Program-made: the position numbers and the translations under genes
Shown: piece after piece, positions 1-64,000 of the stretch
Numbering within the stretch: the first letter of the stretch is position 1
How the letters are laid out: every line of letters starts with the position of its first letter
Assembly (NCBI GenBank): GCA_963722255.1
Contig: CAVRJO010000001.1
Location: 672,001-736,000 of the forward strand
Length of the DNA stretch: 64,000 bases
From: Candidatus Babeliales bacterium
Lineage (GTDB): Bacteria > Babelota > Babeliae > Babelales > JANWKD01
Reading direction: 5' to 3'
The notes under the pieces: generated by a model
Database searches by the model: none
Told to the model about the DNA's origin: nothing
The model's input: the letters and a program-made list of their open reading frames with translations, nothing else

Positions 1-503
1 GTGCAGCTACTGAAACTGAAATGAAAGAGAAGAAAGATCGCATCGAAGACGCACTCAATGCTACACGCGCAGCGGTAGAAGAAGGTGTTGTTGCCGGCGG
101 CGGTGTTATTTTAATTCGCGCACAAGATGTTGTTAACAAACTCGTTCTTGAAGGCGATGAAAAACTTGGCGCACAAATTATTGCGCGTACTCTAGAAGAG
201 CCATTACGTATTATTGCAAGCAATGCAGGCGATGAAGCTTCCGTTATTGTTAATGCAGTAAAAGCGCAAACAGGCACTATGGGCTATGATGCAAAAAATA
301 GCAAATTTGTTGATATGGTCCAAGCAGGTATTATTGATCCTGCTAAGGTAACAAGAACTGCATTGCAAAATGCTTCTTCTATTGCCGGATTATTGCTTAC
401 AACAGAAGCTATGATTTGTGATTTACCTGAAGATAAAAAAGATGCTCCTCAAGCTGGCATGCCTCCTATGGGTGGCATGGGCGGTATGGGCGGCATGTAT
501 TAA
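1..503 (+). CDS. groEL: Chaperonin GroEL, C-terminal part (5' end outside window)
   Basis: [54 protein letters not shown] and GGMGGMGGM tail are diagnostic of GroEL. Confidence 0.99.
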
Positions 504-509
504 GAATTA

Positions 510-639
510 AAAAATTCCGCGTACAAAACAAATAACCAACAGGGGCTCGCAGTAAAGTGCGGGCCTTTGTTGGTTTTATGCTAATAGTGTATACTGAGTA
601 ATAATTGTAAACAGATATTTTCATGTAAATGGAGTTCCA
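510..639 (+). promoter_or_regulatory. groEL 3'-UTR module copy L1: intrinsic terminator hairpin + sigma70-like promoter + RBS
   Basis: Hairpin AACCAAC-AGGGGCTCGCA-gtaaag-TGCGGGCCTTT-GTTGGTT; TTGTTG (567-572), 17-bp spacer, TATACT (590-595); GGAG before ATG 640; module recurs downstream. Confidence 0.75.
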
Positions 640-1506
640 ATGAAAAAAATAATAACTTTAGCTTTAATAATTATTTGCGTGGCTCAAAATATTAGCGCCA
701 ATCAAACAATGTTATATAACGCGTTGTTAAATAATTCTACAGCGGAGATCTGCGCAGCAGTAAAATTAGGAGCGGATGTAAATGTACCAATATATCATAA
801 ATCTCCATTATTTATCGCAATATCTTTTGGTCATTTTGACGCTGTTAAATGCTTGCTTGAATATGGCGCACAAAGCACTCCTGAGCTTAGCGAATTAGCT
901 TTAACTAAAGGAGATGCTAAGTCTTCTATTTTGCTTTTTACTTATTATGATACAAAGCTTAGTCATCTTGATAGTGTATTGATAGAAGAAGGGTTAATCG
1001 TTCATTTAGATTTTGAATCTATAGTATCGCTTATTAAAAGATCACCGGATTTTGCACTTTGTATCAGCAGGTCATCTCGAATAATGCAGTACATAATTAA
1101 TAAGATTGATGACTCTAAAGCCTTTTCCGAATTAATTCAACAGATATTAGATTCCGGGTATAACGTGAATGATCTTTGGAGTTTACTACTCTTTACTCAA
1201 GATATAAATATCACGGCTCTTAAGCTTATTATTGAAAAAGGAGCGGATATTAATATCACCTTTGAAGACGAAGACAAATATTGTTGTTCTTGTTGGACGC
1301 CTTTACTTGCAGCAATCGCTTTAGATAATGAAGAAACAGTGAGAATATTATTGGATGCCGATGCTGATATAAATAAAAGCGAGTATCTTTTCGAAAAAGA
1401 TTGTTCTTGTGTATTTCATGGTCAACATTCGCCTCTTGAATTGGCAATAAAAAAAAATAATAAATTTATAATTAAGCTTTTAATAGAGCATGGTGCTTGC
1501 ATTTAA
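640..1506 (+). CDS. Ankyrin-repeat protein with signal peptide
   Basis: GADVN, SPLFIAI, TPLLAAI, DADIN, SPLELAI ankyrin motifs; MKKIITLALIII N-terminus. Confidence 0.92.
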   Translation: MKKIITLALIIICVAQNISANQTMLYNALLNNSTAEICAAVKLGADVNVPIYHKSPLFIAISFGHFDAVKCLLEYGAQSTPELSELALTKGDAKSSILLFTYYDTKLSHLDSVLIEEGLIVHLDFESIVSLIKRSPDFALCISRSSRIMQYIINKIDDSKAFSELIQQILDSGYNVNDLWSLLLFTQDINITALKLIIEKGADINITFEDEDKYCCSCWTPLLAAIALDNEETVRILLDADADINKSEYLFEKDCSCVFHGQHSPLELAIKKNNKFIIKLLIEHGACI

Positions 1507-1600
1507 ATAATGTTGTAAAAGCACCTATTATTTCTATACAGAAATATAGAAATAATAAACACTGTAACTATATATTCATATAATCACAAAGGGACTCTTT

Positions 1601-2020
1601 ATGAAAAAACTCATAGTAACATGTATGTTTATAACAATCATTTCAACCTTTATAGCAATTGATGCTAAAACTAAAAAACAAATTTTAAATCGATGCAAAC
1701 TTTTAAGCCATATCAAAATTGCTACATTAAAAAATTTACAAAAATTGGAGCAAGAAGCACATGACGGCGATATTTCAAGCGCTCTTGCCTTATATGAAAT
1801 ATTTGAAATGGAGAAAGACGGAAGAGGGTTTTATCATTCTTCTAATGAAGTCTTTAAAAAATTAAGAGCAATTAACTATATAAATGAACTTGGAAAAGTA
1901 TATTCAACAATTCGCGAAAGCTTTAGCGAAGAAGTTTACGAAGAGTGCAAAGCTATATTTGAAGAAGATGAAGAAAGAAATAAAACCATAGAATATTTAC
2001 TTAATAATCCTATCAGATAA
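1601..2020 (+). CDS. Hypothetical exported protein
   Basis: 139-aa ORF, MKK+hydrophobic signal peptide, AGGGA RBS; leader resembles that of the 5427 gene. Confidence 0.8.
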   Translation: MKKLIVTCMFITIISTFIAIDAKTKKQILNRCKLLSHIKIATLKNLQKLEQEAHDGDISSALALYEIFEMEKDGRGFYHSSNEVFKKLRAINYINELGKVYSTIRESFSEEVYEECKAIFEEDEERNKTIEYLLNNPIR

Positions 2021-2155
2021 TAGCCAAACGTGCACCCGGAAACCTAATACGCAAGCATTAATGTTGAATTGGTGCATATTCGTGTGGGGAGAGGAATCCA
2101 AGGGAACATTGGTGTTCTTTTGGCTTTAGGTCTTTTGACATAAAAATACCTAAAT
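2021..2155 (+). repeat. Structured multi-hairpin repeat, copy A
   Basis: TGCACC/GGTGCA stem, apical TAATAC/GCATTA hairpin and terminal TTTAGG...CCTAAA hairpin; alignable to copies at 2838, 4046, 25596, 42500, 62087. Confidence 0.85.
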
Positions 2156-2157
2156 AA

Positions 2158-2285
2158 TAAAATCCACCTACAGAACAAATAACCAACAGGGCCTCGCAGT
2201 AAAATACGGGCCGTTGTTGGTTTTATACTTGTAGTGTATACTGAGTAAGAATGGTAAACAGATATTTTTATATAAATGGAGTTAT
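2158..2285 (+). promoter_or_regulatory. groEL 3'-UTR module copy L2 (terminator+promoter+RBS)
   Basis: AACCAACAGGGCCTCGCAGTAAAATACGGGCCGTTGTTGGTT; TTGTTG-17bp-TATACT; AAATGGAG before ATG 2286; closely matches 510-639. Confidence 0.8.
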
Positions 2286-2837
2286 ATGAGGAAGTTGTTA
2301 GCAATTTTATTATTCGTATATGCCCCAACGAATATTGTATATCCCAATGATTTAATCGAAGAATGGACTGCAAAAGATTTAGCTGAATATACCCTTAAAT
2401 ACATAAACCTGCTCTACATGGAAGAAAATCAATGTGCAGCAAATGATCAATGTAAAGCATATTATAAAGATGATATGTCCGAGTTTGAATCAACGCTAAA
2501 AAAAATTTCCAGTCAAAGACCTGAATTGATACCGGAAGCGCTTGATGAGCTCATTCCCAATGAAAAAAGTAGCAAATTCACTCGAGAACGGTCAGTTGCA
2601 GTTGTAAGCCTTTATTCACGTAATAGAGAAAATAGCAAAAAAAAAGTTAAAGACAAAAATTATACCATTGAAGAAAAACTCGAAGCGAAATATGGAATAA
2701 AAAAAATAGATGGCGTTGAACCAAGTTCAAGCAATTGTAACGCTTGGTCACTTCAAAACCTTTTTAGAACAGCAGATAATGAATGCACACATATTCATCG
2801 CTCTCTCAGGTTTATTCAGAAAATAAAAAATTTATAA
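2286..2837 (+). CDS. Hypothetical exported protein
   Basis: 183-aa ORF with signal-peptide-like N-terminus and GGAG RBS. Confidence 0.8.
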   Translation: MRKLLAILLFVYAPTNIVYPNDLIEEWTAKDLAEYTLKYINLLYMEENQCAANDQCKAYYKDDMSEFESTLKKISSQRPELIPEALDELIPNEKSSKFTRERSVAVVSLYSRNRENSKKKVKDKNYTIEEKLEAKYGIKKIDGVEPSSSNCNAWSLQNLFRTADNECTHIHRSLRFIQKIKNL

Positions 2838-2972
2838 AATATTTCCGCTAGTGCGTCATGAGCCCAAAATCATGAGGCTGCTAAAGCCTCAATGATGTGT
2901 GGTCATATACGCATCCAGGGAACCATTGGTGCTCTTTTAGTTACGGTATTTTGGGTAAACAAAATACTGTAG
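2838..2972 (+). repeat. Structured multi-hairpin repeat, copy B
   Basis: ATTTCCG start, TCAT-GAGGCT/AGCCTC-ATGA apical stem, TACGGTATTTTG/CAAAATACTGTA terminal hairpin. Confidence 0.85.
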
Positions 2973-2975
2973 TAA

Positions 2976-3100
2976 AGAATTCAGTCGTACAAAACGTAAA
3001 AAGGGCTCGCTTGATTGGCTGGCCCTTTTGTTATTTATATTCAAATAGTGTATACTGGGTAATATCAGTAAAAGCATATTTTCATGTAAATGGAGTTTTT
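2976..3100 (+). promoter_or_regulatory. groEL 3'-UTR module copy L3
   Basis: AAAAGGGCTCGC...GGCCCTTTT hairpin; TTGTTA-17bp-TATACT; TTTTCATGTAAATGGAG before ATG 3101. Confidence 0.8.
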
Positions 3101-3979
3101 ATGAAAAAAATCTTATTATTATGCCTAATTCTGTTACCGCAGATATTAAAAGATACGCGATGTTCAGATAAACAAACAAAAGAAGCGACTTACAAAAAAG
3201 TTGAATTTCTTTTCTACCTTGATAAAGATCTAAAGCCCTGGGCCCAAACACAAAATGCCATCGCCGAATTAACAGAAGCATGCCTAGATAATCAACCTAA
3301 GATTCATGATAAAGATGCGATCGAGATACTAAAAAAATACGATATGGTTGATTCTGATGGTGTTATTAACAAATGGGTGTGTGAAGCTGTACAAAAAATT
3401 GAAAGATCATATATCAATTTTGAAAATTTCATAAATTCACTTTCAGACACTCAAGATAAAAACAAACTTTGCGAAGTTGCTGAAGCATTGTACGACTTAC
3501 ACCAATCATACCATTGTAACCCACACACCAAGTTAAACAATCAAATTTTGCAAAAATATGATTTAATTGAACCTGATGGAGCGTTAACCGAAGCTGTATA
3601 CATTAGACTCGAGGAGGCAAGCTCATTCTATGAAGACATTATAGAAAGGGCTCAGGATGATGATGAAGCGTATGATGGTTACCCCGATTTTGTAAAAATT
3701 AAAGAACCATTAATTAACATAATGATTTTAATAAACAATATTATTAATCCAAAATCAAAAGAAAGCGCTTTTGAGCATGCTCGCGCATGGTTTGACATTA
3801 ATAATGCCTATGCAACAAAAAACTTGTTTGTAGATAATACATTTTTACAAAACTACGGACTCATTGATAATAATGGGAAGATCACTCAAGAAGCATATAT
3901 CGCCATAAGTCATCTAAAAACATCAATGAAGATTTTTGATTTTGCACATGTACGACCCGATCGCGGATTTCGCTTTTAA
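3101..3979 (+). CDS. Hypothetical exported protein with three copies of an ILxKYxLxDxxG domain (true start probably 3101, not 2897)
   Basis: MKKILLLCLILL after GGAG RBS; ILKKYDMVDSDG, ILQKYDLIEPDG, FLQNYGLIDNNG. Confidence 0.85.
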   Translation: MKKILLLCLILLPQILKDTRCSDKQTKEATYKKVEFLFYLDKDLKPWAQTQNAIAELTEACLDNQPKIHDKDAIEILKKYDMVDSDGVINKWVCEAVQKIERSYINFENFINSLSDTQDKNKLCEVAEALYDLHQSYHCNPHTKLNNQILQKYDLIEPDGALTEAVYIRLEEASSFYEDIIERAQDDDEAYDGYPDFVKIKEPLINIMILINNIINPKSKESAFEHARAWFDINNAYATKNLFVDNTFLQNYGLIDNNGKITQEAYIAISHLKTSMKIFDFAHVRPDRGFRF

Positions 3980-4045
3980 AAAAGCAAGTTTATGAAGAAT
4001 GCAAAGAAATATTTGAAGCTGAAGACGATGAAAAATAAAAAATTT

Positions 4046-4195
4046 ATAAAATGTTTCCGGTAGCGCGTTATGAATCTGGAATTTTGATGCGTCGGCATCA
4101 ACAATGGAATGGTTCATATATGCGCGGAAGAGCATTCCACCAGCATGGTGGTGTCCTTTTGGTTTTAGGTATTTTTGACATAAAAATACCTAAGG
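4046..4195 (+). repeat. Structured multi-hairpin repeat, copy C
   Basis: TTCC/GGAA, GCGCG/TGCGC, TGAATC/GGTTCA, TTGATGC/GCATCAA, CCACCA/TGGTGG and TAGGTATTTTT/AAAAATACCTA stems. Confidence 0.85.
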
Positions 4196-4204
4196 AAAAT
4201 AATT

Positions 4205-4326
4205 TGTGGCCAATAGAGAGATACATAAGAGAAGAATCTCTTATGGGCCCTTTTGATATTTAAATTCTAATAGTGTAAACTAGGTAATATAAGTAATACT
4301 ATATTTTCATGTAATATGGAGTTTTT
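4205..4326 (+). promoter_or_regulatory. groEL 3'-UTR module copy L4 (diverged hairpin)
   Basis: GGGCCCTTTT hairpin end; TTGATA-17bp-TAAACT; TTTTCATGTAATATGGAG before ATG 4327. Confidence 0.72.
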
Positions 4327-4875
4327 ATGATGAAAAAACAGCTTTTTTCTTTCCTCGCTCTCTTAAGTTTAGCTACATTCTCTATTCATAGTTCAGTATT
4401 TGATAGATTAGATGAATTTATGGAAGCAGCATCTAAAAAAGGTACTGAATATTTAGAGAAAGAATTCGCACGAGAAAAGAAAAGAAAACATAATCAAGCG
4501 GTGCGCATTTTAACAAAGATAAATAGAAAGCATACTCGTGATTTTGAATGTCTTAACAAGACAACTGACATGTCTAAAAGAAACTGTCTTGCTTTCAATA
4601 CTCACACAAAAAAAGAAAATGATCCTTCAATCTATTTTGAACAAATTAAGGAACATCGCAAAAAAACTGAAAGTGCTGAGTTTGATCTCGATGAAAATGA
4701 AAATACCGATCCAAATTTAGATGCACAAATAATTAATGAAAAAATGAACCGTTTGCAAGAAGAATACAAACGACTCTTTAACGATGTAATTCATGCTACA
4801 CGGAGTAAAGAACGTAAAAAATCAGATAAAAAAACTACAGAAATAAGACAAGGTCGTACCATCATTATCAAGTAG
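4327..4875 (+). CDS. Hypothetical exported, charged protein
   Basis: 182-aa ORF with signal peptide MKKQLFSFLALLSL. Confidence 0.8.
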   Translation: MMKKQLFSFLALLSLATFSIHSSVFDRLDEFMEAASKKGTEYLEKEFAREKKRKHNQAVRILTKINRKHTRDFECLNKTTDMSKRNCLAFNTHTKKENDPSIYFEQIKEHRKKTESAEFDLDENENTDPNLDAQIINEKMNRLQEEYKRLFNDVIHATRSKERKKSDKKTTEIRQGRTIIIK

Positions 4876-4879
4876 ATAT

Positions 4880-4943
4880 AAATAAAATGGGCTCGCAGTA
4901 ATAATGCGGGCCTTTTTTATTCTATTAATATATATGGAATTTT
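4880..4943 (+). terminator. Shortened module copy L5 (terminator hairpin + RBS)
   Basis: GGGCTCGCAGTAATAATGCGGGCC followed by a T-run; same stem as the groEL terminator. Confidence 0.8.
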
Positions 4944-5372
4944 ATGAAAAAATTTATATTATTTACTTCTTTAATCTTACTTATTTTCCAACAAAATATA
5001 ATTTCTTCTGAACCACAAACAGATGCCTATGAAAATGCATGTAGAAATTATGAAATATTTGCACGCAATGCAATTATAATTCTAAATAACGTTTATGGAA
5101 CATCAACGTTTACTAACAAACATTATTTGGCAGCAGAAGAAGAATTAAAAGAAGCATGCAAAAAAAATGAGTGTACCATAACAAATCTAGAAAGCCGCAT
5201 TCTATTACAAAAACATGAATTAGTCGATGCTCACGGTAATGTCAAAGAAGAGGTATGTACAGTTTTTAACCATTTAGAAAATAACCAACTTGAATTAGTA
5301 GCAGAAGAAAATTCAGATACTACTTTTGAAATAAAACTAAAAAAAGCTAAAAATAAAAGAGAAGAATACTGA
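4944..5372 (+). CDS. Hypothetical exported protein (ILLQKHELVDAHG domain)
   Basis: Signal peptide; ELKEACKKNEC...ILLQKHELVDAHG shared with the 3101 and 5427 proteins. Confidence 0.82.
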   Translation: MKKFILFTSLILLIFQQNIISSEPQTDAYENACRNYEIFARNAIIILNNVYGTSTFTNKHYLAAEEELKEACKKNECTITNLESRILLQKHELVDAHGNVKEEVCTVFNHLENNQLELVAEENSDTTFEIKLKKAKNKREEY

Positions 5373-5730
5373 AGATTAATTAATTATATAATCATATTAT
5401 TTCATATAACAATAAAGGGACTTTTCATGAAAAGACTTTTACTATTCACACTTTTATGCGCTTCGCACAATACTTTTTGTTTAAAACAAGAAGATGCACA
5501 AAGTAATAAAAAGTCCGATGAAAAAGTTGGTGCACTTTTAACGGATATGATTAGAGCTAAATCAAGAAAAGAATGTAAAGAAATTGGTATGGCATATTAT
5601 GATCTGCACAGAGCATGTGAAGACAATGAATGCAAGGTAACTGATGAAACAAGTAAAGACATATTACAAAAATATAATCTTGTTGACTCTGAAGGTGCTC
5701 TTGAAGATGAAACTTGCAACTCTTTAGAAT

Positions 5731-6642
5731 AGACCTCTTCTGAAACTCATTTAACCAACTCAAAATTATAGATACCCGCAATAAGATTGAAACGGAGCCC
5801 AAATCTTTTTCGTCGATTGCGATATTTGTCAGCAACTATTTTAAAACGTTTTATCATACCAATTACATGCTCATTTAAAACACGCTGGCTTGATAATTCT
5901 CTATTTCGTTGTTTATCTGTTAATGTTAAAGGATTTTTTTTACTTTTTTTCTTTGGCATAGAAGTATTATTATGAATTTTTTTTAGACCTAAATAACCTG
6001 TATCTGTAAGAACTTCAGTAGATTTTGCGAAGTGAATTTTTGAAGTTTTGAAGAGTTTAAAATCATGTCGTTTACCATCTGAAAAATTTGTACAAACAAT
6101 TTCTTTTGTTTTTTTGTTTACAACTACCTGAGTTTTTATAGTATGACGTTTTTTCTTACCGGAATAAAATTTCCGCTGTTTTTTTTAGGACGTTCAATAG
6201 GACTTTCAGTTGCATCTATTAAAATAACTTCAAATTCATTATCGCTTTTCAGTAGCGCTTTTCTGCCAGGCAATCTAAATTCTTTGCTTTGAATAAGAGT
6301 ATTTTCAACCCATCGTATTGCTTCAAATGCATTGCTTTCAGCAATGCCATAACTTGTCGCAATATGAAGATACGTTCGATATTCCCGTATATATTCAAGA
6401 GTCATCAAAAGCATTTCTTCAATACTGAGCTTATTTGGACGTCCTCCCTTTGCCTTTTTTATTTTTTGCGCTTCTTTTAAAATAGAAACCAATACTTCAA
6501 ATGTTTTTCGTTTTACTCCAGTTACTCTTCTAAAGTTTTTTTCTGATGAAATTTTTAATTTTTCATACTTCATAATCGCTTACCCTTTTTTTATAAATCG
6601 ATTATGATTATGCCATAAAATTTATAGTTTCAGAAGAGGTCT
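5731..6642 (-). mobile_element. IS5-family (ISL2-like) insertion sequence
   Basis: Perfect 17-bp TIR AGACCTCTTCTGAAACT / AGTTTCAGAAGAGGTCT; 3-bp target duplication AAT. Confidence 0.95.
5747..6573 (-). CDS. IS5-family transposase in two frames joined by a probable -1 programmed frameshift at CCT-A8-C
   Basis: ORF1 FRRVTGVKRKTF...IDATESPIERPKK; second frame KQRKFYSGKKKRHT...DTGY...EHVIGMIKRFKI. Confidence 0.9.
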
Positions 6643-6905
6643 AATACATAAAAAACAACCCTGATAGCATAAAATTCGTTGGCTTCATCAGCTTTTTAGA
6701 CGTTCCCTTGGTTATGTTAATGATTGGCGGAAAACTTGCATCTATCCTATTAAGATAAAGAACAGCTTTGTAAAGTGCGAGCTTTTTTTATTCTCAAGTA
6801 AATAATGTAATCTATGTAAAGTACTATTTTTTACGAGCTTTTTCATGCTACCGTATAATCATCACTATCAAAATATTCGAAGAAATTGATTTTTAAGGAG
6901 CATGT

Positions 6906-8474
6906 ATGAAGAAGCTGCCAATAGGTATCAGCACATTAGCAACAATAGTTAACGACAACAATTTGTATATTGATAAAACAAAAGAAATCTACAACTTAAT
7001 TACACAAGGCAGCAGATATTTTTTTTCACGCCCGAGCCGCTTTGGCAAATCATTACTTATTTCAACATTAAAAGAGATTTTTTCAGGCAATAAAAAACTT
7101 TTTAAGCATCTCTGGATTGAAAACAGCAGTTATAACTGGAATCAGCACCCGGTCATTCATCTTGACTTTTCAAACATGGCGCATGCAACGGCGCAACAAT
7201 TGCAAGAGAGCATTGTTTTTTCTCTTACTTTAATCGCACAAGAATATGGTCTTGCACAAGAACAGTTTACAACAATGCAAGAATACCTCATTAGTTTGGT
7301 AAAAAATCTTCATCGATTAAAAAAACAAAAAGTTGTAATTTTAATCGATGAATCTGATTATCCATTGCTTCTTCACATAACTAATAAAGAAGAATTACAA
7401 AAACAACAAATGGTACTTAATGATTTTTATGCAACCATCAAAAGTTTAGATGAGGATTTGCATTTTATTTTTTTAACAAGCGTTACTAAATTTGCAAAAT
7501 CATCCGTTTTTTCCGGACTTAATAATGTAGTTGATATAAGTAATGCAGAATTCACAAATTCTCTTTTAGGTTTCACGCACCGGGAAATAGAATTATACTT
7601 TAAAGAAGATATTGAACAGCATGCAGTAACACACAAAAAAAAAGTAGCGGAAATAATGGATAATCTCAAAGAATGGTATAATGGCTACTGTTTTTCAGGC
7701 AATAAAAGTTCTATTCACAATCCATTCTCAATTCTTTTATATATGCAAAGCGGTATTCTTGAACCTTATAGCTTTGAAGCAAATGCGCCACAATCATTGT
7801 TAGTGGTATTAAAAAATGACCTTCCTCTCATACAAGAGATTGCAACCGATTCTTGTATGCTGAGTAGTTTAGCTCCTTGTCAAATTGATGCTTTTCAGTT
7901 GGAAAAATTATTATTTCAAGCAGGCTATCTTTCTATTAAAGATTTTGATCCTGAAACAGATGTATATCATTTGAAGCAACCAAACAAAGAAGCAGCACTT
8001 TCTCTTGCTCATGAGATCCTAACGGCGTTCTCGCGCTTGAATGCTGCAGAGATATCCTCAATATTTGATCGTATGCGTGAAGCATTAGAAGAACATACAA
8101 TGTATGATTTTTTTTCACAATTACATTTTTTTTGCATGCATATTGATTATCCTGTAAACATGCCTCGTGAACAATTTTATTGTATACTTTTTCATTTTAT
8201 TGGCACCATGCTTGGCATGACAATGCATTCAGAAGTTACAACAGATGCCAAAAAAATTGATCTTACCTTGATTACTAAAAAAGATATCTATATAGTTGAA
8301 TTCAGATTCAATACAACAGCACAAGAAGTATTACAACATATTGACCAGAAAAAATATTATGAAAAATATGTGCACACTGGTAAGCCAATTACTTTACTTG
8401 GCGTATCATTTAATTATTCACCAAAAATAGCATTAGAAATTGATTATACATTCAAAAAACACAATGACACGTAA
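6906..8474 (+). CDS. AAA-ATPase-like protein with C-terminal PD-(D/E)XK nuclease-like domain
   Basis: MKKLPIGI, YIDKT, RPSRFGKSLLISTL (Walker A), VVILIDE, WYNGY, KIDL...IVEF. Confidence 0.9.
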   Translation: MKKLPIGISTLATIVNDNNLYIDKTKEIYNLITQGSRYFFSRPSRFGKSLLISTLKEIFSGNKKLFKHLWIENSSYNWNQHPVIHLDFSNMAHATAQQLQESIVFSLTLIAQEYGLAQEQFTTMQEYLISLVKNLHRLKKQKVVILIDESDYPLLLHITNKEELQKQQMVLNDFYATIKSLDEDLHFIFLTSVTKFAKSSVFSGLNNVVDISNAEFTNSLLGFTHREIELYFKEDIEQHAVTHKKKVAEIMDNLKEWYNGYCFSGNKSSIHNPFSILLYMQSGILEPYSFEANAPQSLLVVLKNDLPLIQEIATDSCMLSSLAPCQIDAFQLEKLLFQAGYLSIKDFDPETDVYHLKQPNKEAALSLAHEILTAFSRLNAAEISSIFDRMREALEEHTMYDFFSQLHFFCMHIDYPVNMPREQFYCILFHFIGTMLGMTMHSEVTTDAKKIDLTLITKKDIYIVEFRFNTTAQEVLQHIDQKKYYEKYVHTGKPITLLGVSFNYSPKIALEIDYTFKKHNDT

Positions 8475-9510
8475 AACAAGACAATCTTTTTTATCTCTAC
8501 TCATAATTTTTTCATCACTTTATTGTTCGACAAGTTTGTCATGCGTCAAAATAGAAAATTTTAAAGAACTTGTTTCGTTTGTATTTACTGAACAATCTGA
8601 AGGATATTTAAAATATGCTCGTTATGCATCGGCTTTGCTGGTAGCAGCGTATCCACTCTATTATGGTTGTATAGGAATTAAAGAATGCATCCAAGATTCA
8701 CAAGAAGAAGGTTATACCATTGATGAAGTAGAGCAGATGAAAACTCTAGAAACAACAATTGACATTTCTCATTTAGGATCAATGGTTAATGAAGTAGCAC
8801 AAGAACTAAAAATATCAAAACAGAAGTTATCAAACATTAGATTTAATTTTTATGGAAAACATAAAGGTGGTTCCAATGCCTTCGCGACAAGTCGCACGCT
8901 TGGTTTTTATCTTTCTTTTTTTAGCTTAACAAAAGAAGAACAGGCGCATATACTAGGGCACGAATTTACTCATATAATCGAATATCATAAGTTTATTAAA
9001 GATATTTGTTCTCTTTTAATTCCACTAGGAAGTTATGGTGTAACACAACTCTATATTAAACTTCTAAAGCACAACTTTCATAACAAAAATTTCGAGCTAC
9101 CAACAATAAATAATATACTCATGCTTACCGCTATTGCACCATGCCTATCATTTTGTATAAGTCAAATAGCCTTAAACACAATAACCTGTTATTTAGAAAA
9201 AAGAGCAGATTTGCGCGCAGCACAATCTTTTAAGTATGCTTTGGGAGGCGTCATTGCCTATAATCCTTATGAAGTTAAGGACCCGACTGATGTTAACAAA
9301 CTAAATGAAATAGTTGAAAAAAAAGAGCTCAATGAAGAAAAAAATAAATCAAATTTTTTGCTGAAAAAAATTCCCGCGTTGGAAACAGTAAATTTTTTTT
9401 TAGAATCTCTTTATGGCCTCAATGCGCATCCAAGCAATAGCAAACGATTTTCCTATCTTGCTGAGAAACTTGTTGAATTAGAAAAACAAGAATATAAAAA
9501 AAGCCTTTAA
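8464..9510 (+). CDS. M48-family metallopeptidase-like membrane protein
   Basis: NAFA, GHEFTH (HEXXH), EKRADL, HPSNSKRF motifs; transmembrane stretches. Confidence 0.8.
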   Translation: MTRKTRQSFLSLLIIFSSLYCSTSLSCVKIENFKELVSFVFTEQSEGYLKYARYASALLVAAYPLYYGCIGIKECIQDSQEEGYTIDEVEQMKTLETTIDISHLGSMVNEVAQELKISKQKLSNIRFNFYGKHKGGSNAFATSRTLGFYLSFFSLTKEEQAHILGHEFTHIIEYHKFIKDICSLLIPLGSYGVTQLYIKLLKHNFHNKNFELPTINNILMLTAIAPCLSFCISQIALNTITCYLEKRADLRAAQSFKYALGGVIAYNPYEVKDPTDVNKLNEIVEKKELNEEKNKSNFLLKKIPALETVNFFLESLYGLNAHPSNSKRFSYLAEKLVELEKQEYKKSL

Positions 9511-9549
9511 GGATTTTCACTCTCTAAATACTCGACATGCCTGGCACAG

Positions 9550-9585
9550 AGTGACTTAAGCTGCATGGTTGCAGCTTAAGTCACT
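9550..9585. terminator. Perfect hairpin between convergent genes (bidirectional terminator)
   Basis: AGTGACTTAAGCTGCA-tggt-TGCAGCTTAAGTCACT, 16-bp stem. Confidence 0.8.
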
Positions 9586-9593
9586 ATTTATAA

Positions 9594-12500
9594 TTAGAGC
9601 GGCGGGAAGGATAAATTTGAAAGATTATTTGGAACTGTACTTGATACATTTGCTAAAAATTGTTGATACGTATTTGTTACGAAAACATAATTAATATCAT
9701 TATTATATGCAGTATTTTGAATAATTAAATTAGTGTTTGACGATGCACTTAATCCTCTTCCTGAAGAAAAGCCAGGCAATCCTGCAGCAAGTGTAGGGCC
9801 TGCAACACCAAATATTTCATTGTTTCTTATTATACCATTTGAAGGGAATATATACGCTAAGAATGTTTCTTCATTAACTGTAGAACCATTAGGATTTGAG
9901 GCTACTGCAATATAACGACCACCTCGTGACCAGCTCACTGCATTATTAGTTGCCCCATGTGTAACATTACTAATTGAAGAAAGTGATGCACCCGTATACT
10001 TTAAAGCACGAATATCAAAGCCTCCTGTACCTGCAGCCCCAACAATTATAGCATATTGCGCATCTGAAGCCCATTTAACACCATTAACATTACCTCCGTG
10101 TGAAAATGATGTTATTGGAACCAATGAAGAACCAGTGAAACTTGCTACTTGAACTTCTGGGCCTGATCCCGTAGTAGCACCAAACAAAATTGTTCTGCCA
10201 TCAAGTGCCCAATTAACACTAGTAACTGCAGGAATTGAAAGTGATGCAACTATTGTTAACGTAGTACCTTTTGAGAACTGTAACACAACTGGTCCGGCAG
10301 CGATAAATTCACTATCCGGTGACCAATCTATTGCCGAAGCTCCAAGATTACCATTTGATGCTACGATATTTAGAGCTGACCCGGTAAACTCAAGAACAAC
10401 TACTTCAGGATCAGGAACTGCTGCAAAAGAACTTTGATTATCTGAATATGCAATAAACTCTCCACTATGAGACCAAGCCATCCCCCCCGTAAATACCAGT
10501 GTTGGCGCAGATGCAACAAAATTCAACGAGCTACCATTAAATTGGTAAACAGAAATTGTTCCCACTGTACCATTATTTACTCCAACTGCTAAATATTGTC
10601 CATCAGGCGACCAGGATACTGCTAAGGGCGTTCCTACAGTAGTCACTGATGCAACTCGAACTAAATCATTACCAACAAATTTAACGACAGCAACATTTGA
10701 TGGTAATGATGCTATTGCAAGAAATTTATCATTCGGAGACCATGCAATAGCTTGAAGAGTAGTAGTTCCGGATAATGATGGCAACCCACCACTCGTTAAT
10801 GTTGTAAATGTATATTGCATTTGAATACCAAATGGTTGTGCATTTGATGTAGTTGTTGAATTACTAATTTGATTGTTCATTATAACATCAGCCTGCTCAG
10901 TTGCACCAATTAGTAGCCCTGTTGCTGTATTTCCAGAAAAAGTTGCTGATGTACTTGTCGCATCAATAATATTATCTTCAAATCTATTATTACCACCTGA
11001 AACTGCACTAATACCAAATGCATTTCCATTAGTTGCTGCAGTATTATTTATCGTAGACATATTAATTATGTTTGAAAAACTATTTATTAAACTAATTCCG
11101 GCACTTGTATTATTTGAAAAAACTGAATTAGATACACTACCATTGCTTGCAGACAATAAGGTAAGACCTGTTCCATTCGCAACAAAATCCGATTCGGTAA
11201 TCGTAAAATTGATTATTGGAGAACCAACCGTACCATTGAAAAATGCACCTATACCAGAAGTACGTATCGTTACATTTTCTAAAATTACATCTGTTATAGT
11301 ATCATTAATTTCAATCCCATTAGCGGTAAAATTAGAAATAACCCCATTTTCAATAAGCACCGTATTTGTTCCAGGTCCCACAGCTATTCCATTTACCCCT
11401 GGTACACTATTTCCTTGAGTAAGTGTGGCACATTGCAAATTTAAGGTAACATTCGAAGCATTAATGGTAATTGCTGATGAAGCTATTAATGGACTAAAAA
11501 CAATATTATTTGCCAGAATATACACACCCGGTTGTGTAATAGTAAATCCTGTAGTATCTACCATAGCTTGCGTGATTAATACTGGAGAACAAACAGTCTG
11601 ATTCAATATAGCATTTAACACAGTAAATGTTCCATTAAAATCTATTGTCAACGTACTCTTAATATCAGTCAATGATGTAAACACACCATTGAAATCTACA
11701 AACGTTTGATTACAGCATGCATTCAATGCAGTAAATGTTCCATTAAAATCTATTGTCAACGTACTCTTAATATCAGTCAATGATGTAAACACACCATTGA
11801 AATCTACAAACGTTTGATTACAGCACGCATTCAATGCAGTGAATGTTCCATTAAAATCTATTGTCAACGTATTCTTAATATCAGTCAATGATGTAAACAC
11901 ACCATTGAAATCTACAAACGTCTGATTACAGCATGCATTCAATGCCGTAAAGGTACCATTAAAATCGGTGGTTATAGTTTGTTTGATATCAGCTAAAATA
12001 GTCCAAGTGAAATCAAAATCGTTTTGAATAGTAGCACAGCAGGTTGTTACCGTTGATTCAATGCTCGTTAACGTAGTATAAACACCAGAAAGATCACACG
12101 ATCCTGTAGAAATAGCAGCGATAGCAGTGAATGTTCCGTTGAAATCAGTGGTTATTGTTGTTTTGATATCATTCAATGTAGTGTAAACGCCTGAGAGATC
12201 ACAAGCGCCAGCGACGATTGCCGCGATTGCAGTGAAGGTGCCATTAAAATCTGTGGTGATAGTTTGTTTGATATCAGCTAAAATAGTCCAAGTGGAATCA
12301 AAATCATTTTGAATAGTAGCACAACAGGTTGTCAACGTATCATTAAGATCCGCTAAAATTGTCCATGTGTTTATAAAATCTGTCGATACCGTCACCTTGA
12401 TATCATTAAGAACTGTAAATGTGCCTTCAAAATCATTTTGAATAGTAGCACAACAGGTTGTCAACGTATCATTCAGGTCCGCCAAGATTGTCCATGTGTT

Positions 12501-13085
12501 TATAAAATCCGTCGATACCGTAATTTTAATATCATTCAAAACCGTAAATACACCCTGAAAGTCTTTTTGAATTATAGCGCAACATTGCACAACAATTTGT
12601 GTCAAACGATTAAGTAGTTGCAGCACTTCAGCAAAATCGCACTCTAAAACAGTACCTACGGGGGCTCCATCGGTATTTCCGGGTGCATCAGGACGCGGTG
12701 CTTTTCCAAATTTTGTTACCTGTATTAACTTTTCAATAACAACCGGTAAAGCTTCTGCCAAATCTTGAACATCTAACAATGTAGCGCCATTTTCTAATTG
12801 TTCATGACAGGTCAAAACACTGTAGGGCAATTCATCAACCGTATTATTTTCACAAGCATCATCAATAACAATCCTTAATAGTTCATCAAGGCGTAACCCC
12901 ATAAGATTTTCCGGGGCAACAAGCATCTGCATCGTAGTATCTTGACTGCTCTTTGATTTAGGTAGAGTTTCGTATCGTTCTCGTTGTGCATTATAAGAAA
13001 TGTGAGTTTTTGATAAAACCGGTTGCAATACAACTGAAATAAGTGCCAACAAAAAGACTTTTTTAGCAAATTTTGTACGATTCAT
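9594..13085 (-). CDS. Large exported protein: Cys-Cys repeat stalk + right-handed beta-helix + WD40-like propeller
   Basis: Signal peptide MNRTKF...; DFNGTFT repeats; ITQPGVYILANNI, NVTLNL, IENGVISNF beta-helix; repeated WSPDGQYLAV-type blades. Confidence 0.85.
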   Translation of the reverse strand: MNRTKFAKKVFLLALISVVLQPVLSKTHISYNAQRERYETLPKSKSSQDTTMQMLVAPENLMGLRLDELLRIVIDDACENNTVDELPYSVLTCHEQLENGATLLDVQDLAEALPVVIEKLIQVTKFGKAPRPDAPGNTDGAPVGTVLECDFAEVLQLLNRLTQIVVQCCAIIQKDFQGVFTVLNDIKITVSTDFINTWTILADLNDTLTTCCATIQNDFEGTFTVLNDIKVTVSTDFINTWTILADLNDTLTTCCATIQNDFDSTWTILADIKQTITTDFNGTFTAIAAIVAGACDLSGVYTTLNDIKTTITTDFNGTFTAIAAISTGSCDLSGVYTTLTSIESTVTTCCATIQNDFDFTWTILADIKQTITTDFNGTFTALNACCNQTFVDFNGVFTSLTDIKNTLTIDFNGTFTALNACCNQTFVDFNGVFTSLTDIKSTLTIDFNGTFTALNACCNQTFVDFNGVFTSLTDIKSTLTIDFNGTFTVLNAILNQTVCSPVLITQAMVDTTGFTITQPGVYILANNIVFSPLIASSAITINASNVTLNLQCATLTQGNSVPGVNGIAVGPGTNTVLIENGVISNFTANGIEINDTITDVILENVTIRTSGIGAFFNGTVGSPIINFTITESDFVANGTGLTLLSASNGSVSNSVFSNNTSAGISLINSFSNIINMSTINNTAATNGNAFGISAVSGGNNRFEDNIIDATSTSATFSGNTATGLLIGATEQADVIMNNQISNSTTTSNAQPFGIQMQYTFTTLTSGGLPSLSGTTTLQAIAWSPNDKFLAIASLPSNVAVVKFVGNDLVRVASVTTVGTPLAVSWSPDGQYLAVGVNNGTVGTISVYQFNGSSLNFVASAPTLVFTGGMAWSHSGEFIAYSDNQSSFAAVPDPEVVVLEFTGSALNIVASNGNLGASAIDWSPDSEFIAAGPVVLQFSKGTTLTIVASLSIPAVTSVNWALDGRTILFGATTGSGPEVQVASFTGSSLVPITSFSHGGNVNGVKWASDAQYAIIVGAAGTGGFDIRALKYTGASLSSISNVTHGATNNAVSWSRGGRYIAVASNPNGSTVNEETFLAYIFPSNGIIRNNEIFGVAGPTLAAGLPGFSSGRGLSASSNTNLIIQNTAYNNDINYVFVTNTYQQFLANVSSTVPNNLSNLSFPPL
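11618..12550 (-). repeat. Coding tandem repeats in the giant protein (about three 108-bp units and two 129-bp units, built on an 18-aa sub-period)
   Basis: GTAAATGTTCCATTAAAATC at 11623 and 11731 (108 bp apart); AAATCATTTTGAATAG at 12301 and 12430 (129 bp apart). Confidence 0.9.
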
Positions 13086-13263
13086 TTTTTCTCCTACTTC
13101 TTTTTTTTTAGTTAACAAACTATCCAGAAAATTAAAAAAAGCAACATTTTTTTCAAGGCTTTAAAAAATAAATTAAAAAAAGCTATACTTGAATAAAAAT
13201 ATTTTCTGTTATACTATTTATTAAAATTAGCATAGCTTTAATAACTATTTTTTGGAAAAATTT

Positions 13264-14013
13264 ATGCATCTATTTAAAATCTTACTTGCAAGCTTCATAC
13301 TTATTTCATCGGCCTTTTCAAGTAAGGCAATGGAACAACGAGAAATAATAGATCTTACCACCGATACTGATATGGAACTCAGTTCTGAATCAATACATAA
13401 GAAGTTAGATAAATTAGAACATTCCATTGTTAGAAAAAATAATCATAATTATGGGCAAAATCTTATAAAACTTATTCGATATTGCGAAGAATGCCTAGGA
13501 AAATATATACTTAATGAAGATTTTTATGATCTTATTGTAAGATTGCAAAGCAGTTATGTAGATGCATTTATCAAATATATACACTTTACTATCCCGGTGG
13601 AGCACAAACCTAAACGAATAAAGCCGTTACTACATCTACAAAATGTTATTGACTTTTGGGACAAGCAAAAATTGAATAACCTTACAAAAAAGGCAATAAA
13701 TAAATTTAATAAAAAACTTAAAGATGCCAAGGAGAGCCGATCTGCAGCAAAAAACAGGAGCTCTCTACTATGGTCAAAATTTACAGGCGATTTTTCCGGT
13801 CAACAACCGAATAATATTCTATCCGTCAACAAAACTACTGCTCCTACAATCGCTAATCAACTACCTCAACTTGACTCATTCGTGCTGCAAAGACCTAGAA
13901 GACCTTCACCCTTAACAAGCAACCCTTATAAGATGAGCCTTGCCTATATAACCGACCAAACTGATTCAGGAATGGATCTAGACTCACGACCTAATACATC
14001 AGAAGAAAATTAA
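13264..14013 (+). CDS. Hypothetical exported protein
   Basis: Signal peptide ending SKA-MEQ; S/P/R-rich C-terminus. Confidence 0.8.
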   Translation: MHLFKILLASFILISSAFSSKAMEQREIIDLTTDTDMELSSESIHKKLDKLEHSIVRKNNHNYGQNLIKLIRYCEECLGKYILNEDFYDLIVRLQSSYVDAFIKYIHFTIPVEHKPKRIKPLLHLQNVIDFWDKQKLNNLTKKAINKFNKKLKDAKESRSAAKNRSSLLWSKFTGDFSGQQPNNILSVNKTTAPTIANQLPQLDSFVLQRPRRPSPLTSNPYKMSLAYITDQTDSGMDLDSRPNTSEEN

Positions 14014-14104
14014 CAACTAAAAACATTTTTAGACAACAAAAAAAATTCTGATATGATTGTTATTAACAAATGAGCTTATGCGACGACTATAAAAAATTCC
14101 AGAG

Positions 14105-14719
14105 ATGCTATTCATGAAGATAAATTTTTGTGCGCTTTTTTTTTGTTTTTTAACGAGTTGTTGCATTAAAGGTATGCAGATAGAGAGCTCGGATCAAAAC
14201 TTTGATGAAGAAGCGCTAAAACGGTTTAATACAAATTCTGCTTTGCGCATAATAAAAGTACTGGAAGAAAAATTTACTCATACGCTCACTCTTGAAGAAT
14301 ATAGCCAATTTAAAAATCTTTGCGCAACATTGCTTAATCCGACGGGAAATTTTTTATACCAACCGGAATTTAGAACAACACTTTGTGAGATTGAACAGTT
14401 TCAAAAAAAGTTAGAAAATCAAATCACTAGACATCATACTACGACACAAATAAAATGCTCTGCAATTTCCAAATACAAATCACATAAAAAACAAACTCGT
14501 TTATATGTTCAATACAAAAAAAAGTCTGCTCTAAGGTTAGCTTCTCTTGAAAAAAAAGCTATTGTAACCTTATCCAAAATGAAAAGAAGTTCGAGCACTA
14601 TAAAAGTTCCTGATGCACATCATGACCGCTATTGGCATCATTTGAAAGATAGAAATACCATGCGAACTAATCTATTATTTCTTTCTGATACGGTTAAGTT
14701 CCATGCTAGTCATGGTTAA
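14105..14719 (+). CDS. Hypothetical exported protein with basic C-terminal half
   Basis: Signal peptide ending IKG-MQI. Confidence 0.78.
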   Translation: MLFMKINFCALFFCFLTSCCIKGMQIESSDQNFDEEALKRFNTNSALRIIKVLEEKFTHTLTLEEYSQFKNLCATLLNPTGNFLYQPEFRTTLCEIEQFQKKLENQITRHHTTTQIKCSAISKYKSHKKQTRLYVQYKKKSALRLASLEKKAIVTLSKMKRSSSTIKVPDAHHDRYWHHLKDRNTMRTNLLFLSDTVKFHASHG

Positions 14720-14875
14720 TTGATAGTCTACAAAATATCTTGCACAAAACCTTTATCCTTTTTATACAATCATATATCTTCTCAAATCAGTTCTTATTAC
14801 AACTCTTGCATTGTAAACAGTGTAATCTATATTGTTATAGAAAAGATAGTTGTCAAATAAAAAAGGAGACTTTTT

Positions 14876-15625
14876 ATGAGAGTTGTAGCATTGCTCAATC
14901 AAAAAGGTGGCGTTGGAAAAACAACAACGACCCTTAATATCGGAGCAGGATTAGCAAATCTAAAAAAAAGAGTTTTACTCATTGATCTAGATCCTCAAGC
15001 GAGCTTGACGCACTCAATAGGCATTGAACAACAAGAAACTTCATCTACCATTTATGAGCTCTTAAAGCAGGAATGCTTATTTGAAGAAGCTGTTATAAAA
15101 AAAAATAATCTTACTATAATTCCATCGTCAATCAGCCTTTCAGGTTTTGAAAAAGAATATGCTTTAATTGAAAATAAAGAATATCTTTTAAAAAAAACTA
15201 TCAAAACATTTCCAAAATATGATTACATTTTGATTGATTGCCCACCAAGCTTAGGCTTTTTAACAATCAACGCTTTAGCAGCTGCACAAGAAGTTATAAT
15301 ACCAGTACAAACGGAATTTTTAGCATTACAAGGATTAAGTCAACTTCTTGATACTATTGCCGTCATTCAATCACACATCAATCCGAAACTAGAAATTTCA
15401 GGCATCATTGGAACACGGTTCAATAGAAGAAAAATGCATAAAGACGTCGTTGAATTTTTGCAAATACATTTTAGAGACATGACCTTCAACACCGTAATTC
15501 GTGAAAATATTGCATTGGCTGAAGCACCAAGCTTTGGCAAAACAATTTATGATCACAATCCATCAAGCAATGGCGCAAAAGATTATAAAAGCTTATGTAA
15601 AGAAATTTTAAAACAAGAACAATAA
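14876..15625 (+). CDS. ParA/Soj-family ATPase
   Basis: NQKGGVGKTTT, LIDLDPQASLT, DYILIDCPPSLG, IRENIALAEAPSFG; AGGAG RBS. Confidence 0.96.
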   Translation: MRVVALLNQKGGVGKTTTTLNIGAGLANLKKRVLLIDLDPQASLTHSIGIEQQETSSTIYELLKQECLFEEAVIKKNNLTIIPSSISLSGFEKEYALIENKEYLLKKTIKTFPKYDYILIDCPPSLGFLTINALAAAQEVIIPVQTEFLALQGLSQLLDTIAVIQSHINPKLEISGIIGTRFNRRKMHKDVVEFLQIHFRDMTFNTVIRENIALAEAPSFGKTIYDHNPSSNGAKDYKSLCKEILKQEQ

Positions 15626-15647
15626 CCATACCTAGGAGAAAAATATA

Positions 15648-15948
15648 ATGAAAAAAGGACTTGGAAGTATTCCAAAAGGGCTTGCGTGGATTAATTCAAA
15701 AAAAGAACCTACAAAAGAGATTCCCAAAAAAAATAGTTCTAGTGCTCGTTCTAAAATAGTTAAAACATCACAACAAGGGCTTAATAGAAGGCTGGACACG
15801 CGCAACATTTATTATCAAACAACATCATTGTGAAAAATTAAAGGCACTAGCTTACTGGGATAGAAAGACGGTCAAAGAAGTTATTGAAGAGGCTCTTCAC
15901 GCTTATCTTAAAAATAAAAAGGTAAAGGCTATTCCTACTAAGAGATAA
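15648..15948 (+). CDS. Small ribbon-helix-helix-type ParA partner (one frameshift near 15782)
   Basis: Second frame reads EGWTRATFIIKQHHCEKLKALAYWDRKTVKEVIEEALHAYL...KR*, a beta-alpha-alpha pattern. Confidence 0.7.
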
Positions 15949-15954
15949 TTTTTT

Positions 15955-16030
15955 TAATTAGGTATTTTGCATGCCACAAATTTTTATTTATAAAGGTATT
16001 GGGCATGCAATACCTTTATAAATAAAAATA
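15955..16030. repeat. AGGTATT-n-AATACCT short hairpin units (REP-like module)
   Basis: TAAAGGTATTGGGCATGCAATACCTTTA; similar units near 19645, 25225, 33518, 62255. Confidence 0.75.
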
Positions 16031-16068
16031 ATCTTTACGGAATAATAATCTTTTATTATCATGTAATC

Positions 16069-17316
16069 ATGATAAACATTTATTACACAAACAATAATAA
16101 TTATAAAAAATTATTTTTTCTTTTCTGCACCGTGATAGCATTCACAGCTCATAACAGAAGTAACGCACTTTGGGTTGATCAAATTGCAGAACCACATATT
16201 TTGCATGAAAATTATCCGGGCTGGCCAATAATAAGTAAAAAAAGAGCTGCAAGCATAAGTGTGCTATTCTCAATCGCAGTAGCTTCTGGACTAAAAGTGG
16301 TACAAATATTTGATGATTATCTTGAAAAAAATGAATCAATTTCTTGGAAAAAAGCTGCTTTTTTTTCATGTTGTTGTATGGGGTGCGACTTCATAATCGG
16401 CTCTCTTATCGGAAGCATCAAAAGAAAAAGAAAATCTATGCAAGATGGGAAAGGACATGTTTATAATGCAACAACTCAAATGCGAGCTAAAAATCATCAT
16501 TTTGCTACCGCGCTGATTCTTCATAACAAAGATATTGCTAAAAAGAAAAATTCATGGCAAAAAATATCATTACGTGGTCTTGTCCAACTAGAGAGCATCG
16601 CATCTCAAACATATGAAAATAGACTCACAAAGTTTCAAAAGAAATGTCCTCGCATTCTTTCATGGCTTATTCCGCCTCAAAAATTTGAAACTGCAGCTTC
16701 ATTTACCTGTAATAACCATGACTTCCCCTTAAGAAAACCAGTTCAAGAAAATTGGTTCAAAGAAAAACTACGCATGCTTTTATCACCTCATTTTCCCAAA
16801 CGCTCTTTATCATTACAAAAAAAAATACAAACTTTAGAAACTATACAATTATTACAAAATCGATTAAATAATAATCCAACGGTAGAGAATATTGGAAACT
16901 TAGAAAAACTTCCTAATGAACTTGTAGAGTATATTTTCAGTTTTGTTAGTAGAAAAGAAATTGATATTACCAATGAAGAATTCTTTGTACATCTTTTGCC
17001 GTATATAACTATACGTGATACAGGCAACCGCCTTATAACTGATGATATTTACATTAATGATGTAAAGTTACCGCTAGATACAAAGCACTTAATTAAAAAA
17101 TTTTACGAGATTAATTTATTATTTCATAATGGCATCTATACAAGAGCTCAACAAACACTCGTTCTTGCAAATAAAATGGTAAAACAATTCAAAGGAAAAA
17201 ACATAACACGAAAAAAATTCATAAAAAAACTAGCTAAAACACTCAACTTACCAAAATCAAACATAACCATAGAGCCACTACATCGTAATGGCTATCATCA
17301 ATTTTTAGTTATCTAA
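16069..17316 (+). CDS. Hypothetical membrane/exported protein with F-box-like motif; paralogue of 18319
   Basis: Shared LESIASQ.YE..LT..QK.CP..LSWLIPPQKFET; LEKLPNELVEYIFSFV. Confidence 0.82.
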   Translation: MINIYYTNNNNYKKLFFLFCTVIAFTAHNRSNALWVDQIAEPHILHENYPGWPIISKKRAASISVLFSIAVASGLKVVQIFDDYLEKNESISWKKAAFFSCCCMGCDFIIGSLIGSIKRKRKSMQDGKGHVYNATTQMRAKNHHFATALILHNKDIAKKKNSWQKISLRGLVQLESIASQTYENRLTKFQKKCPRILSWLIPPQKFETAASFTCNNHDFPLRKPVQENWFKEKLRMLLSPHFPKRSLSLQKKIQTLETIQLLQNRLNNNPTVENIGNLEKLPNELVEYIFSFVSRKEIDITNEEFFVHLLPYITIRDTGNRLITDDIYINDVKLPLDTKHLIKKFYEINLLFHNGIYTRAQQTLVLANKMVKQFKGKNITRKKFIKKLAKTLNLPKSNITIEPLHRNGYHQFLVI

Positions 17317-17320
17317 CTTA

Positions 17321-18247
17321 GAGCCTGTCTGAAAACTAAATTTTTCTGAAAACGATGACTAGACAAGCAAATTGAACTAGCCCAAGAAAGTTTTTAGATA
17401 GCTTGTCATAACGAATGAAAACGCGTCTGAATCGATTCATCCAAGAAAATGTTCTTTGCAACAACCCACCGTATTGGATCTTTATTTGTTGTAACTCGAG
17501 GTTTATTTTTGGGTTTTTTTAATGGCATTACCGGCGTAAAGTTTCGTTTAATAGCTTCTTCCTTATTTTTTTTAGATACGAAGCCCTTGTCAGTGCGAAG
17601 ATAATGATTTCTTGATTGTGGGATTTGATACTGTAAATTATCAATAAGAGGAACAAATAATTGCGTGTCATGTCGATTTCCACCCGCAACGGTAGCGCTA
17701 AGAGGAAGTCCCAATTCTTCAACAACAAGATTTAATTTGGAGCCCAATTTTCTTCTATCAACAGGGCTAATTCCCGTTTTGTCTCCTCCAAGAGGCGCTT
17801 TTTTATGGCATGAATCTATAGATTGATTTTCAAGACGAAGTCCTTTTGTTCGATCATAGTGCATTAAAATTGATTTCCAAATTTTTTGAAAAGCATTTGC
17901 TTTAACTAGTTCTCTAAATCTGTGATAAACGGTTTTTGCTGGACCAAAGCATTTGGGCAGCGCATCCCACTGACATCCTGTCTTGAGTAAATAATATATT
18001 CCTGCTATTAATGGATCATTATCTGAACGTGGTCGACCTATTTTACTTGGTGGCATATAAAGACTGCAATAAAATTATGAAATTCTTGTAAAAGTTCTTT
18101 AGATATGACATATTTTGATGGTATAATTTCTTCGTAATTTAAATGCTTCATATGAAAAAATACTTTCTTTGTTTGTGTAGTAACAACAAGAGGGATTTTA
18201 TTTTTTTTATTTATTTTTTCAACTGCCTTGAGTTTTCAGACAGGCTC
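17321..18247 (-). mobile_element. IS5-family, IS1031-group insertion sequence
   Basis: Perfect 17-bp TIR GAGCCTGTCTGAAAACT; TTA duplicated on both sides; transposase YLLKTGCQWDALPKCFG, IDS, DKGF, RWVV; frameshifts near 18060 and 17460. Confidence 0.95.
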
Positions 18248-18318
18248 TTAATCTTCAATAAGACCTTTATAAATAAAATATTCTTTACGGAGTAATAATC
18301 TTTTATTACCTTGTAATC

Positions 18319-19362
18319 ATGATAAACAATACTTACAAAAAACTATTTTTTCTTTTCTACATTTTGGCATTTCTAGCACCTTCGTACAATAAATGTGCTC
18401 AAGTTACTACAATCAAAGAACTACATATTTTAGATACGAATTGTCCACGCTGGCCTCAAAGAATTATAAGCAAAAGACATGGCCTTGGTGGAATTCTTGC
18501 TCTATCTCTTGCCTTTTTGTGTGAAATAAAATTATTAGGCATCTTCAATGATTGGCTTTATGACAACAAACCAATCGCTTGGACAAAGGCTATTCCTTTT
18601 GCGTGTTGTTCTGTGGGTTGTTTTGCAGGAAGCGTTTTGATGCTTACAGAGTTTTGTGAAAAATTAACCTCCGAAAAGAAAACAAGCCCAATGACCAGTG
18701 GCGCGGGAACAGAAGTTTATTGCTCAAGAATTCATATAAAAAAGTATAAAAAAGATTATCGCTTAAAAGTCTGTGACCCTTACAAAGATAGGAACATGCG
18801 CGAGGTTTCAATAGCAGGAGTTATTATATTAGAAAGTATCGCCTCTCAGTATTATGAACGCAAACTAACAGAACTTCAAAAAGAATGTCCATATCTACTG
18901 TCATGGCTCATACCGCCACAAAAATTTGAAACCGTAGCTTCATTTAAATATCATGGTCATGAATTGAACTTAAGAAGACCTGTTCAAGAGAGTTGGTTTC
19001 GAAAAAAACTACGCACACTTGTATCTCCCAACTTTCCTCAACGTTCTTTGTCGGTACAAGAAAAAATTCTCACGCTTTCAACGGTGCATACGTTACAAAA
19101 AAGAGTCTATGAAAATAAAGAATCGAAAGATATTGGAACTTTAAATAAACTTCCCAATGAAATTTTAGAAATAATTTTTAGCATGGCTTTAGATAAAACC
19201 TCATCAAAAATTAATGTTACCAAAAAAGAGTTTTTTATACATCTTTTACCTTATATATTTGTACGCGATCAAATGAAATACTTCATCACAGATTTTTCAA
19301 ATTATAAAAATGATGTGCAACCACCTGAAGACACCGTAGCATTAGTTAAAAAATTTTATTAA
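18319..19362 (+). CDS. Paralogue of 16069, shorter at the C-terminus, with F-box-like motif
   Basis: Same upstream ~60 bp as 16069; LNKLPNEILEIIFSMAL; ends KKFY* where the paralogue continues. Confidence 0.8.
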   Translation: MINNTYKKLFFLFYILAFLAPSYNKCAQVTTIKELHILDTNCPRWPQRIISKRHGLGGILALSLAFLCEIKLLGIFNDWLYDNKPIAWTKAIPFACCSVGCFAGSVLMLTEFCEKLTSEKKTSPMTSGAGTEVYCSRIHIKKYKKDYRLKVCDPYKDRNMREVSIAGVIILESIASQYYERKLTELQKECPYLLSWLIPPQKFETVASFKYHGHELNLRRPVQESWFRKKLRTLVSPNFPQRSLSVQEKILTLSTVHTLQKRVYENKESKDIGTLNKLPNEILEIIFSMALDKTSSKINVTKKEFFIHLLPYIFVRDQMKYFITDFSNYKNDVQPPEDTVALVKKFY

Positions 19363-19394
19363 GAATTCAATAAAATGATTTTTAATTTTTATAA

Positions 19395-19738
19395 CTGGAT
19401 CCTCGCGCATTCGCTCAGGATGACAGTTTTGCACTTTATTTTTTTTTACAAGGCCACAATGCACCACAAGAGATATTTATATCATTATTTCCTTTAAGCA
19501 CAACCGTTGAAGGCTCTGCAGCATATCCCAGCGGGATATGGGAGGAGCCGCCTTTTGTGCGACAGAGATTCCTAAGATACTTCTTAGGTGTCCTTTTGGT
19601 TTTAGGTATTTTTGACATAAAAATACCTAATTTAAAAAAATGTATTAAAGGCATTGGGCTTACAATATCTTTATAAAAAAAATCTTATTAAAAGGAATTA
19701 GGGTTATAGGGATTTTATAGCAGAAAAATACCTTATAA
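19395..19738 (+). repeat. Mosaic palindromic repeat: CGTC-type half-REP + variant structured repeat (copy G) + AGGTATT hairpins
   Basis: CTGGATCC...CAGGATGAC; 19497-19632 nearly matches the reverse complement of 25268-25402; 19681-19733 matches 25783-25834. Confidence 0.88.
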
Positions 19739-19739
19739 A

Positions 19740-21095
19740 CTAATCTTCTACAATCCGTATTTCAACAACTAAATTATCCGGTTGATCAAAGTCTTTACCA
19801 TCTTTCCTTACATTTGCAATATAAAGATTTTTTATTCTATATACAGGCGTTAGTTTTGCTTCTTTGCCTGAAAACCCATCAGCAATCTTTTGATCGGTAA
19901 AAAACCTCTTTTTTTCCCAAAGTTCATAACTAATATTTTCATCAACTGGTTCTAATGATGTCGCACCTAACTCATCTTTTTTGAGACGCCCCATTCTCCA
20001 TTCTAAAAGTCTAATTCGTTTTGGAGGAGAATCAAACGTAAAATAACGACTATATTGTTTACTTTTTCTTAATTTTTTTGGCTTTTGCAAAGCAATAAGA
20101 TTGTTTTTTTGTCCTTCTATCTCAATCGGTTTTTTATGCGCTCCTTGATGCATAAATGCATTATAAAGAAAAGGAGATTCTGGAGAATCACCATGATAGG
20201 TAATGCCAAATTTTGATGCTTCAACTGAAGATCCCCAACGTCCCCAAAAGTTAATCCATTCTTGGCCCGCTTGAGGATGTAATAACGTTCCAATATATTT
20301 TCCGTGTTCCCAACCTTTCCATGAAGGCCCTTTAGCACTTGTCTGATCAACATCGCTACTTAATCGAGTAACATAGGGATAAGTCCCATGACTATTCTTT
20401 CCAACATATACAACAGGGTGCGTCCCATTTGGATCATTCTGCATAGCATCATTTACAAGCTCCAGATCATCACGTTTAACCAAATCACCTTTCTTCTGTT
20501 GATGCCGTGCAAAAAATAGTTGACTAATTTCATACCCAATTTCATGCTCATCGGATTTTTTTAAATAGATGTTTACATGCTCCCAATCACCTTCATGGTA
20601 ACCAATGTCTCGTAAAAAATAATCAAGCCCTTTGGCAATAACAATCGAACCTTGCCATGGATAAAAGCACCAAAATTGTAACACTACGTTACCATTTTCT
20701 CGCTCTACTGCATTCACATAACAATCTTGCTGACTTAGATTATGAGCATCATAACCAGGACCTTTTTTAAGCCCTTGTTTATCCCCTTCAAGATTAAGAT
20801 AATATTCACCTTCCGGATTTGGTGTAGTATAAGGAGCACTACCGACCAGTTGCGAATTTAATGAACCCCGATCAAGAAGCTTCACCGGAGATTTGCTCCT
20901 ATCATTATAACGAAGATTGAGAGAAGAATGTGCAAGCATCCAATCAACCGAAGCTGGTGATGATTCATCAGTGTGATGAATCCTAAAAAGTGGCCCAAAG
21001 GTTTTTATAAGCTTTGTAATAGTTTCAACCGATAACTCTGCATGGGCTTGATTCGTAACCAAAAAGCTCAATAACAACAGCGTGATTTTTTTCAT
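19740..21095 (-). CDS. Vps62/DUF946-like exported protein
   Basis: FGPLFRIH, LQFWCFYPW, HEGDWEHV, YVGKNSHGTY, WINFWGRWG motifs; signal peptide. Confidence 0.8.
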   Translation of the reverse strand: MKKITLLLLSFLVTNQAHAELSVETITKLIKTFGPLFRIHHTDESSPASVDWMLAHSSLNLRYNDRSKSPVKLLDRGSLNSQLVGSAPYTTPNPEGEYYLNLEGDKQGLKKGPGYDAHNLSQQDCYVNAVERENGNVVLQFWCFYPWQGSIVIAKGLDYFLRDIGYHEGDWEHVNIYLKKSDEHEIGYEISQLFFARHQQKKGDLVKRDDLELVNDAMQNDPNGTHPVVYVGKNSHGTYPYVTRLSSDVDQTSAKGPSWKGWEHGKYIGTLLHPQAGQEWINFWGRWGSSVEASKFGITYHGDSPESPFLYNAFMHQGAHKKPIEIEGQKNNLIALQKPKKLRKSKQYSRYFTFDSPPKRIRLLEWRMGRLKKDELGATSLEPVDENISYELWEKKRFFTDQKIADGFSGKEAKLTPVYRIKNLYIANVRKDGKDFDQPDNLVVEIRIVED

Positions 21096-21191
21096 AATAA
21101 ATAGGTCCTAAAAAAAATGATGCTCAATGATACCATTACTATTTTCATGGTACTCTAGAGCATCATTCAAAAACAACAAATTTTTTTATAG

Positions 21192-22574
21192 TTAACCTAT
21201 ATACTGCTCAAGCTCCCAATCAGTGACTGTGGTCATAAAAGAATCTAATTCCGCTTTTTTGTAATCTAAAATATTATTAAATAAATCATCACCTAATAAT
21301 TCTCGCATAAGCTCACTTCCTTCAAATGCGTTAAGAGCTTCTTGCATAGTTTTAGGAAGAAGAGTGATATTTTTTGCTCTAATAGTTTCATCATCAATTG
21401 TATAAAGATTTACATCAACTATTTCAGGCAGCTTGTACTTATTTTTAATGCCTTCCATACCGGCTTTTAAAAGCGCAGCAAAAACCAAATACGGATTGCA
21501 CATTGCATCCGGCGATCTAATTTCTGCGCGAACAAATTCTGCTTCCCCACAATAAGGCAAACGAATGAGCGCACTTCTATTGCGGCTACCACAACAAATA
21601 AATTTAGGCGCTTCATGGCCACCCAGTCTTTTATAGGAGTTCACGGTTGGATTCATAAGAAGAGTAAATTCAGCAACATATTTTAAGACTCCGGCTATAA
21701 ATGATTTTGCTACTGCGCTCAACTGATGCTCATCAGAATCATCATAAAATGCATTCGATGCATTTTGAAGATCAAAAAGACTAAAATTGATATGCATGCC
21801 ATTTCCCGGTTTACCGGTCATCGGCTTTGGCATAAAGCTGACTTTTTTATTATAATTTTCAAATAAAACGGGTAGCGCGTGCTTTGTAGACACTAAAGCA
21901 TCTGCTATGTGAAGCGCATTATCACATTCTAAATTAACTTCAAACTGACCTTCACCAACTTCATGATGAAGCGCTCTTACACCAAGACCAAGCTGATTGA
22001 GTACATGTACTATAGTTATTAATGAATTTTCTAAAGCAATATGATTCATGCCATCCGCATACGTACCATGATCTATCGGAACTAATCTATTATTTTTTAT
22101 TTTTTGTTCAAAAGCATAAAATTCAATTTCAGGACCAATCAAAAAATCATACCCCATTTGATGCAAAGACTCTAATTCGCGCTTCAAAATAGCGCGTGGA
22201 TCAGAACAATACGGTGTATTTTTATCAGAGTGCATAGTGCACATAACGCGGACCATATTAGTATGATCATAGGTCCAAGGAAGCTTTCTCACCGGCGATT
22301 CAAGATCAGGCATGAGAAGCATATCGCTCTTTGTGATTCGCGTACAACCTTGAATTGATGATCCATCAAAGCTAATGCCATTTTCTAAATCTTTTTCTAA
22401 ATATTCTATAGGACGTACTATTGCTTTACGTTTGCCTAAAAAATCAGAAAAACAGTATTCAATATATTGAACATGATGCGTCATACACGTATCAATGAGA
22501 CATTCTTTTTGTAGACCTGCCTTGAGTGGTATACATAATCCAATAATAAGCATTGGAACTATTCTTCGTATCAT
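21192..22574 (-). CDS. glnA: Glutamine synthetase type I with N-terminal signal-peptide-like extension
   Basis: FDGSSI, GPEIEF, HHEVGEGQFE, FMPKP, GNGMH, NSYKRL, NRSALIR, EIRSPD motifs. Confidence 0.93.
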   Translation of the reverse strand: MIRRIVPMLIIGLCIPLKAGLQKECLIDTCMTHHVQYIEYCFSDFLGKRKAIVRPIEYLEKDLENGISFDGSSIQGCTRITKSDMLLMPDLESPVRKLPWTYDHTNMVRVMCTMHSDKNTPYCSDPRAILKRELESLHQMGYDFLIGPEIEFYAFEQKIKNNRLVPIDHGTYADGMNHIALENSLITIVHVLNQLGLGVRALHHEVGEGQFEVNLECDNALHIADALVSTKHALPVLFENYNKKVSFMPKPMTGKPGNGMHINFSLFDLQNASNAFYDDSDEHQLSAVAKSFIAGVLKYVAEFTLLMNPTVNSYKRLGGHEAPKFICCGSRNRSALIRLPYCGEAEFVRAEIRSPDAMCNPYLVFAALLKAGMEGIKNKYKLPEIVDVNLYTIDDETIRAKNITLLPKTMQEALNAFEGSELMRELLGDDLFNNILDYKKAELDSFMTTVTDWELEQYIG

Positions 22575-22733
22575 GCTGCTCCTTTTTTTTAGATAAGTTA
22601 TTATGTTCTACACCAAGTAATACCATGAGTATTTATAACTGACAAGGTGTAAAACAATAACAAATTTGTTGTTGTTTTACAGAAGCCGTGATAAGTTATG
22701 TAAGATTATTTTTTCAAGTAGGGAGTAATAACT

Positions 22734-23963
22734 ATGTTTAATAAAAAAGCAATAATCATCGTAGGTCTTGCAGTAGCATTTACTAATACTATACAAGCTA
22801 AAAATCCTAAGAAAAAAGTCCCTCAAGAAGGATATATTTCTAACTATGGCCCTCTTCAAAATCTTTGGCGATTTTACAACTATGCCTCAGGACATAATCG
22901 TAAAAAAGAAATCCTAGAAGCCATTAAAGGTAATGACAAAGAAGCTTTCAAAAAAAATTTTATGGAAGGCGATCTTGTTAATCAAACCGATATAGTCGTT
23001 GAAATCATTGTTAATAACAACCTTGAGCTTTTACAACTGGTTGATGAAGAATTACATATTGATATTAAAGCCGTTGTAGAGAAGCATATAGCTCACAAAA
23101 AAAATGCTGCTCATCAGATCCCTCATAAACTTGTGGAAAGACATGGATCAAAATCTATTGCAATGCTTTATTTTTTAAACGATCATGGAATAGAAATTGA
23201 TGTAAAAAATGAAGAGGGTAACACCATTGCACATACCGTCAAAGATAAAGTTTTAGTAGATGAGGTTGTCGGAAAAATTGTTGATGTAAATTCTCGCAAT
23301 AATCAAGGAGAAACTCCCGTTTTTATTGCAACAAAAAATAATGATTTTGAAAAAATAAAAATGCTAACTACTGCTCAAGCAGACGTCAATATTCCTAATA
23401 ACGAAGGTATAACACCGGGTCATATTGCTGCTTCAGGTAACTGTTCTGCAGCTTGCGCAAAAATTATCTTTGAATCAAACATGGACCCAAAGGCTGTTAA
23501 TCAAGAAGGGATCTCTGTAAAAAAAACTTTGGGAAATACACGACACAGAGAATGCATTAAAGGACTTGGAAAAATAAAAGACAAACAAACTTTTTCTACC
23601 TATAAAAAACGATGCACACATCTTACTACCATTGAACATTATTTTAAGCAGGGTTATTTAAAAGGGCTCGAACAAAGAATTAAAAAACTTAAAGAAGAAA
23701 AAAACCATTTAATAGATTTAGAAACAACATTAAGCGAAAAAGAATTAGCGCAACGTAAACAACTTCTAGAAGAACAACTTGCTCGTTTAGAATTGGAAAA
23801 ACAAAAGATTGAAGAAAATCGTAAAAATAGACAAGCTGAGCTTCATGAATTTGAGGAACTAGAGGAAGTTCTCAACCAAGAGATTCTACCACAAGAGGAT
23901 ACAACATCTGTTCATGAAATTGCAAAGAAAGAGCAAGAAAAAAATCCTGATGATTCTCATTAA
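22734..23963 (+). CDS. Exported ankyrin-repeat / coiled-coil protein
   Basis: KNEEGNTIAH, NNQGETPVFIA, NNEGITPGHIA; E/K/L-rich C-terminus. Confidence 0.88.
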   Translation: MFNKKAIIIVGLAVAFTNTIQAKNPKKKVPQEGYISNYGPLQNLWRFYNYASGHNRKKEILEAIKGNDKEAFKKNFMEGDLVNQTDIVVEIIVNNNLELLQLVDEELHIDIKAVVEKHIAHKKNAAHQIPHKLVERHGSKSIAMLYFLNDHGIEIDVKNEEGNTIAHTVKDKVLVDEVVGKIVDVNSRNNQGETPVFIATKNNDFEKIKMLTTAQADVNIPNNEGITPGHIAASGNCSAACAKIIFESNMDPKAVNQEGISVKKTLGNTRHRECIKGLGKIKDKQTFSTYKKRCTHLTTIEHYFKQGYLKGLEQRIKKLKEEKNHLIDLETTLSEKELAQRKQLLEEQLARLELEKQKIEENRKNRQAELHEFEELEEVLNQEILPQEDTTSVHEIAKKEQEKNPDDSH

Positions 23964-24402
23964 AAATACACAACGAAAAATTAAATTTTCTACTAAAAAG
24001 TTGGAACAAGATGCGCAAAAAATTTTGCGCATCTTGCATTACGATGAGTATGATCTTGGAATTTTGATCACCACAAATAAAACCATCCACACCTACAATC
24101 GAGAATACCGAAAGAAAGATAAACCAACTGATATTCTTTCTTTTTCCTACCATCCTACCCTTAAAGCAGGTGAACGTATTCTTCCAAAATCTGATGAGGA
24201 TAAAAATTTAGGCGATCTCATTATTTCTGCAGAATATGTACAAAAGGTCGCTTCAGAGCTTCATCAAACAATAGATAAACGCATGAGAATTTTACTTGTA
24301 CATGGCATTTGCCATTTGTTAGGCTATGACCATGAATTAGATGAAGATTACAAAATTATGCATAAAAAAGAAGTTGCTTTATTAAAAAAATTGAATGCTT
24401 AA
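23950..24402 (+). CDS. ybeY: rRNA maturation endoribonuclease YbeY
   Basis: YNREYRKKDKPTDILSF, LGDLIIS, HGICHLLGYDH. Confidence 0.95.
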   Translation: MILIKNTQRKIKFSTKKLEQDAQKILRILHYDEYDLGILITTNKTIHTYNREYRKKDKPTDILSFSYHPTLKAGERILPKSDEDKNLGDLIISAEYVQKVASELHQTIDKRMRILLVHGICHLLGYDHELDEDYKIMHKKEVALLKKLNA

Positions 24403-24464
24403 TTTAATTTTTTATGAGCCCAAACCACGAATAAACAAAAAAGAGTCAATGAAGGAAACGTTGC

Positions 24465-24881
24465 ATGAGATTTTTATTCTTATTGTTTTTTTTATCCTTT
24501 TTTTCTCTGTATGCTATGGATGATAGCAGTTTAGTAAATGAACAATCCAATCAAGAAAATGCATCAAACTTAAAAACCAAGGGCTTCAAAATATGCTGTA
24601 GCTGCTTGGGCAAAACAAAATATTACATAATCAAAGCACGTAAAAAATATAATGATCATGAAGATCAAGAAGAACATCATGAAGTATACAATTTGGTATT
24701 TACCTCATTACAAAATGCTCAAGATCATACATCTTTTGTACAACTTTTAGATAGTTCGACTCGTTATGTTTCGAGCTATAAAGACAAATTCGATAAAAAA
24801 ACGAACCGTTATGAAGTCGTTAAAGAAATCTATTTATTAGCATTTATAGAATCAAATGAGCATGCTCTTATGAAAAAATGA
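24465..24881 (+). CDS. Hypothetical exported protein
   Basis: Signal peptide ending LYA-MDD. Confidence 0.75.
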   Translation: MRFLFLLFFLSFFSLYAMDDSSLVNEQSNQENASNLKTKGFKICCSCLGKTKYYIIKARKKYNDHEDQEEHHEVYNLVFTSLQNAQDHTSFVQLLDSSTRYVSSYKDKFDKKTNRYEVVKEIYLLAFIESNEHALMKK

Positions 24882-24919
24882 AAACAGTAACACCACATCG
24901 TGCAACTTTCTAGGAAACT

Positions 24920-25156
24920 ATGGAAATACAAAAAATTAAACCTGGAATTTACAAACATTATAAAGGAAAAGAATACAAAGTTTTAATGATTGGAGTTAAT
25001 ACCGAATCTTTAGAAAAACAAGTTGTTTATCAAGCACTTTATAATGATGAGCATTTTGGCAACAATGCTATTTGGATTCGCCCTTTATCAATGTTTTGTG
25101 AAACCATCACTTTTGATGACAAAGAAGTACCACGTTTTATTAGAATTAACTCATAA
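24920..25156 (+). CDS. DUF1653-family protein
   Basis: PGIYKHYKGKEY, ESLEKQVVYQALY, WIRPLSMF, VPRF. Confidence 0.92.
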   Translation: MEIQKIKPGIYKHYKGKEYKVLMIGVNTESLEKQVVYQALYNDEHFGNNAIWIRPLSMFCETITFDDKEVPRFIRINS

Positions 25157-25189
25157 CTATATTGACCAATATCATAACTACAAGTTTTT

Positions 25190-25840
25190 TTACTAAGGTA
25201 TTTTGTTTGCCACAAAGTTTCTTTATAAAGGTATTGCATGCACAATACCTTTAATATATTTTTTTAACTTAGGTATTTTTATGTCAAAAATACCTAAAAC
25301 CAAAAGGACACCTAAGAAGTATCTTAGGAATCTCTGTCGCACAAAAGGCGAGCCCTCGCATATTCCTTCGGAATATGCGAGGGCTCTTCAACGGTTGCGC
25401 TCAAAGGACTTTTCATTTTTATTACTGGATCCCCCAGCCGACGCTTATCCAGGCCTTCCTACTTCGCTCCCATGAAGCTTCGAAGGACATGTCCGGCCTG
25501 TTCTTCGAAGTCTTGACGTAGTAGAACTTGGCAAGCTTTGTCATCCAGAGACCTTCACTTAGGTGAAGGTCTCTGGATGACAATCGGCAATTTATAATAT
25601 TTCTCCGGTAGCTACACGTGGTCCCGAAAACTTAATGCTGTAAGCATTAATGTTGAAGTGGGCCATATTGGAGCGGGAGAGCAATCCAACAGCATGTTGG
25701 TGTCCTTGTAGTTAAGGTATATTGGACACACAATATACCTTTAATAAAAAAAATTTTGACATAAAAATACCTTAGTAAAAAAAATCTTATTAAAAGGAAT
25801 TAGGGTTATAGGGATTTTATAGCAGAAAAATACCTAAGAA
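25190..25840. repeat. Large mosaic of palindromic repeats (variant copy H reversed, nested REP-like units, structured copy D)
   Basis: GAGCCCTCGCATATTCC/GGAATATGCGAGGGCTC; near-perfect palindrome TTGTCATCCAGAGACCTTCAC-tTAg-GTGAAGGTCTCTGGATGACAA; copy D at 25596-25745. Confidence 0.9.
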
Positions 25841-25900
25841 AAAAATTCTTGTTACTTATCAAGAAAATTGTATACCATGTACTAACTAAAATAATCCACA

Positions 25901-27565
25901 ATGTTATTGTCTTATACAAGGAACAAAATGATCGAAACACATATCAGGCCACACCTACAACCGGTATTTACAATAATCGCTCACAACCTATCAAAAAAAT
26001 TTTCTGCTACAAAAGTTACTGCATTTAGTTTTATATGCGGAATTGCTGCAGCATTTTGTATAGGATTCAATTTCACGATTTATGCATCTATATTTTTACT
26101 TCTTTCCGGCCTATTCGATATTCTTGATGGCACTCTTGCTCGTCTTACAAACACAGCAACAACATGCGGTGCGTTTTTTGATCTTATTTCAGATCGCTTA
26201 GTAGAATCTGCCCTTATAGCAGGATTTGCTTACGCACATCCAGAATATATGTGGGCGTATCTTGCATTCCACATTGCACTGATTTTTCATTTTTCAACCT
26301 TTTTGATGGCAAGTTCAATGTTTAAAAACACCGGAATAAAAAGCATTCATTACCACAACAGCATCATAGAAAGAGCAGAAGCATTTATTGCATTTTTCTT
26401 AATGATTTTATTTCCACAACATCTTTTTTTGATACTTATGACCTTGAATCTACTTATTGCTCTTGATGCTTGCAAGCGATTCTATGATGTTACTAAAGTT
26501 CACTATATACCGTGCTTTATGCTCTTATTTTTAATTTCAGGAGATATCATGTCGAATAATGAACTAAAAGTTTCAAATAATCCTCATCACGAAAAAGCTA
26601 CTTTTGCCGGTGGATGTTTTTGGTGCATGCAGCCTCCTTTTGAAAAACTGCCGGGCATCATCTCTGTTGTATCAGGATATACCGGTGGCACAGGTACCAA
26701 TCCAACCTATAAAGATTATGCGCAAAAGGGACATCTTGAAGCAGTTCAAATTATCTATGATCCAACAAAAATTAGTTATCAAATGCTCCTTGATACCTTT
26801 TGGCACCAAATAAATCCTACTGATAATGAAGGACAATTTGTAGATCGTGGACCTCAATATAAATCTGAAATATTTTATCATACTCCTGAACAACAAAAGA
26901 TAGCAGAGGCATCTAAAGAAGCTTTAGAAAAATCACATCAATTTGACAAACCTATCCTAACAGAAATCAAAGAAGCAATGCCTTTTTATGCTGCAGAAGA
27001 GTATCATCAGGATTATTATAAAAAAAATCCATTGCGCTACAAATTTTATCGCTATAATTCTGGACGTGATGCCTTTCTTGAAAAAGCATGGAAAAAAAAT
27101 CAAAAATCATCAGGACAAAAAAAAATTATAAAGCCAACTGATAATGAACTGCGCAAAAAACTTACGCCAATTCAATACGATGTAACTCAAAAAGGCAAAA
27201 CAGAAAAGGCTTTTGATAATGCCTATTGGGATAACAAAAAAGAGGGCATTTATGTTGATATTGTTTCAGGAGAGCCGCTTTTTAGTTCATTAGATAAATA
27301 CGATTCCGGCACCGGTTGGCCGAGTTTTAGTAAACCCCTTGAACCAAATAATTTAGTAGAAAAGAATGATTGGACATGGTTTACCAAAAGAAAAGAAATT
27401 CGTAGTAAACTTGGTGATTCACATCTTGGACATGTTTTTAACGATGGCCCGCCACCTACCGGTTTACGTTATTGCATGAACTCTGCAGCATTGAGATTTA
27501 TTCCGGTACAAGATCTTGAAAAAGAGGGCTTAGGAAAATATAAAAAATTATTTGCAAAAGCATAA
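25901..27565 (+). CDS. msrAB: CDP-alcohol phosphatidyltransferase-like domain in frame with peptide-methionine sulfoxide reductase MsrA/MsrB
   Basis: DILDGTLAR...[47 protein letters not shown]. Confidence 0.92.
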
Positions 27566-27676
27566 AAAAATGAAGCACACGTTTTAATTTTTGATAACTA
27601 TGCATAAAGCAATAAGCGGCACCTAGTTAATGAGAGATGCCGCTCTTCTACTTCTTAGAAATTTTGTTGTTTCTTA

Positions 27677-28312
27677 CTATTCTTTAGACCTTACCTCATA
27701 ATCTTGCCCATTACCCTCTTTATCTGATTTCGATGGTTGTGGTATCCATTTATGATAGTTATTCCAAACATACTTTCCGCCTACCCAAGTTAATGCAAGG
27801 CCTAACCCAGCAAGCGCTTGCTTATCTTTGATAAGTATATAATCATTTTGAAAATATTTTTTAGCTACAATAAAAATCGTTGGTACACCATAACAGGTGA
27901 TATAGGGATGATTAAGTATAAATTTAAACACAGGATTAAACTCTCTAAACCTCTTCTCAGGCATCGCATTTCTTATAACTGTTCCAATCGTACCGCCAAT
28001 AATAGTAGAGTTAACAACACCTTGCCGTAGCGCAGTAAGAATAGTACGGTAGTTCATTCCATTACCGTTATTATAAATTGTGTCCCAGTTTTGATCAATG
28101 TAGTAACCAACGGATATAGTTGGTAGTACGTACGTCGATGCACTTGTAAATGTTTCTTTACAGCCATTTAAAAAATATGCAAACTGCATTTGAGGACTCA
28201 TTGAGCCTCGTGATGGCTTAGCTTTAGGTCGTTTTTCCGCTTGCATTGCATAACTAGTACCAGAAATTACCATGCCTAAGAAAATTAAAATAAAATAATG
28301 ATTCTTTTTCAT
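27677..28312 (-). CDS. Hypothetical exported/membrane protein
   Basis: Signal peptide ending SYA-MQA; hydrophobic segments. Confidence 0.78.
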   Translation of the reverse strand: MKKNHYFILIFLGMVISGTSYAMQAEKRPKAKPSRGSMSPQMQFAYFLNGCKETFTSASTYVLPTISVGYYIDQNWDTIYNNGNGMNYRTILTALRQGVVNSTIIGGTIGTVIRNAMPEKRFREFNPVFKFILNHPYITCYGVPTIFIVAKKYFQNDYILIKDKQALAGLGLALTWVGGKYVWNNYHKWIPQPSKSDKEGNGQDYEVRSKE

Positions 28313-28515
28313 AATATATACTCTTTTTGTATTTTTGCATTTGAAAGATAATCAAATACAAAAGTAATAGATGTTACAGTTCTTGTCAAAGTTCTATAGC
28401 TTTTACATATTTTCTAAGGCATAATGCCTTCGCAATTATGTAAAAAAATTTTATATATTTATTTAAAATAGAATATCAAATATTTTATAATGAGTAAAAA
28501 TTGTCTTTACTTTAT

Positions 28516-29965
28516 TGTTAGCGCAAAGTGATAAGTTCCTATTATAGCGCAAAGTAAAAAGTTCCGGTTTTTAGGGTAAACTTAATCTTGTAAACAAAAA
28601 GAAAAACTCTAAAAATGCAACGGAACTTATATGGAATATATTACCATGAATCGCAAAGAACGAGAACAGGCAAAAGTGTTTGTTCAGGTTAAAGAAGGAA
28701 AAATGACACAGGCAGAGGCTGCAGCCCGTCTGAGATTTACAGAGCGGTGGGTCAGAGAAAAATATGGAAGATATTGTGAATCTGACGACTTTGGCCTTGT
28801 ACATGGCAATAGGGGAAAAGAAAGCCCAAATAGATGGGATCAAGGAGAAGAACGATTGTTAATCTCATTGTTAGAAAGCGATTGGCAAGGCTTTGGGCCA
28901 ACCTTTGCGGCTGAAAAACTTAAAGAGTTGCATGGAATAAAGATAAGTCGAGAAGCTGTTAGAAAGGTCATGATTAAGGCAGGAATATGGCAACCTAAAA
29001 AACAGCGCAGCAAGCATCGCAAGCGACGAGAAAGAAGGCGTATGTTTGGCATAATGATTCAGCTTGATGGCTCTCCACATGACTGGTTTGAAGGGCGTGC
29101 TGGGGTATGTACCTTACTTGTTTTTATTGACGATGCTACTGGCCAAATCCTTTGGCTTGAGTTTGCCCCTTCTGAATCGATGCATGCTTTAATGACCGCA
29201 ACTAAAAATTACGTTGAAAAATATGGGATTCCTCAAACTTTTTATACTGACCACGGTTCTGTTTTCCATGTTAATTTGAGTAATCAAGAAAATATTAAAA
29301 AGACCCAATGGGAGCGCGCTTGTAAAGATTTGGGAATTGATGTTATACATGCCAATAGTCCTCAGGCAAAGGGCCGCGTTGAACGTTGCAATCAAACCCT
29401 TCAAGATCGCCTTATTAAGGAAATGAGACTTGCTGGGATATCATCAATAGATCAAGAAAATAATTATCTGCGAACAAGCAATTATATTGCAAAGCATAAT
29501 GCTGCATTTCAAGTTCCTGCTGCCCAAGAAGGCGATGCCCATGCTAGTGCTCAATCATTTGATTTAAACGATATATTTAGCACACAAGAGACTCGTATTC
29601 TTACGAATGATTTTACTATTACCTACCAAAAACAGATTTTTCAATTAAGCGATCAGCAAAAAACAATCATTTTTCCAAAAAATACCATTGTTGTTAAAGT
29701 ACATTTAAATGGAACCATAAAACTGTGGATTCGAAAAACAGAACTTTCTTTTAGCGAAATCTACCAACGACCAACCCCCCAAATTCAGGAGAAAAAAATA
29801 TCTGACTGTATACCAAGAAAGCCTTCAAAAAATAGCCAACGTTGGGCAGGCGGGTTGCCCCCTAGTGAGAGTAGGTTGAAGCCGGTCGCGCCGGCCGTGG
29901 AGGCGCTTTAATGTTAGGAACTTTTTACTTTGCTAAATACCGGAACTTTTCACGTTGCGTTGACA
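28516..29965 (+). mobile_element. IS1202-group (ISNCY/IS481-related) insertion sequence
   Basis: Ends TGT...ACA; subterminal repeats GCGCAAAGTnAnAAGTTCC / GGAACTTTT; exact 17-bp flanking duplication AATTGTCTTTACTTTAT (28499-28515, 29966-29982). Confidence 0.93.
28631..29911 (+). CDS. DDE transposase (IS1202-type)
   Basis: HGNRGK, FGPTFAAEKL, IQLDGSPHDWFEGR, YTDHGSVF, SPQAKGRVER. Confidence 0.95.
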   Translation: MEYITMNRKEREQAKVFVQVKEGKMTQAEAAARLRFTERWVREKYGRYCESDDFGLVHGNRGKESPNRWDQGEERLLISLLESDWQGFGPTFAAEKLKELHGIKISREAVRKVMIKAGIWQPKKQRSKHRKRRERRRMFGIMIQLDGSPHDWFEGRAGVCTLLVFIDDATGQILWLEFAPSESMHALMTATKNYVEKYGIPQTFYTDHGSVFHVNLSNQENIKKTQWERACKDLGIDVIHANSPQAKGRVERCNQTLQDRLIKEMRLAGISSIDQENNYLRTSNYIAKHNAAFQVPAAQEGDAHASAQSFDLNDIFSTQETRILTNDFTITYQKQIFQLSDQQKTIIFPKNTIVVKVHLNGTIKLWIRKTELSFSEIYQRPTPQIQEKKISDCIPRKPSKNSQRWAGGLPPSESRLKPVAPAVEAL

Positions 29966-30116
29966 AATTGTCTTTACTTTATACCCATACTTATAGTCCG
30001 CTAATCTAACATTGACTAATTCTCTCAAACACTGTTTTATATTTATTATTGTTAAATATTATTTTTTTTTAAAAATCATCAAATGGTAGGTTATTTATTT
30101 GTTTAAGGATTTTCTT

Positions 30117-30692
30117 ATGCTTTTTATTCGTAAAAATATATATCTATTATTTCTTATTTTCTTCTGTAACAATTCCTGTTTATGTATGGAATATATCAAA
30201 TCATATATACCCGCTGTAGAGATTGCTGGTGGAACAGTTATAGCACTAGGTTGTTATAATGTTCTTATTGATTTAGGGGTAGCATATAACATTAATTTAA
30301 AGAACATACGCGAGACAAAATCAATATGCCCTGCCCAAGAAATTCAAAATTCTTTTAAAAAGACGGTAATGCTTATTTTAAAATCAAATTTAAAAAATTC
30401 AATTCAATATCTGGTACCCTTAGGAATAATAATAGCTGCATCAGCTCAATTAGGTTCAGGACCAAAAATAAATATTGAACAACTTATAAAACCTGCTGCT
30501 TATACAGCAAGTTTTATAAATCTTTGCGCGAGTAGCATTGGTATAATGGGTTATTATGGTATGATTAACCAAGATTTTGCACATTCGTCAGGTTTTGCTT
30601 TAGATTTGTTTAAAGCTACAGCTAAAATAGCGCAAGTAGCAACGCTTGGTATTCCATTATATTGTGTTACTAAACGATATTTGCAAAGCTAA
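30117..30692 (+). CDS. Exported membrane protein, relative of the 57153-58950 family
   Basis: AQLGSGPKINIEQLIKPAAYT vs ARIGSWPKLEIADLVKPALYT. Confidence 0.78.
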   Translation: MLFIRKNIYLLFLIFFCNNSCLCMEYIKSYIPAVEIAGGTVIALGCYNVLIDLGVAYNINLKNIRETKSICPAQEIQNSFKKTVMLILKSNLKNSIQYLVPLGIIIAASAQLGSGPKINIEQLIKPAAYTASFINLCASSIGIMGYYGMINQDFAHSSGFALDLFKATAKIAQVATLGIPLYCVTKRYLQS

Positions 30693-30884
30693 AATTAAAA
30701 TTAATGCTGTATATCAAACAATCAATGTTAAAGGCTCCATGAGCACTACAGAAAACACCCTTGTTTTTTGGACAAAAATATTGCCACATCAAATTTAGTT
30801 TTTTCTCAATTGAGCAAAAATCTATATTAATCAAGAGTATTAGCACAAAATACATTCGTATATAAAAACTTTACAGGTTTTTAA

Positions 30885-31540
30885 AGTTATAACGCCCCCG
30901 TAGACCGGGGGGCTTGACGGCTGTTAGCAGTCCCAAGGACTGCCAGATTATAAACTTTGACTATATTTTAAAATTGACCTTCTTCATCAAAACCTTAGGC
31001 TATCCAGCTGTTCTTGATTTTTCACGTAGGCTTTAACATTGCTCCAATTCATGATCCTACTGTTGAAACCGCATATCCCCTTGCCCAAAACTTCTCGCCA
31101 TTAAAATTTCTTTTGCCGACCGCCAAATTGTCGCGCAACTGCAATCGCACTTTTACCTTTTATATATCCAACTATCTCTGCTATTGAATATTTCGGCGGA
31201 ATACTTATCAGCATATGCACATGATCTTGTACCATGTGGCCTTCCAAAATCTTACTTTCCCTTTGTCCTGCCAATTCATGAAATATTGGTCCTAAGAATT
31301 TACGAATTTCTCCATAAAGTTTCTTTTTTCTATATTTTGGAACAAATACAATATGGTATTTGCAGTTAAATTTAGAATGGCTTAAACTTTTAAATGATGT
31401 TTCCATATATATTTTTTTTCGAGCCGTCACGCCCTAAAAAAATATATCATTGGAAACATTTTTTTTACACTTGAATCTAAAGGCCTAGCCTTGAAAGTCT
31501 CACTAGTCAAACTAGTGGTTTACCTATCTTTCAATTATAA
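30885..31540 (-). mobile_element. tnpA: IS200-family element, tnpA (Y1 HUH transposase) frameshifted near its 3' end
   Basis: KYHIVFVPKYRKK, DHVHMLISIPPKYS, KGKSA; end hairpins GCCCCCG/CGGGGGGC (30894-30913) and CACTAGT/ACTAGTG (31501-31517). Confidence 0.92.
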
Positions 31541-31563
31541 ATGAAGCATAGGAGAGTTTTTTA

Positions 31564-32954
31564 CTATAATAGTATCGAATCCGCATTATTTAAACTAAAC
31601 TGCTTTTTAATTTTTCCGTCTCTCTCTGGTTCGCGATATATCGCTTTTAATAGTTTTTGTGTGTACTTTCCAAAACTATGTATCATTGAATGTTCCAACA
31701 ATGCCTCAACAGCTTGAAAATTTTTCTCTTTATAAGCTTGTGCAAGCATAAGCTTATACGCTAACTGTTTTACTGTATCTTTTTGCTTTATTAATAAAAT
31801 CCACTTATCTTGAGTTGCTTCATACATAAGGAATTTGGGAACCCAATTGCTTCGTTTTACAAATTTACGCGTATTTGATTTCTGCAAAATTGGTTGAGCA
31901 GATTCAAGCATAGGAACTTCCTCAAGAAGAGTGCCCTCAAAATTATAATGCCTAAAAACTGGTAATTGCGTTGGTATATTTTGAGCAGTTGAAGCTCTCG
32001 TTATAAAAGTATCAAAAGCTGTTAAGCCAATTAATATCCCTGCATCTTTAATTTTAATATCCGAAAAAGATGATGAATCATGTGCCTTAAAACAACGAAC
32101 CGCACCTTTAAAATCAGATGCTAAAAAATTTGTAGATCCAAATGGAATAACTGTTTTTAAAGGAAATAATGAATCAGAACCTGATTTAAGCGATGAAATA
32201 ACCTTACATTGTGCTTTTGTTGTATTAAATCTTTTATAGGTCTTAAGATTACCATCGTTATCATAAACAATGGTAACGCCACCGGGAGCCCGAGCAACAA
32301 TCGCTAAAGCATTATTGGTAATTTTAACGGTTACAGATTTTTTTTTATTAACACAAAGTGTCTGAACCTCACCATCATCCTTACCTATAACTAACTTATT
32401 GTTTCTAAAAAATGAAAGCGCAGTAATACAACTTTTTGTAGACTCAAAAAAAATTTTATCTAAAGCTCTGTTATCTATTGTATCCCATAAGATAATGCTC
32501 TTGCTGAGCCCAATGGCAAGAACCGAACCCTTTGGCGATAAATCGAAGCAGCTAATAGTTTCATCAACCTCGCCCTTTATAAGTCTATTTTCATCTCCAT
32601 TATAATTATAAAAATAAAAACTATTCGGTTTTCTTTGATTACACCAAGCAATAATAGGTCCTGCTGCACAAATTTTGGTTGGTTGATGCGATAATGTAAT
32701 ATCATCTTGCCATTGGGAAAATCCCATTCTATCCCTTAAATATGGCACTATCGGCGGATCATTTCGTTTTAAAGCTATTAAATGTATCTACAATTGCTTC
32801 AAAAGATTTTTGTAGCGTATCAAAATCAATTTTTACAATAAGTTCATCAACATCTTTTGAAAGATTCTCATATATACTTTTGATAGTGACCTTATTTTCC
32901 ATGCTTTGTGCTGTATGAAGAAAATAAAAATAATAAAAATAATAAAATAACCAT
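31564..32954 (-). CDS. WD40-like beta-propeller exported protein (5' part frameshifted)
   Basis: FDLSPKGSVLAIG, IILWD, ITALSF, GEVQTL; upstream frames give a signal peptide and ...QS-MENKV. Confidence 0.65.
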
Positions 32955-33900
32955 CAATACATCCTTTACACGGCGTTATTTACACTCCGTTAAAAAATAA
33001 AATTTTTGAAATCTAAGGAGTGTAAAATTAAAATATTTTCGGAAAAGAAAATATTATTTGAAAAAAATAGATGATCAACAATTCCATGATAAATATCATG
33101 AAAGTGATTAGTTATATTTTTGGCTTATGCAACATTTATTTCGTTAATTTTTTTTGCATTATTAGATCTTGCATAAGCTAAATCTTAGAGAATCTTTTTT
33201 GATGAGTAGATTGTTTTGATTGATATTTCATTGCATCCAAGGCGATAACAAAATTTGTAACGCTTATTATTATGAACATTGTTGATTTATTCATTATGCG
33301 TCCTTTAAAAAAAGATGAATAAAACTATTTTTTGAATCACAACTATAGCACAATTTTTTTTGCATTCCAATTTTATTATTTTTAAAACAAAAAAAACTTT
33401 ATATCAAAAAGTTTTTAATGAAATTGACCCAAGAATAATTGTTTTTAATGCTTTAATCAACTCAAAATAAAATTATCTATAAAGAAGGAAATTCTTCGGT
33501 ATAAATTTTTATTTATAAAGATATTGGACAGCAAATCATAGCTTACATGCCCAATATCACTCTATCTTTCTTATGATAATTATACATTTTTCATCTTCAA
33601 AAGTTGCACGCCCAGGCCTAGATTTAGAACATATTGGATTCTGGGGAACTAAATTTTTTAATGTCACGTTTTTTAATTTCATTTTTTAACTTTGCAATAT
33701 TCACTGCAATAAAACTAGAGAGAGAATACCTTGCTGTTGTTTCTCTATAGACAACCATTAATAGCTGATGGCGTACTGCTCTCAAGCGCTTCACGTAATG
33801 TTGCAAGTTTATCCAAATGTTCAATGAAAAGATCCGGATCAGTAATTTTGAAAGGCCTTGCAATTTCCCTAAATCCTTTTTTATCATTTTGTATTTCTCT

Positions 33901-34461
33901 CTAAAATTTTTCTTTTTCTTCTTGAGAATAATGCCTCATCTTCTGAAAAATTTTACAACGTTCGATTTGTAAAATCATTCTGTCTTCATCATCAAGATTG
34001 TTCAGAATCATAATTTTATGTTCAAACTTTTCAATTTGCTGTAAAAAATTTCTATCTTGACCAAAAGCTTCTTGAATAAGAAGATCCATTGCGGATGCTA
34101 CCACTGAATTTGCTGGAGATAGATCATTATACCTATTTCTCTGCTTGCGAGATTCATGTAGGGGAGGCATTGCAGTCCTAAAAAAGTTAAAACCTTCTTC
34201 TAAAGACCATTCCTTTTTCACGTTTTCATCATCACAATCCTGAAAAATAAATTTATCATCAACAACTTTTAAGTCACGGTTTAAGTAAGCATCTAAAAAT
34301 GAAACTTGAGTTTTTAATTGACTTAAATATTCTTCTTTTTTAAGGCTTACAAGTTGTTGTTCAAGTTCATTGATACTCATTTCTTGAACTGGTTTATCCT
34401 TCTTTTCCATTGCCTGCAATCCAGCTATCATTGAAGCAAAAGCAAATGAGCATGTTAACAA
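33901..34461 (-). CDS. Hypothetical exported protein
   Basis: Signal-peptide end LQA-MEK; helical charged body. Confidence 0.75.
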   Translation of the reverse strand: MLTCSFAFASMIAGLQAMEKKDKPVQEMSINELEQQLVSLKKEEYLSQLKTQVSFLDAYLNRDLKVVDDKFIFQDCDDENVKKEWSLEEGFNFFRTAMPPLHESRKQRNRYNDLSPANSVVASAMDLLIQEAFGQDRNFLQQIEKFEHKIMILNNLDDEDRMILQIERCKIFQKMRHYSQEEKEKF

Positions 34462-34488
34462 TTTTTTTATTTTGATAATTCCTTATTT

Positions 34489-36144
34489 TTATCCACCACC
34501 GGTTGCGCCAAAAATGCCAAGCTTATCAGCAAAGAATTTCAAGTCATCATCACTAAAGCGTACACCTATACCAAAGAATCCATTTGCATTTTCCCTACTT
34601 ACAAAATCATCAGCACCAAAGGCCATATAAATATTACGCATAATGAATACTCTGTTGATCCATTTAAGATGTGGATTACTATCATTCATACGATCACGAC
34701 CACGCACATCAAATAACTCAAGAGTTGTGACCCAGCGGAACTTATCGGTACCAAATGGTATTTCAATGTCTACGCCAATACCAACGGTATTTTCAAAAAG
34801 ACCCATTCTAAAGGCAACATCTTTAAATATTTTTCCTATTTGGACACCGTATTTATATTGATCCAAGTTACGTTCAATCGTTTCGATTCTACCGATCAAC
34901 TCAGGCAATAAGATAACTCGATCCGCTTGAAAGAAATCCTGAGCAAGGAATTGATGGTTATCTTCATCGTACCAATTTTTTATCAATTCACGACGACGAA
35001 TTGTTCCTTTTTGCGATCCAACAAGTTGGAAAATATAAAAATGATCATCATTTGGGTGAATTCTTACATCGAGATATCCTTTTGCATCTTGGAATACAAC
35101 ACGTTCTGCAGGTCGATACATATATTCACCATGTGAATCGAGTACAATGCTTAAATTATCAACTTTGGTAAAGTAGTTTTTTAGACCACCAACTGCTGAT
35201 TTTAGATCAAAGTAAGCCTCATCTTCATTAATTAATTTACCAATGAGACCTTTACCTTCGTCAATTTTTTCAGCTATAGAATTAATATTTTTAAAACCGG
35301 TAGTTGCCTCTTGAGCAGCATTTTCTAATGCATTTGTGGTGTGCTCAAGCTGATAGGTAATTGAACCAAAATCACGATCAAATACATCTGACATTCGTTC
35401 TACACTGTTTTTAAAGGAAGGCAAAAAATCTGATTCTAACTTATTTGAAAGTCTCGAAAGATCGTTGCCTAAAGTAGGAATGGTATTTTTCATTTCTTGG
35501 GCAATATCACGAAGATCGGCTAAAATTGCATTGACGTTACTTTCATTATAAGAAAGAGTTCGGTCTAACATTTCGGAGAAATGTGCAATCCGCTCGGCTG
35601 CCATATTAAAGTGTTGCATCGTTTCACGGAACTCATCCTTACCACGCTCTCCACCAAGTGTTTCTCTCAAGGAACTGGTTACATCTTCAACGTTCACTGC
35701 AATTGATTGCACTTTATAAAGAATTTCATCTACCGAAACTGGTGGACGACCTGGTTTACCAAGTGCCTGTCCTGGACACAAATCCGGAAGGTAAGGGTCG
35801 CCAGGGATTAACTCAAGATATTTTGTTCCAAGAAGACCTTCTTGTCGGACAATAGCATACGCATCAGAGTGTAGAATAAACTTTTTTTGAATCATGAGAT
35901 TAGCTTTTGCTTGAAATTCATGATCTTCAATAAGTTCAATAGAGTCTACCCAACCAACTTTTACTCCGGCAATTTTAACGTCACTCTTTTTTTCTAAACC
36001 CGAAATATCATTAAAATAGACAACCTGCTTTTTATAGTTTCTTCTATCGAGCCTAAAAACTCCAAGCTGAGTTGTCATATAAAAAAATAACGCTAATGCG
36101 CCAACCACCAAAATACCAACGCGTGTTTCTGTTTTAATCTGCAA
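34489..36144 (-). CDS. MlaD/MCE-family protein with long helical region and C-terminal beta-rich domain
   Basis: ETRVGILV TM, FNDISGLEKKSDVKIAGVKVGWVDSI, EGLLGTKYLELIPG, GKGLIGKLIN. Confidence 0.93.
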   Translation of the reverse strand: MQIKTETRVGILVVGALALFFYMTTQLGVFRLDRRNYKKQVVYFNDISGLEKKSDVKIAGVKVGWVDSIELIEDHEFQAKANLMIQKKFILHSDAYAIVRQEGLLGTKYLELIPGDPYLPDLCPGQALGKPGRPPVSVDEILYKVQSIAVNVEDVTSSLRETLGGERGKDEFRETMQHFNMAAERIAHFSEMLDRTLSYNESNVNAILADLRDIAQEMKNTIPTLGNDLSRLSNKLESDFLPSFKNSVERMSDVFDRDFGSITYQLEHTTNALENAAQEATTGFKNINSIAEKIDEGKGLIGKLINEDEAYFDLKSAVGGLKNYFTKVDNLSIVLDSHGEYMYRPAERVVFQDAKGYLDVRIHPNDDHFYIFQLVGSQKGTIRRRELIKNWYDEDNHQFLAQDFFQADRVILLPELIGRIETIERNLDQYKYGVQIGKIFKDVAFRMGLFENTVGIGVDIEIPFGTDKFRWVTTLELFDVRGRDRMNDSNPHLKWINRVFIMRNIYMAFGADDFVSRENANGFFGIGVRFSDDDLKFFADKLGIFGATGGG

Positions 36145-36163
36145 AGTAAATTCCTTTTTCAGA

Positions 36164-37228
36164 TCAAAGCCAATATAATTTTTTTACTAAAAACTTCGCA
36201 GGTTCTTGAACTTCAATAAGCGCAAAAACCTTTTGAGTAATTTTTCCAACCGTACCATAAGAAAGTACACTAAACATTGTTGCACGAAATTTTGTAGATA
36301 ACAACATCGTTAAATCAGTAGATACTGCTTTTAATTCTTTTGAATAAAGCTTCTCTAAACTTGTTTCCCACACGGTTTTTAAATCTCCCGAAACAGATTT
36401 TAAATTGCTCAATAACTGTTCAATATTTTTTTGCTCTTGTTCATTAATCTCAGCTCGTTTCAATGCAAATATAGCTCTTATGGAATCGGACAACAACCAA
36501 GCATTCATCTCAGGTTGTTCTGACCATACCGTAAATATATCAGTTAAATACACAGGCCTTTGCTCCTTTTTTTCAATGCTCGGAGGCTCATAAAAAACTC
36601 TGTCTTTAAAGATGTTCTGAAATTCCTCAATAGTCAGCAACTCCGTCACATCATGTACCTTATACTGCCTTTGTTTTAAAAACTTTTCAAATGCTTCAGA
36701 TAAATCTTTATTATTGAGAAATTTTTTGGCTGATGCAAAAAATGCACTAACAGCTTTTTTCATATCACCTTGGGCAGCACCTTCATGTAAAAATTTTTTT
36801 GTAGTAAAGTCAAATATTTTATTAATATCAAGCTTCCCATTTTCACTCATTATGCAAAATTTTACACTACCATCAATACCTTCGATTTCCTCATCCAGCT
36901 TATATTCTTGCCAAAGATTTAAGTGAGAAAGATTTTTTTTCAAAAATAAGAGATTTGGATCTTGTTTCTCTTTTTTTTCATCGGGCTTTTCAGTAGTTTT
37001 TTGTTGATCTTCTTTTTCAAGATTAACAGCAAGTTGATTCATAGCAAGCTGAATTCCGCCAAGAGCAATTTGTTTTGCTTGTTCTCGTTCAATCATAGTT
37101 TTTGCAAAATAAAGATGTGTGCGTCCTTTATTAAAAAGTTGCGTAACCATTATAACCATAATACTTAAAATAATAAGAGTAAGTACGAGTATGTAACCCT
37201 GTGATGCATTATTATGTTGTTGTTTCAT
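36164..37228 (-). CDS. gspK: T2SS minor pseudopilin GspK-like
   Basis: GYILVLTLIIL, A..IALGGIQLA, ENGKLDIN; position after gspJ. Confidence 0.75.
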   Translation of the reverse strand: MKQQHNNASQGYILVLTLIILSIMVIMVTQLFNKGRTHLYFAKTMIEREQAKQIALGGIQLAMNQLAVNLEKEDQQKTTEKPDEKKEKQDPNLLFLKKNLSHLNLWQEYKLDEEIEGIDGSVKFCIMSENGKLDINKIFDFTTKKFLHEGAAQGDMKKAVSAFFASAKKFLNNKDLSEAFEKFLKQRQYKVHDVTELLTIEEFQNIFKDRVFYEPPSIEKKEQRPVYLTDIFTVWSEQPEMNAWLLSDSIRAIFALKRAEINEQEQKNIEQLLSNLKSVSGDLKTVWETSLEKLYSKELKAVSTDLTMLLSTKFRATMFSVLSYGTVGKITQKVFALIEVQEPAKFLVKKLYWL

Positions 37229-37232
37229 ACAT

Positions 37233-38204
37233 TCATCCTAAACCTGGTACTACTGGTTTTATTTTTTCACCTTCTTTATGCGCCTGTTCTTTTTGATCGG
37301 AACCTTGCGGTGGTTTTTTTTCAGGCGGCTTCACTCCTAGTTTTTTCTGTTTCTTTGCCATTGTTTGTGCAACAAAAGTTGTTATCTGAAAATTAAAAAC
37401 AAATGATTCTTCACGTTGCTTGTTATCCCAAAATTCGCAGGTACATTGTATAAATTCAGGAATTTTTGGTTGCTCTTGCTGCTCTTCTTTTTTTGTCTCC
37501 ACATCCCAATTTTTAACCGTTTTATATTCTGGTTTTGGTTTTTCCTGTTCTTTGTTTTTAGTTTCTTTTGACGCTTCTTGCTTTTCTTCTTTTTTGACAG
37601 GATAGGTATACTCACATTTTATTGATTTAACACCGCTTGCAAGTTCAAAACCTCGTATCGGTTTTGCTGCTTTAGGATCATATGCCTTAAAATCCAGCTC
37701 TTGCGATTCTTGTCGTACTAAACTCAATGATTTGGGATTTTCTTCATCAGGAATTAATCTATACACAACACGCACAATGCGCGATTTTGGTTTAACATTT
37801 ACTGCTTTTTCATAAACTTTTATTGGATTGTTGGTGATAAAGGTAAGCAGCTGCAAAGCATCTTCAGCACCATTTTCAGCATAAAAAATCTTTTCAGTTG
37901 GCTTACGCTTTTTCTGTTCATCTTCTTTTTTTTGTTCAGGCTGTTTTGTGGTTTCTTTGCTTTCAGCAGGTTTTTTTGGTGTTGGAGTCTGTGTCAAATC
38001 AGTTTCATCAGGAATAAAAATGCCGGCAAAATCTTTTTCAAACTGATTCTCTACAAGAGCAGCGCGAAGATCGATTGTTATAAAATTATCTGCAATCGAT
38101 ACCACACGATTAGTAACAAAAAAAGCATTATAAAGCGCAGTACCGATTAATGAAGAAAGAAAAAGGCCAATAGAAAGCTCTATAAGAGTAAAACCTTTTT
38201 TCAT
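37233..38204 (-). CDS. gspJ: T2SS pseudopilin GspJ-like
   Basis: Prepilin motif GFTLIEL. Confidence 0.75.
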   Translation of the reverse strand: MKKGFTLIELSIGLFLSSLIGTALYNAFFVTNRVVSIADNFITIDLRAALVENQFEKDFAGIFIPDETDLTQTPTPKKPAESKETTKQPEQKKEDEQKKRKPTEKIFYAENGAEDALQLLTFITNNPIKVYEKAVNVKPKSRIVRVVYRLIPDEENPKSLSLVRQESQELDFKAYDPKAAKPIRGFELASGVKSIKCEYTYPVKKEEKQEASKETKNKEQEKPKPEYKTVKNWDVETKKEEQQEQPKIPEFIQCTCEFWDNKQREESFVFNFQITTFVAQTMAKKQKKLGVKPPEKKPPQGSDQKEQAHKEGEKIKPVVPGLG

Positions 38205-38632
38205 TTTTTTTCATTCTCCTTTTTTTCAGGAGCTTTGTATAAAAATGTAATCATTGTCTCGCTCTTTTTTTTTCGTCCTTCTTGCCATTGTGCTTCAGCT
38301 TTTTCAATAAAACAAGATTCGAATTTTTTAAGGGCAGATTTTTCATTAATTTTTTGCAAGACATACGATAGCTTAAATTCCTTTTCTTGCGCTGCCGGTT
38401 GAGCTTGTTTTTCCTCTTTTTGTTCTGCACGATCTAATGCTGCAACTATTAATCTATTTCTTAATGAGAAAATATGTCTGAGTCGCGCAGAATAATCTAC
38501 CACAGAATTGAATGTAATATTTTGTAATGATAAAATTGCCGTCAAAAGCATGCCGAGCATGACAATTGCGATCATAACTTCCATAAAACTGAAACCGGGC
38601 GACGAACTGTTAAGGTTTTTGAAATGTATCAT
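38201..38632 (-). CDS. gspI: T2SS pseudopilin GspI-like
   Basis: Prepilin motif GFSFMEVMIAI. Confidence 0.72.
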   Translation of the reverse strand: MIHFKNLNSSSPGFSFMEVMIAIVMLGMLLTAILSLQNITFNSVVDYSARLRHIFSLRNRLIVAALDRAEQKEEKQAQPAAQEKEFKLSYVLQKINEKSALKKFESCFIEKAEAQWQEGRKKKSETMITFLYKAPEKKENEKK

Positions 38633-39158
38633 ATTCTTTTAGTTGTACGGTGAACGGATTGAGAACTAATCCTAATCTAATTGGTTGTGTTTGGCTAGTA
38701 TCCTCAACATTAATAATGACATTCTGAGAAAGCCCTTCAGGCATTATATAAAACCACATGGATGAAGTTTTGCGCTCAGGCTGATTAAGCTCATCATTAC
38801 CATCAATAAAGAAATTTTTAATCTCTATTTGTTCTGGCCATTCATAAGAGTTTGCACGATATGTTTGGGTAATTGGTTTATACATAACCTCGCCTGCAGA
38901 TGCTCCCGGCTCTTCACTTTCAAGAGAGACAACTCTTTTTTCAACATCAAAAAAAACGCGAATAATTTTTTGTGAAGCAAGAGCATCTTGCCAACCAAGC
39001 GCCATCAAGGTATTAAGCTCCGAAATGAATGCTTTACGTTTATGGCCGGGAACACGCTGTTGCAAATTTGGAATAACAATGGTTGCCACTATGCCAAGAA
39101 GCAAAATGACAACCATAATTTCCAGTAAACTAAATCCTTGTTTAGCTCTTCCAAACAC
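38610..39158 (-). CDS. gspH: T2SS pseudopilin GspH-like
   Basis: Prepilin motif GFSLLEIMVVI. Confidence 0.75.
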   Translation of the reverse strand: MFGRAKQGFSLLEIMVVILLLGIVATIVIPNLQQRVPGHKRKAFISELNTLMALGWQDALASQKIIRVFFDVEKRVVSLESEEPGASAGEVMYKPITQTYRANSYEWPEQIEIKNFFIDGNDELNQPERKTSSMWFYIMPEGLSQNVIINVEDTSQTQPIRLGLVLNPFTVQLKEYDTFQKP

Positions 39159-39594
39159 TAATGTAATCCTCTTCAGTTGCTACATCAGGGCCTTTGTCAC
39201 CAAATGAATATAATTCATATGGATGTTCAGCACCAGGCGTTATCTTATATTGGAACTCATTGCCCCAAGGATCTTCCGGAAGGCCTTTTTCAAGATACGG
39301 CAATGACCATTTTTTTCCAGCAGCGCCAGATGGCTTTTCTACCAAGTCTTTAAGTTCTTTAGGATATGAACCAATTTCAGCATGATAATTATTAACAGCT
39401 TGTGAAATAGCATTCAAGCTTGCTCGAGCAGAATTTTCTTTTCCTTTTACGAGCCATCTGTAGGTAGCGGGACCAACGGTTGCTAATAAAATCCCCATAA
39501 TCAAAATCACTACGGAAATTTCAATGAGACTGAACCCTTGAACAAGATCAGCTCTTTTTTTGCGCATTGAGAGTAACATAAAATATCCTTTCAT
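39142..39594 (-). CDS. gspG: T2SS major pseudopilin GspG
   Basis: GFSLIEI, GSYP..L..LV, PEDPWGNEFQY, YELYSFG. Confidence 0.9.
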   Translation of the reverse strand: MKGYFMLLSMRKKRADLVQGFSLIEISVVILIMGILLATVGPATYRWLVKGKENSARASLNAISQAVNNYHAEIGSYPKELKDLVEKPSGAAGKKWSLPYLEKGLPEDPWGNEFQYKITPGAEHPYELYSFGDKGPDVATEEDYISVWKS

Positions 39595-39599
39595 TTTAG

Positions 39600-40811
39600 T
39601 TAGCCTAATTTTGTCATTTGCATCATTGGCTGAACAATTGACAATACAACAAATCCAACAACAACAGCCATCACCAACAACATTATTGGTTCAAGCTTTG
39701 AAGCAAGCGCATCAGAAAAATCTGATAAATCTGCTTCATAATTTTTTGCAACGGTTAAAAGCATAAAATCAAGCTGCCCGCTTTCTTCACCGGTTTTGAG
39801 CAAATAGATTGCAATAGGCGGGAAAATACCGGTCTGACGCAAGTATTCAGCAATTTTACCTTGTTTAATAATATTATCTCGAGCCTTACTTAATGCATCT
39901 TTTAGAATACGATTGTCAATAATTTTTACCACAATATCAAGCGATTCAGAAAGATTAACTCCGCTTTCTAAAAGCATACCTAATGTTCTACTGAATTGTA
40001 CTACAGCTCCCATGCGAGTAAAAAAGCTTACAACAGGAATTTTTAATTTTATTTTATCAACCGTGCGTGCACCACTGGGTGTTTTGCTCCAATAATCGAT
40101 ACAAAATAACGGTACAATAATAAAAATAATAATAGCTATATAATAGGTACGAATAAAGTCTGAAAGCGTTATTAGAAATTGCGTTGTTGCTGGCAACTTG
40201 GTTCCTTGTGCTGTAAATGTTTGCGTTAACGTTGGAATTACGAACGTCAAAAGCGCAACAACGATAAGAGCAACGACTCCCAACTGAATCAAAGGATATG
40301 AAAGTGCACCCTTAACCTTTTTTGTTAATTCGGCACGTCGTTCCATATATTCAACCAAACGCTCTAAAATCATCTCAAGTTTACCACTTGCCTCACCAGC
40401 GCGTACAAGCTGAACATAAATCGTATCAAAGACTTTGGGATATTTACTTAATCCATCAGCAAAAGATTTACCTTCCTTAATGCCATCTTTTATAGCAATT
40501 ACAATTGATTTTAATCGACCTTCAAACTGTTCGATTAAAAGTTCTAGAGCTTGCAAAAGAGGAACACCGGATTTAAGTAGAACTGCAAGTTGCTTGGTAA
40601 ATAATATCTTATCTTTTAAGGTTATTCCTTTTTGAAACAGTTTTTTGTACCAAGCCTGAGCTCCCGATTGATCTTTAGCCAACTGAACATTAATCGGATA
40701 CATGCCTTGTTTGGTTATTTGCTGCAATGCTGCTTCTTGAGATTGAGCATCTAATGTTCCACTAACTTTTTTACCATCTTTTGCATATGCTTGGTAAGAA
40801 TATAAAGCCAT
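39600..40811 (-). CDS. gspF: T2SS inner-membrane platform protein GspF/PilC
   Basis: FTKQLAVLLKSGVPLLQAL, AGEASGKL, ALSYP, GEESGQL, LEP. Confidence 0.95.
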   Translation of the reverse strand: MALYSYQAYAKDGKKVSGTLDAQSQEAALQQITKQGMYPINVQLAKDQSGAQAWYKKLFQKGITLKDKILFTKQLAVLLKSGVPLLQALELLIEQFEGRLKSIVIAIKDGIKEGKSFADGLSKYPKVFDTIYVQLVRAGEASGKLEMILERLVEYMERRAELTKKVKGALSYPLIQLGVVALIVVALLTFVIPTLTQTFTAQGTKLPATTQFLITLSDFIRTYYIAIIIFIIVPLFCIDYWSKTPSGARTVDKIKLKIPVVSFFTRMGAVVQFSRTLGMLLESGVNLSESLDIVVKIIDNRILKDALSKARDNIIKQGKIAEYLRQTGIFPPIAIYLLKTGEESGQLDFMLLTVAKNYEADLSDFSDALASKLEPIMLLVMAVVVGFVVLSIVQPMMQMTKLG

Positions 40812-40937
40812 TGTTAACCTTTTTTTACCCTATAGCTTACTCTGGTTAGAAAATTTGTATTAATTTTTTTTTTCGTGCTAAGATACGTTTTTGTACCTCT
40901 TACATTTCTTTTACTTATTAGTTTATAAGGAGTTGCT

Positions 40938-41921
40938 ATGAAAAGTACATCAATTTTATTTTTTATCGCCTTTGTATTAGTTATTTCATCTTCAATCGAT
41001 GCAAAACATTCTGCGCTAGAATACAATGATGATTTTCTAACAACATGTTGCAAACCACTTAACTTTACTCAACCACGTACTGTACATTATTTTTTACAAA
41101 ATGTCTTCAGCAATAAACGATATGCCCAAGAATATTTGCCTTACAATATGGGCACGCATTGTATACAATTTTTAGAAGATGGCAAAAAGTTACAAAAAAG
41201 TGCTGCCTATATGGAAGCATCTCTCAGACTATTTTATAATAAAATGAAAGAATGTCCTTTTGTCTGCCCATTTGGTTTATCAGAGTTTCTTGATAAGGCT
41301 ACACTCTGTATCAAACACGGCACTTCAGCATTTAATCATGAAGATTTTTACAACGATATAGAAAAAAATGCTATGGATATTTTTGTTCCCACTTTTGTTT
41401 CAGACTTTTCATTCTTTAAAAGCAACCCTGAACAATTTTTAAAAAATTTAGCACATTCTGTGACGCTTATGGTAAAAAACACTTTTAATGTTCACGATCA
41501 TGTTGCTCAAGAGCATCTTAAACAGATGTTTGTTCGAACGGTCGAACTTGGGCTTATGAAGCTCATATGGACACCTAATGATCAGATTGGGGCTTGGCAT
41601 TCATTTAAAAAGTTGGCAACACAATGCGTCAATTTATTAGAAATGGATCTTATTTCTCCTGACGAACTTGATGATCTCTTTAAATCATTATTAGAGAGCT
41701 TCTGTAGGTTCCTTGATTTAGCCGGATCGGAACTTTCTTTAACGGTCATTGATACCATTAAAGAAGATGTTCTTTCAAATGAGTTGCTCATATTTGAATT
41801 TGAAGAACAAGAACAGATGCTTGAAACCAAGCGCGAACGTCTTCTTGATGTTTTGATGGAAACTGAAGCTAAAATCGAAGCGCGTATGCGTGGTATTATT
41901 ACGGATATTGTAGTTTGTTAA
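40938..41921 (+). CDS. Hypothetical exported protein
   Basis: 327-aa ORF, AGGAG RBS, signal peptide. Confidence 0.85.
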   Translation: MKSTSILFFIAFVLVISSSIDAKHSALEYNDDFLTTCCKPLNFTQPRTVHYFLQNVFSNKRYAQEYLPYNMGTHCIQFLEDGKKLQKSAAYMEASLRLFYNKMKECPFVCPFGLSEFLDKATLCIKHGTSAFNHEDFYNDIEKNAMDIFVPTFVSDFSFFKSNPEQFLKNLAHSVTLMVKNTFNVHDHVAQEHLKQMFVRTVELGLMKLIWTPNDQIGAWHSFKKLATQCVNLLEMDLISPDELDDLFKSLLESFCRFLDLAGSELSLTVIDTIKEDVLSNELLIFEFEEQEQMLETKRERLLDVLMETEAKIEARMRGIITDIVVC

Positions 41922-41952
41922 CACATATATTTATTCAAAAAAGGGAATTGTT

Positions 41953-42459
41953 ATGATAAAAAAGAATAGTATGCTAGCTTACGCATTCTTAATAACCTCT
42001 TTAGCAGCATCGTTACATGGTGAAAATAAAAAAGATAAATACGAAGAATGGTGCCAAAATCTTGATCTTAATGAAGAACAAGCTCAAAAACTCTCATCAT
42101 ATCTCGATGAATTCAAAAGTTTAGCCACCAAAGAAAAACTGCAATCATATCGCAATGCAGTCAAAGAGAATAAAACAGCGGAAGAAAAATTTCTTGAAGA
42201 CACTGAAGCACAAATATTTTGGCTAAAAACACAACAATTGATTGAAGATCGCGTTTTGTGTAAAGCATTAGTTCAGATGCTTTTATTAACAGGACTTGAT
42301 ATCAGCTATCTTATTCATAATAAAGATTTAGAGAAGCTTGGTTCAGAAGAGAATCCAATTAAGGAAATTGACATTGAAGAAACAACTCGTTTTTTTGAAC
42401 AAGTTGAAAGAACAGTTAATGCATGTAAGTCATGTAATAAATTTCATAAGAAAAAATAA
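41953..42459 (+). CDS. Hypothetical exported protein
   Basis: 168-aa ORF, signal peptide. Confidence 0.8.
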   Translation: MIKKNSMLAYAFLITSLAASLHGENKKDKYEEWCQNLDLNEEQAQKLSSYLDEFKSLATKEKLQSYRNAVKENKTAEEKFLEDTEAQIFWLKTQQLIEDRVLCKALVQMLLLTGLDISYLIHNKDLEKLGSEENPIKEIDIEETTRFFEQVERTVNACKSCNKFHKKK

Positions 42460-42464
42460 AATTT

Positions 42465-42812
42465 CTTAGGTATTTTGTTTGTTCAAAATACCTAAAACCA
42501 AAATTTTTTATTAGCAGTATTTTGCATGCCCAAAATAGTGCAGACAAAAGGGCACAAACAGTTCCTTTTGATCCCTTTCCCATGCGTATATGCACCACAC
42601 ATCATTTCGGCTTTGCAGCCTCATGATTTCGGGTGCACGACGCATTACCGGAATATATTTTATAAGTCTGATTTTTTACTAAGACATGTATGTTTTTCAA
42701 CACAAAAAACAATTATTAATCGCAAAGTTGTCATTAAAGAGCAATATACCAATGAATGTCATTGCGAGAGCCTACTTCGCTTTGCGAAGTATGGTTCGTG
42801 GCAACCCAGTAA
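42465..42812 (-). repeat. Structured repeat copy F (reverse) + CGTC-type REP
   Basis: 42500-42735 is close to the reverse complement of 62015-62235; TGTCATTGCGAG...GCAACCCAG at 42757-42809. Confidence 0.88.
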
Positions 42813-42833
42813 TAAAATTATTCTTTCTTATTT

Positions 42834-43244
42834 TTAGCTCGCGCTCACTAAAACATCAGCCTCAGAATGAGCCTTCTCTTTTCTATAATCTTGCCATGCT
42901 TGCCAAGCTTCATGTCCCAAATAAATACTACAGCACAATGAATAAAACGTTCCAAGAGCAATTGTACCTTTTCCAGGATAATACCCAGCAGCTACACCAC
43001 AAGCAAGTGCACTAACAAATGGAACAACTTCTGCAAGCACAGGATGAGTATCTCTAGATTCTCTCATTGCATCCCCTAAAATATCATATACATGATTCGC
43101 TGTGAGTTGCATAACTATAAACGCCCAAACTCTATCATTCTGAACAAATGACGCAACATCATTGGCTGAAAAACATGAAGATGCAGAAGGTGAAATTAGT
43201 AATAATGCAGATACAACGAAAACAAAACTTTTTACAAAGTTCAT
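42834..43244 (-). CDS. Hypothetical membrane protein
   Basis: GGAGG RBS before MNFVKS; hydrophobic segments. Confidence 0.72.
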   Translation of the reverse strand: MNFVKSFVFVVSALLLISPSASSCFSANDVASFVQNDRVWAFIVMQLTANHVYDILGDAMRESRDTHPVLAEVVPFVSALACGVAAGYYPGKGTIALGTFYSLCCSIYLGHEAWQAWQDYRKEKAHSEADVLVSAS

Positions 43245-43383
43245 AAAACCTCCAAATAAAACTATAGCATAATCTAATACCATTCTTTATTATAGTATCA
43301 TACTAATAAAAAAATAACAAAAGTTGTTAAAATTATTCTATTTGAATTTATTTACAGTAACTAATTAAAAAAGGGATAAAATC

Positions 43384-43806
43384 ATGAAGAAAGTTATACT
43401 ATTCTCACTTGTAGCACTTGCAAATCTCCAAGCACATCATCCTGTAATCAATTATGCACTCATTAATGAATGGTGTACGTCTATCCAATCGCTCAATCAA
43501 GGTTCTTTAAAAATCATGCAAACCTATTTACAAGACTTAGAAACATTTGCAACCTGTTGTGTAGAAAATCCAGAATGCTTTGAAACATCTGAAGGTAAAG
43601 CACTGCAGCAAAAGATCAATGAAGATGTCTCAGCTATCATGCATAATCAAGATCTTATTCCGGTCTTTGAGCATTTGACTATGCTTATAAAAGAAGAAGT
43701 TGGTCAAGAAAAATTTACACTACTTAACCAACGAAAAAAAGAGTATGAACTTCTTGCTCAGGTTGTTAAAGGATGTTTAGAATGCATTGAACGTAAACTT
43801 GCTTAA
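43384..43806 (+). CDS. Hypothetical exported protein
   Basis: MKKVILFSLVALANLQA signal peptide. Confidence 0.8.
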   Translation: MKKVILFSLVALANLQAHHPVINYALINEWCTSIQSLNQGSLKIMQTYLQDLETFATCCVENPECFETSEGKALQQKINEDVSAIMHNQDLIPVFEHLTMLIKEEVGQEKFTLLNQRKKEYELLAQVVKGCLECIERKLA

Positions 43807-43834
43807 GCTATTTTATTTTTCAGAATACTTCATT

Positions 43835-44624
43835 AAAATAAAAACAATAAAATCCCTCTTGTTGTTATCTACACAAACAAAGAAGGATTTTTTCATATGA
43901 AGCATTTAAATTACGAAGAAAATATACCGTCAAAATATGTCATATCTAAAGAACTTTTACAAGAATTTCATAATTTTATTCAGGGCAACCGCACTATAAA
44001 GATTGAATTAATAATAGAAAAATCCATTTGAAACGGCAGCTAAATTCACGCTTGTCATTGCGAGCGAACGCGCGGCAACCCAGTTATAAAGACTTCTCAT
44101 TTTAACGACTGGGTCACCACGTCGCAATGCTCCTCGTGATGACATTGGTGTTTATTATTGATTGTACTTTGATAAATCAAAGTTAATTTTTCCAAACACC
44201 TTTATTAATAAAAGTAGCTAAAATCCTGGATTCATAGTGCGGTTGCCTGCTACTGTTGCCGGAGGAATCGCAGGACACGCAATTATTTGTTACTCTTATT
44301 AATAATTTACAGCATCAAATTCCGCAGTCAAGAAATCATTACCTTCGCACAGACAAGGGCTTTGTTTCTAAAAAAAATAAAGAAGAAGCTATTAAACGAA
44401 ACTTTACACCTGTTATGCTAATAAAAAAGCCAAAAAATAAGCCCCGAATCACGAAAGATAAAGATCCAATATGGTGGGTTGCAGAAAGAACATTTTCTTG
44501 GATGAATCAATTCAGACGCGTTTTCATTCGTTATGATAAGCTATCTAAAAACTTTCTTGGACTAGTTCAATTTGACTGTCTAGTCATCATTTTCAGAAAA
44601 ATTTAGTTTTCATACAGGATCTTA
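43835..44624 (+). pseudogene. Degenerate copy of the IS1031-group element, central part deleted
   Basis: MKHLNYEE 5' part and DTQLFV...FRKI 3' part match 17321-18247; right end AGTTTTCATACAGGATC-TTA. Confidence 0.9.
43981..44249. mobile_element. MITE with ISAs1-like CAGGG ends carrying a CGTC-REP doublet
   Basis: TIR CAGGGCAACCGCACTAT / ATAGTGCGGTTGCC-TG; a second left end at 61845. Confidence 0.75.
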
Positions 44625-44644
44625 TTTAAATCATATCACGGATC

Positions 44645-44682
44645 AAATTTCTAATAATAATTTTTTTATTATTAGAAATTTT
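44645..44682. other. AT-rich near-perfect palindrome
   Basis: AAATTTCTAATAATAA-tttttt-TTATTATTAGAAATTT. Confidence 0.6.
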
Positions 44683-44884
44683 TCAACCTCTGCATACTTC
44701 AATAAAAACATGCTCCCATTCATAGAATCTACTTCAAAATAATTTTCAGAATAGGCAATATATTATTATTTTAAAACCATTTTAAATAAAGAAAGCAATC
44801 TTGATATCTTCACTTATTTTGTTATTATTAGATTATTAAAAAATAATAAGAACAATTTCTTTCAATTATAAAATACAGGAACTC

Positions 44885-47800
44885 ATGAAAAAACATTTCA
44901 TACACTTCGCTCTTATTCTCATGATCTGCAGTTCATTACCAATTATTGCCATGGAGATGAGTTTTCAAGATCAAAAAGAAACGATAGAAACATATATGAC
45001 TGAAGGTGCTAATCTTGATCAATATAATCATAGTGGCAATACGCCTTTGGTCTTAGCAGCTCAAAACAATGATTGTAACCTGGTTCACCAGCTTGTTGCA
45101 TTCGGTGCAAGCGTCAACACGCAAGCATTAAATGGTTCAACGCCCCTTTCGGAAGCCGTTCGTTGTCGAAATTTTAATGTTGTTAATTTCTTATTAGATC
45201 ATGGGGCTCAAAGCGATATTCAAGATGAAAAAGGAGATACGGCTCTTTCTCTTGCACTTGATTATGGATTTGCAGAACTTGCACAGCTTATGGTTTCTAG
45301 CGAAAACCAGAGCAAGCCTAAAAGAACAGTAAAAACAGGAGACAAACAAAATCAGGACGATAAGAAACTACCACAAAAAAATAGAACAACTTCCAAAAAA
45401 CAAAAGAAGAAATTTTCTCATTTTACAGCACAACTCAGAGCAGGCGTTGATTCCGTAAAATTATTGATGACTAATCATAAAAAAAATACTTCACAACAAC
45501 AAAAAGCTTTACATGATTTTTTTAATAAAAAAATGAGTTCTTATGATAAACAATCATGTATAGAAGAACATTCTCAATTAGTTTCAGCTCTTTATTCAAA
45601 TAATATGCAAAAAATAGAAGCACTTTTAGAGGGTCAATCATTTGATATAAATCAACAAGATACTATTATGGGATTAACACCCTTAGCAGAGGCTTGCTTT
45701 ATCGGTAATTATAGGGCAGTTAAAAAATTCATAAATACCAGGGAAGCTCTCATAGAATTGCCTGATAATAAAGGATTAACTCCAATAATGCGTTCAATTT
45801 CACAAAAGCATGACAGAATTGTTCGATTTTTAATAAAAAAAGGAGCCAATATAAATGCTCAAGATCATGATGGCGAAACAAACTTAATTAAAGCAATATG
45901 TTTTGGAACTCCCCAAACTGTTGATTTATTAATTGATATGGGCGCAGATATAAACATATGTGATAACAATGGATCTGGTCCACTTTTCTTTGCAGTTACT
46001 AATACAAATCCTTTACTTGTTGAGAAGTTAATTAATAGAGGTGCATATATTGACGGACACTCATCTGATACAGTGCCGCTCTTAGAAGCCCTAAGAAAAG
46101 TTAATGCTTCTATTGCTCAATTTTTAATTGAACATGGTGCAAATTGCAAAGCTCGTGGACGGGATGGCATTACTGCTAATAAATTTCACCCGCAGCAAGC
46201 AGCGGGGTATTGAATTTTTTTAAGGATTTCTATCTACATGAAGAACATCTGACCCAGATCTCTTGGCGTACGAGTAGGGTCTTTTTTGTGCAACATCATG
46301 TAATCCCTTCCCTGGTTTTTTACGTATTCTGCCACTCGTTTTTCGCTTCCATGCTTACTTACCGTGTTTACGAAATATCCATCAGACCAAAATTCTCCAC
46401 CCCATAGCTGCCTCTTTACTTCGGGAACTCGTTTGAAAATTTCCCGCGCCGTTATACTTTTTATTTTTCTAATGATATTCGTAGGACTATACGTCGGTAC
46501 GGACTGCACAAGAAAATGAACGTGATCCCCATCTGTTCCTATTTCTAGAAACTCTATCTGATAACGTTTTTCTATCTCAAGACACACCAACCTCAATACT
46601 TTGTCTACTTCCTCTGTAAAAACCGCTCGCCTATATTTTGCTGGACAAACTATATGATACATCAGAACCGATACATTATGACTTTTGTGTATAAACCTAC
46701 TTAATTTACTCATTCTCCCAATTTATCAGGACTTTTTATTTATTCCATTTTTTTTATCTGACTACGCGGCAAGCCGCGGGGAATTGTACCCGTAGAGATT
46801 AAAAAAGCAAAAAGAGACTTGAGGCTTGAACGTCTTGTGCCATTAATGAAAGAACAGATTTCCTCACAGCCTCAAGAATATAAAGAACAAATCGAAGAAA
46901 ATTATAATGTTGTTGATGCCCAAATGGAAAATGAAGTTAATTTTAATGAAGAAAATAGTTCTTCAGAAGAAGTGGTTGAACGAAGAAGAGATCAAGGAAA
47001 GGCTGATGAGCTATCACTGCATAAAAAAACAAAAAAGGATATTAATTTTAATCAAAACAATACATGTCAAGAGTTTTTTGATAAAAACGAAGAAGAAACA
47101 GTGCAACCCGAGCTTGCCGTAATTCTATTACAGGCTATTAAAAAAGATAATCTTACCGCCATTCAAGATTCTATTGTAAAAATGACCACTATCAATCAAC
47201 CAATAAATCAAGAAGGCCGTACTTTACTTGCTCATGCAATCGGCACTCACAAAACTAAAATGGCTCAATGGCTAATCGAAGCAGGCGCGGATATTGATAA
47301 ACATGACAAATATGGAATGACGCCCTTACTTAGGGCCATAATGGCGGAAGAATCTATAATTGCTCAAGAATTAATTATTCGTGGGGCTGATATTAATAAA
47401 AGTAATGAAGATGGAATTACGCCATTGCTATTTGCACTGCAAAACGCACAATATCCAATTGCTCGCTTATTAATTATTAATGGGGCTGATATTAATAAAA
47501 GTGATAAGGATGGAACAACACCATTACAATTTGCCTCGTCTTGCTGCTCTCCCGGCAATGTTGAAATCATTCAATTATTGCTTAAAGAAGGCGTTGATAT
47601 TGAAAAAAGTAATATACATGGAACAACAGCATTACTCTATGCTCTTCGGGGAGGTCTTCCTTTGAGTCCCAAAGTTGCTCGCCTATTAATAATTGAAGGC
47701 GCTGATATTCATAAATGTGACAATAGAGGAATAACGCCTCTAATGTGGGCTATTAGGAGAAAACAACCTGAGCTTCTTCAAGAATTAATTACTAAAGGGG

Positions 47801-48261
47801 CTAATATTAACAAAAGCAATAAGCATGGAACCCCATTAATAATAGCTATAAAACACGTTTGGGGACTTGAAGATATTAAATTGTTTATTAAAGCCGGCGC
47901 AAATGTCAATGATCGTGACGATGAAGGGAATTCAGCTTTACATTATGCTTTCAGGAGGGATATTCTAGAAGGCTTGCCTTTTATAAGTCAATTGAACGAG
48001 TATATCCCTATCATAAATTTATTAATTGAACATGGTGCAGATGTAAACGTGCCATATGAAAAAAATAGCAACATAACGTTATTGCAATACATTGCTGAAC
48101 GTAGTCAATTTTCTGAAGTTCTTAAATGCATTCTCTCTCGCAATCCAACTCTTGATGAAGAGAGCAAAATCCAAGTTCTTAAATGGGCCACTACAAGCAG
48201 AAATCAAGATGCAATTAATATATTAAAAGAAGAAAAAAAGAAACAATGCATAATCAGCTAA
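44885..48261 (+). pseudogene. Large exported ankyrin-repeat protein split by IS200, with C-terminal CaaX box
   Basis: Ankyrin repeats on both sides; GRDGITA before the IS joins IKKAKRDLRLERL after it; ends KKKQCIIS*. Confidence 0.85.
46178..46800 (-). mobile_element. tnpA: IS200-family element with intact tnpA (46234-46713)
   Basis: YHIVCPAKYRR, DHVHFLV, KSITAR, WGGEFWSDGYF; end hairpins CCCGCAGCAAGCAGCGGG and CGCGGCAAGCCGCG. Confidence 0.94.
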
Positions 48262-48310
48262 GCAATGGTTATTACTGTTTTAGTTTCAGTAAAATGAAAA
48301 ACATACATAT

Positions 48311-49195
48311 TCATGATTTATCGGGCTTATAATCTGCTAAAGTGCGATATGGAATAATCAACTCTTTGCGTAACCATCCAAAATCAAGCGGATCAACACT
48401 AAAGACAGTAGGCAGAAGCCTTTCATCCGGTATTTTAGTAAGTTCAACATCAGTCCTTAAATACGGCAAAACTTTTGTTACGAGATCTAAGCGAGAAATC
48501 AAAACTGATTTTTCTTTTGATTCTGTACCTTGTTTGTTAAATATATTTACAAGGAAAGAAGCCATGCAATAACAAAATGGCATCGCTTCTTTTTGTCCGT
48601 CTTTAGCAATCCTCAAAATCGGTTGGGGAATATCAACTTCTTCTTCAGAAAGCTTGTGATCTTTTTTAATGAACTTTTTTAAATCTTCAGGTGGATTTAA
48701 AGAGTTTCCGCGTTGGCGACCAAAAAAAGTTTTAATATCTTTTTGTGAAAGCAAGAGCCCGCCAGCTGCACAAAGCCCTAATCCCACTAATGATTCTTTA
48801 AAATTATGCTGATATAAGTTTTTTGCAAACTCAGATAATCCACCGGCCAATAATCCTCCAGCGGATAATGCACGAATATGATCAACAATACTACGATTTC
48901 TATCACGTGTTTGTGAAGCTATCAATGAAGCACTAAAAAAAGGAATTCCTAATTTTAATGCACTATTATCCTTAAGAAAAAGATCTAAACCCTTTAATAA
49001 ACAAAGAGAAGAGGCAAAATTTTCGGCAAAATTATTTTTGGGACCTACTAAACAAGAAGCACCAAAGCCAATTGCTAAACTACCTAATCCATACCCTAGC
49101 GCACGAATTGGCATGGACTGCGTATGCAATTTAAACTGCATAGCATCAACAGATCCAGAATAGAGAAAGAGTAAACACAATAACTTTTTTACCAT
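48311..49195 (-). CDS. Exported membrane protein, paralogue of 49299-50205
   Basis: SLIASQTRDRNRSIVDHIRAL, LLSQKDIKTFFG, VLPYLRT shared. Confidence 0.82.
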   Translation of the reverse strand: MVKKLLCLLFLYSGSVDAMQFKLHTQSMPIRALGYGLGSLAIGFGASCLVGPKNNFAENFASSLCLLKGLDLFLKDNSALKLGIPFFSASLIASQTRDRNRSIVDHIRALSAGGLLAGGLSEFAKNLYQHNFKESLVGLGLCAAGGLLLSQKDIKTFFGRQRGNSLNPPEDLKKFIKKDHKLSEEEVDIPQPILRIAKDGQKEAMPFCYCMASFLVNIFNKQGTESKEKSVLISRLDLVTKVLPYLRTDVELTKIPDERLLPTVFSVDPLDFGWLRKELIIPYRTLADYKPDKS

Positions 49196-49298
49196 GCGCT
49201 TTCCTTACATTAATTTTATATGAGCAAATCTTCAAAGTTTTAAGATACCAAAACTCGCTGAATTTATCTAAAAAAATTTTAAATTTTGCTAATTTTTT

Positions 49299-50205
49299 TC
49301 ATATGCTTCTTTCATATTCTTCTAATGATACGTAACGACGCGCTAATTCAGAAGAAAGCCCAACCGTATCATTGGAGTCAACACTGAAAACATTGTAAAC
49401 TGATGCATCATTGGATATTTTGTTTGGTTCAATTTCAGTTCGCAAGTAGGGCAAAACTGTGGTAACAAATTCTAATTCGGGGATCTCAACCTCAAGTGGC
49501 GTTTGATTATTACACTCTGGACGATAGGATGCAAACATACGCTTAACAAAAGGAAGAGCTTGCATTCTTCCTCGTTCAGCATACTGTAACGTCAATCGAT
49601 GTATTTGGCACATTTTTGGGTTGCTTTTTGTTAACTCTTTAATCTTCTTTATAACTTCCTGAGGAGGTTTTAGAGAATGGCCTTTTTGAAGCCCGAAAAA
49701 AGTTTTAAGATCCTTCTGAGAAAGCAAAAGAGCTCCGCTTACAAATAATGCACATGATAAAGCTCCTCCTTTTTTATCAGAATAAAGAAAATTTTTTTAG
49801 TAATCCCGCAAGGCCACCCGTAACCAATGCTCCGGCGCATAAGGCGCGTATATGATCAAGAACAGAACGATTTCTATCTCGTGTTTGAGCTGCTATCAAT
49901 GAAGCCCCCAAAATTGGCAAGGTAATCTTTCTCATCATCAATTGCACAACCGGGACATCATTAAAGAAATTTTTTAAACTTAACAAAAAGCATCCTGAAC
50001 ATGCAGCGTTCATAATACAATTATTATCAGGAGCGCCTAATAGACTAGCAAGCCCAACTCCGGAAAAAAAAGTTCCAACACCATATCGACCACTACGCAA
50101 TAAAACAGATAGAGAATTTTGCTCATGCGATGCAAAATCCATAGCACTGTTCATACAAACAGCCTGCAAAAGAGAGACAAAAATTATAATTTTTTTTTGC
50201 ATCAT
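49299..50205 (-). CDS. Paralogue of 48311, split by a frameshift near 49780
   Basis: ORFs 49777-50205 and 49299-49727 match the N- and C-halves of 48311. Confidence 0.75.
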
Positions 50206-50338
50206 TATTTTCCCTTACTACAATGAATTATTCTATAGTGTAGAATAGTTCGTATCATGCAGAACAAACAAGATTTTTCTTTACTTTTTGGTATAATAGG
50301 ATTTGGAATATTTTTTTGAATAAAAAATTAGGACCCTC

Positions 50339-52939
<2,601 letters not shown>

Positions 52940-52966
52940 TCATCTTTAAAGAAAAAAATATTAGAT

Positions 52967-53060
52967 TGTCATTGCGAGCGCAGCGAAGCAACCCAGTAAT
53001 AAAAATGAAAAGTCTTCATAACTGGGTCACCACGTCGCAAATGCTCCTCGTGATGACGAT
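52967..53060. repeat. CGTC-type REP doublet
   Basis: TGTCATTGCGAGCG...GCAACCCAG / CTGGGTCACCACGTCGC...CTCGTGATGACG; near-identical to 44054-44144. Confidence 0.88.
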
Positions 53061-53217
53061 TCTATGATCGCACAGCGTATTTACTTTAAATTAAATAAAG
53101 GATTAAAATATATATTAAATTTTTCTTCGTATCAACTTTAGTTATTAATGAAATCAATAAGAAAGAAAAATTTTACATAAGAATGACGATTTTATTCCAA
53201 ATCATACTTCAATCTCG

Positions 53218-53654
53218 AGAATCGTCATCCTGAGGAGCGTAACGTAGTGAAGTGACGTAGGGATCCAGATCAATAAAAATATAATCATTTAAAAATATGA
53301 AAAAATCAATTATATATATAATGGCAAGTTGCCGAAACGGAACGCTTTACTGCGGCATAACTTCAAATTTACAACAGCGAGTATTCCAACATAAAAATAA
53401 CCTTATTGATGGCTTCACAAAAAAGTACGGATGTAAGATACTTGTATATTATGAACAATATGGCGATATAGTCTCCGCCATAATTCGAGAAAAACAAATA
53501 AAACATTATAAACGAACAAAAAAATTATTACTTATTGAGTCTATGAACCCGAATTGGGATGATTTATATGAAAAGATTTGTAGTTAATTACATAATGAAA
53601 ATTATTGTATAAGCTGGATCCCTACGTCACTTCGTTCCTCAGGATGACGATTCT
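53218..53654. mobile_element. REP-bounded GIY-YIG cassette
   Basis: Inverted arms of 19 bp + 20 bp, both perfect: AGAATCGTCATCCTGAGGA...GAAGTGACGTAGGGATCCAG (53218-53268) and its complement (53614-53654). Confidence 0.7.
53297..53587 (+). CDS. Stand-alone GIY-YIG nuclease family protein
   Basis: YIMAS.RNGTLYCGITSNLQQRVFQHK, FTKKYG..LVYYE, AIIREKQIK, NPNWDDLY. Confidence 0.93.
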   Translation: MKKSIIYIMASCRNGTLYCGITSNLQQRVFQHKNNLIDGFTKKYGCKILVYYEQYGDIVSAIIREKQIKHYKRTKKLLLIESMNPNWDDLYEKICS

Positions 53655-53703
53655 ATAGTCGCATGGCATATTTACTTTAAATTAAATTAAATAAAGGATT
53701 AAA

Positions 53704-54141
53704 ATGTATATTAAATTTTTCTTCGCACTAATTTTATTTATCAATTCTATCTTTGGTATGCAACAACCAGAAGATTCTTCGATGACCAAAATTAATAGCT
53801 GGCAAGATATGGAGCAGTTTGCTGGTAAGGTAATTGCCTTTCAAAGTAATTCACATCATATTTGCTATGGAGGCTATAAAATTGAAAACGATAGCTCAAT
53901 TTTGTTTGGTTGGGTTTCCGAAATACCACAATCGTGGGCGATGCCATGTCATATAGGTCTTGCCTCAGTTAAGCAACAGGGATATGGTCTAGCTAAAATA
54001 CTAAAACAAGATGCCCTAGGATGTACATGCGCTCTCATTGATTTTTATCTTTCAGAAGGATTGTGGGTTCGGCGTATAACTCAAGAAGAATTTGAAAAAA
54101 TAAACAATGCGGTAAAAAATAAACAAGCTAGATTAAATTAG
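53704..54141 (+). CDS. Hypothetical exported protein
   Basis: Signal peptide ending IFG-MQQ. Confidence 0.75.
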   Translation: MYIKFFFALILFINSIFGMQQPEDSSMTKINSWQDMEQFAGKVIAFQSNSHHICYGGYKIENDSSILFGWVSEIPQSWAMPCHIGLASVKQQGYGLAKILKQDALGCTCALIDFYLSEGLWVRRITQEEFEKINNAVKNKQARLN

Positions 54142-54149
54142 CGATATTT

Positions 54150-55768
54150 ATGAAAAAAATTATCGGCCACATTCTCTCCGGTTCACTCTCTGAAGGATTT
54201 GTAATGCGCATTAATGCCGATGCGCATCTTGAAGATATAAAAACGGGAAAGTTTGTTTCAATTATTGGTAACAACTATGCTTTTTTTTCTTTAGTTACTG
54301 ATATAAGCCTTGCCGTCACTGATCCTGATATCTTGCTTTTTCCTCCTTCAGCACAAGAGCCTTTGCTCACATCATTATTACAAAGCAAAGATATATATGC
54401 CACAGTACAGTTAAAGCCAATGCTTATGGTTAATAATAACAAACAGATTATGCCCGTTAAAACGATTCCTCCCCATTTTTCGCCGGTATATGAAGCAACA
54501 AAAGCCGATGTTTCATTAATTTTTGGCGATGAAGATGATATGAGCAAACGCTATTTCAATATTGGTTCTCCACTTGACATGAAAACGCCGATATGCCTTG
54601 ATCTTGAGCGATTAACTGAACGTAGTAATGGTATTTTTGGTAAAACCGGTACGGGAAAAACTTTTTTAACACGACTTGTTCTTGCCGGACTTATTAAAAA
54701 TAAAAAAGCTGTAACACTTATTTTTGATATGCATAGTGAATATGGCCTGCAAGCGCGAACAGAAAATAAATCAGAATCATTTGTAAAAGGACTTAAGACA
54801 TTGTTTCCTTCATCAGTAGCAATTTTTTCAATTGATCCTGATTCAACACGAAGACGCGGTGGCTAGCCCTGATGTAGAACTTATTCTACCTTATCAGGCA
54901 ATCAATGTTGAAGATATTATGTCATTACAAGATGAACTTAATTTACATTCAACAGCCCTTGAAGCCGCCTATTTGATTGTGCTCGCTATAAACAAGATTG
55001 GCTACAAGTTCTCTTATCGCAAGGCGAACGATTGAAAGATTTTGCACAAGAATTAGGAGCACATCCTGAATCCATTGCCGCACTTTATAGAAAATTAAAA
55101 CGTATTGAACGATTTCCATTTTTTAGACCAATGAATGCACCGGGAGCTTATAAATCAGATTCTGCAATTGATCAGATGATGGAGTATATTGATAAAGGAA
55201 TCAATGTTATTGTTGAATTTGGTAACTATACCTCAACATTTTGTTATCTGTTGATTGCAAATATTATTACACGACGAATTCACGCAGAATATATTGCAAA
55301 AACTGAAAAATTTTTAGGCAGCACAACGCGCTGAAGATGAACCAAAAAAACTAATGATCATGCATTGAAGAAGCACATAAATTTTTAAATCCAGTTCAGC
55401 AGCTCGCCAAACGATTTTTGGTATTATTGCACGCGAAATGAGGAAATATTATGTTTCACTTTTACTCGTTGATCAACGGCCATCTGGCATCGATCAAGAA
55501 ATTCTTTCGCAAATTGGTACCAAAATTGTAGCTCAACTTAATGATGAACAAGATATTCAGGCAGTGCTGACTGGCAGTAATAATGCAAACCATTTACGCA
55601 CTGTCATTGGCTCACTTGATAGCAAAAAACAAGCATTATTGTTTGGGCATGCCATTGACTATGCCTATTGTGATACAAACACGAGAGTATGATGAAGATT
55701 TTTATCGCGCCATGAGCAATAATCTTACCGCAGTTCAAATAGACCAGGTGATCAATGAACTTTTTTAA
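54150..55768 (+). CDS. HerA/DUF87-like ATPase with N-terminal HAS-barrel-like region, several frameshifts
   Basis: GIFGKTGTGKT, IFDMHSEYG, EEAHKFL, AREMRKY, DQRPSGID in successive frames. Confidence 0.85.
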
Positions 55769-55784
55769 AATATAAAATTCATTC

Positions 55785-56978
55785 TTACTCTGAACCTGAA
55801 CTACTTGAGCTATCTTCTTCTTTTTTTAGCAACTCGAAGCATTCAACTAATTGCCTACTATATTTCCCAATCTCCTCCTTTATTACAATACCATGCGGTG
55901 TTTTTTGAAATCTTTTCGATTCTAGGATATTAATACGATCCAAAAGACCTTGTATTCTTTCTAATAAAATCTTTTCCTTATAGCATTCAAAGGATTTAAA
56001 ATAATGCGAAATTGCTTTTAAGCATAAGTCTTCTGATTTTTCAAGCTCAACAACATTCCCTTGTATTTCAGTGTCTTCTTTGTGCACTAAATATTTTTCA
56101 CATTCAGGGAGAGATCTTCTTTTTTCCAATTTTGGTTTAATAATTTTTCCAAAAGTTCTACTTCGGCGAGGTCTCGGCTTTGCCGCTACTTCTTTCTCTT
56201 CAGGTATTTCTTGAATTTCAGAATGCGTAGTTCGAGATGATCTGATTAGTGCATAAGCTTCTCTTGTGAGAGCATAAGCCTTTTTTGCTTCTTCCAACCC
56301 TAATCTATAATTCGGTGAATCATAGATTGCTTCCTGAACCTCTCCAATAAACCGACCTACTTCTTCAGCAAACTTTAAAGACTCTTCATTACTTTTATCA
56401 ATTTTGTGAGCTTCCTCAAAATCATTCTTTGCACTTCTTGCTATACGTAAAATGCGCTTTAATGTTTCTTCATTTTTTTCATTTTTATTATTTTCATAAT
56501 TTTTTTCAGCTTTAATCTTAAGGCTCATTGCTTGTTCAAAATATGCCATTGATCCTCTATCCTGAATTCTTATTCTTAACTCTTCTTTTGTTGCCGGATC
56601 AAGACAATCTCCACTTTGACTTTCATAGGTTGTATAGCTTACATATTTTTCATACAGCATCCTTAAAAGATCAAATTGTATCAATTGATCTTTATAATCA
56701 GAATGGTTTGTTTTAAATTCAAGAGTTAAAAATTGTAAATATTTTTGTGAACGCCTTATTGTTGAAGCTTGCTGTCGAAGTTCCATATTAGTATACGAAA
56801 ATGAAGAAACATTCTTTGAATCTGTGGCTAAATAATATTTTGAACGCTTTTCTTTTTTTTTATTCTTTTTTTGAGTAAATTCTTTTGATTCTTTGTTTTC
56901 ATCGATTTCTTCCATTGCAAAAAATAGACTACTATGCATGCTACAAAAAAGTATCAGAAAAAACATGATGCTATACAT
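55785..56978 (-). CDS. Hypothetical exported helical protein
   Basis: Signal peptide ending FFA-MEE; basic patches KKNKKKEKR and KPRPRRSR. Confidence 0.8.
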   Translation of the reverse strand: MYSIMFFLILFCSMHSSLFFAMEEIDENKESKEFTQKKNKKKEKRSKYYLATDSKNVSSFSYTNMELRQQASTIRRSQKYLQFLTLEFKTNHSDYKDQLIQFDLLRMLYEKYVSYTTYESQSGDCLDPATKEELRIRIQDRGSMAYFEQAMSLKIKAEKNYENNKNEKNEETLKRILRIARSAKNDFEEAHKIDKSNEESLKFAEEVGRFIGEVQEAIYDSPNYRLGLEEAKKAYALTREAYALIRSSRTTHSEIQEIPEEKEVAAKPRPRRSRTFGKIIKPKLEKRRSLPECEKYLVHKEDTEIQGNVVELEKSEDLCLKAISHYFKSFECYKEKILLERIQGLLDRINILESKRFQKTPHGIVIKEEIGKYSRQLVECFELLKKEEDSSSSSGSE

Positions 56979-57152
56979 ATATTCTCCTCAATCTTACAAA
57001 GGACAAACAATAATGTGATAATCGTAGCTATTTTTTTACACAAAACTAAATAGAATACTCATAATGGTATAAAATAATTTGCTATTCTATTGTAAATAAA
57101 AACAAAAAATTTATACTTACTACTAGTTACTTTACATAATACAGGATACACT

Positions 57153-57716
57153 ATGCTTTCTCTATCAAAAAAAATGTTATCAGCTTGTGCGTTATTCGTT
57201 TGTGCAATACTACTTATGCTTTCACAAAACTGTTCTTCTATGGAAATTCTTAAAACCGGCGCGCAACAAATCTTTAACCGTGAAACAGTTAAGATTACCG
57301 GCGCCGGAATTGCTTCCGTTTTGGGATACAATTTAATCACTGCTTTAACTACTAGACACATAATAAAATCCAAAGAATACTCAGAGGATCTTCATTTTAA
57401 TGATAGCACCCTCGATAAGCTCCTATTCGTAAATAACATACTACAAGCACTATCAATCGGGAGCTTCACAGCTTTGGCAGCACGTCTTGGCCCAAAAACA
57501 TGGCCTCAATTGAATCTTTGCCAATTAGCACTACCGTCAGTTGCACTTGGTTTAGGAATTGGCATTACAAGATACTCTGTTAATTATTATAATGAAGAAA
57601 ATGGTCAAGATGATGAGAGTTCTTTTGCCCAGACATTAATCACAGCAAAATCATGCATGAATGCCATCGAAATTGTTTTTCCTCTTTCAATTTTATGTTA
57701 TCGTTATATGCAATAA
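57153..57716 (+). CDS. Exported membrane protein, tandem paralogue 1
   Basis: Signal peptide CSS-MEI; ARLGPKTWPQLN motif; ends LCYRY. Confidence 0.8.
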   Translation: MLSLSKKMLSACALFVCAILLMLSQNCSSMEILKTGAQQIFNRETVKITGAGIASVLGYNLITALTTRHIIKSKEYSEDLHFNDSTLDKLLFVNNILQALSIGSFTALAARLGPKTWPQLNLCQLALPSVALGLGIGITRYSVNYYNEENGQDDESSFAQTLITAKSCMNAIEIVFPLSILCYRYMQ

Positions 57717-57736
57717 TATCAACTATAAGGAACTTT

Positions 57737-58306
57737 ATGAATTCAAAAAAACTATTTACACTCGTTACTCTTTTTACGCTAGTCACCTTTACACACAATA
57801 ATTTTTCAATGAACAGCACATTTTCAGCAGAATCTTGGAAAATAGCCGGGGAACGGCTCATGACACTTGAATCAGCAAAAATCCTCGGTGGAGTTATAAT
57901 AGGAGCGGCGCTCTTTGATTATGCACACAGTCTCTTGTGCTCTAAAATAGCTCCTAAACTTTATAGAATAGAAAAAAATGATACTTTGCAGTCAAAACTT
58001 TCTAAACCATTAACTGAAAATTTTAAACAGAAGCTTCAATCATGCTTAAACCTTGGATATGTTACGCTATTTTTTGGACACATTTTTGCAACTTCTCCGC
58101 TCAATCTTTCAGATCTTAAAAAACCGGCTATGGTACTCGTAGGCGGCATTACCCTTGCATCATTTTTGACGGGAGCTGCAAATTTCGCTGATCCAGCTAG
58201 TGGCCTTGGATTTGAAAATATAGTGAAACAGGCCATAATAACTAAAGAAGCTTGCATGGCAGCAACCATAGCCGTACTTCCCTTTGTCTTCAGTTATTGT
58301 CGCTGA
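57737..58306 (+). CDS. Exported membrane protein, tandem paralogue 2
   Basis: AAGGA RBS; NFS-MNS; AKILGG..I..ALFD.AH.LLCSKIAP; LSDLKKPA. Confidence 0.78.
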   Translation: MNSKKLFTLVTLFTLVTFTHNNFSMNSTFSAESWKIAGERLMTLESAKILGGVIIGAALFDYAHSLLCSKIAPKLYRIEKNDTLQSKLSKPLTENFKQKLQSCLNLGYVTLFFGHIFATSPLNLSDLKKPAMVLVGGITLASFLTGAANFADPASGLGFENIVKQAIITKEACMAATIAVLPFVFSYCR

Positions 58307-58339
58307 TTAAGTTTAAACCAACGAAGGTATGGACATTTT

Positions 58340-58950
58340 ATGCTTACAACAAAAAAATATATATTTCTCTTTATTATGTTCTTGGGAACTACAGCAGTAT
58401 CGCAACCATGTTCTGCAATGGAAACATTAAAATCAGTTGCTTGCGATATGTTTAGTGCGCCGACTGCTAAAATGTTTGGCTCCATGGTTCTAAGCACTGC
58501 ATTATATGAAGTTGCTCATAATCTAACGTGCGCACAAATAAGTCCACACTACTATCACAATTCACAGTTTCTAAGTCCAGTACGTATGCCATTTCATCAC
58601 ACAATGCACTACTCTTGCTTCCTATACTTTCTATCACAGCTGCAGCACGTATTGGCTCATGGCCCAAATTAGAAATTGCAGATTTAGTAAAACCTGCTTT
58701 ATACACTTTTGGGGCTATAACCTTACTATCTTCCTTTGCCGGTATAAGTAGATATAAAAATTATAATTTTGAAAAAGAAAAAAATGAGGCTTGCAATCGT
58801 GATAGACAATTAATGGAATTATGGGGCGAAGCGGTATTTAAAAAATTTGACACTATTATTGATGCAAGAAGAACTGCTCGCGATTTTTATTGGTTAGCCG
58901 GAGTCATTTTGCCCATTTCATGTGCTGTTATGCGTTATAAAAAAAGTTGA
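58340..58950 (+). CDS. Exported membrane protein, tandem paralogue 3 (frameshifted)
   Basis: AKMFGS..L..ALYE.AH.LTCAQISP in one frame, ARIGSWPKLEIADLVKPA in the next. Confidence 0.72.
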
Positions 58951-58987
58951 ATATTATCAAAATAATTAACAATCAAAAGGATTTTTT

Positions 58988-59653
58988 ATGAAAACATTCT
59001 TAGTAAGAACTTTATTTCTTTGCACCGTATTATGCACTGCAGCATCAGATATTTTTTCAATGGAAACAAAACAGCTGCCCCAACCAATAATTGAAGATAC
59101 AAGAAACACCGACAGCAGAGAAAAAGAGAAGGTTGATGATAATGGCCCATTGCCAAAAGAGCTCCACATTACTCCTTCACCATTCTCATTGCTTAACTTT
59201 GCAAAAAAGAATTGGTTACCAATTGTTGGGCTCACAACACTTTCTGCATATTGTGTTTATGACAGGCAAGCATTACCGGAAGTTATTTCATGGAGCAAAA
59301 ATCTTTGGCAAACACTACCCAGGATATTCAAGGGTTTTGTTGGTCTTGGTGTTGCATACAAAACATATAACTACTTCTTCAACAAGCCAGCGCTTTACAA
59401 TAATTCAAACCACAATAAGTGCATTACATGGGAAGTCTTTGAACCATATATGGAAATGTTGGCTAAATCTCTAGAAGTGTATCAACTAAAGAAAAAAGAT
59501 CCCAAAGCTGCTATTGAACTTGCAATTGAACATCAATTGCAACAAGAACAAGAACTCATGAAATACATGCCCGACATTGGATTTGCAGGCCAAGATGGAT
59601 TTGGTTCACCATTTCCTAAATCTACAAATACTCAAACACCAGAAACTGATTAA
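58988..59653 (+). CDS. Hypothetical exported protein
   Basis: Signal peptide IFS-MET; KGFVGLGV module shared with the 59856 C-terminus. Confidence 0.8.
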   Translation: MKTFLVRTLFLCTVLCTAASDIFSMETKQLPQPIIEDTRNTDSREKEKVDDNGPLPKELHITPSPFSLLNFAKKNWLPIVGLTTLSAYCVYDRQALPEVISWSKNLWQTLPRIFKGFVGLGVAYKTYNYFFNKPALYNNSNHNKCITWEVFEPYMEMLAKSLEVYQLKKKDPKAAIELAIEHQLQQEQELMKYMPDIGFAGQDGFGSPFPKSTNTQTPETD

Positions 59654-59855
59654 ATTTGTTTCATATTTTTATAAGAGAATAAAAGATTTTAATGACTTAA
59701 TTTTCTTTTTTCATAAGTCCAAATAGACAAGATATTATTTTTTCAAACTGCCTCAAACAAAACAAATCTGCTTGATATCTTCACTTGTTTTGTTATTATT
59801 AGATTATTAAAAAATAATAAAAACAATTTTTTTCAATTATAAAATACAGGAGCCC

Positions 59856-61808
59856 ATGAAAAAGCGTCTCATACCTTTAGCCATTGTTTTCACTATCTGC
59901 GGTTCATTACCTCTATTTGCAATGGAGCTGAGCGTTCAGAGTCAAAAAGAAAAGATAGAAACATATATGACTGAAGGCGCCAATCTTGATAACTATGATC
60001 ATAATGGCAATACACCTTTGTTCTTTGCAGCTCAACATAATGACATCAACCTTGTTCATAAACTTGTTGCGTCTGGTGCAGGCGTTAACACGCAAGCACT
60101 AAATGGTTCAACGCCTCTTTCGGAAGCAGTTCGTCACCGAAATATTAATATTGTTAGCTTTTTATTAGATCATGGAGCTCAAAGTGGCATCCAAGATGAA
60201 AAAGGTGATACAGCACTCTCGCTTGCGCTTGATAATGGTTTTATCGATATTGCACAGCGCATAGTATCAGGAGAGAATAAGAGCAAGGCTAAAAAAAATA
60301 GGACAGTAAAAAATGAAGCGGAAAAAAATCAAGGTGAAAAAGAACATAAAAAAAGTAAAAAAGAGCAAATTAAGAATGCTACACATTTAGTTGTGTATGA
60401 AATAAAAGCCGGTTTTGATTTTAAACATATACAAGAACATCGCAACGTTAGTGAACATGTGCAGAGAAGAGCATTGGATGTGTTTAAAAAAGAATATCAA
60501 AGCACCATAAATGTAGAAAGAAGAGCTCAGATTGATAATGCATGGCCGCTATTGAAGGCTGCGATGCTTAATAATGATAGTAAGGCAGTAAAATGCTTAG
60601 TAAATGATCCAACTATCGATATTAATATGCAAGATATTTTCAGCTGTACACCTTTAGTCTTAGCTGCAAGCAAAGGTAATTTGAAGATTGTAAAAGCATT
60701 AGTAAATCATAAAAAGATAGTGATTGACGTGCCCAATGTGGTTGGTAGGACTCCATTAATGGAAGCCGTTTTTTATGAGCATTTTGAAGTTGCAAAACTT
60801 CTAATAAAAAAAGGCGCAAATATTAATGCTCATGACGCTTTAGGGTTTACACCTTTAAGAATTGCTATTTCCAAAAAAAATCATGCAATGGTTGATTTAC
60901 TGCTCAGTTTTTATAGCGAACTAGATATTAACATGAAAAGCATAAATGGTTATTCTGCACTCTATCATGCTGCAAGAGATGGTCAGTTTGATTTAGTTGA
61001 GAAGTTGGTGCAGTATGGCGCCATAATTGAAGATGAATCTGAAGAAACAAGCCCTTTGAATTGTATAGAAATATCTCAAAAAATAGAAAAATATTTACGG
61101 AAAGTTGTTAGAAAAAGAGCACATGAAATAGCGGGAGAGCACTATGAGCAAATTCAGGAAAAAAACCAAAGCATGGAAACTCATCTTGTTATTGATAGGA
61201 TAACAAATGATCGTTATGACATTCAAAATATAACTGCAAAAGACATATCAAAAATAATCGAAGGTTTTTTTGGCCTTGGTATTGTTGCATGCAAAATATT
61301 ATCTAATGAAGCATCTAAACATAATAATTCAGAAAACAGTTTCGCTTTACAAATGCAACAAATAATGGAAAAAAATCCAAAAGCTTATGCATTTTTCATG
61401 GAAAATCCAAATGGTGCAGCGTGTTTTGTACAGTGGATGTACTATCAAACGATATTAGACCTAATACGTAATAAAAACAACAAAAAAGAAGGTGCCAAAG
61501 GCTTTGTTGACCGTTGTATTGTTGCATGTAAAACATCATTTAACGCACCATTTCAACGTAGTAATTCAGAAAACAATTCCGCTTTACAAATGAAACAAAT
61601 GATGGAAAAACATCCCGTAGCTACTGCATTATACATGAAGCCGATATACCATAAAATGATATTAGATCTAATACGTAATATGAATGACAAAAAAGAAGAA
61701 ATGTCAAAGATAATCAAAGGCTTTGTTGGCCTTGGTATTGTTGCATGTAAAGTATCATTTAATGAAGCATCTCAACGTAATAATTCAGAAAACAATTTCG
61801 CTTTATAA
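59856..61808 (+). CDS. Exported ankyrin-repeat protein; N-terminus paralogous to 44885; C-terminal repeated module
   Basis: IETYMTEGANLD, VNTQALNGSTPLSEAV, QDEKGDTALSLAL shared with 44885; three GF.G..IVACK modules. Confidence 0.9.
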   Translation: MKKRLIPLAIVFTICGSLPLFAMELSVQSQKEKIETYMTEGANLDNYDHNGNTPLFFAAQHNDINLVHKLVASGAGVNTQALNGSTPLSEAVRHRNINIVSFLLDHGAQSGIQDEKGDTALSLALDNGFIDIAQRIVSGENKSKAKKNRTVKNEAEKNQGEKEHKKSKKEQIKNATHLVVYEIKAGFDFKHIQEHRNVSEHVQRRALDVFKKEYQSTINVERRAQIDNAWPLLKAAMLNNDSKAVKCLVNDPTIDINMQDIFSCTPLVLAASKGNLKIVKALVNHKKIVIDVPNVVGRTPLMEAVFYEHFEVAKLLIKKGANINAHDALGFTPLRIAISKKNHAMVDLLLSFYSELDINMKSINGYSALYHAARDGQFDLVEKLVQYGAIIEDESEETSPLNCIEISQKIEKYLRKVVRKRAHEIAGEHYEQIQEKNQSMETHLVIDRITNDRYDIQNITAKDISKIIEGFFGLGIVACKILSNEASKHNNSENSFALQMQQIMEKNPKAYAFFMENPNGAACFVQWMYYQTILDLIRNKNNKKEGAKGFVDRCIVACKTSFNAPFQRSNSENNSALQMKQMMEKHPVATALYMKPIYHKMILDLIRNMNDKKEEMSKIIKGFVGLGIVACKVSFNEASQRNNSENNFAL

Positions 61809-61844
61809 ATTCGACAAATGATTGAAAAAAATCCAGAAGCGGCT

Positions 61845-62290
61845 CAGGGCAACCGCACTATAAAGATTGAATTAATAAGAGAAAAATACGTTTGGAACGG
61901 CAGTTAAATTCACTCGTCTCATTGCGAGCAAATGCGCGGCAACCCAGTTATAAAAATAAAAAATTCATTAATAAAATGACCTATTTATCCACTGGGTTGC
62001 TTCGCAAGCTCGCAATGACAACCTTGCGATTAATAATCGTTTTTTTTGTTGCAAGAAAACATGTCTTAATGAAAAAAATAGCTTATAAAATATTTCCGAT
62101 AGCACGTCGTGCACCCGAAATCATGAGGCTTAAAGCCTCAATGATGTGTGGTGCATATACGCACGGAAAAGGGACAAAAGGAACTGTTTGTGCCCTTTTG
62201 TCTGCAGTATTTTGGGCACGCAAAATACTGCTAATAGGAAAAATGCCCTTTGGTATTAAAGGTATTCGGCATGCAATATCTTTATAACTA
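61845..62290 (+). repeat. MITE left end + CGTC-REP doublet + structured repeat copy E + AGGTATT hairpin
   Basis: CAGGGCAACCGCACTATAAAG; CATTGCGAGC...CTCGCAATGAC; TGCACC/GGTGCA and GAGGCT/AGCCTC stems. Confidence 0.88.
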
Positions 62291-62343
62291 CAAATAAAAC
62301 ATCACTTTGAATTAAGATCTTTTGAACATACAAAAGACCTTAA

Positions 62344-63762
62344 TTATAAACTTTGTATAATCTCTAATTCATTAAAATAGAATTTAGTATCACCAATCTG
62401 CTGATAATGATCAGGTCCTTTACCAAGCAACGCAATAATAGTTCCGGATTTTGAACGTGCATAGGCCTTTTTTATTGCCTCTTCACGATCAAGCACAATT
62501 TCATAGCTATCAATATCATCTGATGCTACACCACAAAGCATATCAGCAATAATTGATCTTGGATCTTCTGAGCGAGGATTATCAGAAGTAAAAAAAACAA
62601 AATCAGCTTTATTTGTTGCCAAAGCAGCCATTAAAGGCCGTTTTGTTTTATCACGGTCTCCACCTGCGCCACACACAACAATAAGATGATTCGTTAGATT
62701 CCGCAACGTTGACAATACCGATTGAAATGAAGAAGGGTTGTGCGCGTAATCAATATAACATACCGCTCCATTGGGTAAGCAATAACGCTCTAAGCGCCCG
62801 GGCACTCGTTCAAAGGTTGCAATACCTTCACAAATTGTTGTTGCAGAAATACCAAGTTTATGCGCTAAAGCAAAAACACCGACCGCATTATAACAATTAA
62901 ATTCTCCAACAAGCCTCATTGAAAGAGTAGTGCTTAAACCATCATATTCAAGCATACATGAAGTTCCATGAGATGAACTGCTTAAAGGAATAAAAGCATA
63001 ATCAGCTTCTACGACTTTTCCAAATGAACAATGGTTTGATTGCCCATGCAATAATCCTATACACCACTCATTATCACTATTAATAATTACCGGCGCATCT
63101 TTTTTGGTTTGTGCTACAAGAGATGCTTTTGCCTGAAAATAGTCATTAAGATTTGCATAAAATTCAGCATGCTCTTGATCAAAATTAGTGATTATAAAGC
63201 CGTCAAATTCAATACCATGTAAACGATAAAGGGTATGGGCCTGTGCTGCAGCTTCCAAAATAACATACTCAACACCAACTTGCACACATTCACGCAAAAA
63301 AACATGAATATAATCAGGATGCTGCGTTGTTAAAGTAGTTGAAAATTGTTGTCCCAAAATTTTATTATACACCGTACTGAGGAGAGCTGTTTTATAACCG
63401 GCATGTGCTAAAATATGTTCAAGTAAAAAAGCGGAACTTGTTTTGCCTTTTGTGCCTGTTATACCCAAAATTTTAAGCTTACGTGCCGGATATCCACACA
63501 CTTGCGCGCTTAAAAGGGCCAAAGCCTTACGTGCATTATCAACACGCACAAGATCTATATTTTTTTCTTGCAAACTCTGCTCTAAAGTTGGATCCAATAG
63601 TACCTGATTTTCAACTACAATAGTTGTTGCGCCTCGCTCAAGCGCTAAGGGAATATAGGAAATTCCATCAAGCTTCATACCACGAACTGCAACAAATGTT
63701 GACCCTTGACCAACAAAATCGGTATGGCTTGTAACAGGGAAAATTTTTGGTAATTGTATCAT
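62344..63762 (-). CDS. murE: UDP-MurNAc-tripeptide ligase MurE
   Basis: GITGTKGKTS, VPGRLE, IDYAHNP, GAGGDRDKTKRP, TSDNPRSEDP, LLGKG. Confidence 0.95.
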   Translation of the reverse strand: MIQLPKIFPVTSHTDFVGQGSTFVAVRGMKLDGISYIPLALERGATTIVVENQVLLDPTLEQSLQEKNIDLVRVDNARKALALLSAQVCGYPARKLKILGITGTKGKTSSAFLLEHILAHAGYKTALLSTVYNKILGQQFSTTLTTQHPDYIHVFLRECVQVGVEYVILEAAAQAHTLYRLHGIEFDGFIITNFDQEHAEFYANLNDYFQAKASLVAQTKKDAPVIINSDNEWCIGLLHGQSNHCSFGKVVEADYAFIPLSSSSHGTSCMLEYDGLSTTLSMRLVGEFNCYNAVGVFALAHKLGISATTICEGIATFERVPGRLERYCLPNGAVCYIDYAHNPSSFQSVLSTLRNLTNHLIVVCGAGGDRDKTKRPLMAALATNKADFVFFTSDNPRSEDPRSIIADMLCGVASDDIDSYEIVLDREEAIKKAYARSKSGTIIALLGKGPDHYQQIGDTKFYFNELEIIQSL

Positions 63763-63779
63763 AATGAAAAAATCTTTAT

Positions 63780-63885
63780 AACTGGATTGTACAGTCTTCG
63801 CTTATCCACGCCTTCCGGCTTGGCAAGCTTCGACGCACAGGCCACGACCATGCTTCGCTTTGCAAAGCAAGCTCGCAATGACAAT
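63780..63885. repeat. CGTC-type REP with nested unit
   Basis: CTGGATTG...GCTCGCAATGAC; CGCTTATCCA.GCCTTCC and CTTGGCAAGCTT shared with 25441-25540. Confidence 0.75.
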
Positions 63886-64000
63886 TTATTTTGTATGCTT
63901 TTCATATTCACGCAAACCAATTTTAATGAATGGTAGCAACATTAAAATTCCAAACAAATTTACCACCAGCAAGACAGCATTAATCAAATCGGTCATATTC
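63886..64000 (-). CDS. C-terminus of a membrane transporter, possibly alanine/glycine:cation symporter (runs off window)
   Basis: NMTDLINAVLLVVNLFGILMLLPFIKIGLREYEKHTK* resembles the D..N.LM..NL last helix of AGCS transporters. Confidence 0.5.
   Translation of the reverse strand, partial: NMTDLINAVLLVVNLFGILMLLPFIKIGLREYEKHTK

Follow-up and report, generated by a model that had tools for sequence, protein, structure and literature searches.

Behind groEL, the window (the whole 64,000-nucleotide stretch of DNA that was analysed, from a parasite-type Babeliales bacterium) carries seven co-oriented ORFs, all of which pass a signal-peptide heuristic, as an earlier note on this DNA had stated. 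It is the longest run of co-oriented predicted signal-peptide ORFs in the genome, where the base rate is 35% (529/1532 ORFs). The seven-gene run stands, but that description left out the dispersed repeats (R) before L2, L3 and L4, a g2-like remnant at 3986-4040 and the IS that splits g7. The features, in window coordinates, are:

3..503, + strand: 3' end of groEL, the anchor gene (77-89% identity to groEL of relatives)
504..639, + strand: L1, the native groEL 3' spacer (hairpin 534-575, -35 at 567-572, -10 at 590-595, RBS 629-634; fold z -6.1)
640..1506, + strand: g1, secreted-type ankyrin-repeat protein (Pfam Ank_2, 4e-19)
1601..2020, + strand: g2, divergent family-B protein without an L module (leader common to g2 and g7)
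2020..2163, + strand: R1, dispersed structured repeat without its 5' end
2152..2285, + strand: L2, copy of L1 whose start corresponds to the position of the groEL stop (87% over 132 nt; fold z -3.2)
2286..2837, + strand: g3, family A (35% to a G004 protein; leave-one-out HMM E 2e-12)
2823..2979, + strand: R2, dispersed structured repeat that overlaps g3 at its stop
2973..3100, + strand: L3, module copy (74% to L1; fold z -3.0)
3101..3979, + strand: g4, three family-B domains in tandem (HMM without G000 proteins, E 1e-29)
3986..4040, + strand: 3' end left over from a g2-like gene (81% identical to 1932-1985 over 57 nt, E 4e-8; also seen in translation)
4035..4202, + strand: R3, dispersed structured repeat
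4203..4326, + strand: L4, an R-type hairpin plus the promoter/RBS half of the module
4327..4875, + strand: g5, near-orphan secreted-type protein (one 64% homologue in the protein collection)
4876..4943, + strand: L5, groEL-type terminator and short leader without promoter, like G003/G004 modules
4944..5372, + strand: g6, family B
5427..5732, + strand: g7, family B, broken by the IS (nearest relative is the gene adjoining groEL in G001, 29%, E 2e-10)
5731..6642, - strand: IS (HTH_Tnp_4 + DDE_Tnp_4) with a 3-bp target repeat
6645..6760, + strand: detached 3' part of g7, like the C-termini of the relatives' P0006 and P0009
6761..6795, + strand: L6, weak terminator-like site beyond the original g7 stop, a doubtful module copy

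The IS is present in nine near-identical genome copies plus one at 89%.

The roughly 120 bp that follow groEL had been described as recurring along the array. This is correct for L2 and L3, and fails for the left half of L4, the promoter of L5 and the site at 6762. With L1 as blastn query, copies were found at 2152-2283 (87% over 132 nt, E 4e-41), 2973-3106 (74% over 141 nt) and 4264-4323 (80% over 60 nt; 88% over 85 nt to L3), and there was no blastn match outside the groEL locus in the 1.62-Mb genome. The copies are intergenic and 74-88% identical over 85-141 nt, a length judged enough for homologous recombination. The groEL hairpin itself is carried only by L1-L3 and the short L5. The left half of L4 is only 41% identical to L1 and instead matches the hairpin of dispersed R-type repeats (C1:646049 and C2:456367). 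L5, reported as a shortened copy near 4880, has the hairpin and lacks the promoter, and its leader resembles four of six G003/G004 leaders (p <=0.005). The supposed degenerate copy near 6762 has no blastn match with L1, is no more than 70% identical over 50 nt and has a fold no more stable than those of shuffled sequences (z -1.4).

The -35 and -10 elements reported for L1-L4 (TTGTTG/TTGTTG/TTGTTA/TTGATA, 17 bp, TATACT/TATACT/TATACT/TAAACT) were confirmed, as was the RBS, and the -10 ends 44-46 nt upstream of the ATG. In a genome-specific test this predicted promoter is the main promoter type of the genome, and the L module is a plausible promoter; a generic promoter scan was uninformative (37 sites versus 32.6 expected). 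The module serves g1, g3, g4 and g5, whose leaders are alike (p <=0.004), so the assertion that it feeds most of the cargo comes down to only four of the seven genes. The leader common to g2 and g7 is distinct from L (p 0.0003). Similarity between the L1-L4 units ends at the ATG. The signal-peptide DNA of the four genes is no more alike than background (p 0.06-0.97), and joint transfer of signal peptides and module was rejected. Import of the promoter half together with g1 was unsupported: the leaders of the g1 homologues in G001 compare with L at p 0.59 and 0.02, or at p 0.75 and 0.07 among promoter-bearing leaders only. Genome-wide, highly similar modules precede unrelated proteins in 13 leader pairs, five of them at the groEL locus.

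R is a dispersed structured repeat of about 165 bp, placed directly 5' of L2, L3 and L4 in one orientation. There are 26 matches in the genome, 22 of them full length, and most copies lie tens to hundreds of bases away from genes. Compensatory changes are seen in 22/40 predicted pairs (15 copies), and the six Rfam matches all fell well under the gathering score. By its dispersed non-coding copies and conserved predicted secondary structure, R would qualify as a MITE/REP-type element. The 5' ends of R2 and R3 are 90% identical over 42 nt and the 3' ends of R1 and R3 are 91% identical over 45 nt, which fits a single ancestral insertion that later became mosaic. A clade of the three array copies was weakly rejected (p-AU 0.047).

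The statement that the array lacks an integrase and attC sites was upheld. The best match to the integron integrase model TIGR02249 in the genome (93% complete) scored 80 bits against a cut-off of 265, and only two tyrosine recombinases (PF00589) were found, both on contig C2 and not on the contig of the array. The core motifs of attC, a site that follows each ORF of an integron, are RYYYAAC and GTTRRRY; attC cores at both ends were found in 0/15 R copies on either strand, and none occur on the + strand of L1-L4. There are four separate promoter-like sites, one in each of L1-L4, versus the single Pc that drives promoterless cassettes in an integron. Of the genes for DNA uptake and recombination, recA, comEC and dprA are all present, with scores over cut-off.

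The cargo had been called mostly unrelated, which is true of g1, g3, g4 and g5, the genes behind L1-L4. In contrast, g2, g4, g6 and g7 form one family (B), g2 belonging to it only transitively and being missed by two family-B HMMs (E 1.1 in one). The paralogy that was to count against the claim is therefore partly present, in four of seven genes. Genes g1, g3 and g5 fall outside family B, and no relatives of g1 or g5 were detected within the array. Family A, to which g3 belongs, is the family directly behind groEL in both G003 and G004; a word-indexed protein search found no relative of g3. Three further groupings were tried: a relationship of families A and B was rejected (0.4%), as was membership of g5 in family B (0.8%), and g1 as a family-A paralogue was unsupported (hhalign 0.3%; other ankyrin proteins score higher). 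Full-length homologues of g1 occur in G001 at loci other than groEL, while g5 was found in 1/261 genomes, its own. Family B also forms diverged tandem arrays of 8, 5 and 4 ORFs in G048 and G171 (15/17 matched at E <0.001). Its structure model (pLDDT 87) had no PDB match at E <=0.001, and the single-sequence model of g2 was too weak to use (pLDDT 66).

Variable cargo behind groEL had been predicted for related genomes, and gene content indeed differs in all three comparable relatives (G001, G003 and G004), which are related at genus and family level only. The groEL hairpin half of L1 is conserved in all three, and the promoter half was not detected behind groEL in any of them. G003 and G004 carry plain tandem paralogue arrays, mostly of family A, with copied terminators. 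In G001 the gene adjoining groEL matches g7, the most distal gene of the present array. At order level (36 genomes searched), none of the 20 fetched loci has a terminator-plus-leader copy behind groEL, and five have short matches of 20-46 nt. A metagenome pattern scan with the groEL spacer gave one chance match within unrelated coding sequence, and a GroEL search of genome contigs returned only distant bacteria (identity <=65%). No public RNA run was listed for this DNA. Four public DNA runs, one possibly being the source sample itself, reach 5-7 of the 30 bins; both listed joints lie inside groEL, and there was no module-to-module joint at a cover far too thin for one.

Duplicated gene ends are widespread in this genome. 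A downstream copy of the tail or UTR was found for 32 of 1531 gene ends. In 13 single-copy genes (ruvC, ksgA, cysS, rplQ and others) the 3' tail is copied 0.9-4 kb downstream, and the copied tails mostly flank added secreted-type genes; in none of the 13 is the remnant joined to a long ORF. In these 13, hand-picked from the 32 after inspection, 45 of 69 coding differences are synonymous, versus 0.34-0.46 expected from duplication and neutral decay (p 1e-7 to 9e-4), and the tail copies therefore look like alleles from related strains. The anchor GT appears neutral (6 synonymous, 10 non-synonymous), and a wider anchor set that includes five poorly defined anchors and one wrong match (M3) gave 95/195 synonymous. 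Polarisation with distant outgroups was weak (9 versus 9, 4 undecided, n=22). The synonymous bias could also come from tails overwritten by relatives' DNA after local duplication. At the rplQ/sbcC-like locus, both flanking-tail copies (94% and 97%) meet at a 4-bp overlap and the enclosed genes are <=32% alike. Variable secreted cargo was seen behind four of four housekeeping genes checked; at these four anchors other than groEL, no tail copies were seen in 11 relative loci. The test of synonymous differences had to be drawn from other loci because groEL has no coding-tail remnant and only non-coding DNA was copied there. The duplicated-tail signature at many other loci occurs without the L module.

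We most likely see ordinary recombination with related-strain DNA rather than a dedicated integron-like machine. In its specific form, which is moderately probable, an old tandem array takes up entire spacer-gene units through unequal, RecA-type recombination with alleles of relatives. It would have started as a tandem paralogue array of the ordinary kind (terminator, leader, gene), which G003 and G004 still display. The spacer of this lineage would then have gained a promoter and an upstream R, giving a unit of about 300 bp [R + L] between genes, while different strains came to hold different cargo behind groEL. Related-strain DNA may come in with one crossover within or close to groEL and the second in a spacer copy that is not its counterpart, so that the donor gene is inserted ahead of the resident genes and not substituted for them. 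Addition in front would leave each gene with its own terminator and promoter, spacers that are slightly different strain alleles and the newest gene nearest groEL. L1 and L2 are 87% identical and g1 and g3 have no detectable similarity, with the break at the ATG, a pattern that recent self-duplication cannot produce. The differing cargo of the three relatives, with the proximal gene of G001 matching the distal g7, seems to count for stacking, as does the apparent resemblance of the distal L5 to outgroup modules. The identity gradient among the L copies is imperfect (the L3 and L4 promoter halves are 88% identical), which speaks against stacking, and the model by itself leaves breakpoints exactly at the ATG unexplained. 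Transfer between strains, RecA dependence and the order of events are our reconstruction, as are promoter activity of L, secretion of the cargo and the way in which g1 and g5 first reached a module. The dual role proposed for the repeated UTR survives as an idea, the L spacer being presumably an obvious stretch of recombination homology and a plausible portable promoter; the dedicated platform around it does not.

A purely internal birth-and-death process, with multi-gene block duplications, deletions (for example between similar TTTATGAAAAAA starts) that bring a module before a different gene, gene conversion that preserves the likeness of the spacers, and no foreign alleles, is possible, if on the unlikely side. 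It accommodates the four paralogues among seven genes, the duplication scars (the g2 remnant and the leader common to g2 and g7) and the strongly diverged family-B arrays in G048 and G171. Within this genome, 21 diverged paralogue pairs also keep their leaders better than their proteins (72-98% versus 38-83%), and 88/1532 ORFs start ATGAAAAAA. However, it predicts neither the synonymous bias of the tail remnants nor flanks of 94-97% around such dissimilar cargo, and g1 and g5 lack array relatives, g1 having its full-length homologues elsewhere in G001. Integrase-free, newest-first stacking of relatives' DNA behind housekeeping genes genome-wide, with the groEL spacers as a reusable terminator-promoter-RBS joint that takes unrelated ORFs at the start codon and R as a possible strand-exchange hot spot, is doubtful as a whole.

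The integron-like gene-capture platform of the earlier note does not hold up against the four paralogues, the plain arrays of G003 and G004, the cargo behind other housekeeping genes and the tails duplicated elsewhere. Its sharpest version is improbable: R as an attC-like single-strand hairpin site, with an enzyme such as an HUH transposase joining gene-R units to the groEL spacer. The one-way position of R before three of three downstream promoter modules, abutting gene ends, would suit it, as would the compensatory changes, the weak rejection of an array R clade and cargo beginning exactly at the ATG. Against this, IntI and paired attC cores are missing, the two recombinases lie on another contig, most R copies do not abut genes, there is no R at the ends of g4, g5 and g6, none of the 13 other duplicated-tail loci mapped has an R, and the end sharing of R1-R3 suits one insertion. 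An assembly chimera, in which alleles of at least two strains were joined in tandem, is very improbable. The genome has apparent frameshifts (rpoA is in pieces) and strain mixing could yield heteroallelic tandems, but the copies differ by 13-26%, probably more than assemblers merge. A short-read contig also bridges L2 into g3 without differences (2185-2388), g2 was recorded on a second contig of 2,894 bp, and the array bears marks of age, among them the IS and its target repeat.

In Dependentiae a large share of genes encodes secreted proteins of unknown function, and gene gain and turnover in host-restricted bacteria are at issue. Duplicated, synonymously diverged gene tails offer a simple marker, applicable to any genome, by which additive gene gain can be scored genome-wide. 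From the groEL array come exact predicted breakpoints and transcription starts. The literature outside subscription papers held nothing relevant on repeats, duplication or such arrays in Dependentiae/Babeliales, or on integrase-free cassette arrays. Terminal reassortment, known from type III effectors, places a reused 5' expression module before unrelated coding sequence; unlike there, the common sequence here stops at the ATG, and promoter and N-terminal secretion signal are not jointly shared. Integrated elements leave a duplicated 3' end of the target gene, such as icd/icdC at e14. There too the housekeeping tail persists as a diverged copy beyond the insert, but the inserts here are one to few secreted-type genes without an integrase.

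In Chromulinavorax, 44% of genes are reported to have signal sequences (PMC6561590). The lpl cluster of Staphylococcus aureus is described as having a conserved 132 bp segment (88% mean identity) inside each ORF, and that study invokes duplication, deletion and horizontal transfer as well as the re-integration of circles (PMC2568036). Like the groEL array as proposed here, it is a tandem row of genes for exported proteins whose rearrangement goes through homologous recombination at a single conserved stretch, but in that account all lpl genes are paralogues and the segment is intra-ORF, whereas the groEL repeat is intergenic, derives from a housekeeping 3' spacer, includes a promoter and stands between genes of at least four unrelated families. 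Transformation-induced merodiploids, described as laboratory duplications of 100-900 kb, resemble the proposed process: imported DNA aligns with a repeat other than its true counterpart, and sequence is gained with no integrase involved (PMC3784515). Homology-facilitated illegitimate recombination, where homology lies at one end only, resembles it too (PMC3240628). Here the units are 1-3 kb, fixed and at many housekeeping genes, and transformation of this organism is putative. Integrons are defined by intI, Pc and attI (PMC6856922). The array is alike in outcome, with a fixed chromosomal site and a variable gene row, probably newest first, and unlike in lacking both IntI and attC cores, in giving each unit its own promoter and in offering long homology in place of a site-specific crossover. 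Were stacking with a reusable joint true, it would be a functional analogue of the integron born from a housekeeping 3' UTR; taken by itself, the groEL array neatly illustrates recombination processes that are already known, and not a new machine.

The window (C1:672001-736000) lies within a 1.62-Mb genome (34% GC, two contigs, completeness 93%). Its size, ankyrin proteins and high share of signal-peptide genes agree with the published description of Chromulinavorax (PMC6561590). In the window, groEL is followed by seven co-oriented ORFs (g1-g7). All seven pass a signal-peptide heuristic that was applied to 1532 ORFs and passed by 529 of them, and this run of signal-peptide ORFs is the longest in the genome. 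The repeat-bearing array of secreted-type genes behind groEL is real. The window also encodes, on the minus strand (9594-13118), a secreted-type protein of 1,160 aa that combines internal Cys-Cys repeats with a beta-helix and a WD40-like propeller.

The earlier note described the spacer after the groEL stop (L1, 136 bp) as recurring along the array. This holds for L2 (87% over 132 nt) and for L3 (74% to L1 over 141 nt), but L4 is the right half of the module only (88% to L3 over 85 nt) and L5 is the hairpin alone (83% over 41 nt). A search of the whole genome found no L1 copy outside the locus. The hairpin folds well in L1, L2, L3 and L5 (z -6.1, -3.2, -3.0 and -5.8); in L4 (z -1.9) and L6 (z -1.4) it folds poorly. 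The gene g7 is interrupted by an IS (5731-6642) that has a 3-bp target repeat, and since the segment past it resembles the C-termini of relatives' proteins, L6 is placed after the former g7 stop.

The -35 and -10 elements, with their 17-bp spacing, are present in L1-L4 exactly as the note had given them. Genome-wide, 140 of 882 intergenic leaders carry the motif TTG-N20-TAnnnT in the sense direction, against 45 antisense and 55 in shuffles, and its position peaks 30-50 nt before the ATG. Because of this excess, and because the L1-L4 copies lie at 44-46 nt, the four predicted promoters are credible; transcription would be expected to begin around 602, 2249, 3063 and 4288 and to stop at the hairpins of L1, L2, L3 and L5. 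Invariance among L1-L4 extends past the boxes (10 of 17 spacer positions, 21 of 33 downstream) and the likeness therefore owes as much to shared descent as to selection.

The recurring unit is longer than was noted. A hairpin-rich repeat of about 165 bp (R), omitted from the earlier note, directly precedes each of L2-L4 in the same orientation, which makes R plus L the recurring spacer. L4 itself has an R-type hairpin as its left half, and a g2-like 3' remnant sits before the third copy, R3. R has 26 matches genome-wide, 22 of them full-length, and is also matched in two relatives (G001 and G004). Further copies in the window are:
19469-19640, R copy
25259-25409, R copy
25584-25751, R copy
42504-42669, R copy
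62076-62293, R copy
Among 15 copies compared within one subfamily, compensatory changes affect 22 of the 40 predicted pairs. There are two subfamilies, some copies form back-to-back inverted pairs, and hairpin modules are shuffled among copies. The nearest copies of R1, R2 and R3 (before L2, L3 and L4) all lie elsewhere, and a clade of the three is weakly rejected (p-AU 0.047). The 5' end is common to R2 and R3 (90% over 42 nt) and the 3' end to R1 and R3 (91% over 45 nt), a pattern that fits one old insertion which may later have become mosaic.

The cargo had been described as mostly unrelated genes. Among families A and B, g1 and g5 no similarity was detected in the comparisons run, and the four genes behind L1-L4 are therefore unrelated; g2, g4, g6 and g7, by contrast, all fall into family B. 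An HMM of this family built without proteins of this genome detects g4 (E 1e-29, three domains), g6 (2e-17) and g7 (5e-27). The placing of g2 is transitive: its match is a G185 protein (31%, E 1e-11), and this protein shares 43% identity with the family-B member P0018. In an HMM of five outside proteins, which contains the G185 protein found with g2, the top four of 1532 are g4, g7, g2 (5e-8) and g6; two other HMMs missed g2. The family-B predicted model is confident, small and helical, with no PDB match. Family B is matched in 15 of 261 genomes; in G048 and G171 it forms tandem arrays whose members are very diverged, and in the eight-gene G048 array no DNA repeat was detectable. The tandem arrays are:
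L096, 5946-9000 (G048), eight small secreted-type genes
L097 (G171), five small secreted-type genes
L098, four small secreted-type genes

The gene g3 belongs to family A by a leave-one-out HMM (E 2e-12). Of 201 genomes, 4 have this family; in the present genome, G003 and G004 it lies exclusively behind groEL. For g5 there is one homologue (P0027, 64%), on a contig of 30 kb. The ankyrin protein g1 has full-length homologues in G001, one (27%) at a separate locus and one (31%) on a 19-kb contig rich in IS and TA genes (L198, G001:C4). The IS of that contig are 99.9-100% identical to IS elements of the present genome, where related island segments lie at C2:569-590 kb and C1:459-462 kb (80-88%); the near-identity may reflect recent exchange or a binning issue.

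The likeness of the L1-L4 units stops at the ATG: against 4000 background pairs, leaders give p <=0.004 and signal-peptide DNA p 0.06-0.97. The genome has 194 pairs of similar leaders; the proteins behind them are near-identical in 160 pairs, diverged paralogues in 21 and unrelated in 13, and five of these 13 are at the groEL locus. Two unlinked genes without protein similarity (C1:788626 and C2:545150) have a 118-nt leader in common at 80%, adjoining an IS4/IS5-type element end.

The groEL comparison covers three of the four family genomes (G001, G003 and G004), as G002 gave no groEL match. All three keep the hairpin half of L1; the promoter half was seen in none of them. Past the groEL stop and ahead of the terminator, 14 nt of non-coding DNA (window 515-528) are identical in all four genomes (L031, L032, L033), with a 12-nt core that occurs once in the present one. 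In G001 a family-B gene most similar to g7 lies directly behind groEL, followed directly by a MazE-like antitoxin and Fic/Doc pair (L031 3926-4563). Four co-oriented genes follow groEL in G003; three match family A, and the second and fourth are each preceded by a terminator copy. In G004 there are two family-A genes, and the leader is copied. Such plain tandem arrays are likely the starting state, and L5 resembles the short modules of both genomes. Outside the family, module copies were found at none of 20 fetched groEL loci. In G035, of another family, four similar secreted-type genes form an independent array behind groEL and a small nuclease-like gene (L054, 678-4066 after the stop).

Copied gene ends are not confined to groEL. 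A same-strand copy of a tail or UTR lies 0.2-11.5 kb downstream at 32 of 1531 gene ends. An ABC-F gene has one 72-bp tail copy (87.5%) 6.8 kb downstream. Thirteen anchors were chosen by hand, all single-copy genes with a duplicate of their own coding tail in non-paralogous DNA; among them are ruvC, ksgA, cysS, rplQ and genes of sbcC-like and Omp85-domain type. The 19 ends left out were UTR-only, opposite-strand double listings, or paralogue- or island-derived. Mostly secreted-type genes lie between the tail copies, and none of the 13 has a tail remnant fused to a long ORF. At four anchors the downstream genes differ in all relatives, which makes variable cargo after a housekeeping gene a general feature of the family; tail copies were found at 0 of the 11 relative loci for these four. 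Two anchors meet at one site:
G000 C2:220873-227992 (L216), duplicated rplQ and sbcC-like tails, fused head to head amid secreted genes
Here the sbcC-like tail, copied over 191 bp (97%), and the rplQ tail with its terminator, copied over 84 bp (94%), overlap by 4 bp, while the genes enclosed are no more than 32% alike. This contrast of flanks and cargo is the same paradox as at L1/L2. Between these anchors G004 has only a small gene and G001 an unrelated 8-kb insert.

Among 69 coding differences in the 13 tails, 45 are synonymous and 48 fall at third positions, where duplication and neutral decay would give a synonymous fraction of 0.34-0.46 (p 1e-7 to 9e-4). The simplest reading is that the duplicated tails were working alleles of different strains brought together, although the bias possibly comes instead from later overwriting by relatives' DNA, one of the 13 anchors looks neutral, and outgroup polarisation, a weak test, gave 9 vs 9 of 22. 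Internal duplication and deletion with gene conversion is an unlikely, though still serious, explanation of the array. A dedicated system dependent on R, the repeat before L2-L4, is improbable, and an assembly chimera highly so.

We infer instead, with moderate confidence, that the array grows by additive recombination. One crossover would fall in conserved DNA at groEL and the other in a non-matching spacer, and the donor unit would be added in front of the resident genes. The genome contains recA, comEC and dprA. Such growth would explain why spacers are more alike than cargo and why each L after the first is preceded by R and each added gene has a promoter; addition in front would also account for the distal position of the G001-like gene and the outgroup-like module. 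Alone, it leaves unexplained the first placing of g1 and g5 after a spacer with the joint exactly at the start codon, for which deletion between similar start regions and selection for expression might, as a guess, be responsible.

The earlier note read the array as integron-like. The outcome does resemble an integron, but the array fails three tests of integron membership; no IntI was found in the genome, and no attC cores in 15 R copies or in L1-L4. Literature searches found no description of such arrays in Dependentiae. The closest systems are the S. aureus lpl cluster (PMC2568036) and merodiploids made by transformation (PMC3784515). The present array differs from both in that its repeat is intergenic, promoter-bearing and housekeeping-derived, and separates unrelated families.

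Follow-up and report, generated by a model that had tools for sequence, protein, structure and literature searches.

Among the dispersed structured repeats of bacteria, the BOX elements of Streptococcus pneumoniae (boxA-boxB-boxC) are modular, have a predicted stable fold and lie near genes, and their modules are also found alone or recombined; to our knowledge, no pseudoknot has been described for them. The Rickettsia palindromic elements (RPEs) are selfish palindromes of 100-150 bp from an obligate intracellular host, which insert in frame into protein genes with their structure preserved. Transposons carry guide or scaffold RNAs, such as the omega RNA of TnpB/IscB, the bridge RNA of IS110 and the seekRNA of IS1111, which contain a pseudoknot or internal loops in a length of about 100-200 nt and become multi-copy by travelling with mobile DNA, orphan copies also existing. 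Finally, the REP, BIME and REPIN sequences of proteobacteria are, as described in part in two sources (PMC2817692, PMC3184786), multi-copy intergenic palindromes found mostly behind genes, which occur as inverted doublets or clustered in mosaics with other motifs, act as landing sites for insertion sequences (IS) and keep their structure through compensatory change.

The repeat reported here comes from the genome of a parasite-type bacterium of the Babeliales, in which a stretch of 64,000 nucleotides (the window) was analysed. Its unit of about 155 bases comprises five helices and a pseudoknot. Rfam had no match at its gathering scores, and E-value limits relaxed to 10 and 0.1 brought up only noise; literature searches found no paper on this repeat. 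The original prediction had taken it for a candidate structured element of a new kind, RNA or ssDNA, a proposal now supported by covariation and by the absence of an Rfam match. In this regard, the folded shape, pseudoknot included, is kept while the letters change, which points to an undescribed family of structured repeats. The full reading that we prefer, to which we give about even confidence, is that of a family of non-autonomous, modular, REP/BIME/BOX-like repeats that fold as a single strand, probably RNA.

Copies of the repeat in the window and in the genome

Searches with nhmmer and a covariance model found 15 full copies and five B-type variants in the genome, plus several solo modules, and a model of the 3' module gives 33 matches over its 1.6 Mb. 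In the window, a covariance model built on the 15 full copies of the genome recovered all six copies and both variants initially recognised, with coordinates within a few bases; the six copies score 109-177 bits and the two variants 49 bits. These copies and their associated parts are the following:

25592..25749, + strand: A-type full copy, used as reference copy; 176.7 bits; head-to-head with the B copy 25262-25418
62083..62239, + strand: A-type full copy; 155.8 bits
42506..42665, - strand: A-type full copy; 154.2 bits
4044..4200, + strand: A-type full copy; 147 bits; within the 3' part of a gene for a small exported protein
2001..2161, + strand: A-type copy without 5' foot; 110.2 bits; contains the stop codon of ORF 1601-2020
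2832..2978, + strand: A-type copy with an internal deletion; 109 bits; 3' foot and linker gone
19479..19637, + strand: B-type copy; 49.3 bits; other 5' hairpin, same 3' module
25262..25418, - strand: B-type copy; 48.9 bits; head-to-head partner of the A copy 25592
25419..25591, no strand assigned: G+C-rich insert separating the B partner from the A partner; ends in a perfect hairpin GTCATCCAGAGACCTTCAC/GTGAAGGTCTCTGGATGAC
42467..42502, - strand: solo P5-type hairpin directly 3' of copy 42506-42665; 23.3 bits, model positions 116-151
62244..62341, + strand: two degenerate 3'-module/P5-type hairpins directly 3' of copy 62083; 20 and 17.2 bits

About 95 nt of upstream flank are common to copies 42506-42665 (-) and 62083 (+), and the solo hairpin at 42467..42502 reaches 33.5 bits with the 3'-module model (C1:714468-714503). 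The insert at 25419..25591 is built from other dispersed repeats, has copies elsewhere in the genome and is also found in a pair at C1:571948-572396. Short G+C-rich repeats with a CTCGCAATGAC motif, presumably reminiscent of RPE sequences, are present in this genome as well.

All 15 full copies are intergenic; two do no more than supply a stop codon. In copy 2832..2978, the leader box holds the one that ends ORF 2286-2837. In line with the first description, copies 2001, 2832 and 4044 sit between a stop codon and a repeated module, here seen as terminator plus promoter, and differ strongly from each other; that description is corrected in that copy 2001 lacks the 5' foot and copy 2832 has an internal deletion. 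On the 5' side, the neighbouring gene is co-directional with 10 of the 15 copies here and with 15 of 21 in relatives; on the 3' side, it is convergent for 9/15 and 10/21, respectively; with such orientations on both sides, many copies would be read antisense by their neighbours.

Architecture of the repeat and conservation of its fold

The unit is modular, a variable 5' hairpin being joined to a conserved 3' module. Taking the reference copy, and A2 as the alignment of the 15 full copies of the genome, its parts are:

25592..25600, + strand: A/T-rich leader box TTATAATAT (TTATAAAAT in most copies); columns 1-12 of A2
25603..25680, + strand: 5' domain, one long irregular hairpin; helices 1-4 of the A2 fold test
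25686..25700, + strand: P4 hairpin CCAACAGCATGTTGG; 91.1% paired in A2
25701..25705, + strand: pseudoknot 5' strand TGTCC; pairs with 25724-25728
25714..25741, + strand: P5 hairpin AAGGTATATT/AATATACCTT; loop GGACACAC at 25724-25731

The leader box, which resembles a -10 box in sequence, immediately precedes the foot of the hairpin. The 5' domain is made up of this foot (CTCC/GGAG), a conserved GGTA bulge, helices P1, P2 and P3, a CGAAA-type internal loop and a CATAT junction; in other genomes its architecture is kept with a very different sequence. The loop motifs had been noted as largely retained, which holds for the CGAAA-type loop, while the CATAT junction is invariant. The pseudoknot 5' strand is followed by a conserved U-rich linker, TT(G/T)T, and its 3' strand, GGACA (25724-25728), is provided by the P5 loop, forming an H-type pseudoknot between this loop and the bases just after P4. 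Among the copies, as in a repeat, 5'-only fragments, 3'-only fragments and deletion derivatives are present, an identical 5' domain in five copies is joined to three different 3' modules, and helix types are mosaic among copies.

In A2, 92.7% of the cells fall in standard pairs, compared with 79.6% in shuffles and 37-50% with the partners slid, and 22 of the 48 pairs have changed on both sides; none of 500 shuffles was as good, a significance that is overstated because copies within one genome are related. The stems initially named as persisting despite divergence are therefore real and covarying, and larger alignments revealed more covariation, not less. The 52 distinct copies from nine other genomes are 88.6% paired, with compensation at 46/48 pairs, and a MAFFT alignment of 46 3' modules (A4) is 92.3% paired with 17/20 pairs compensated. 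In those 46 modules, P4 is 88.7% paired (4/6 pairs compensated) and P5 95.9% (8/9), the top U-A pairs of P5 being invariant (46/46 and 43/46 modules). The pseudoknot, whose pairs were in neither of the models, is 90.4% paired in the 46 modules with all five pairs compensated, and four of five are compensated in the 52 copies of relatives. The variants in which its two strands change together include TGCCC/GGGCA, TGTCC/GGACA, CTCC/GGAG, TGTA/TACA, CGCCC/GGGCG, TGCAC/GTGCA, TGCTC/GAGCA and CACCC/GGGTG.

The original prediction also argued from G-T pairs in one orientation that folding takes place on one strand. This argument is borne out by 43 G·U versus 16 A·C cells in this genome and 105 versus 35 in relatives, an excess of about 3:1 that indicates that one strand folds; moreover, in all three copies tested, the better fold was that of the sense strand and not of the antisense. 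That first account was thus right on copies, stems and strand bias, and missed the pseudoknot, the modular build and the head-to-head pairing of 25262-25418 with 25592-25749.

Distribution, pairing and turnover

Among 151 sampled genomes of the phylum (96 genera), the full model matches 21 genomes in 16 genera and the 3' module 34 genomes in 20 genera, with up to 31-34 matches per genome. So far, the family has been seen only in Babeliales/Dependentiae. Truncated, nested and tandem copies occur, as do strictly head-to-head ones, and two genomes (G136 and G122) hold dense tandem and inverted arrays, some with many gene-free units. Close pairs follow a clear rule: in a table read by eye, 20 are head-to-head and none tail-to-tail, and the head-to-head pairs are without exception heterotypic (A joined to B) and have their shared 3' modules on the outside. 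Positions turn over between congeners. In a congener (G001), the flanks of all three copies examined map to copy-free places in our genome, one of them a clean filled-versus-empty locus adjoining a tRNA gene, which together with the helix-type mosaic fits the independent insertion or conversion suggested from the letters. In four loci, an IS4-like element occupies the same site within the repeat, in both orientations.

Possible nature of the repeat

An independently transcribed family of trans-acting small RNAs, its many copies due to gene-family expansion, its broken ones pseudogenes, its 3' module a protein-binding scaffold and its variable 5' hairpin the specificity or cargo part, seems to us unlikely, though well short of negligible. 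An architecture kept across at least 20 genera despite sequence divergence and a pseudoknot covarying through at least eight sequence variants would suit such an RNA, as would the invariant top U-A pairs of P5 and the UU always present after the pseudoknot strand, which presumably recall triplex pseudoknots. Most copies of this genome carry a -10-like TAAAAT or TATAAT 5-8 nt ahead of the first paired base, but no conserved -35 box was found in the copy flanks and no T run of terminator type follows P5. Likewise, orientation is not tied to neighbouring genes, as expected with an own promoter, but the variable part is a closed hairpin with no single-stranded guide, and no protein family recurs beside copies across genomes. 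Moreover, the module was not found in 117 of the 151 sampled genomes, which argues against a core function, positions differ between congeners, and many copies are truncated, IS-disrupted or nested. The lack of any co-occurring mobilising enzyme, which favours trans-acting RNAs, weighs in turn against a folded ssDNA serving as substrate of an HUH-type (Y1) transposase, as in REP/REPIN-RAYT or the IS200/IS605-derived PATE, with the left flank as target. This we find doubtful: of the 34 genomes that carry the module, 13 have a Y1 match, as do 35 of the 117 that lack it, with none in copy-rich genomes such as G136, G122 and G073 (reverse transcriptases do not co-occur either, 5/34 versus 7/117). 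The strand-specific constraint, inverted doublets as in REPINs and single units with no terminal inverted repeat (TIR), no target-site duplication (TSD) seen in the flanks and a conserved box at the 5' flank are what such a substrate would show, and the IS200-like elements of this genome yield 11 Y1_Tnp matches, of which two fall within the window; a PATE-like IS200 remnant lies beside one copy (C2:507674). However, these IS200-like elements end in their own, different G+C-rich hairpins, no Y1 gene in this genome is flanked by a copy, 10 of the 15 copies lie on the C-rich strand with no clear bias relative to GC skew, and known TnpA and RAYT substrates are far smaller hairpins than those of this repeat.

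The strictly head-to-head, heterotypic pairs, in a genome rich in DDE insertion sequences, could also be read at the level of dsDNA, the A+B pair being a MITE, that is, an internally deleted DDE transposon with 3' modules as ends of about 65 bp, and the apparent covariation resulting from both arms co-varying with transposase specificity. Such a reading is highly improbable, as single units without TIR are the majority, a threefold excess of G·U over A·C is unexpected for drifting inverted repeats, and the pseudoknot, P4 and P5 covary inside one arm, which binding of a transposase to two ends leaves unexplained. In this line, no TSD was seen, neither a parent IS with these ends nor an autonomous version with a gene between paired ends was found, and the two wide pairs that were opened contain ordinary exported-protein ORFs or unrelated insertion sequences. 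Least probable of all we consider a cis-acting element kept site by site for its flanking genes, whether by stabilising a 3'-UTR, acting like a terminator, promoting outward transcription or sensing in the manner of a riboswitch. Three copies do lie within what is transcribed as the 3' region of tandem genes for exported proteins, before a canonical terminator, and a co-directional gene is found 5' of 25 of 36 copies, but not of the other 11, the genes beside the copies are not related from one copy or genome to the next, and gene-free arrays exist. As for an outward promoter, the best two promoter-like matches in 400-4500 draw their TTGACA from the loop of P5, 17 nt upstream of a TAAAAT or AATAAT, but this match is confined to one P5 subtype and the promoter-like sites in that region stand, in total, at shuffle level (23 versus 20.2); moreover, no T run follows P5.

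Under the preferred reading of a non-autonomous repeat family folding as a single strand, the unit is ordered as an A/T-rich leader, a 5' hairpin that spans about 75 nt and is free to change in sequence so long as pairing holds, and a conserved 3' module of about 60 nt with P4, a U-rich linker and a P5 whose loop closes the H-type pseudoknot. Constraint acts on one strand only, and the folded species is probably RNA, taken to be the transcript of that strand. Multiplication and turnover of the family would take place in intergenic DNA that permits them, mostly at sites behind genes, the replicating unit often being, we suggest, a head-to-head pair of A-type and B-type copies with outward 3' modules, and modules would be swapped between copies via recombination or conversion. 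Recognition by the spreading machinery or by the cell may rest on the fold, and a copy co-transcribed with a neighbouring gene would provide a very stable pseudoknotted 3' structure, with a possible effect on neighbouring transcripts. Against this reading weigh the lack of a co-occurring mobilising enzyme, of a TSD, of a TIR on single units and of an autonomous version, the missing -35 box and terminator-like T run, and the many copies that neighbouring genes would read antisense. The conservation of structure and pseudoknot across the whole order, beyond the known needs of REP-like repeats, favours a working RNA.

Comparison with known systems

With transposon guide and scaffold RNAs, the repeat shares a structured, pseudoknotted and multi-copy nature in the range of 100-200 nt, but it has no single-stranded guide segment; neither TnpB nor IS110 was found in this genome, and the IS110-type element of another genome (G004, 1254-1261 bp) has ends that exclude the repeat. 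It is a palindromic structured repeat like the RPEs, by their description only, whereas in-frame insertion sets these apart from the 15/15 full copies that are intergenic here, two supplying a stop codon. BOX, also by description only, is a modular dispersed repeat of similar size, from which ours differs in its pseudoknot and in its phylum. The REP/BIME/REPIN hairpins of 20-40 nt contrast with the unit of about 155 nt, five helices and a pseudoknot found here, with its modular build of variable hairpin and conserved module, with copy numbers in the tens instead of hundreds, and with the lack of a RAYT-type gene flanked by copies and of a Y1 association. On the other hand, as far as the partial accounts cited above go, both are multi-copy, intergenic and mostly behind genes, form inverted doublets and mosaics, serve as landing sites for IS and undergo compensatory change. 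The behaviour of the family is REP/BIME-like: patchy, multi-copy, truncated, nested and paired.

Copies in the window and in the genome

The element is a dispersed repeat of about 155 nt, composed of an A/T-rich leader, a 5' hairpin (helices P1 to P3) and a 3' module (P4, P5 and an H-type pseudoknot). Full copies are referred to here as A-type, and variants carrying a different 5' hairpin on the same 3' module as B-type. A covariance model built from the full copies of the genome (R1), run on the window with all filters off, recovered every one of the six copies and two variants named in the original prediction, with scores between 48.9 and 176.7 bits.

Copies of the element in the window, with R1 scores
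25592-25749, plus strand, A copy, 176.7 bits
62083-62239, plus strand, A copy, 155.8 bits
42506-42665, minus strand, A copy, 154.2 bits
4044-4200, plus strand, A copy, 147 bits
2001-2161, plus strand, A copy, 110.2 bits
2832-2978, plus strand, A copy, 109 bits
19479-19637, plus strand, B-type variant, 49.3 bits
25262-25418, minus strand, B-type variant, 48.9 bits

The window corresponds to C1:672001-736000. Over the whole genome (1.62 Mb in two contigs, C1 and C2, with 34% G+C), nhmmer and R1 gave 15 full copies, 5 B-type copies, two weaker full-length matches and several solo hairpins, whereas a separate model of the 3' module alone gave 33 matches. All 15 full copies are intergenic, and 10 of them are carried by the C-rich strand, a share too small to indicate a replication-strand bias. 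ARAGORN found no tRNA or tmRNA in the window.

Fold and covariation

Read 5' to 3' on the strand first proposed to fold, the unit has the A/T-rich leader TTATAAAAT and then one long irregular hairpin. The latter comprises a TYCC/GGRR foot, a GGTA bulge that is conserved, the three helices P1, P2 and P3, an internal loop of the CGAAA type and a CATAT junction that never varies. The linker 3' of this hairpin is rich in purines and leads to the small hairpin P4 and then to the hairpin P5. That the repeat is a structured element, as originally proposed, is borne out by covariation in both the alignment of the 15 copies and a larger one across genomes. In the former, standard pairs fill 92.7% of the cells, compared with 79.6% in shuffled alignments and 37-50% with slid partners, and both sides have changed in 22 of 48 pairs. 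For four of five measures, the observed values were reached by none of 500 shuffles, a significance that is overstated because the copies are related and the shuffle controls ignore relatedness; the fifth, the number of further pair types, stood at the shuffle level (285/500). Copies from nine other genomes (57 matches, 52 of them distinct) showed 88.6% of cells paired and 46 of 48 pairs compensated, in an alignment fitted to the model and thus favouring nested helices.

The G-T pairs of the repeat had also been taken as a sign of folding on one strand, and this reading gains support from two sides. G.U cells exceed A.C cells by 43:16 in the genome and by 105:35 in its relatives, and the sense RNA folds better than the antisense one in the three copies tested (-61.7 vs -59.9, -51.4 vs -42.2 and -49.0 vs -38.3 kcal/mol), with fold z-scores from -3.4 to -8.1. 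Therefore, one strand is under constraint, either as RNA or as ssDNA. Two other readings of the sequence were discarded: a K-turn in the GGTA bulge, whose consensus is unmatched, and a short ORF in the 3' module, where frames vary among subtypes as judged by eye.

A pseudoknot in the 3' module

Together, the 5' part of the P5 loop and the five bases directly 3' of P4 form a helix that was absent from the stems first listed and is added here. As this helix is in neither covariance model, its covariation constitutes an independent test. Four of its five pairs are compensated in the copies from the nine other genomes, and all five are in a plain MAFFT alignment of 46 3' modules, where 90.4% are paired. 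At least eight versions can be read: TGCCC/GGGCA, TGTCC/GGACA, CTCC/GGAG, TGTA/TACA, CGCCC/GGGCG, TGCAC/GTGCA, TGCTC/GAGCA and CACCC/GGGTG. A rival pairing suggested by RNAalifold, GGG(89-91)/CCC(119-121), was rejected given its poor covariation (A.C in 2 copies, G.U in 7) and a purine run that is not kept in other genomes.

Among the same 46 modules, the top two pairs of P5 are U-A in 46 and 43 cases, with the remainder of P5 covarying freely, and a UU always stands directly after the pseudoknot strand. In triplex pseudoknots, a U-rich loop occupies the groove of an A-U-rich stem, a pattern to which the UU and the invariant U-A pairs of the element would correspond.

Modular build

Between genomes, the 5' hairpin is almost wholly different and the 3' module is recognisably the same, and within the present genome the B-type copies likewise carry another 5' hairpin on that module. 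An identical 5' domain occurs in five A copies joined to three different 3' modules, and the copy at C1:577326 mixes three subtypes, with P1, P2-P3 and the 3' module each coming from a different one. Solo 5' hairpins and solo 3' modules both occur, and directly 3' of several full copies there are deletion derivatives made of leader, linker and P5. Some lineages show an extra small hairpin with a conserved GCATA loop 3' of P5 (loci L125, L110 and L047 of the related genomes G122, G136 and G004, respectively), the stems of which also covary (GCAC/GTGC, GCCC/GGGC). A possible equivalent, CCT-GCATA-AGG, was noticed in one copy of the present genome.

Distribution, turnover and arrangement

Among the public records showing the element pattern, the covariance model confirmed matches in three groups only. 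The first are records whose titles name Candidatus Dependentiae or Babeliales, and the second are MAGs with no more than 'bacterium' as their title. The third is a single partial match, located right where a 5.8-kb contig with the title Fluviicola ends. None of the pattern matches in unrelated named bacteria was confirmed by the model, and the pattern scan of viral contigs gave no match. Matches were present in 10 of 61 relatives. An even sampling of the phylum comprised 151 genomes from 96 genera, all belonging to one order; in these, the full model detected the family in 21 genomes (16 genera) and the 3'-module model in 34 (20 genera), with up to 31-34 matches per genome. From its distribution in the relatives and in this sample, the family is accessory, patchy and multi-copy.

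Regarding turnover, three copies of the congener G001 have flanks that map to copy-free places of the present genome. At one of these sites, a gene and a tRNA gene of G001 are separated by about 650 bp of nested repeats, the element among them, whereas the site in the present genome measures about 110 bp and holds no repeat; in locus L037 of the congener (1890-2000) the repeat nest abuts the tRNA gene. A tRNA 3' end was also seen about 90 nt upstream of the copy C1:577329 (C1:577230-577320).

Close pairs of copies occur 20 times in the minus-then-plus order, with 5' ends facing and 3' modules outward, versus none in the opposite order, as read by eye from the table of matches, and further head-to-head pairs are found in the 151-genome sample. 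These pairs are heterotypic, B with A, in the present genome and in the related genome G032, and the surroundings of the pair at 25262-25749 are a mosaic in which five or more further dispersed repeats take part. G136 and G122 have gene-free arrays of densely packed units, both tandem and inverted.

Transcription context

The copies at 2001, 2832 and 4044 correspond to the three originally placed between a stop codon and a groEL-type module. Each is bounded by the stop codon of a small exported-protein gene, which two of the copies themselves supply, and by a canonical terminator-plus-promoter module, which makes it probable that the three belong to the mRNAs of these genes. This module, repeated at 505-636, 2152-2283, 3013-3111, 4238-4336 and 6770-6819, combines a G+C-rich terminator hairpin with a T run, a box that resembles a promoter (TAGTGTATACT), a start codon and its ribosome-binding site. 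It is located after groEL, and one also stands ahead of every gene in a tandem series of small exported-protein genes (families D9, D10 and D12). The ORFs ending at 2020 and around 4028 have a common C-terminal EECK-IFE-DDE motif.

Crude ORF calls place a co-directional gene on the 5' side of 10/15 copies in the genome and 15/21 in the relatives, and a convergent gene on the 3' side of 9/15 and 10/21, respectively; these counts amount to a mild sense bias only. Most copies are preceded by a -10-like box, with no conserved -35 box before them and no T run after P5. Since the conserved -35 is lacking and promoter-like sites in a consensus scan of positions 400-4500 stand at the shuffle level overall (23 vs 20.2), a promoter of its own was rejected for the element. 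The best sigma-70-like matches of that stretch (11/12 positions) are at 2135-2163 and 4175-4203. Here the P5 loop of one P5 subtype supplies TTGACA, and TAAAAT or AATAAT follows at a distance of 17 nt, which suggests a possible outward-facing promoter in this subtype.

Neighbouring insertion sequences and other repeats

Four loci of G004 (L046, L047, L048 and L049) have an IS4-like element, whose 462-aa ORF shows a YREK-type motif, at one and the same site of the 5' hairpin, after CATATACGC. Both orientations relative to the repeat occur, and the flanks look like a 9-12 bp duplication. The same genome has an IS110-family element of 1254-1261 bp (313-aa ORF) in loci L027, L047 and L059, the copies of which are 99.7-99.9% identical and which lies 40-100 nt upstream of an A-type copy in two of these three loci.

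Other short dispersed repeats, rich in G+C, were noticed at 63792-63845, 61919-61960 and 61992-62020 (e.g., CTTCGCTTATCCACGCCTTCCGGCTTGGCAAGCTT and GGTTGCTTCGCAAGCTCGCAATGACAAC); dozens of copies with 85-100% identity are present in the relatives G001, G003 and G004, often adjoining the structured element, and their CTCGCAATGAC motif may resemble sequences of the Rickettsia palindromic elements. A further repeated module, AATCTTATTAAAAGGAATTAGGGTTAT followed by the hairpin AGGGATTTTATAGCAGAAAAATACCT, is seen at 19664-19744 and 25766-25846, and has at least five genome copies, as a rule immediately beyond the 3' end of a copy of A or B type. A PATE-like remnant, a gene-less pair of IS200-type end hairpins, lies at C2:507540-507670, directly 3' of the copy C2:507674-507832. 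The 11 Y1_Tnp matches of the genome fall into two IS families of about 630-660 bp, with 95-99% identity within each, and the window contains two of these elements.

IS200-like elements in the window
46195-46815, minus strand, intact, ORF 46234-46713 of 159 aa
31014-31430, minus strand, stop inside the Y1 domain

For its 1.6 Mb, the genome is rich in other insertion sequences (IS3, IS4, IS5, IS481-like and IS630), and three identical ORFs of group II intron-type reverse transcriptase (436 aa) were seen at C1:85394-86704, C1:189443-190753 and C2:248477-249787. The window also has 108-bp tandem coding repeats at 11596-12563, in an ORF of 1174 aa (9594-13118, minus strand), and ankyrin-type repeats of 99/108 bp in ORFs around 47 kb (45926-47948); families D1-D3, D7 and D8 cover the former and the ankyrin-type repeats.

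Search for a mobilising enzyme and a known identity

Recurrent inverted doublets would suit a REPIN-like mobility driven by a Y1 transposase (PF01797). All Y1 matches of the genome belong to IS200-like elements, the ends of which are hairpins of another kind, and no matches to the element models lie nearby; the enzyme occurs in 13/34 carrier genomes vs 35/117 non-carriers and is missing from the copy-rich G136, G122 and G073, and this lack of association across the 151 genomes led us to reject it. An omega RNA or a PATE of the IS200/IS605 type was dismissed: the IS200 ends of the genome are different hairpins and TnpB (PF07282) has no match in it; of the 10 carriers in the set of 61 relatives, just one has a match. 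A bridge RNA of IS110, or a seekRNA of IS1111, was considered because an IS110-type ORF adjoins copies in G004, and rejected because the ends of this IS, defined by comparing three copies, leave the repeat outside at a distance of about 40-100 nt and no IS110 (PF01548) is found in the present genome. Reverse transcriptases (PF00078) are present in 5/34 carriers vs 7/117 non-carriers, and those of the present genome are the three group II intron copies, so a retron ncRNA or retro-mobility was discarded for want of association. The idea that paired ends enclose an autonomous element was rejected as well: the wide pairs opened in G004 and in another relative, G111, hold an IS4-like IS, an IS110-type IS, a Sel1-type ORF or hypothetical ORFs, and no transposase of their own. 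A MITE, as a deleted DDE transposon, would have terminal inverted repeats on each unit; inverted ends exist only in A+B pairs through their 3' modules, single units having unlike ends; no parent IS with the same ends came out of the IS inventory of the genome, the neighbours in nine genomes or the opened wide pairs. Compared by eye, the two flanks of each of the 15 copies show no copy-specific direct repeat that could be a target-site duplication, both flanks being conserved A/T-rich boxes.

Integron attC sites follow a cassette gene and are imperfect palindromes with R'' (RYYYAAC) at one end and R' (GTTRRRY) at the other. The ATCCAAC of the element fits the first consensus, and its partner GTTGGTG departs from the second; moreover, both form a 6-bp internal hairpin instead of the site ends, and the identity was rejected. 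A riboswitch or other cis-regulatory leader fares no better, as most copies are behind genes and no protein family recurs beside copies across nine genomes except for one pair of ftsY-like ORFs. The repeat had not been assigned at first to any known RNA family, and none was matched in the window, the copies or the relatives: Rfam 15 gave no matches at gathering scores in the 64-kb window, the best match of nine copies at E up to 10 reached 23 bits against a gathering score of 60 (a microRNA model), and 11 loci of relatives at E up to 0.1 gave one unrelated 28-bit match outside the element. In the literature searches made, DNA repeats or structured RNAs of the Babeliales/Dependentiae phylum were not described.

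Significance and comparison with known repeats

The Babeliales/Dependentiae are a large and almost uncultured lineage of intracellular parasites of protists. With two covariance models and a well-supported consensus structure, the family can be annotated as a repeat and not mistaken for genes or assembly noise. Moreover, these elements mark hot spots of recombination and IS insertion beside arrays of exported and ankyrin-type genes, and for this reason they may bear on the reshuffling of parasite effector repertoires. A covarying pseudoknot with at least eight variants, in a repeat that behaves as selfish and for which no mobilising enzyme was found, raises the question of what recognises the fold; this could reveal a new RNA-protein system or a new way for repeats to be mobilised.

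The repeat is genuine, with a strong structure that includes a pseudoknot. It seems rather unlikely, though a real possibility, that it represents a new class of functional structured RNA, in which a conserved triplex-type H pseudoknot module is joined to an exchangeable hairpin. If so, the module would recruit a protein or act on itself (processing, circularisation or self-cleavage), the RNA would either propagate via a step at the level of RNA or have a trans-acting role, in the host or in the bacterium itself, and head-to-head pairs would be divergently transcribed twin genes.

By its properties, the family appears to behave like selfish repeats of the REP/BIME, BOX or RPE type. The likeness to REP/REPIN lies in the recurrent inverted doublets (20 head-to-head and 0 tail-to-tail, by eye), and the one to BOX and RPE is a likeness of properties. 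A REP/REPIN unit is a short imperfect palindrome of about 20-40 nt, whereas the present unit has about 155 nt with five helices and a pseudoknot. REP/REPINs with a RAYT are served by a single-copy Y1 gene flanked by the repeats, unlike the element, which has neither such a gene nor a co-occurrence with it. Altogether, the family is set apart from REP/BIME, BOX and RPE repeats by the lack of a matching enzyme, its size, its pseudoknot, the exchange of modules and an order-wide conservation of structure.
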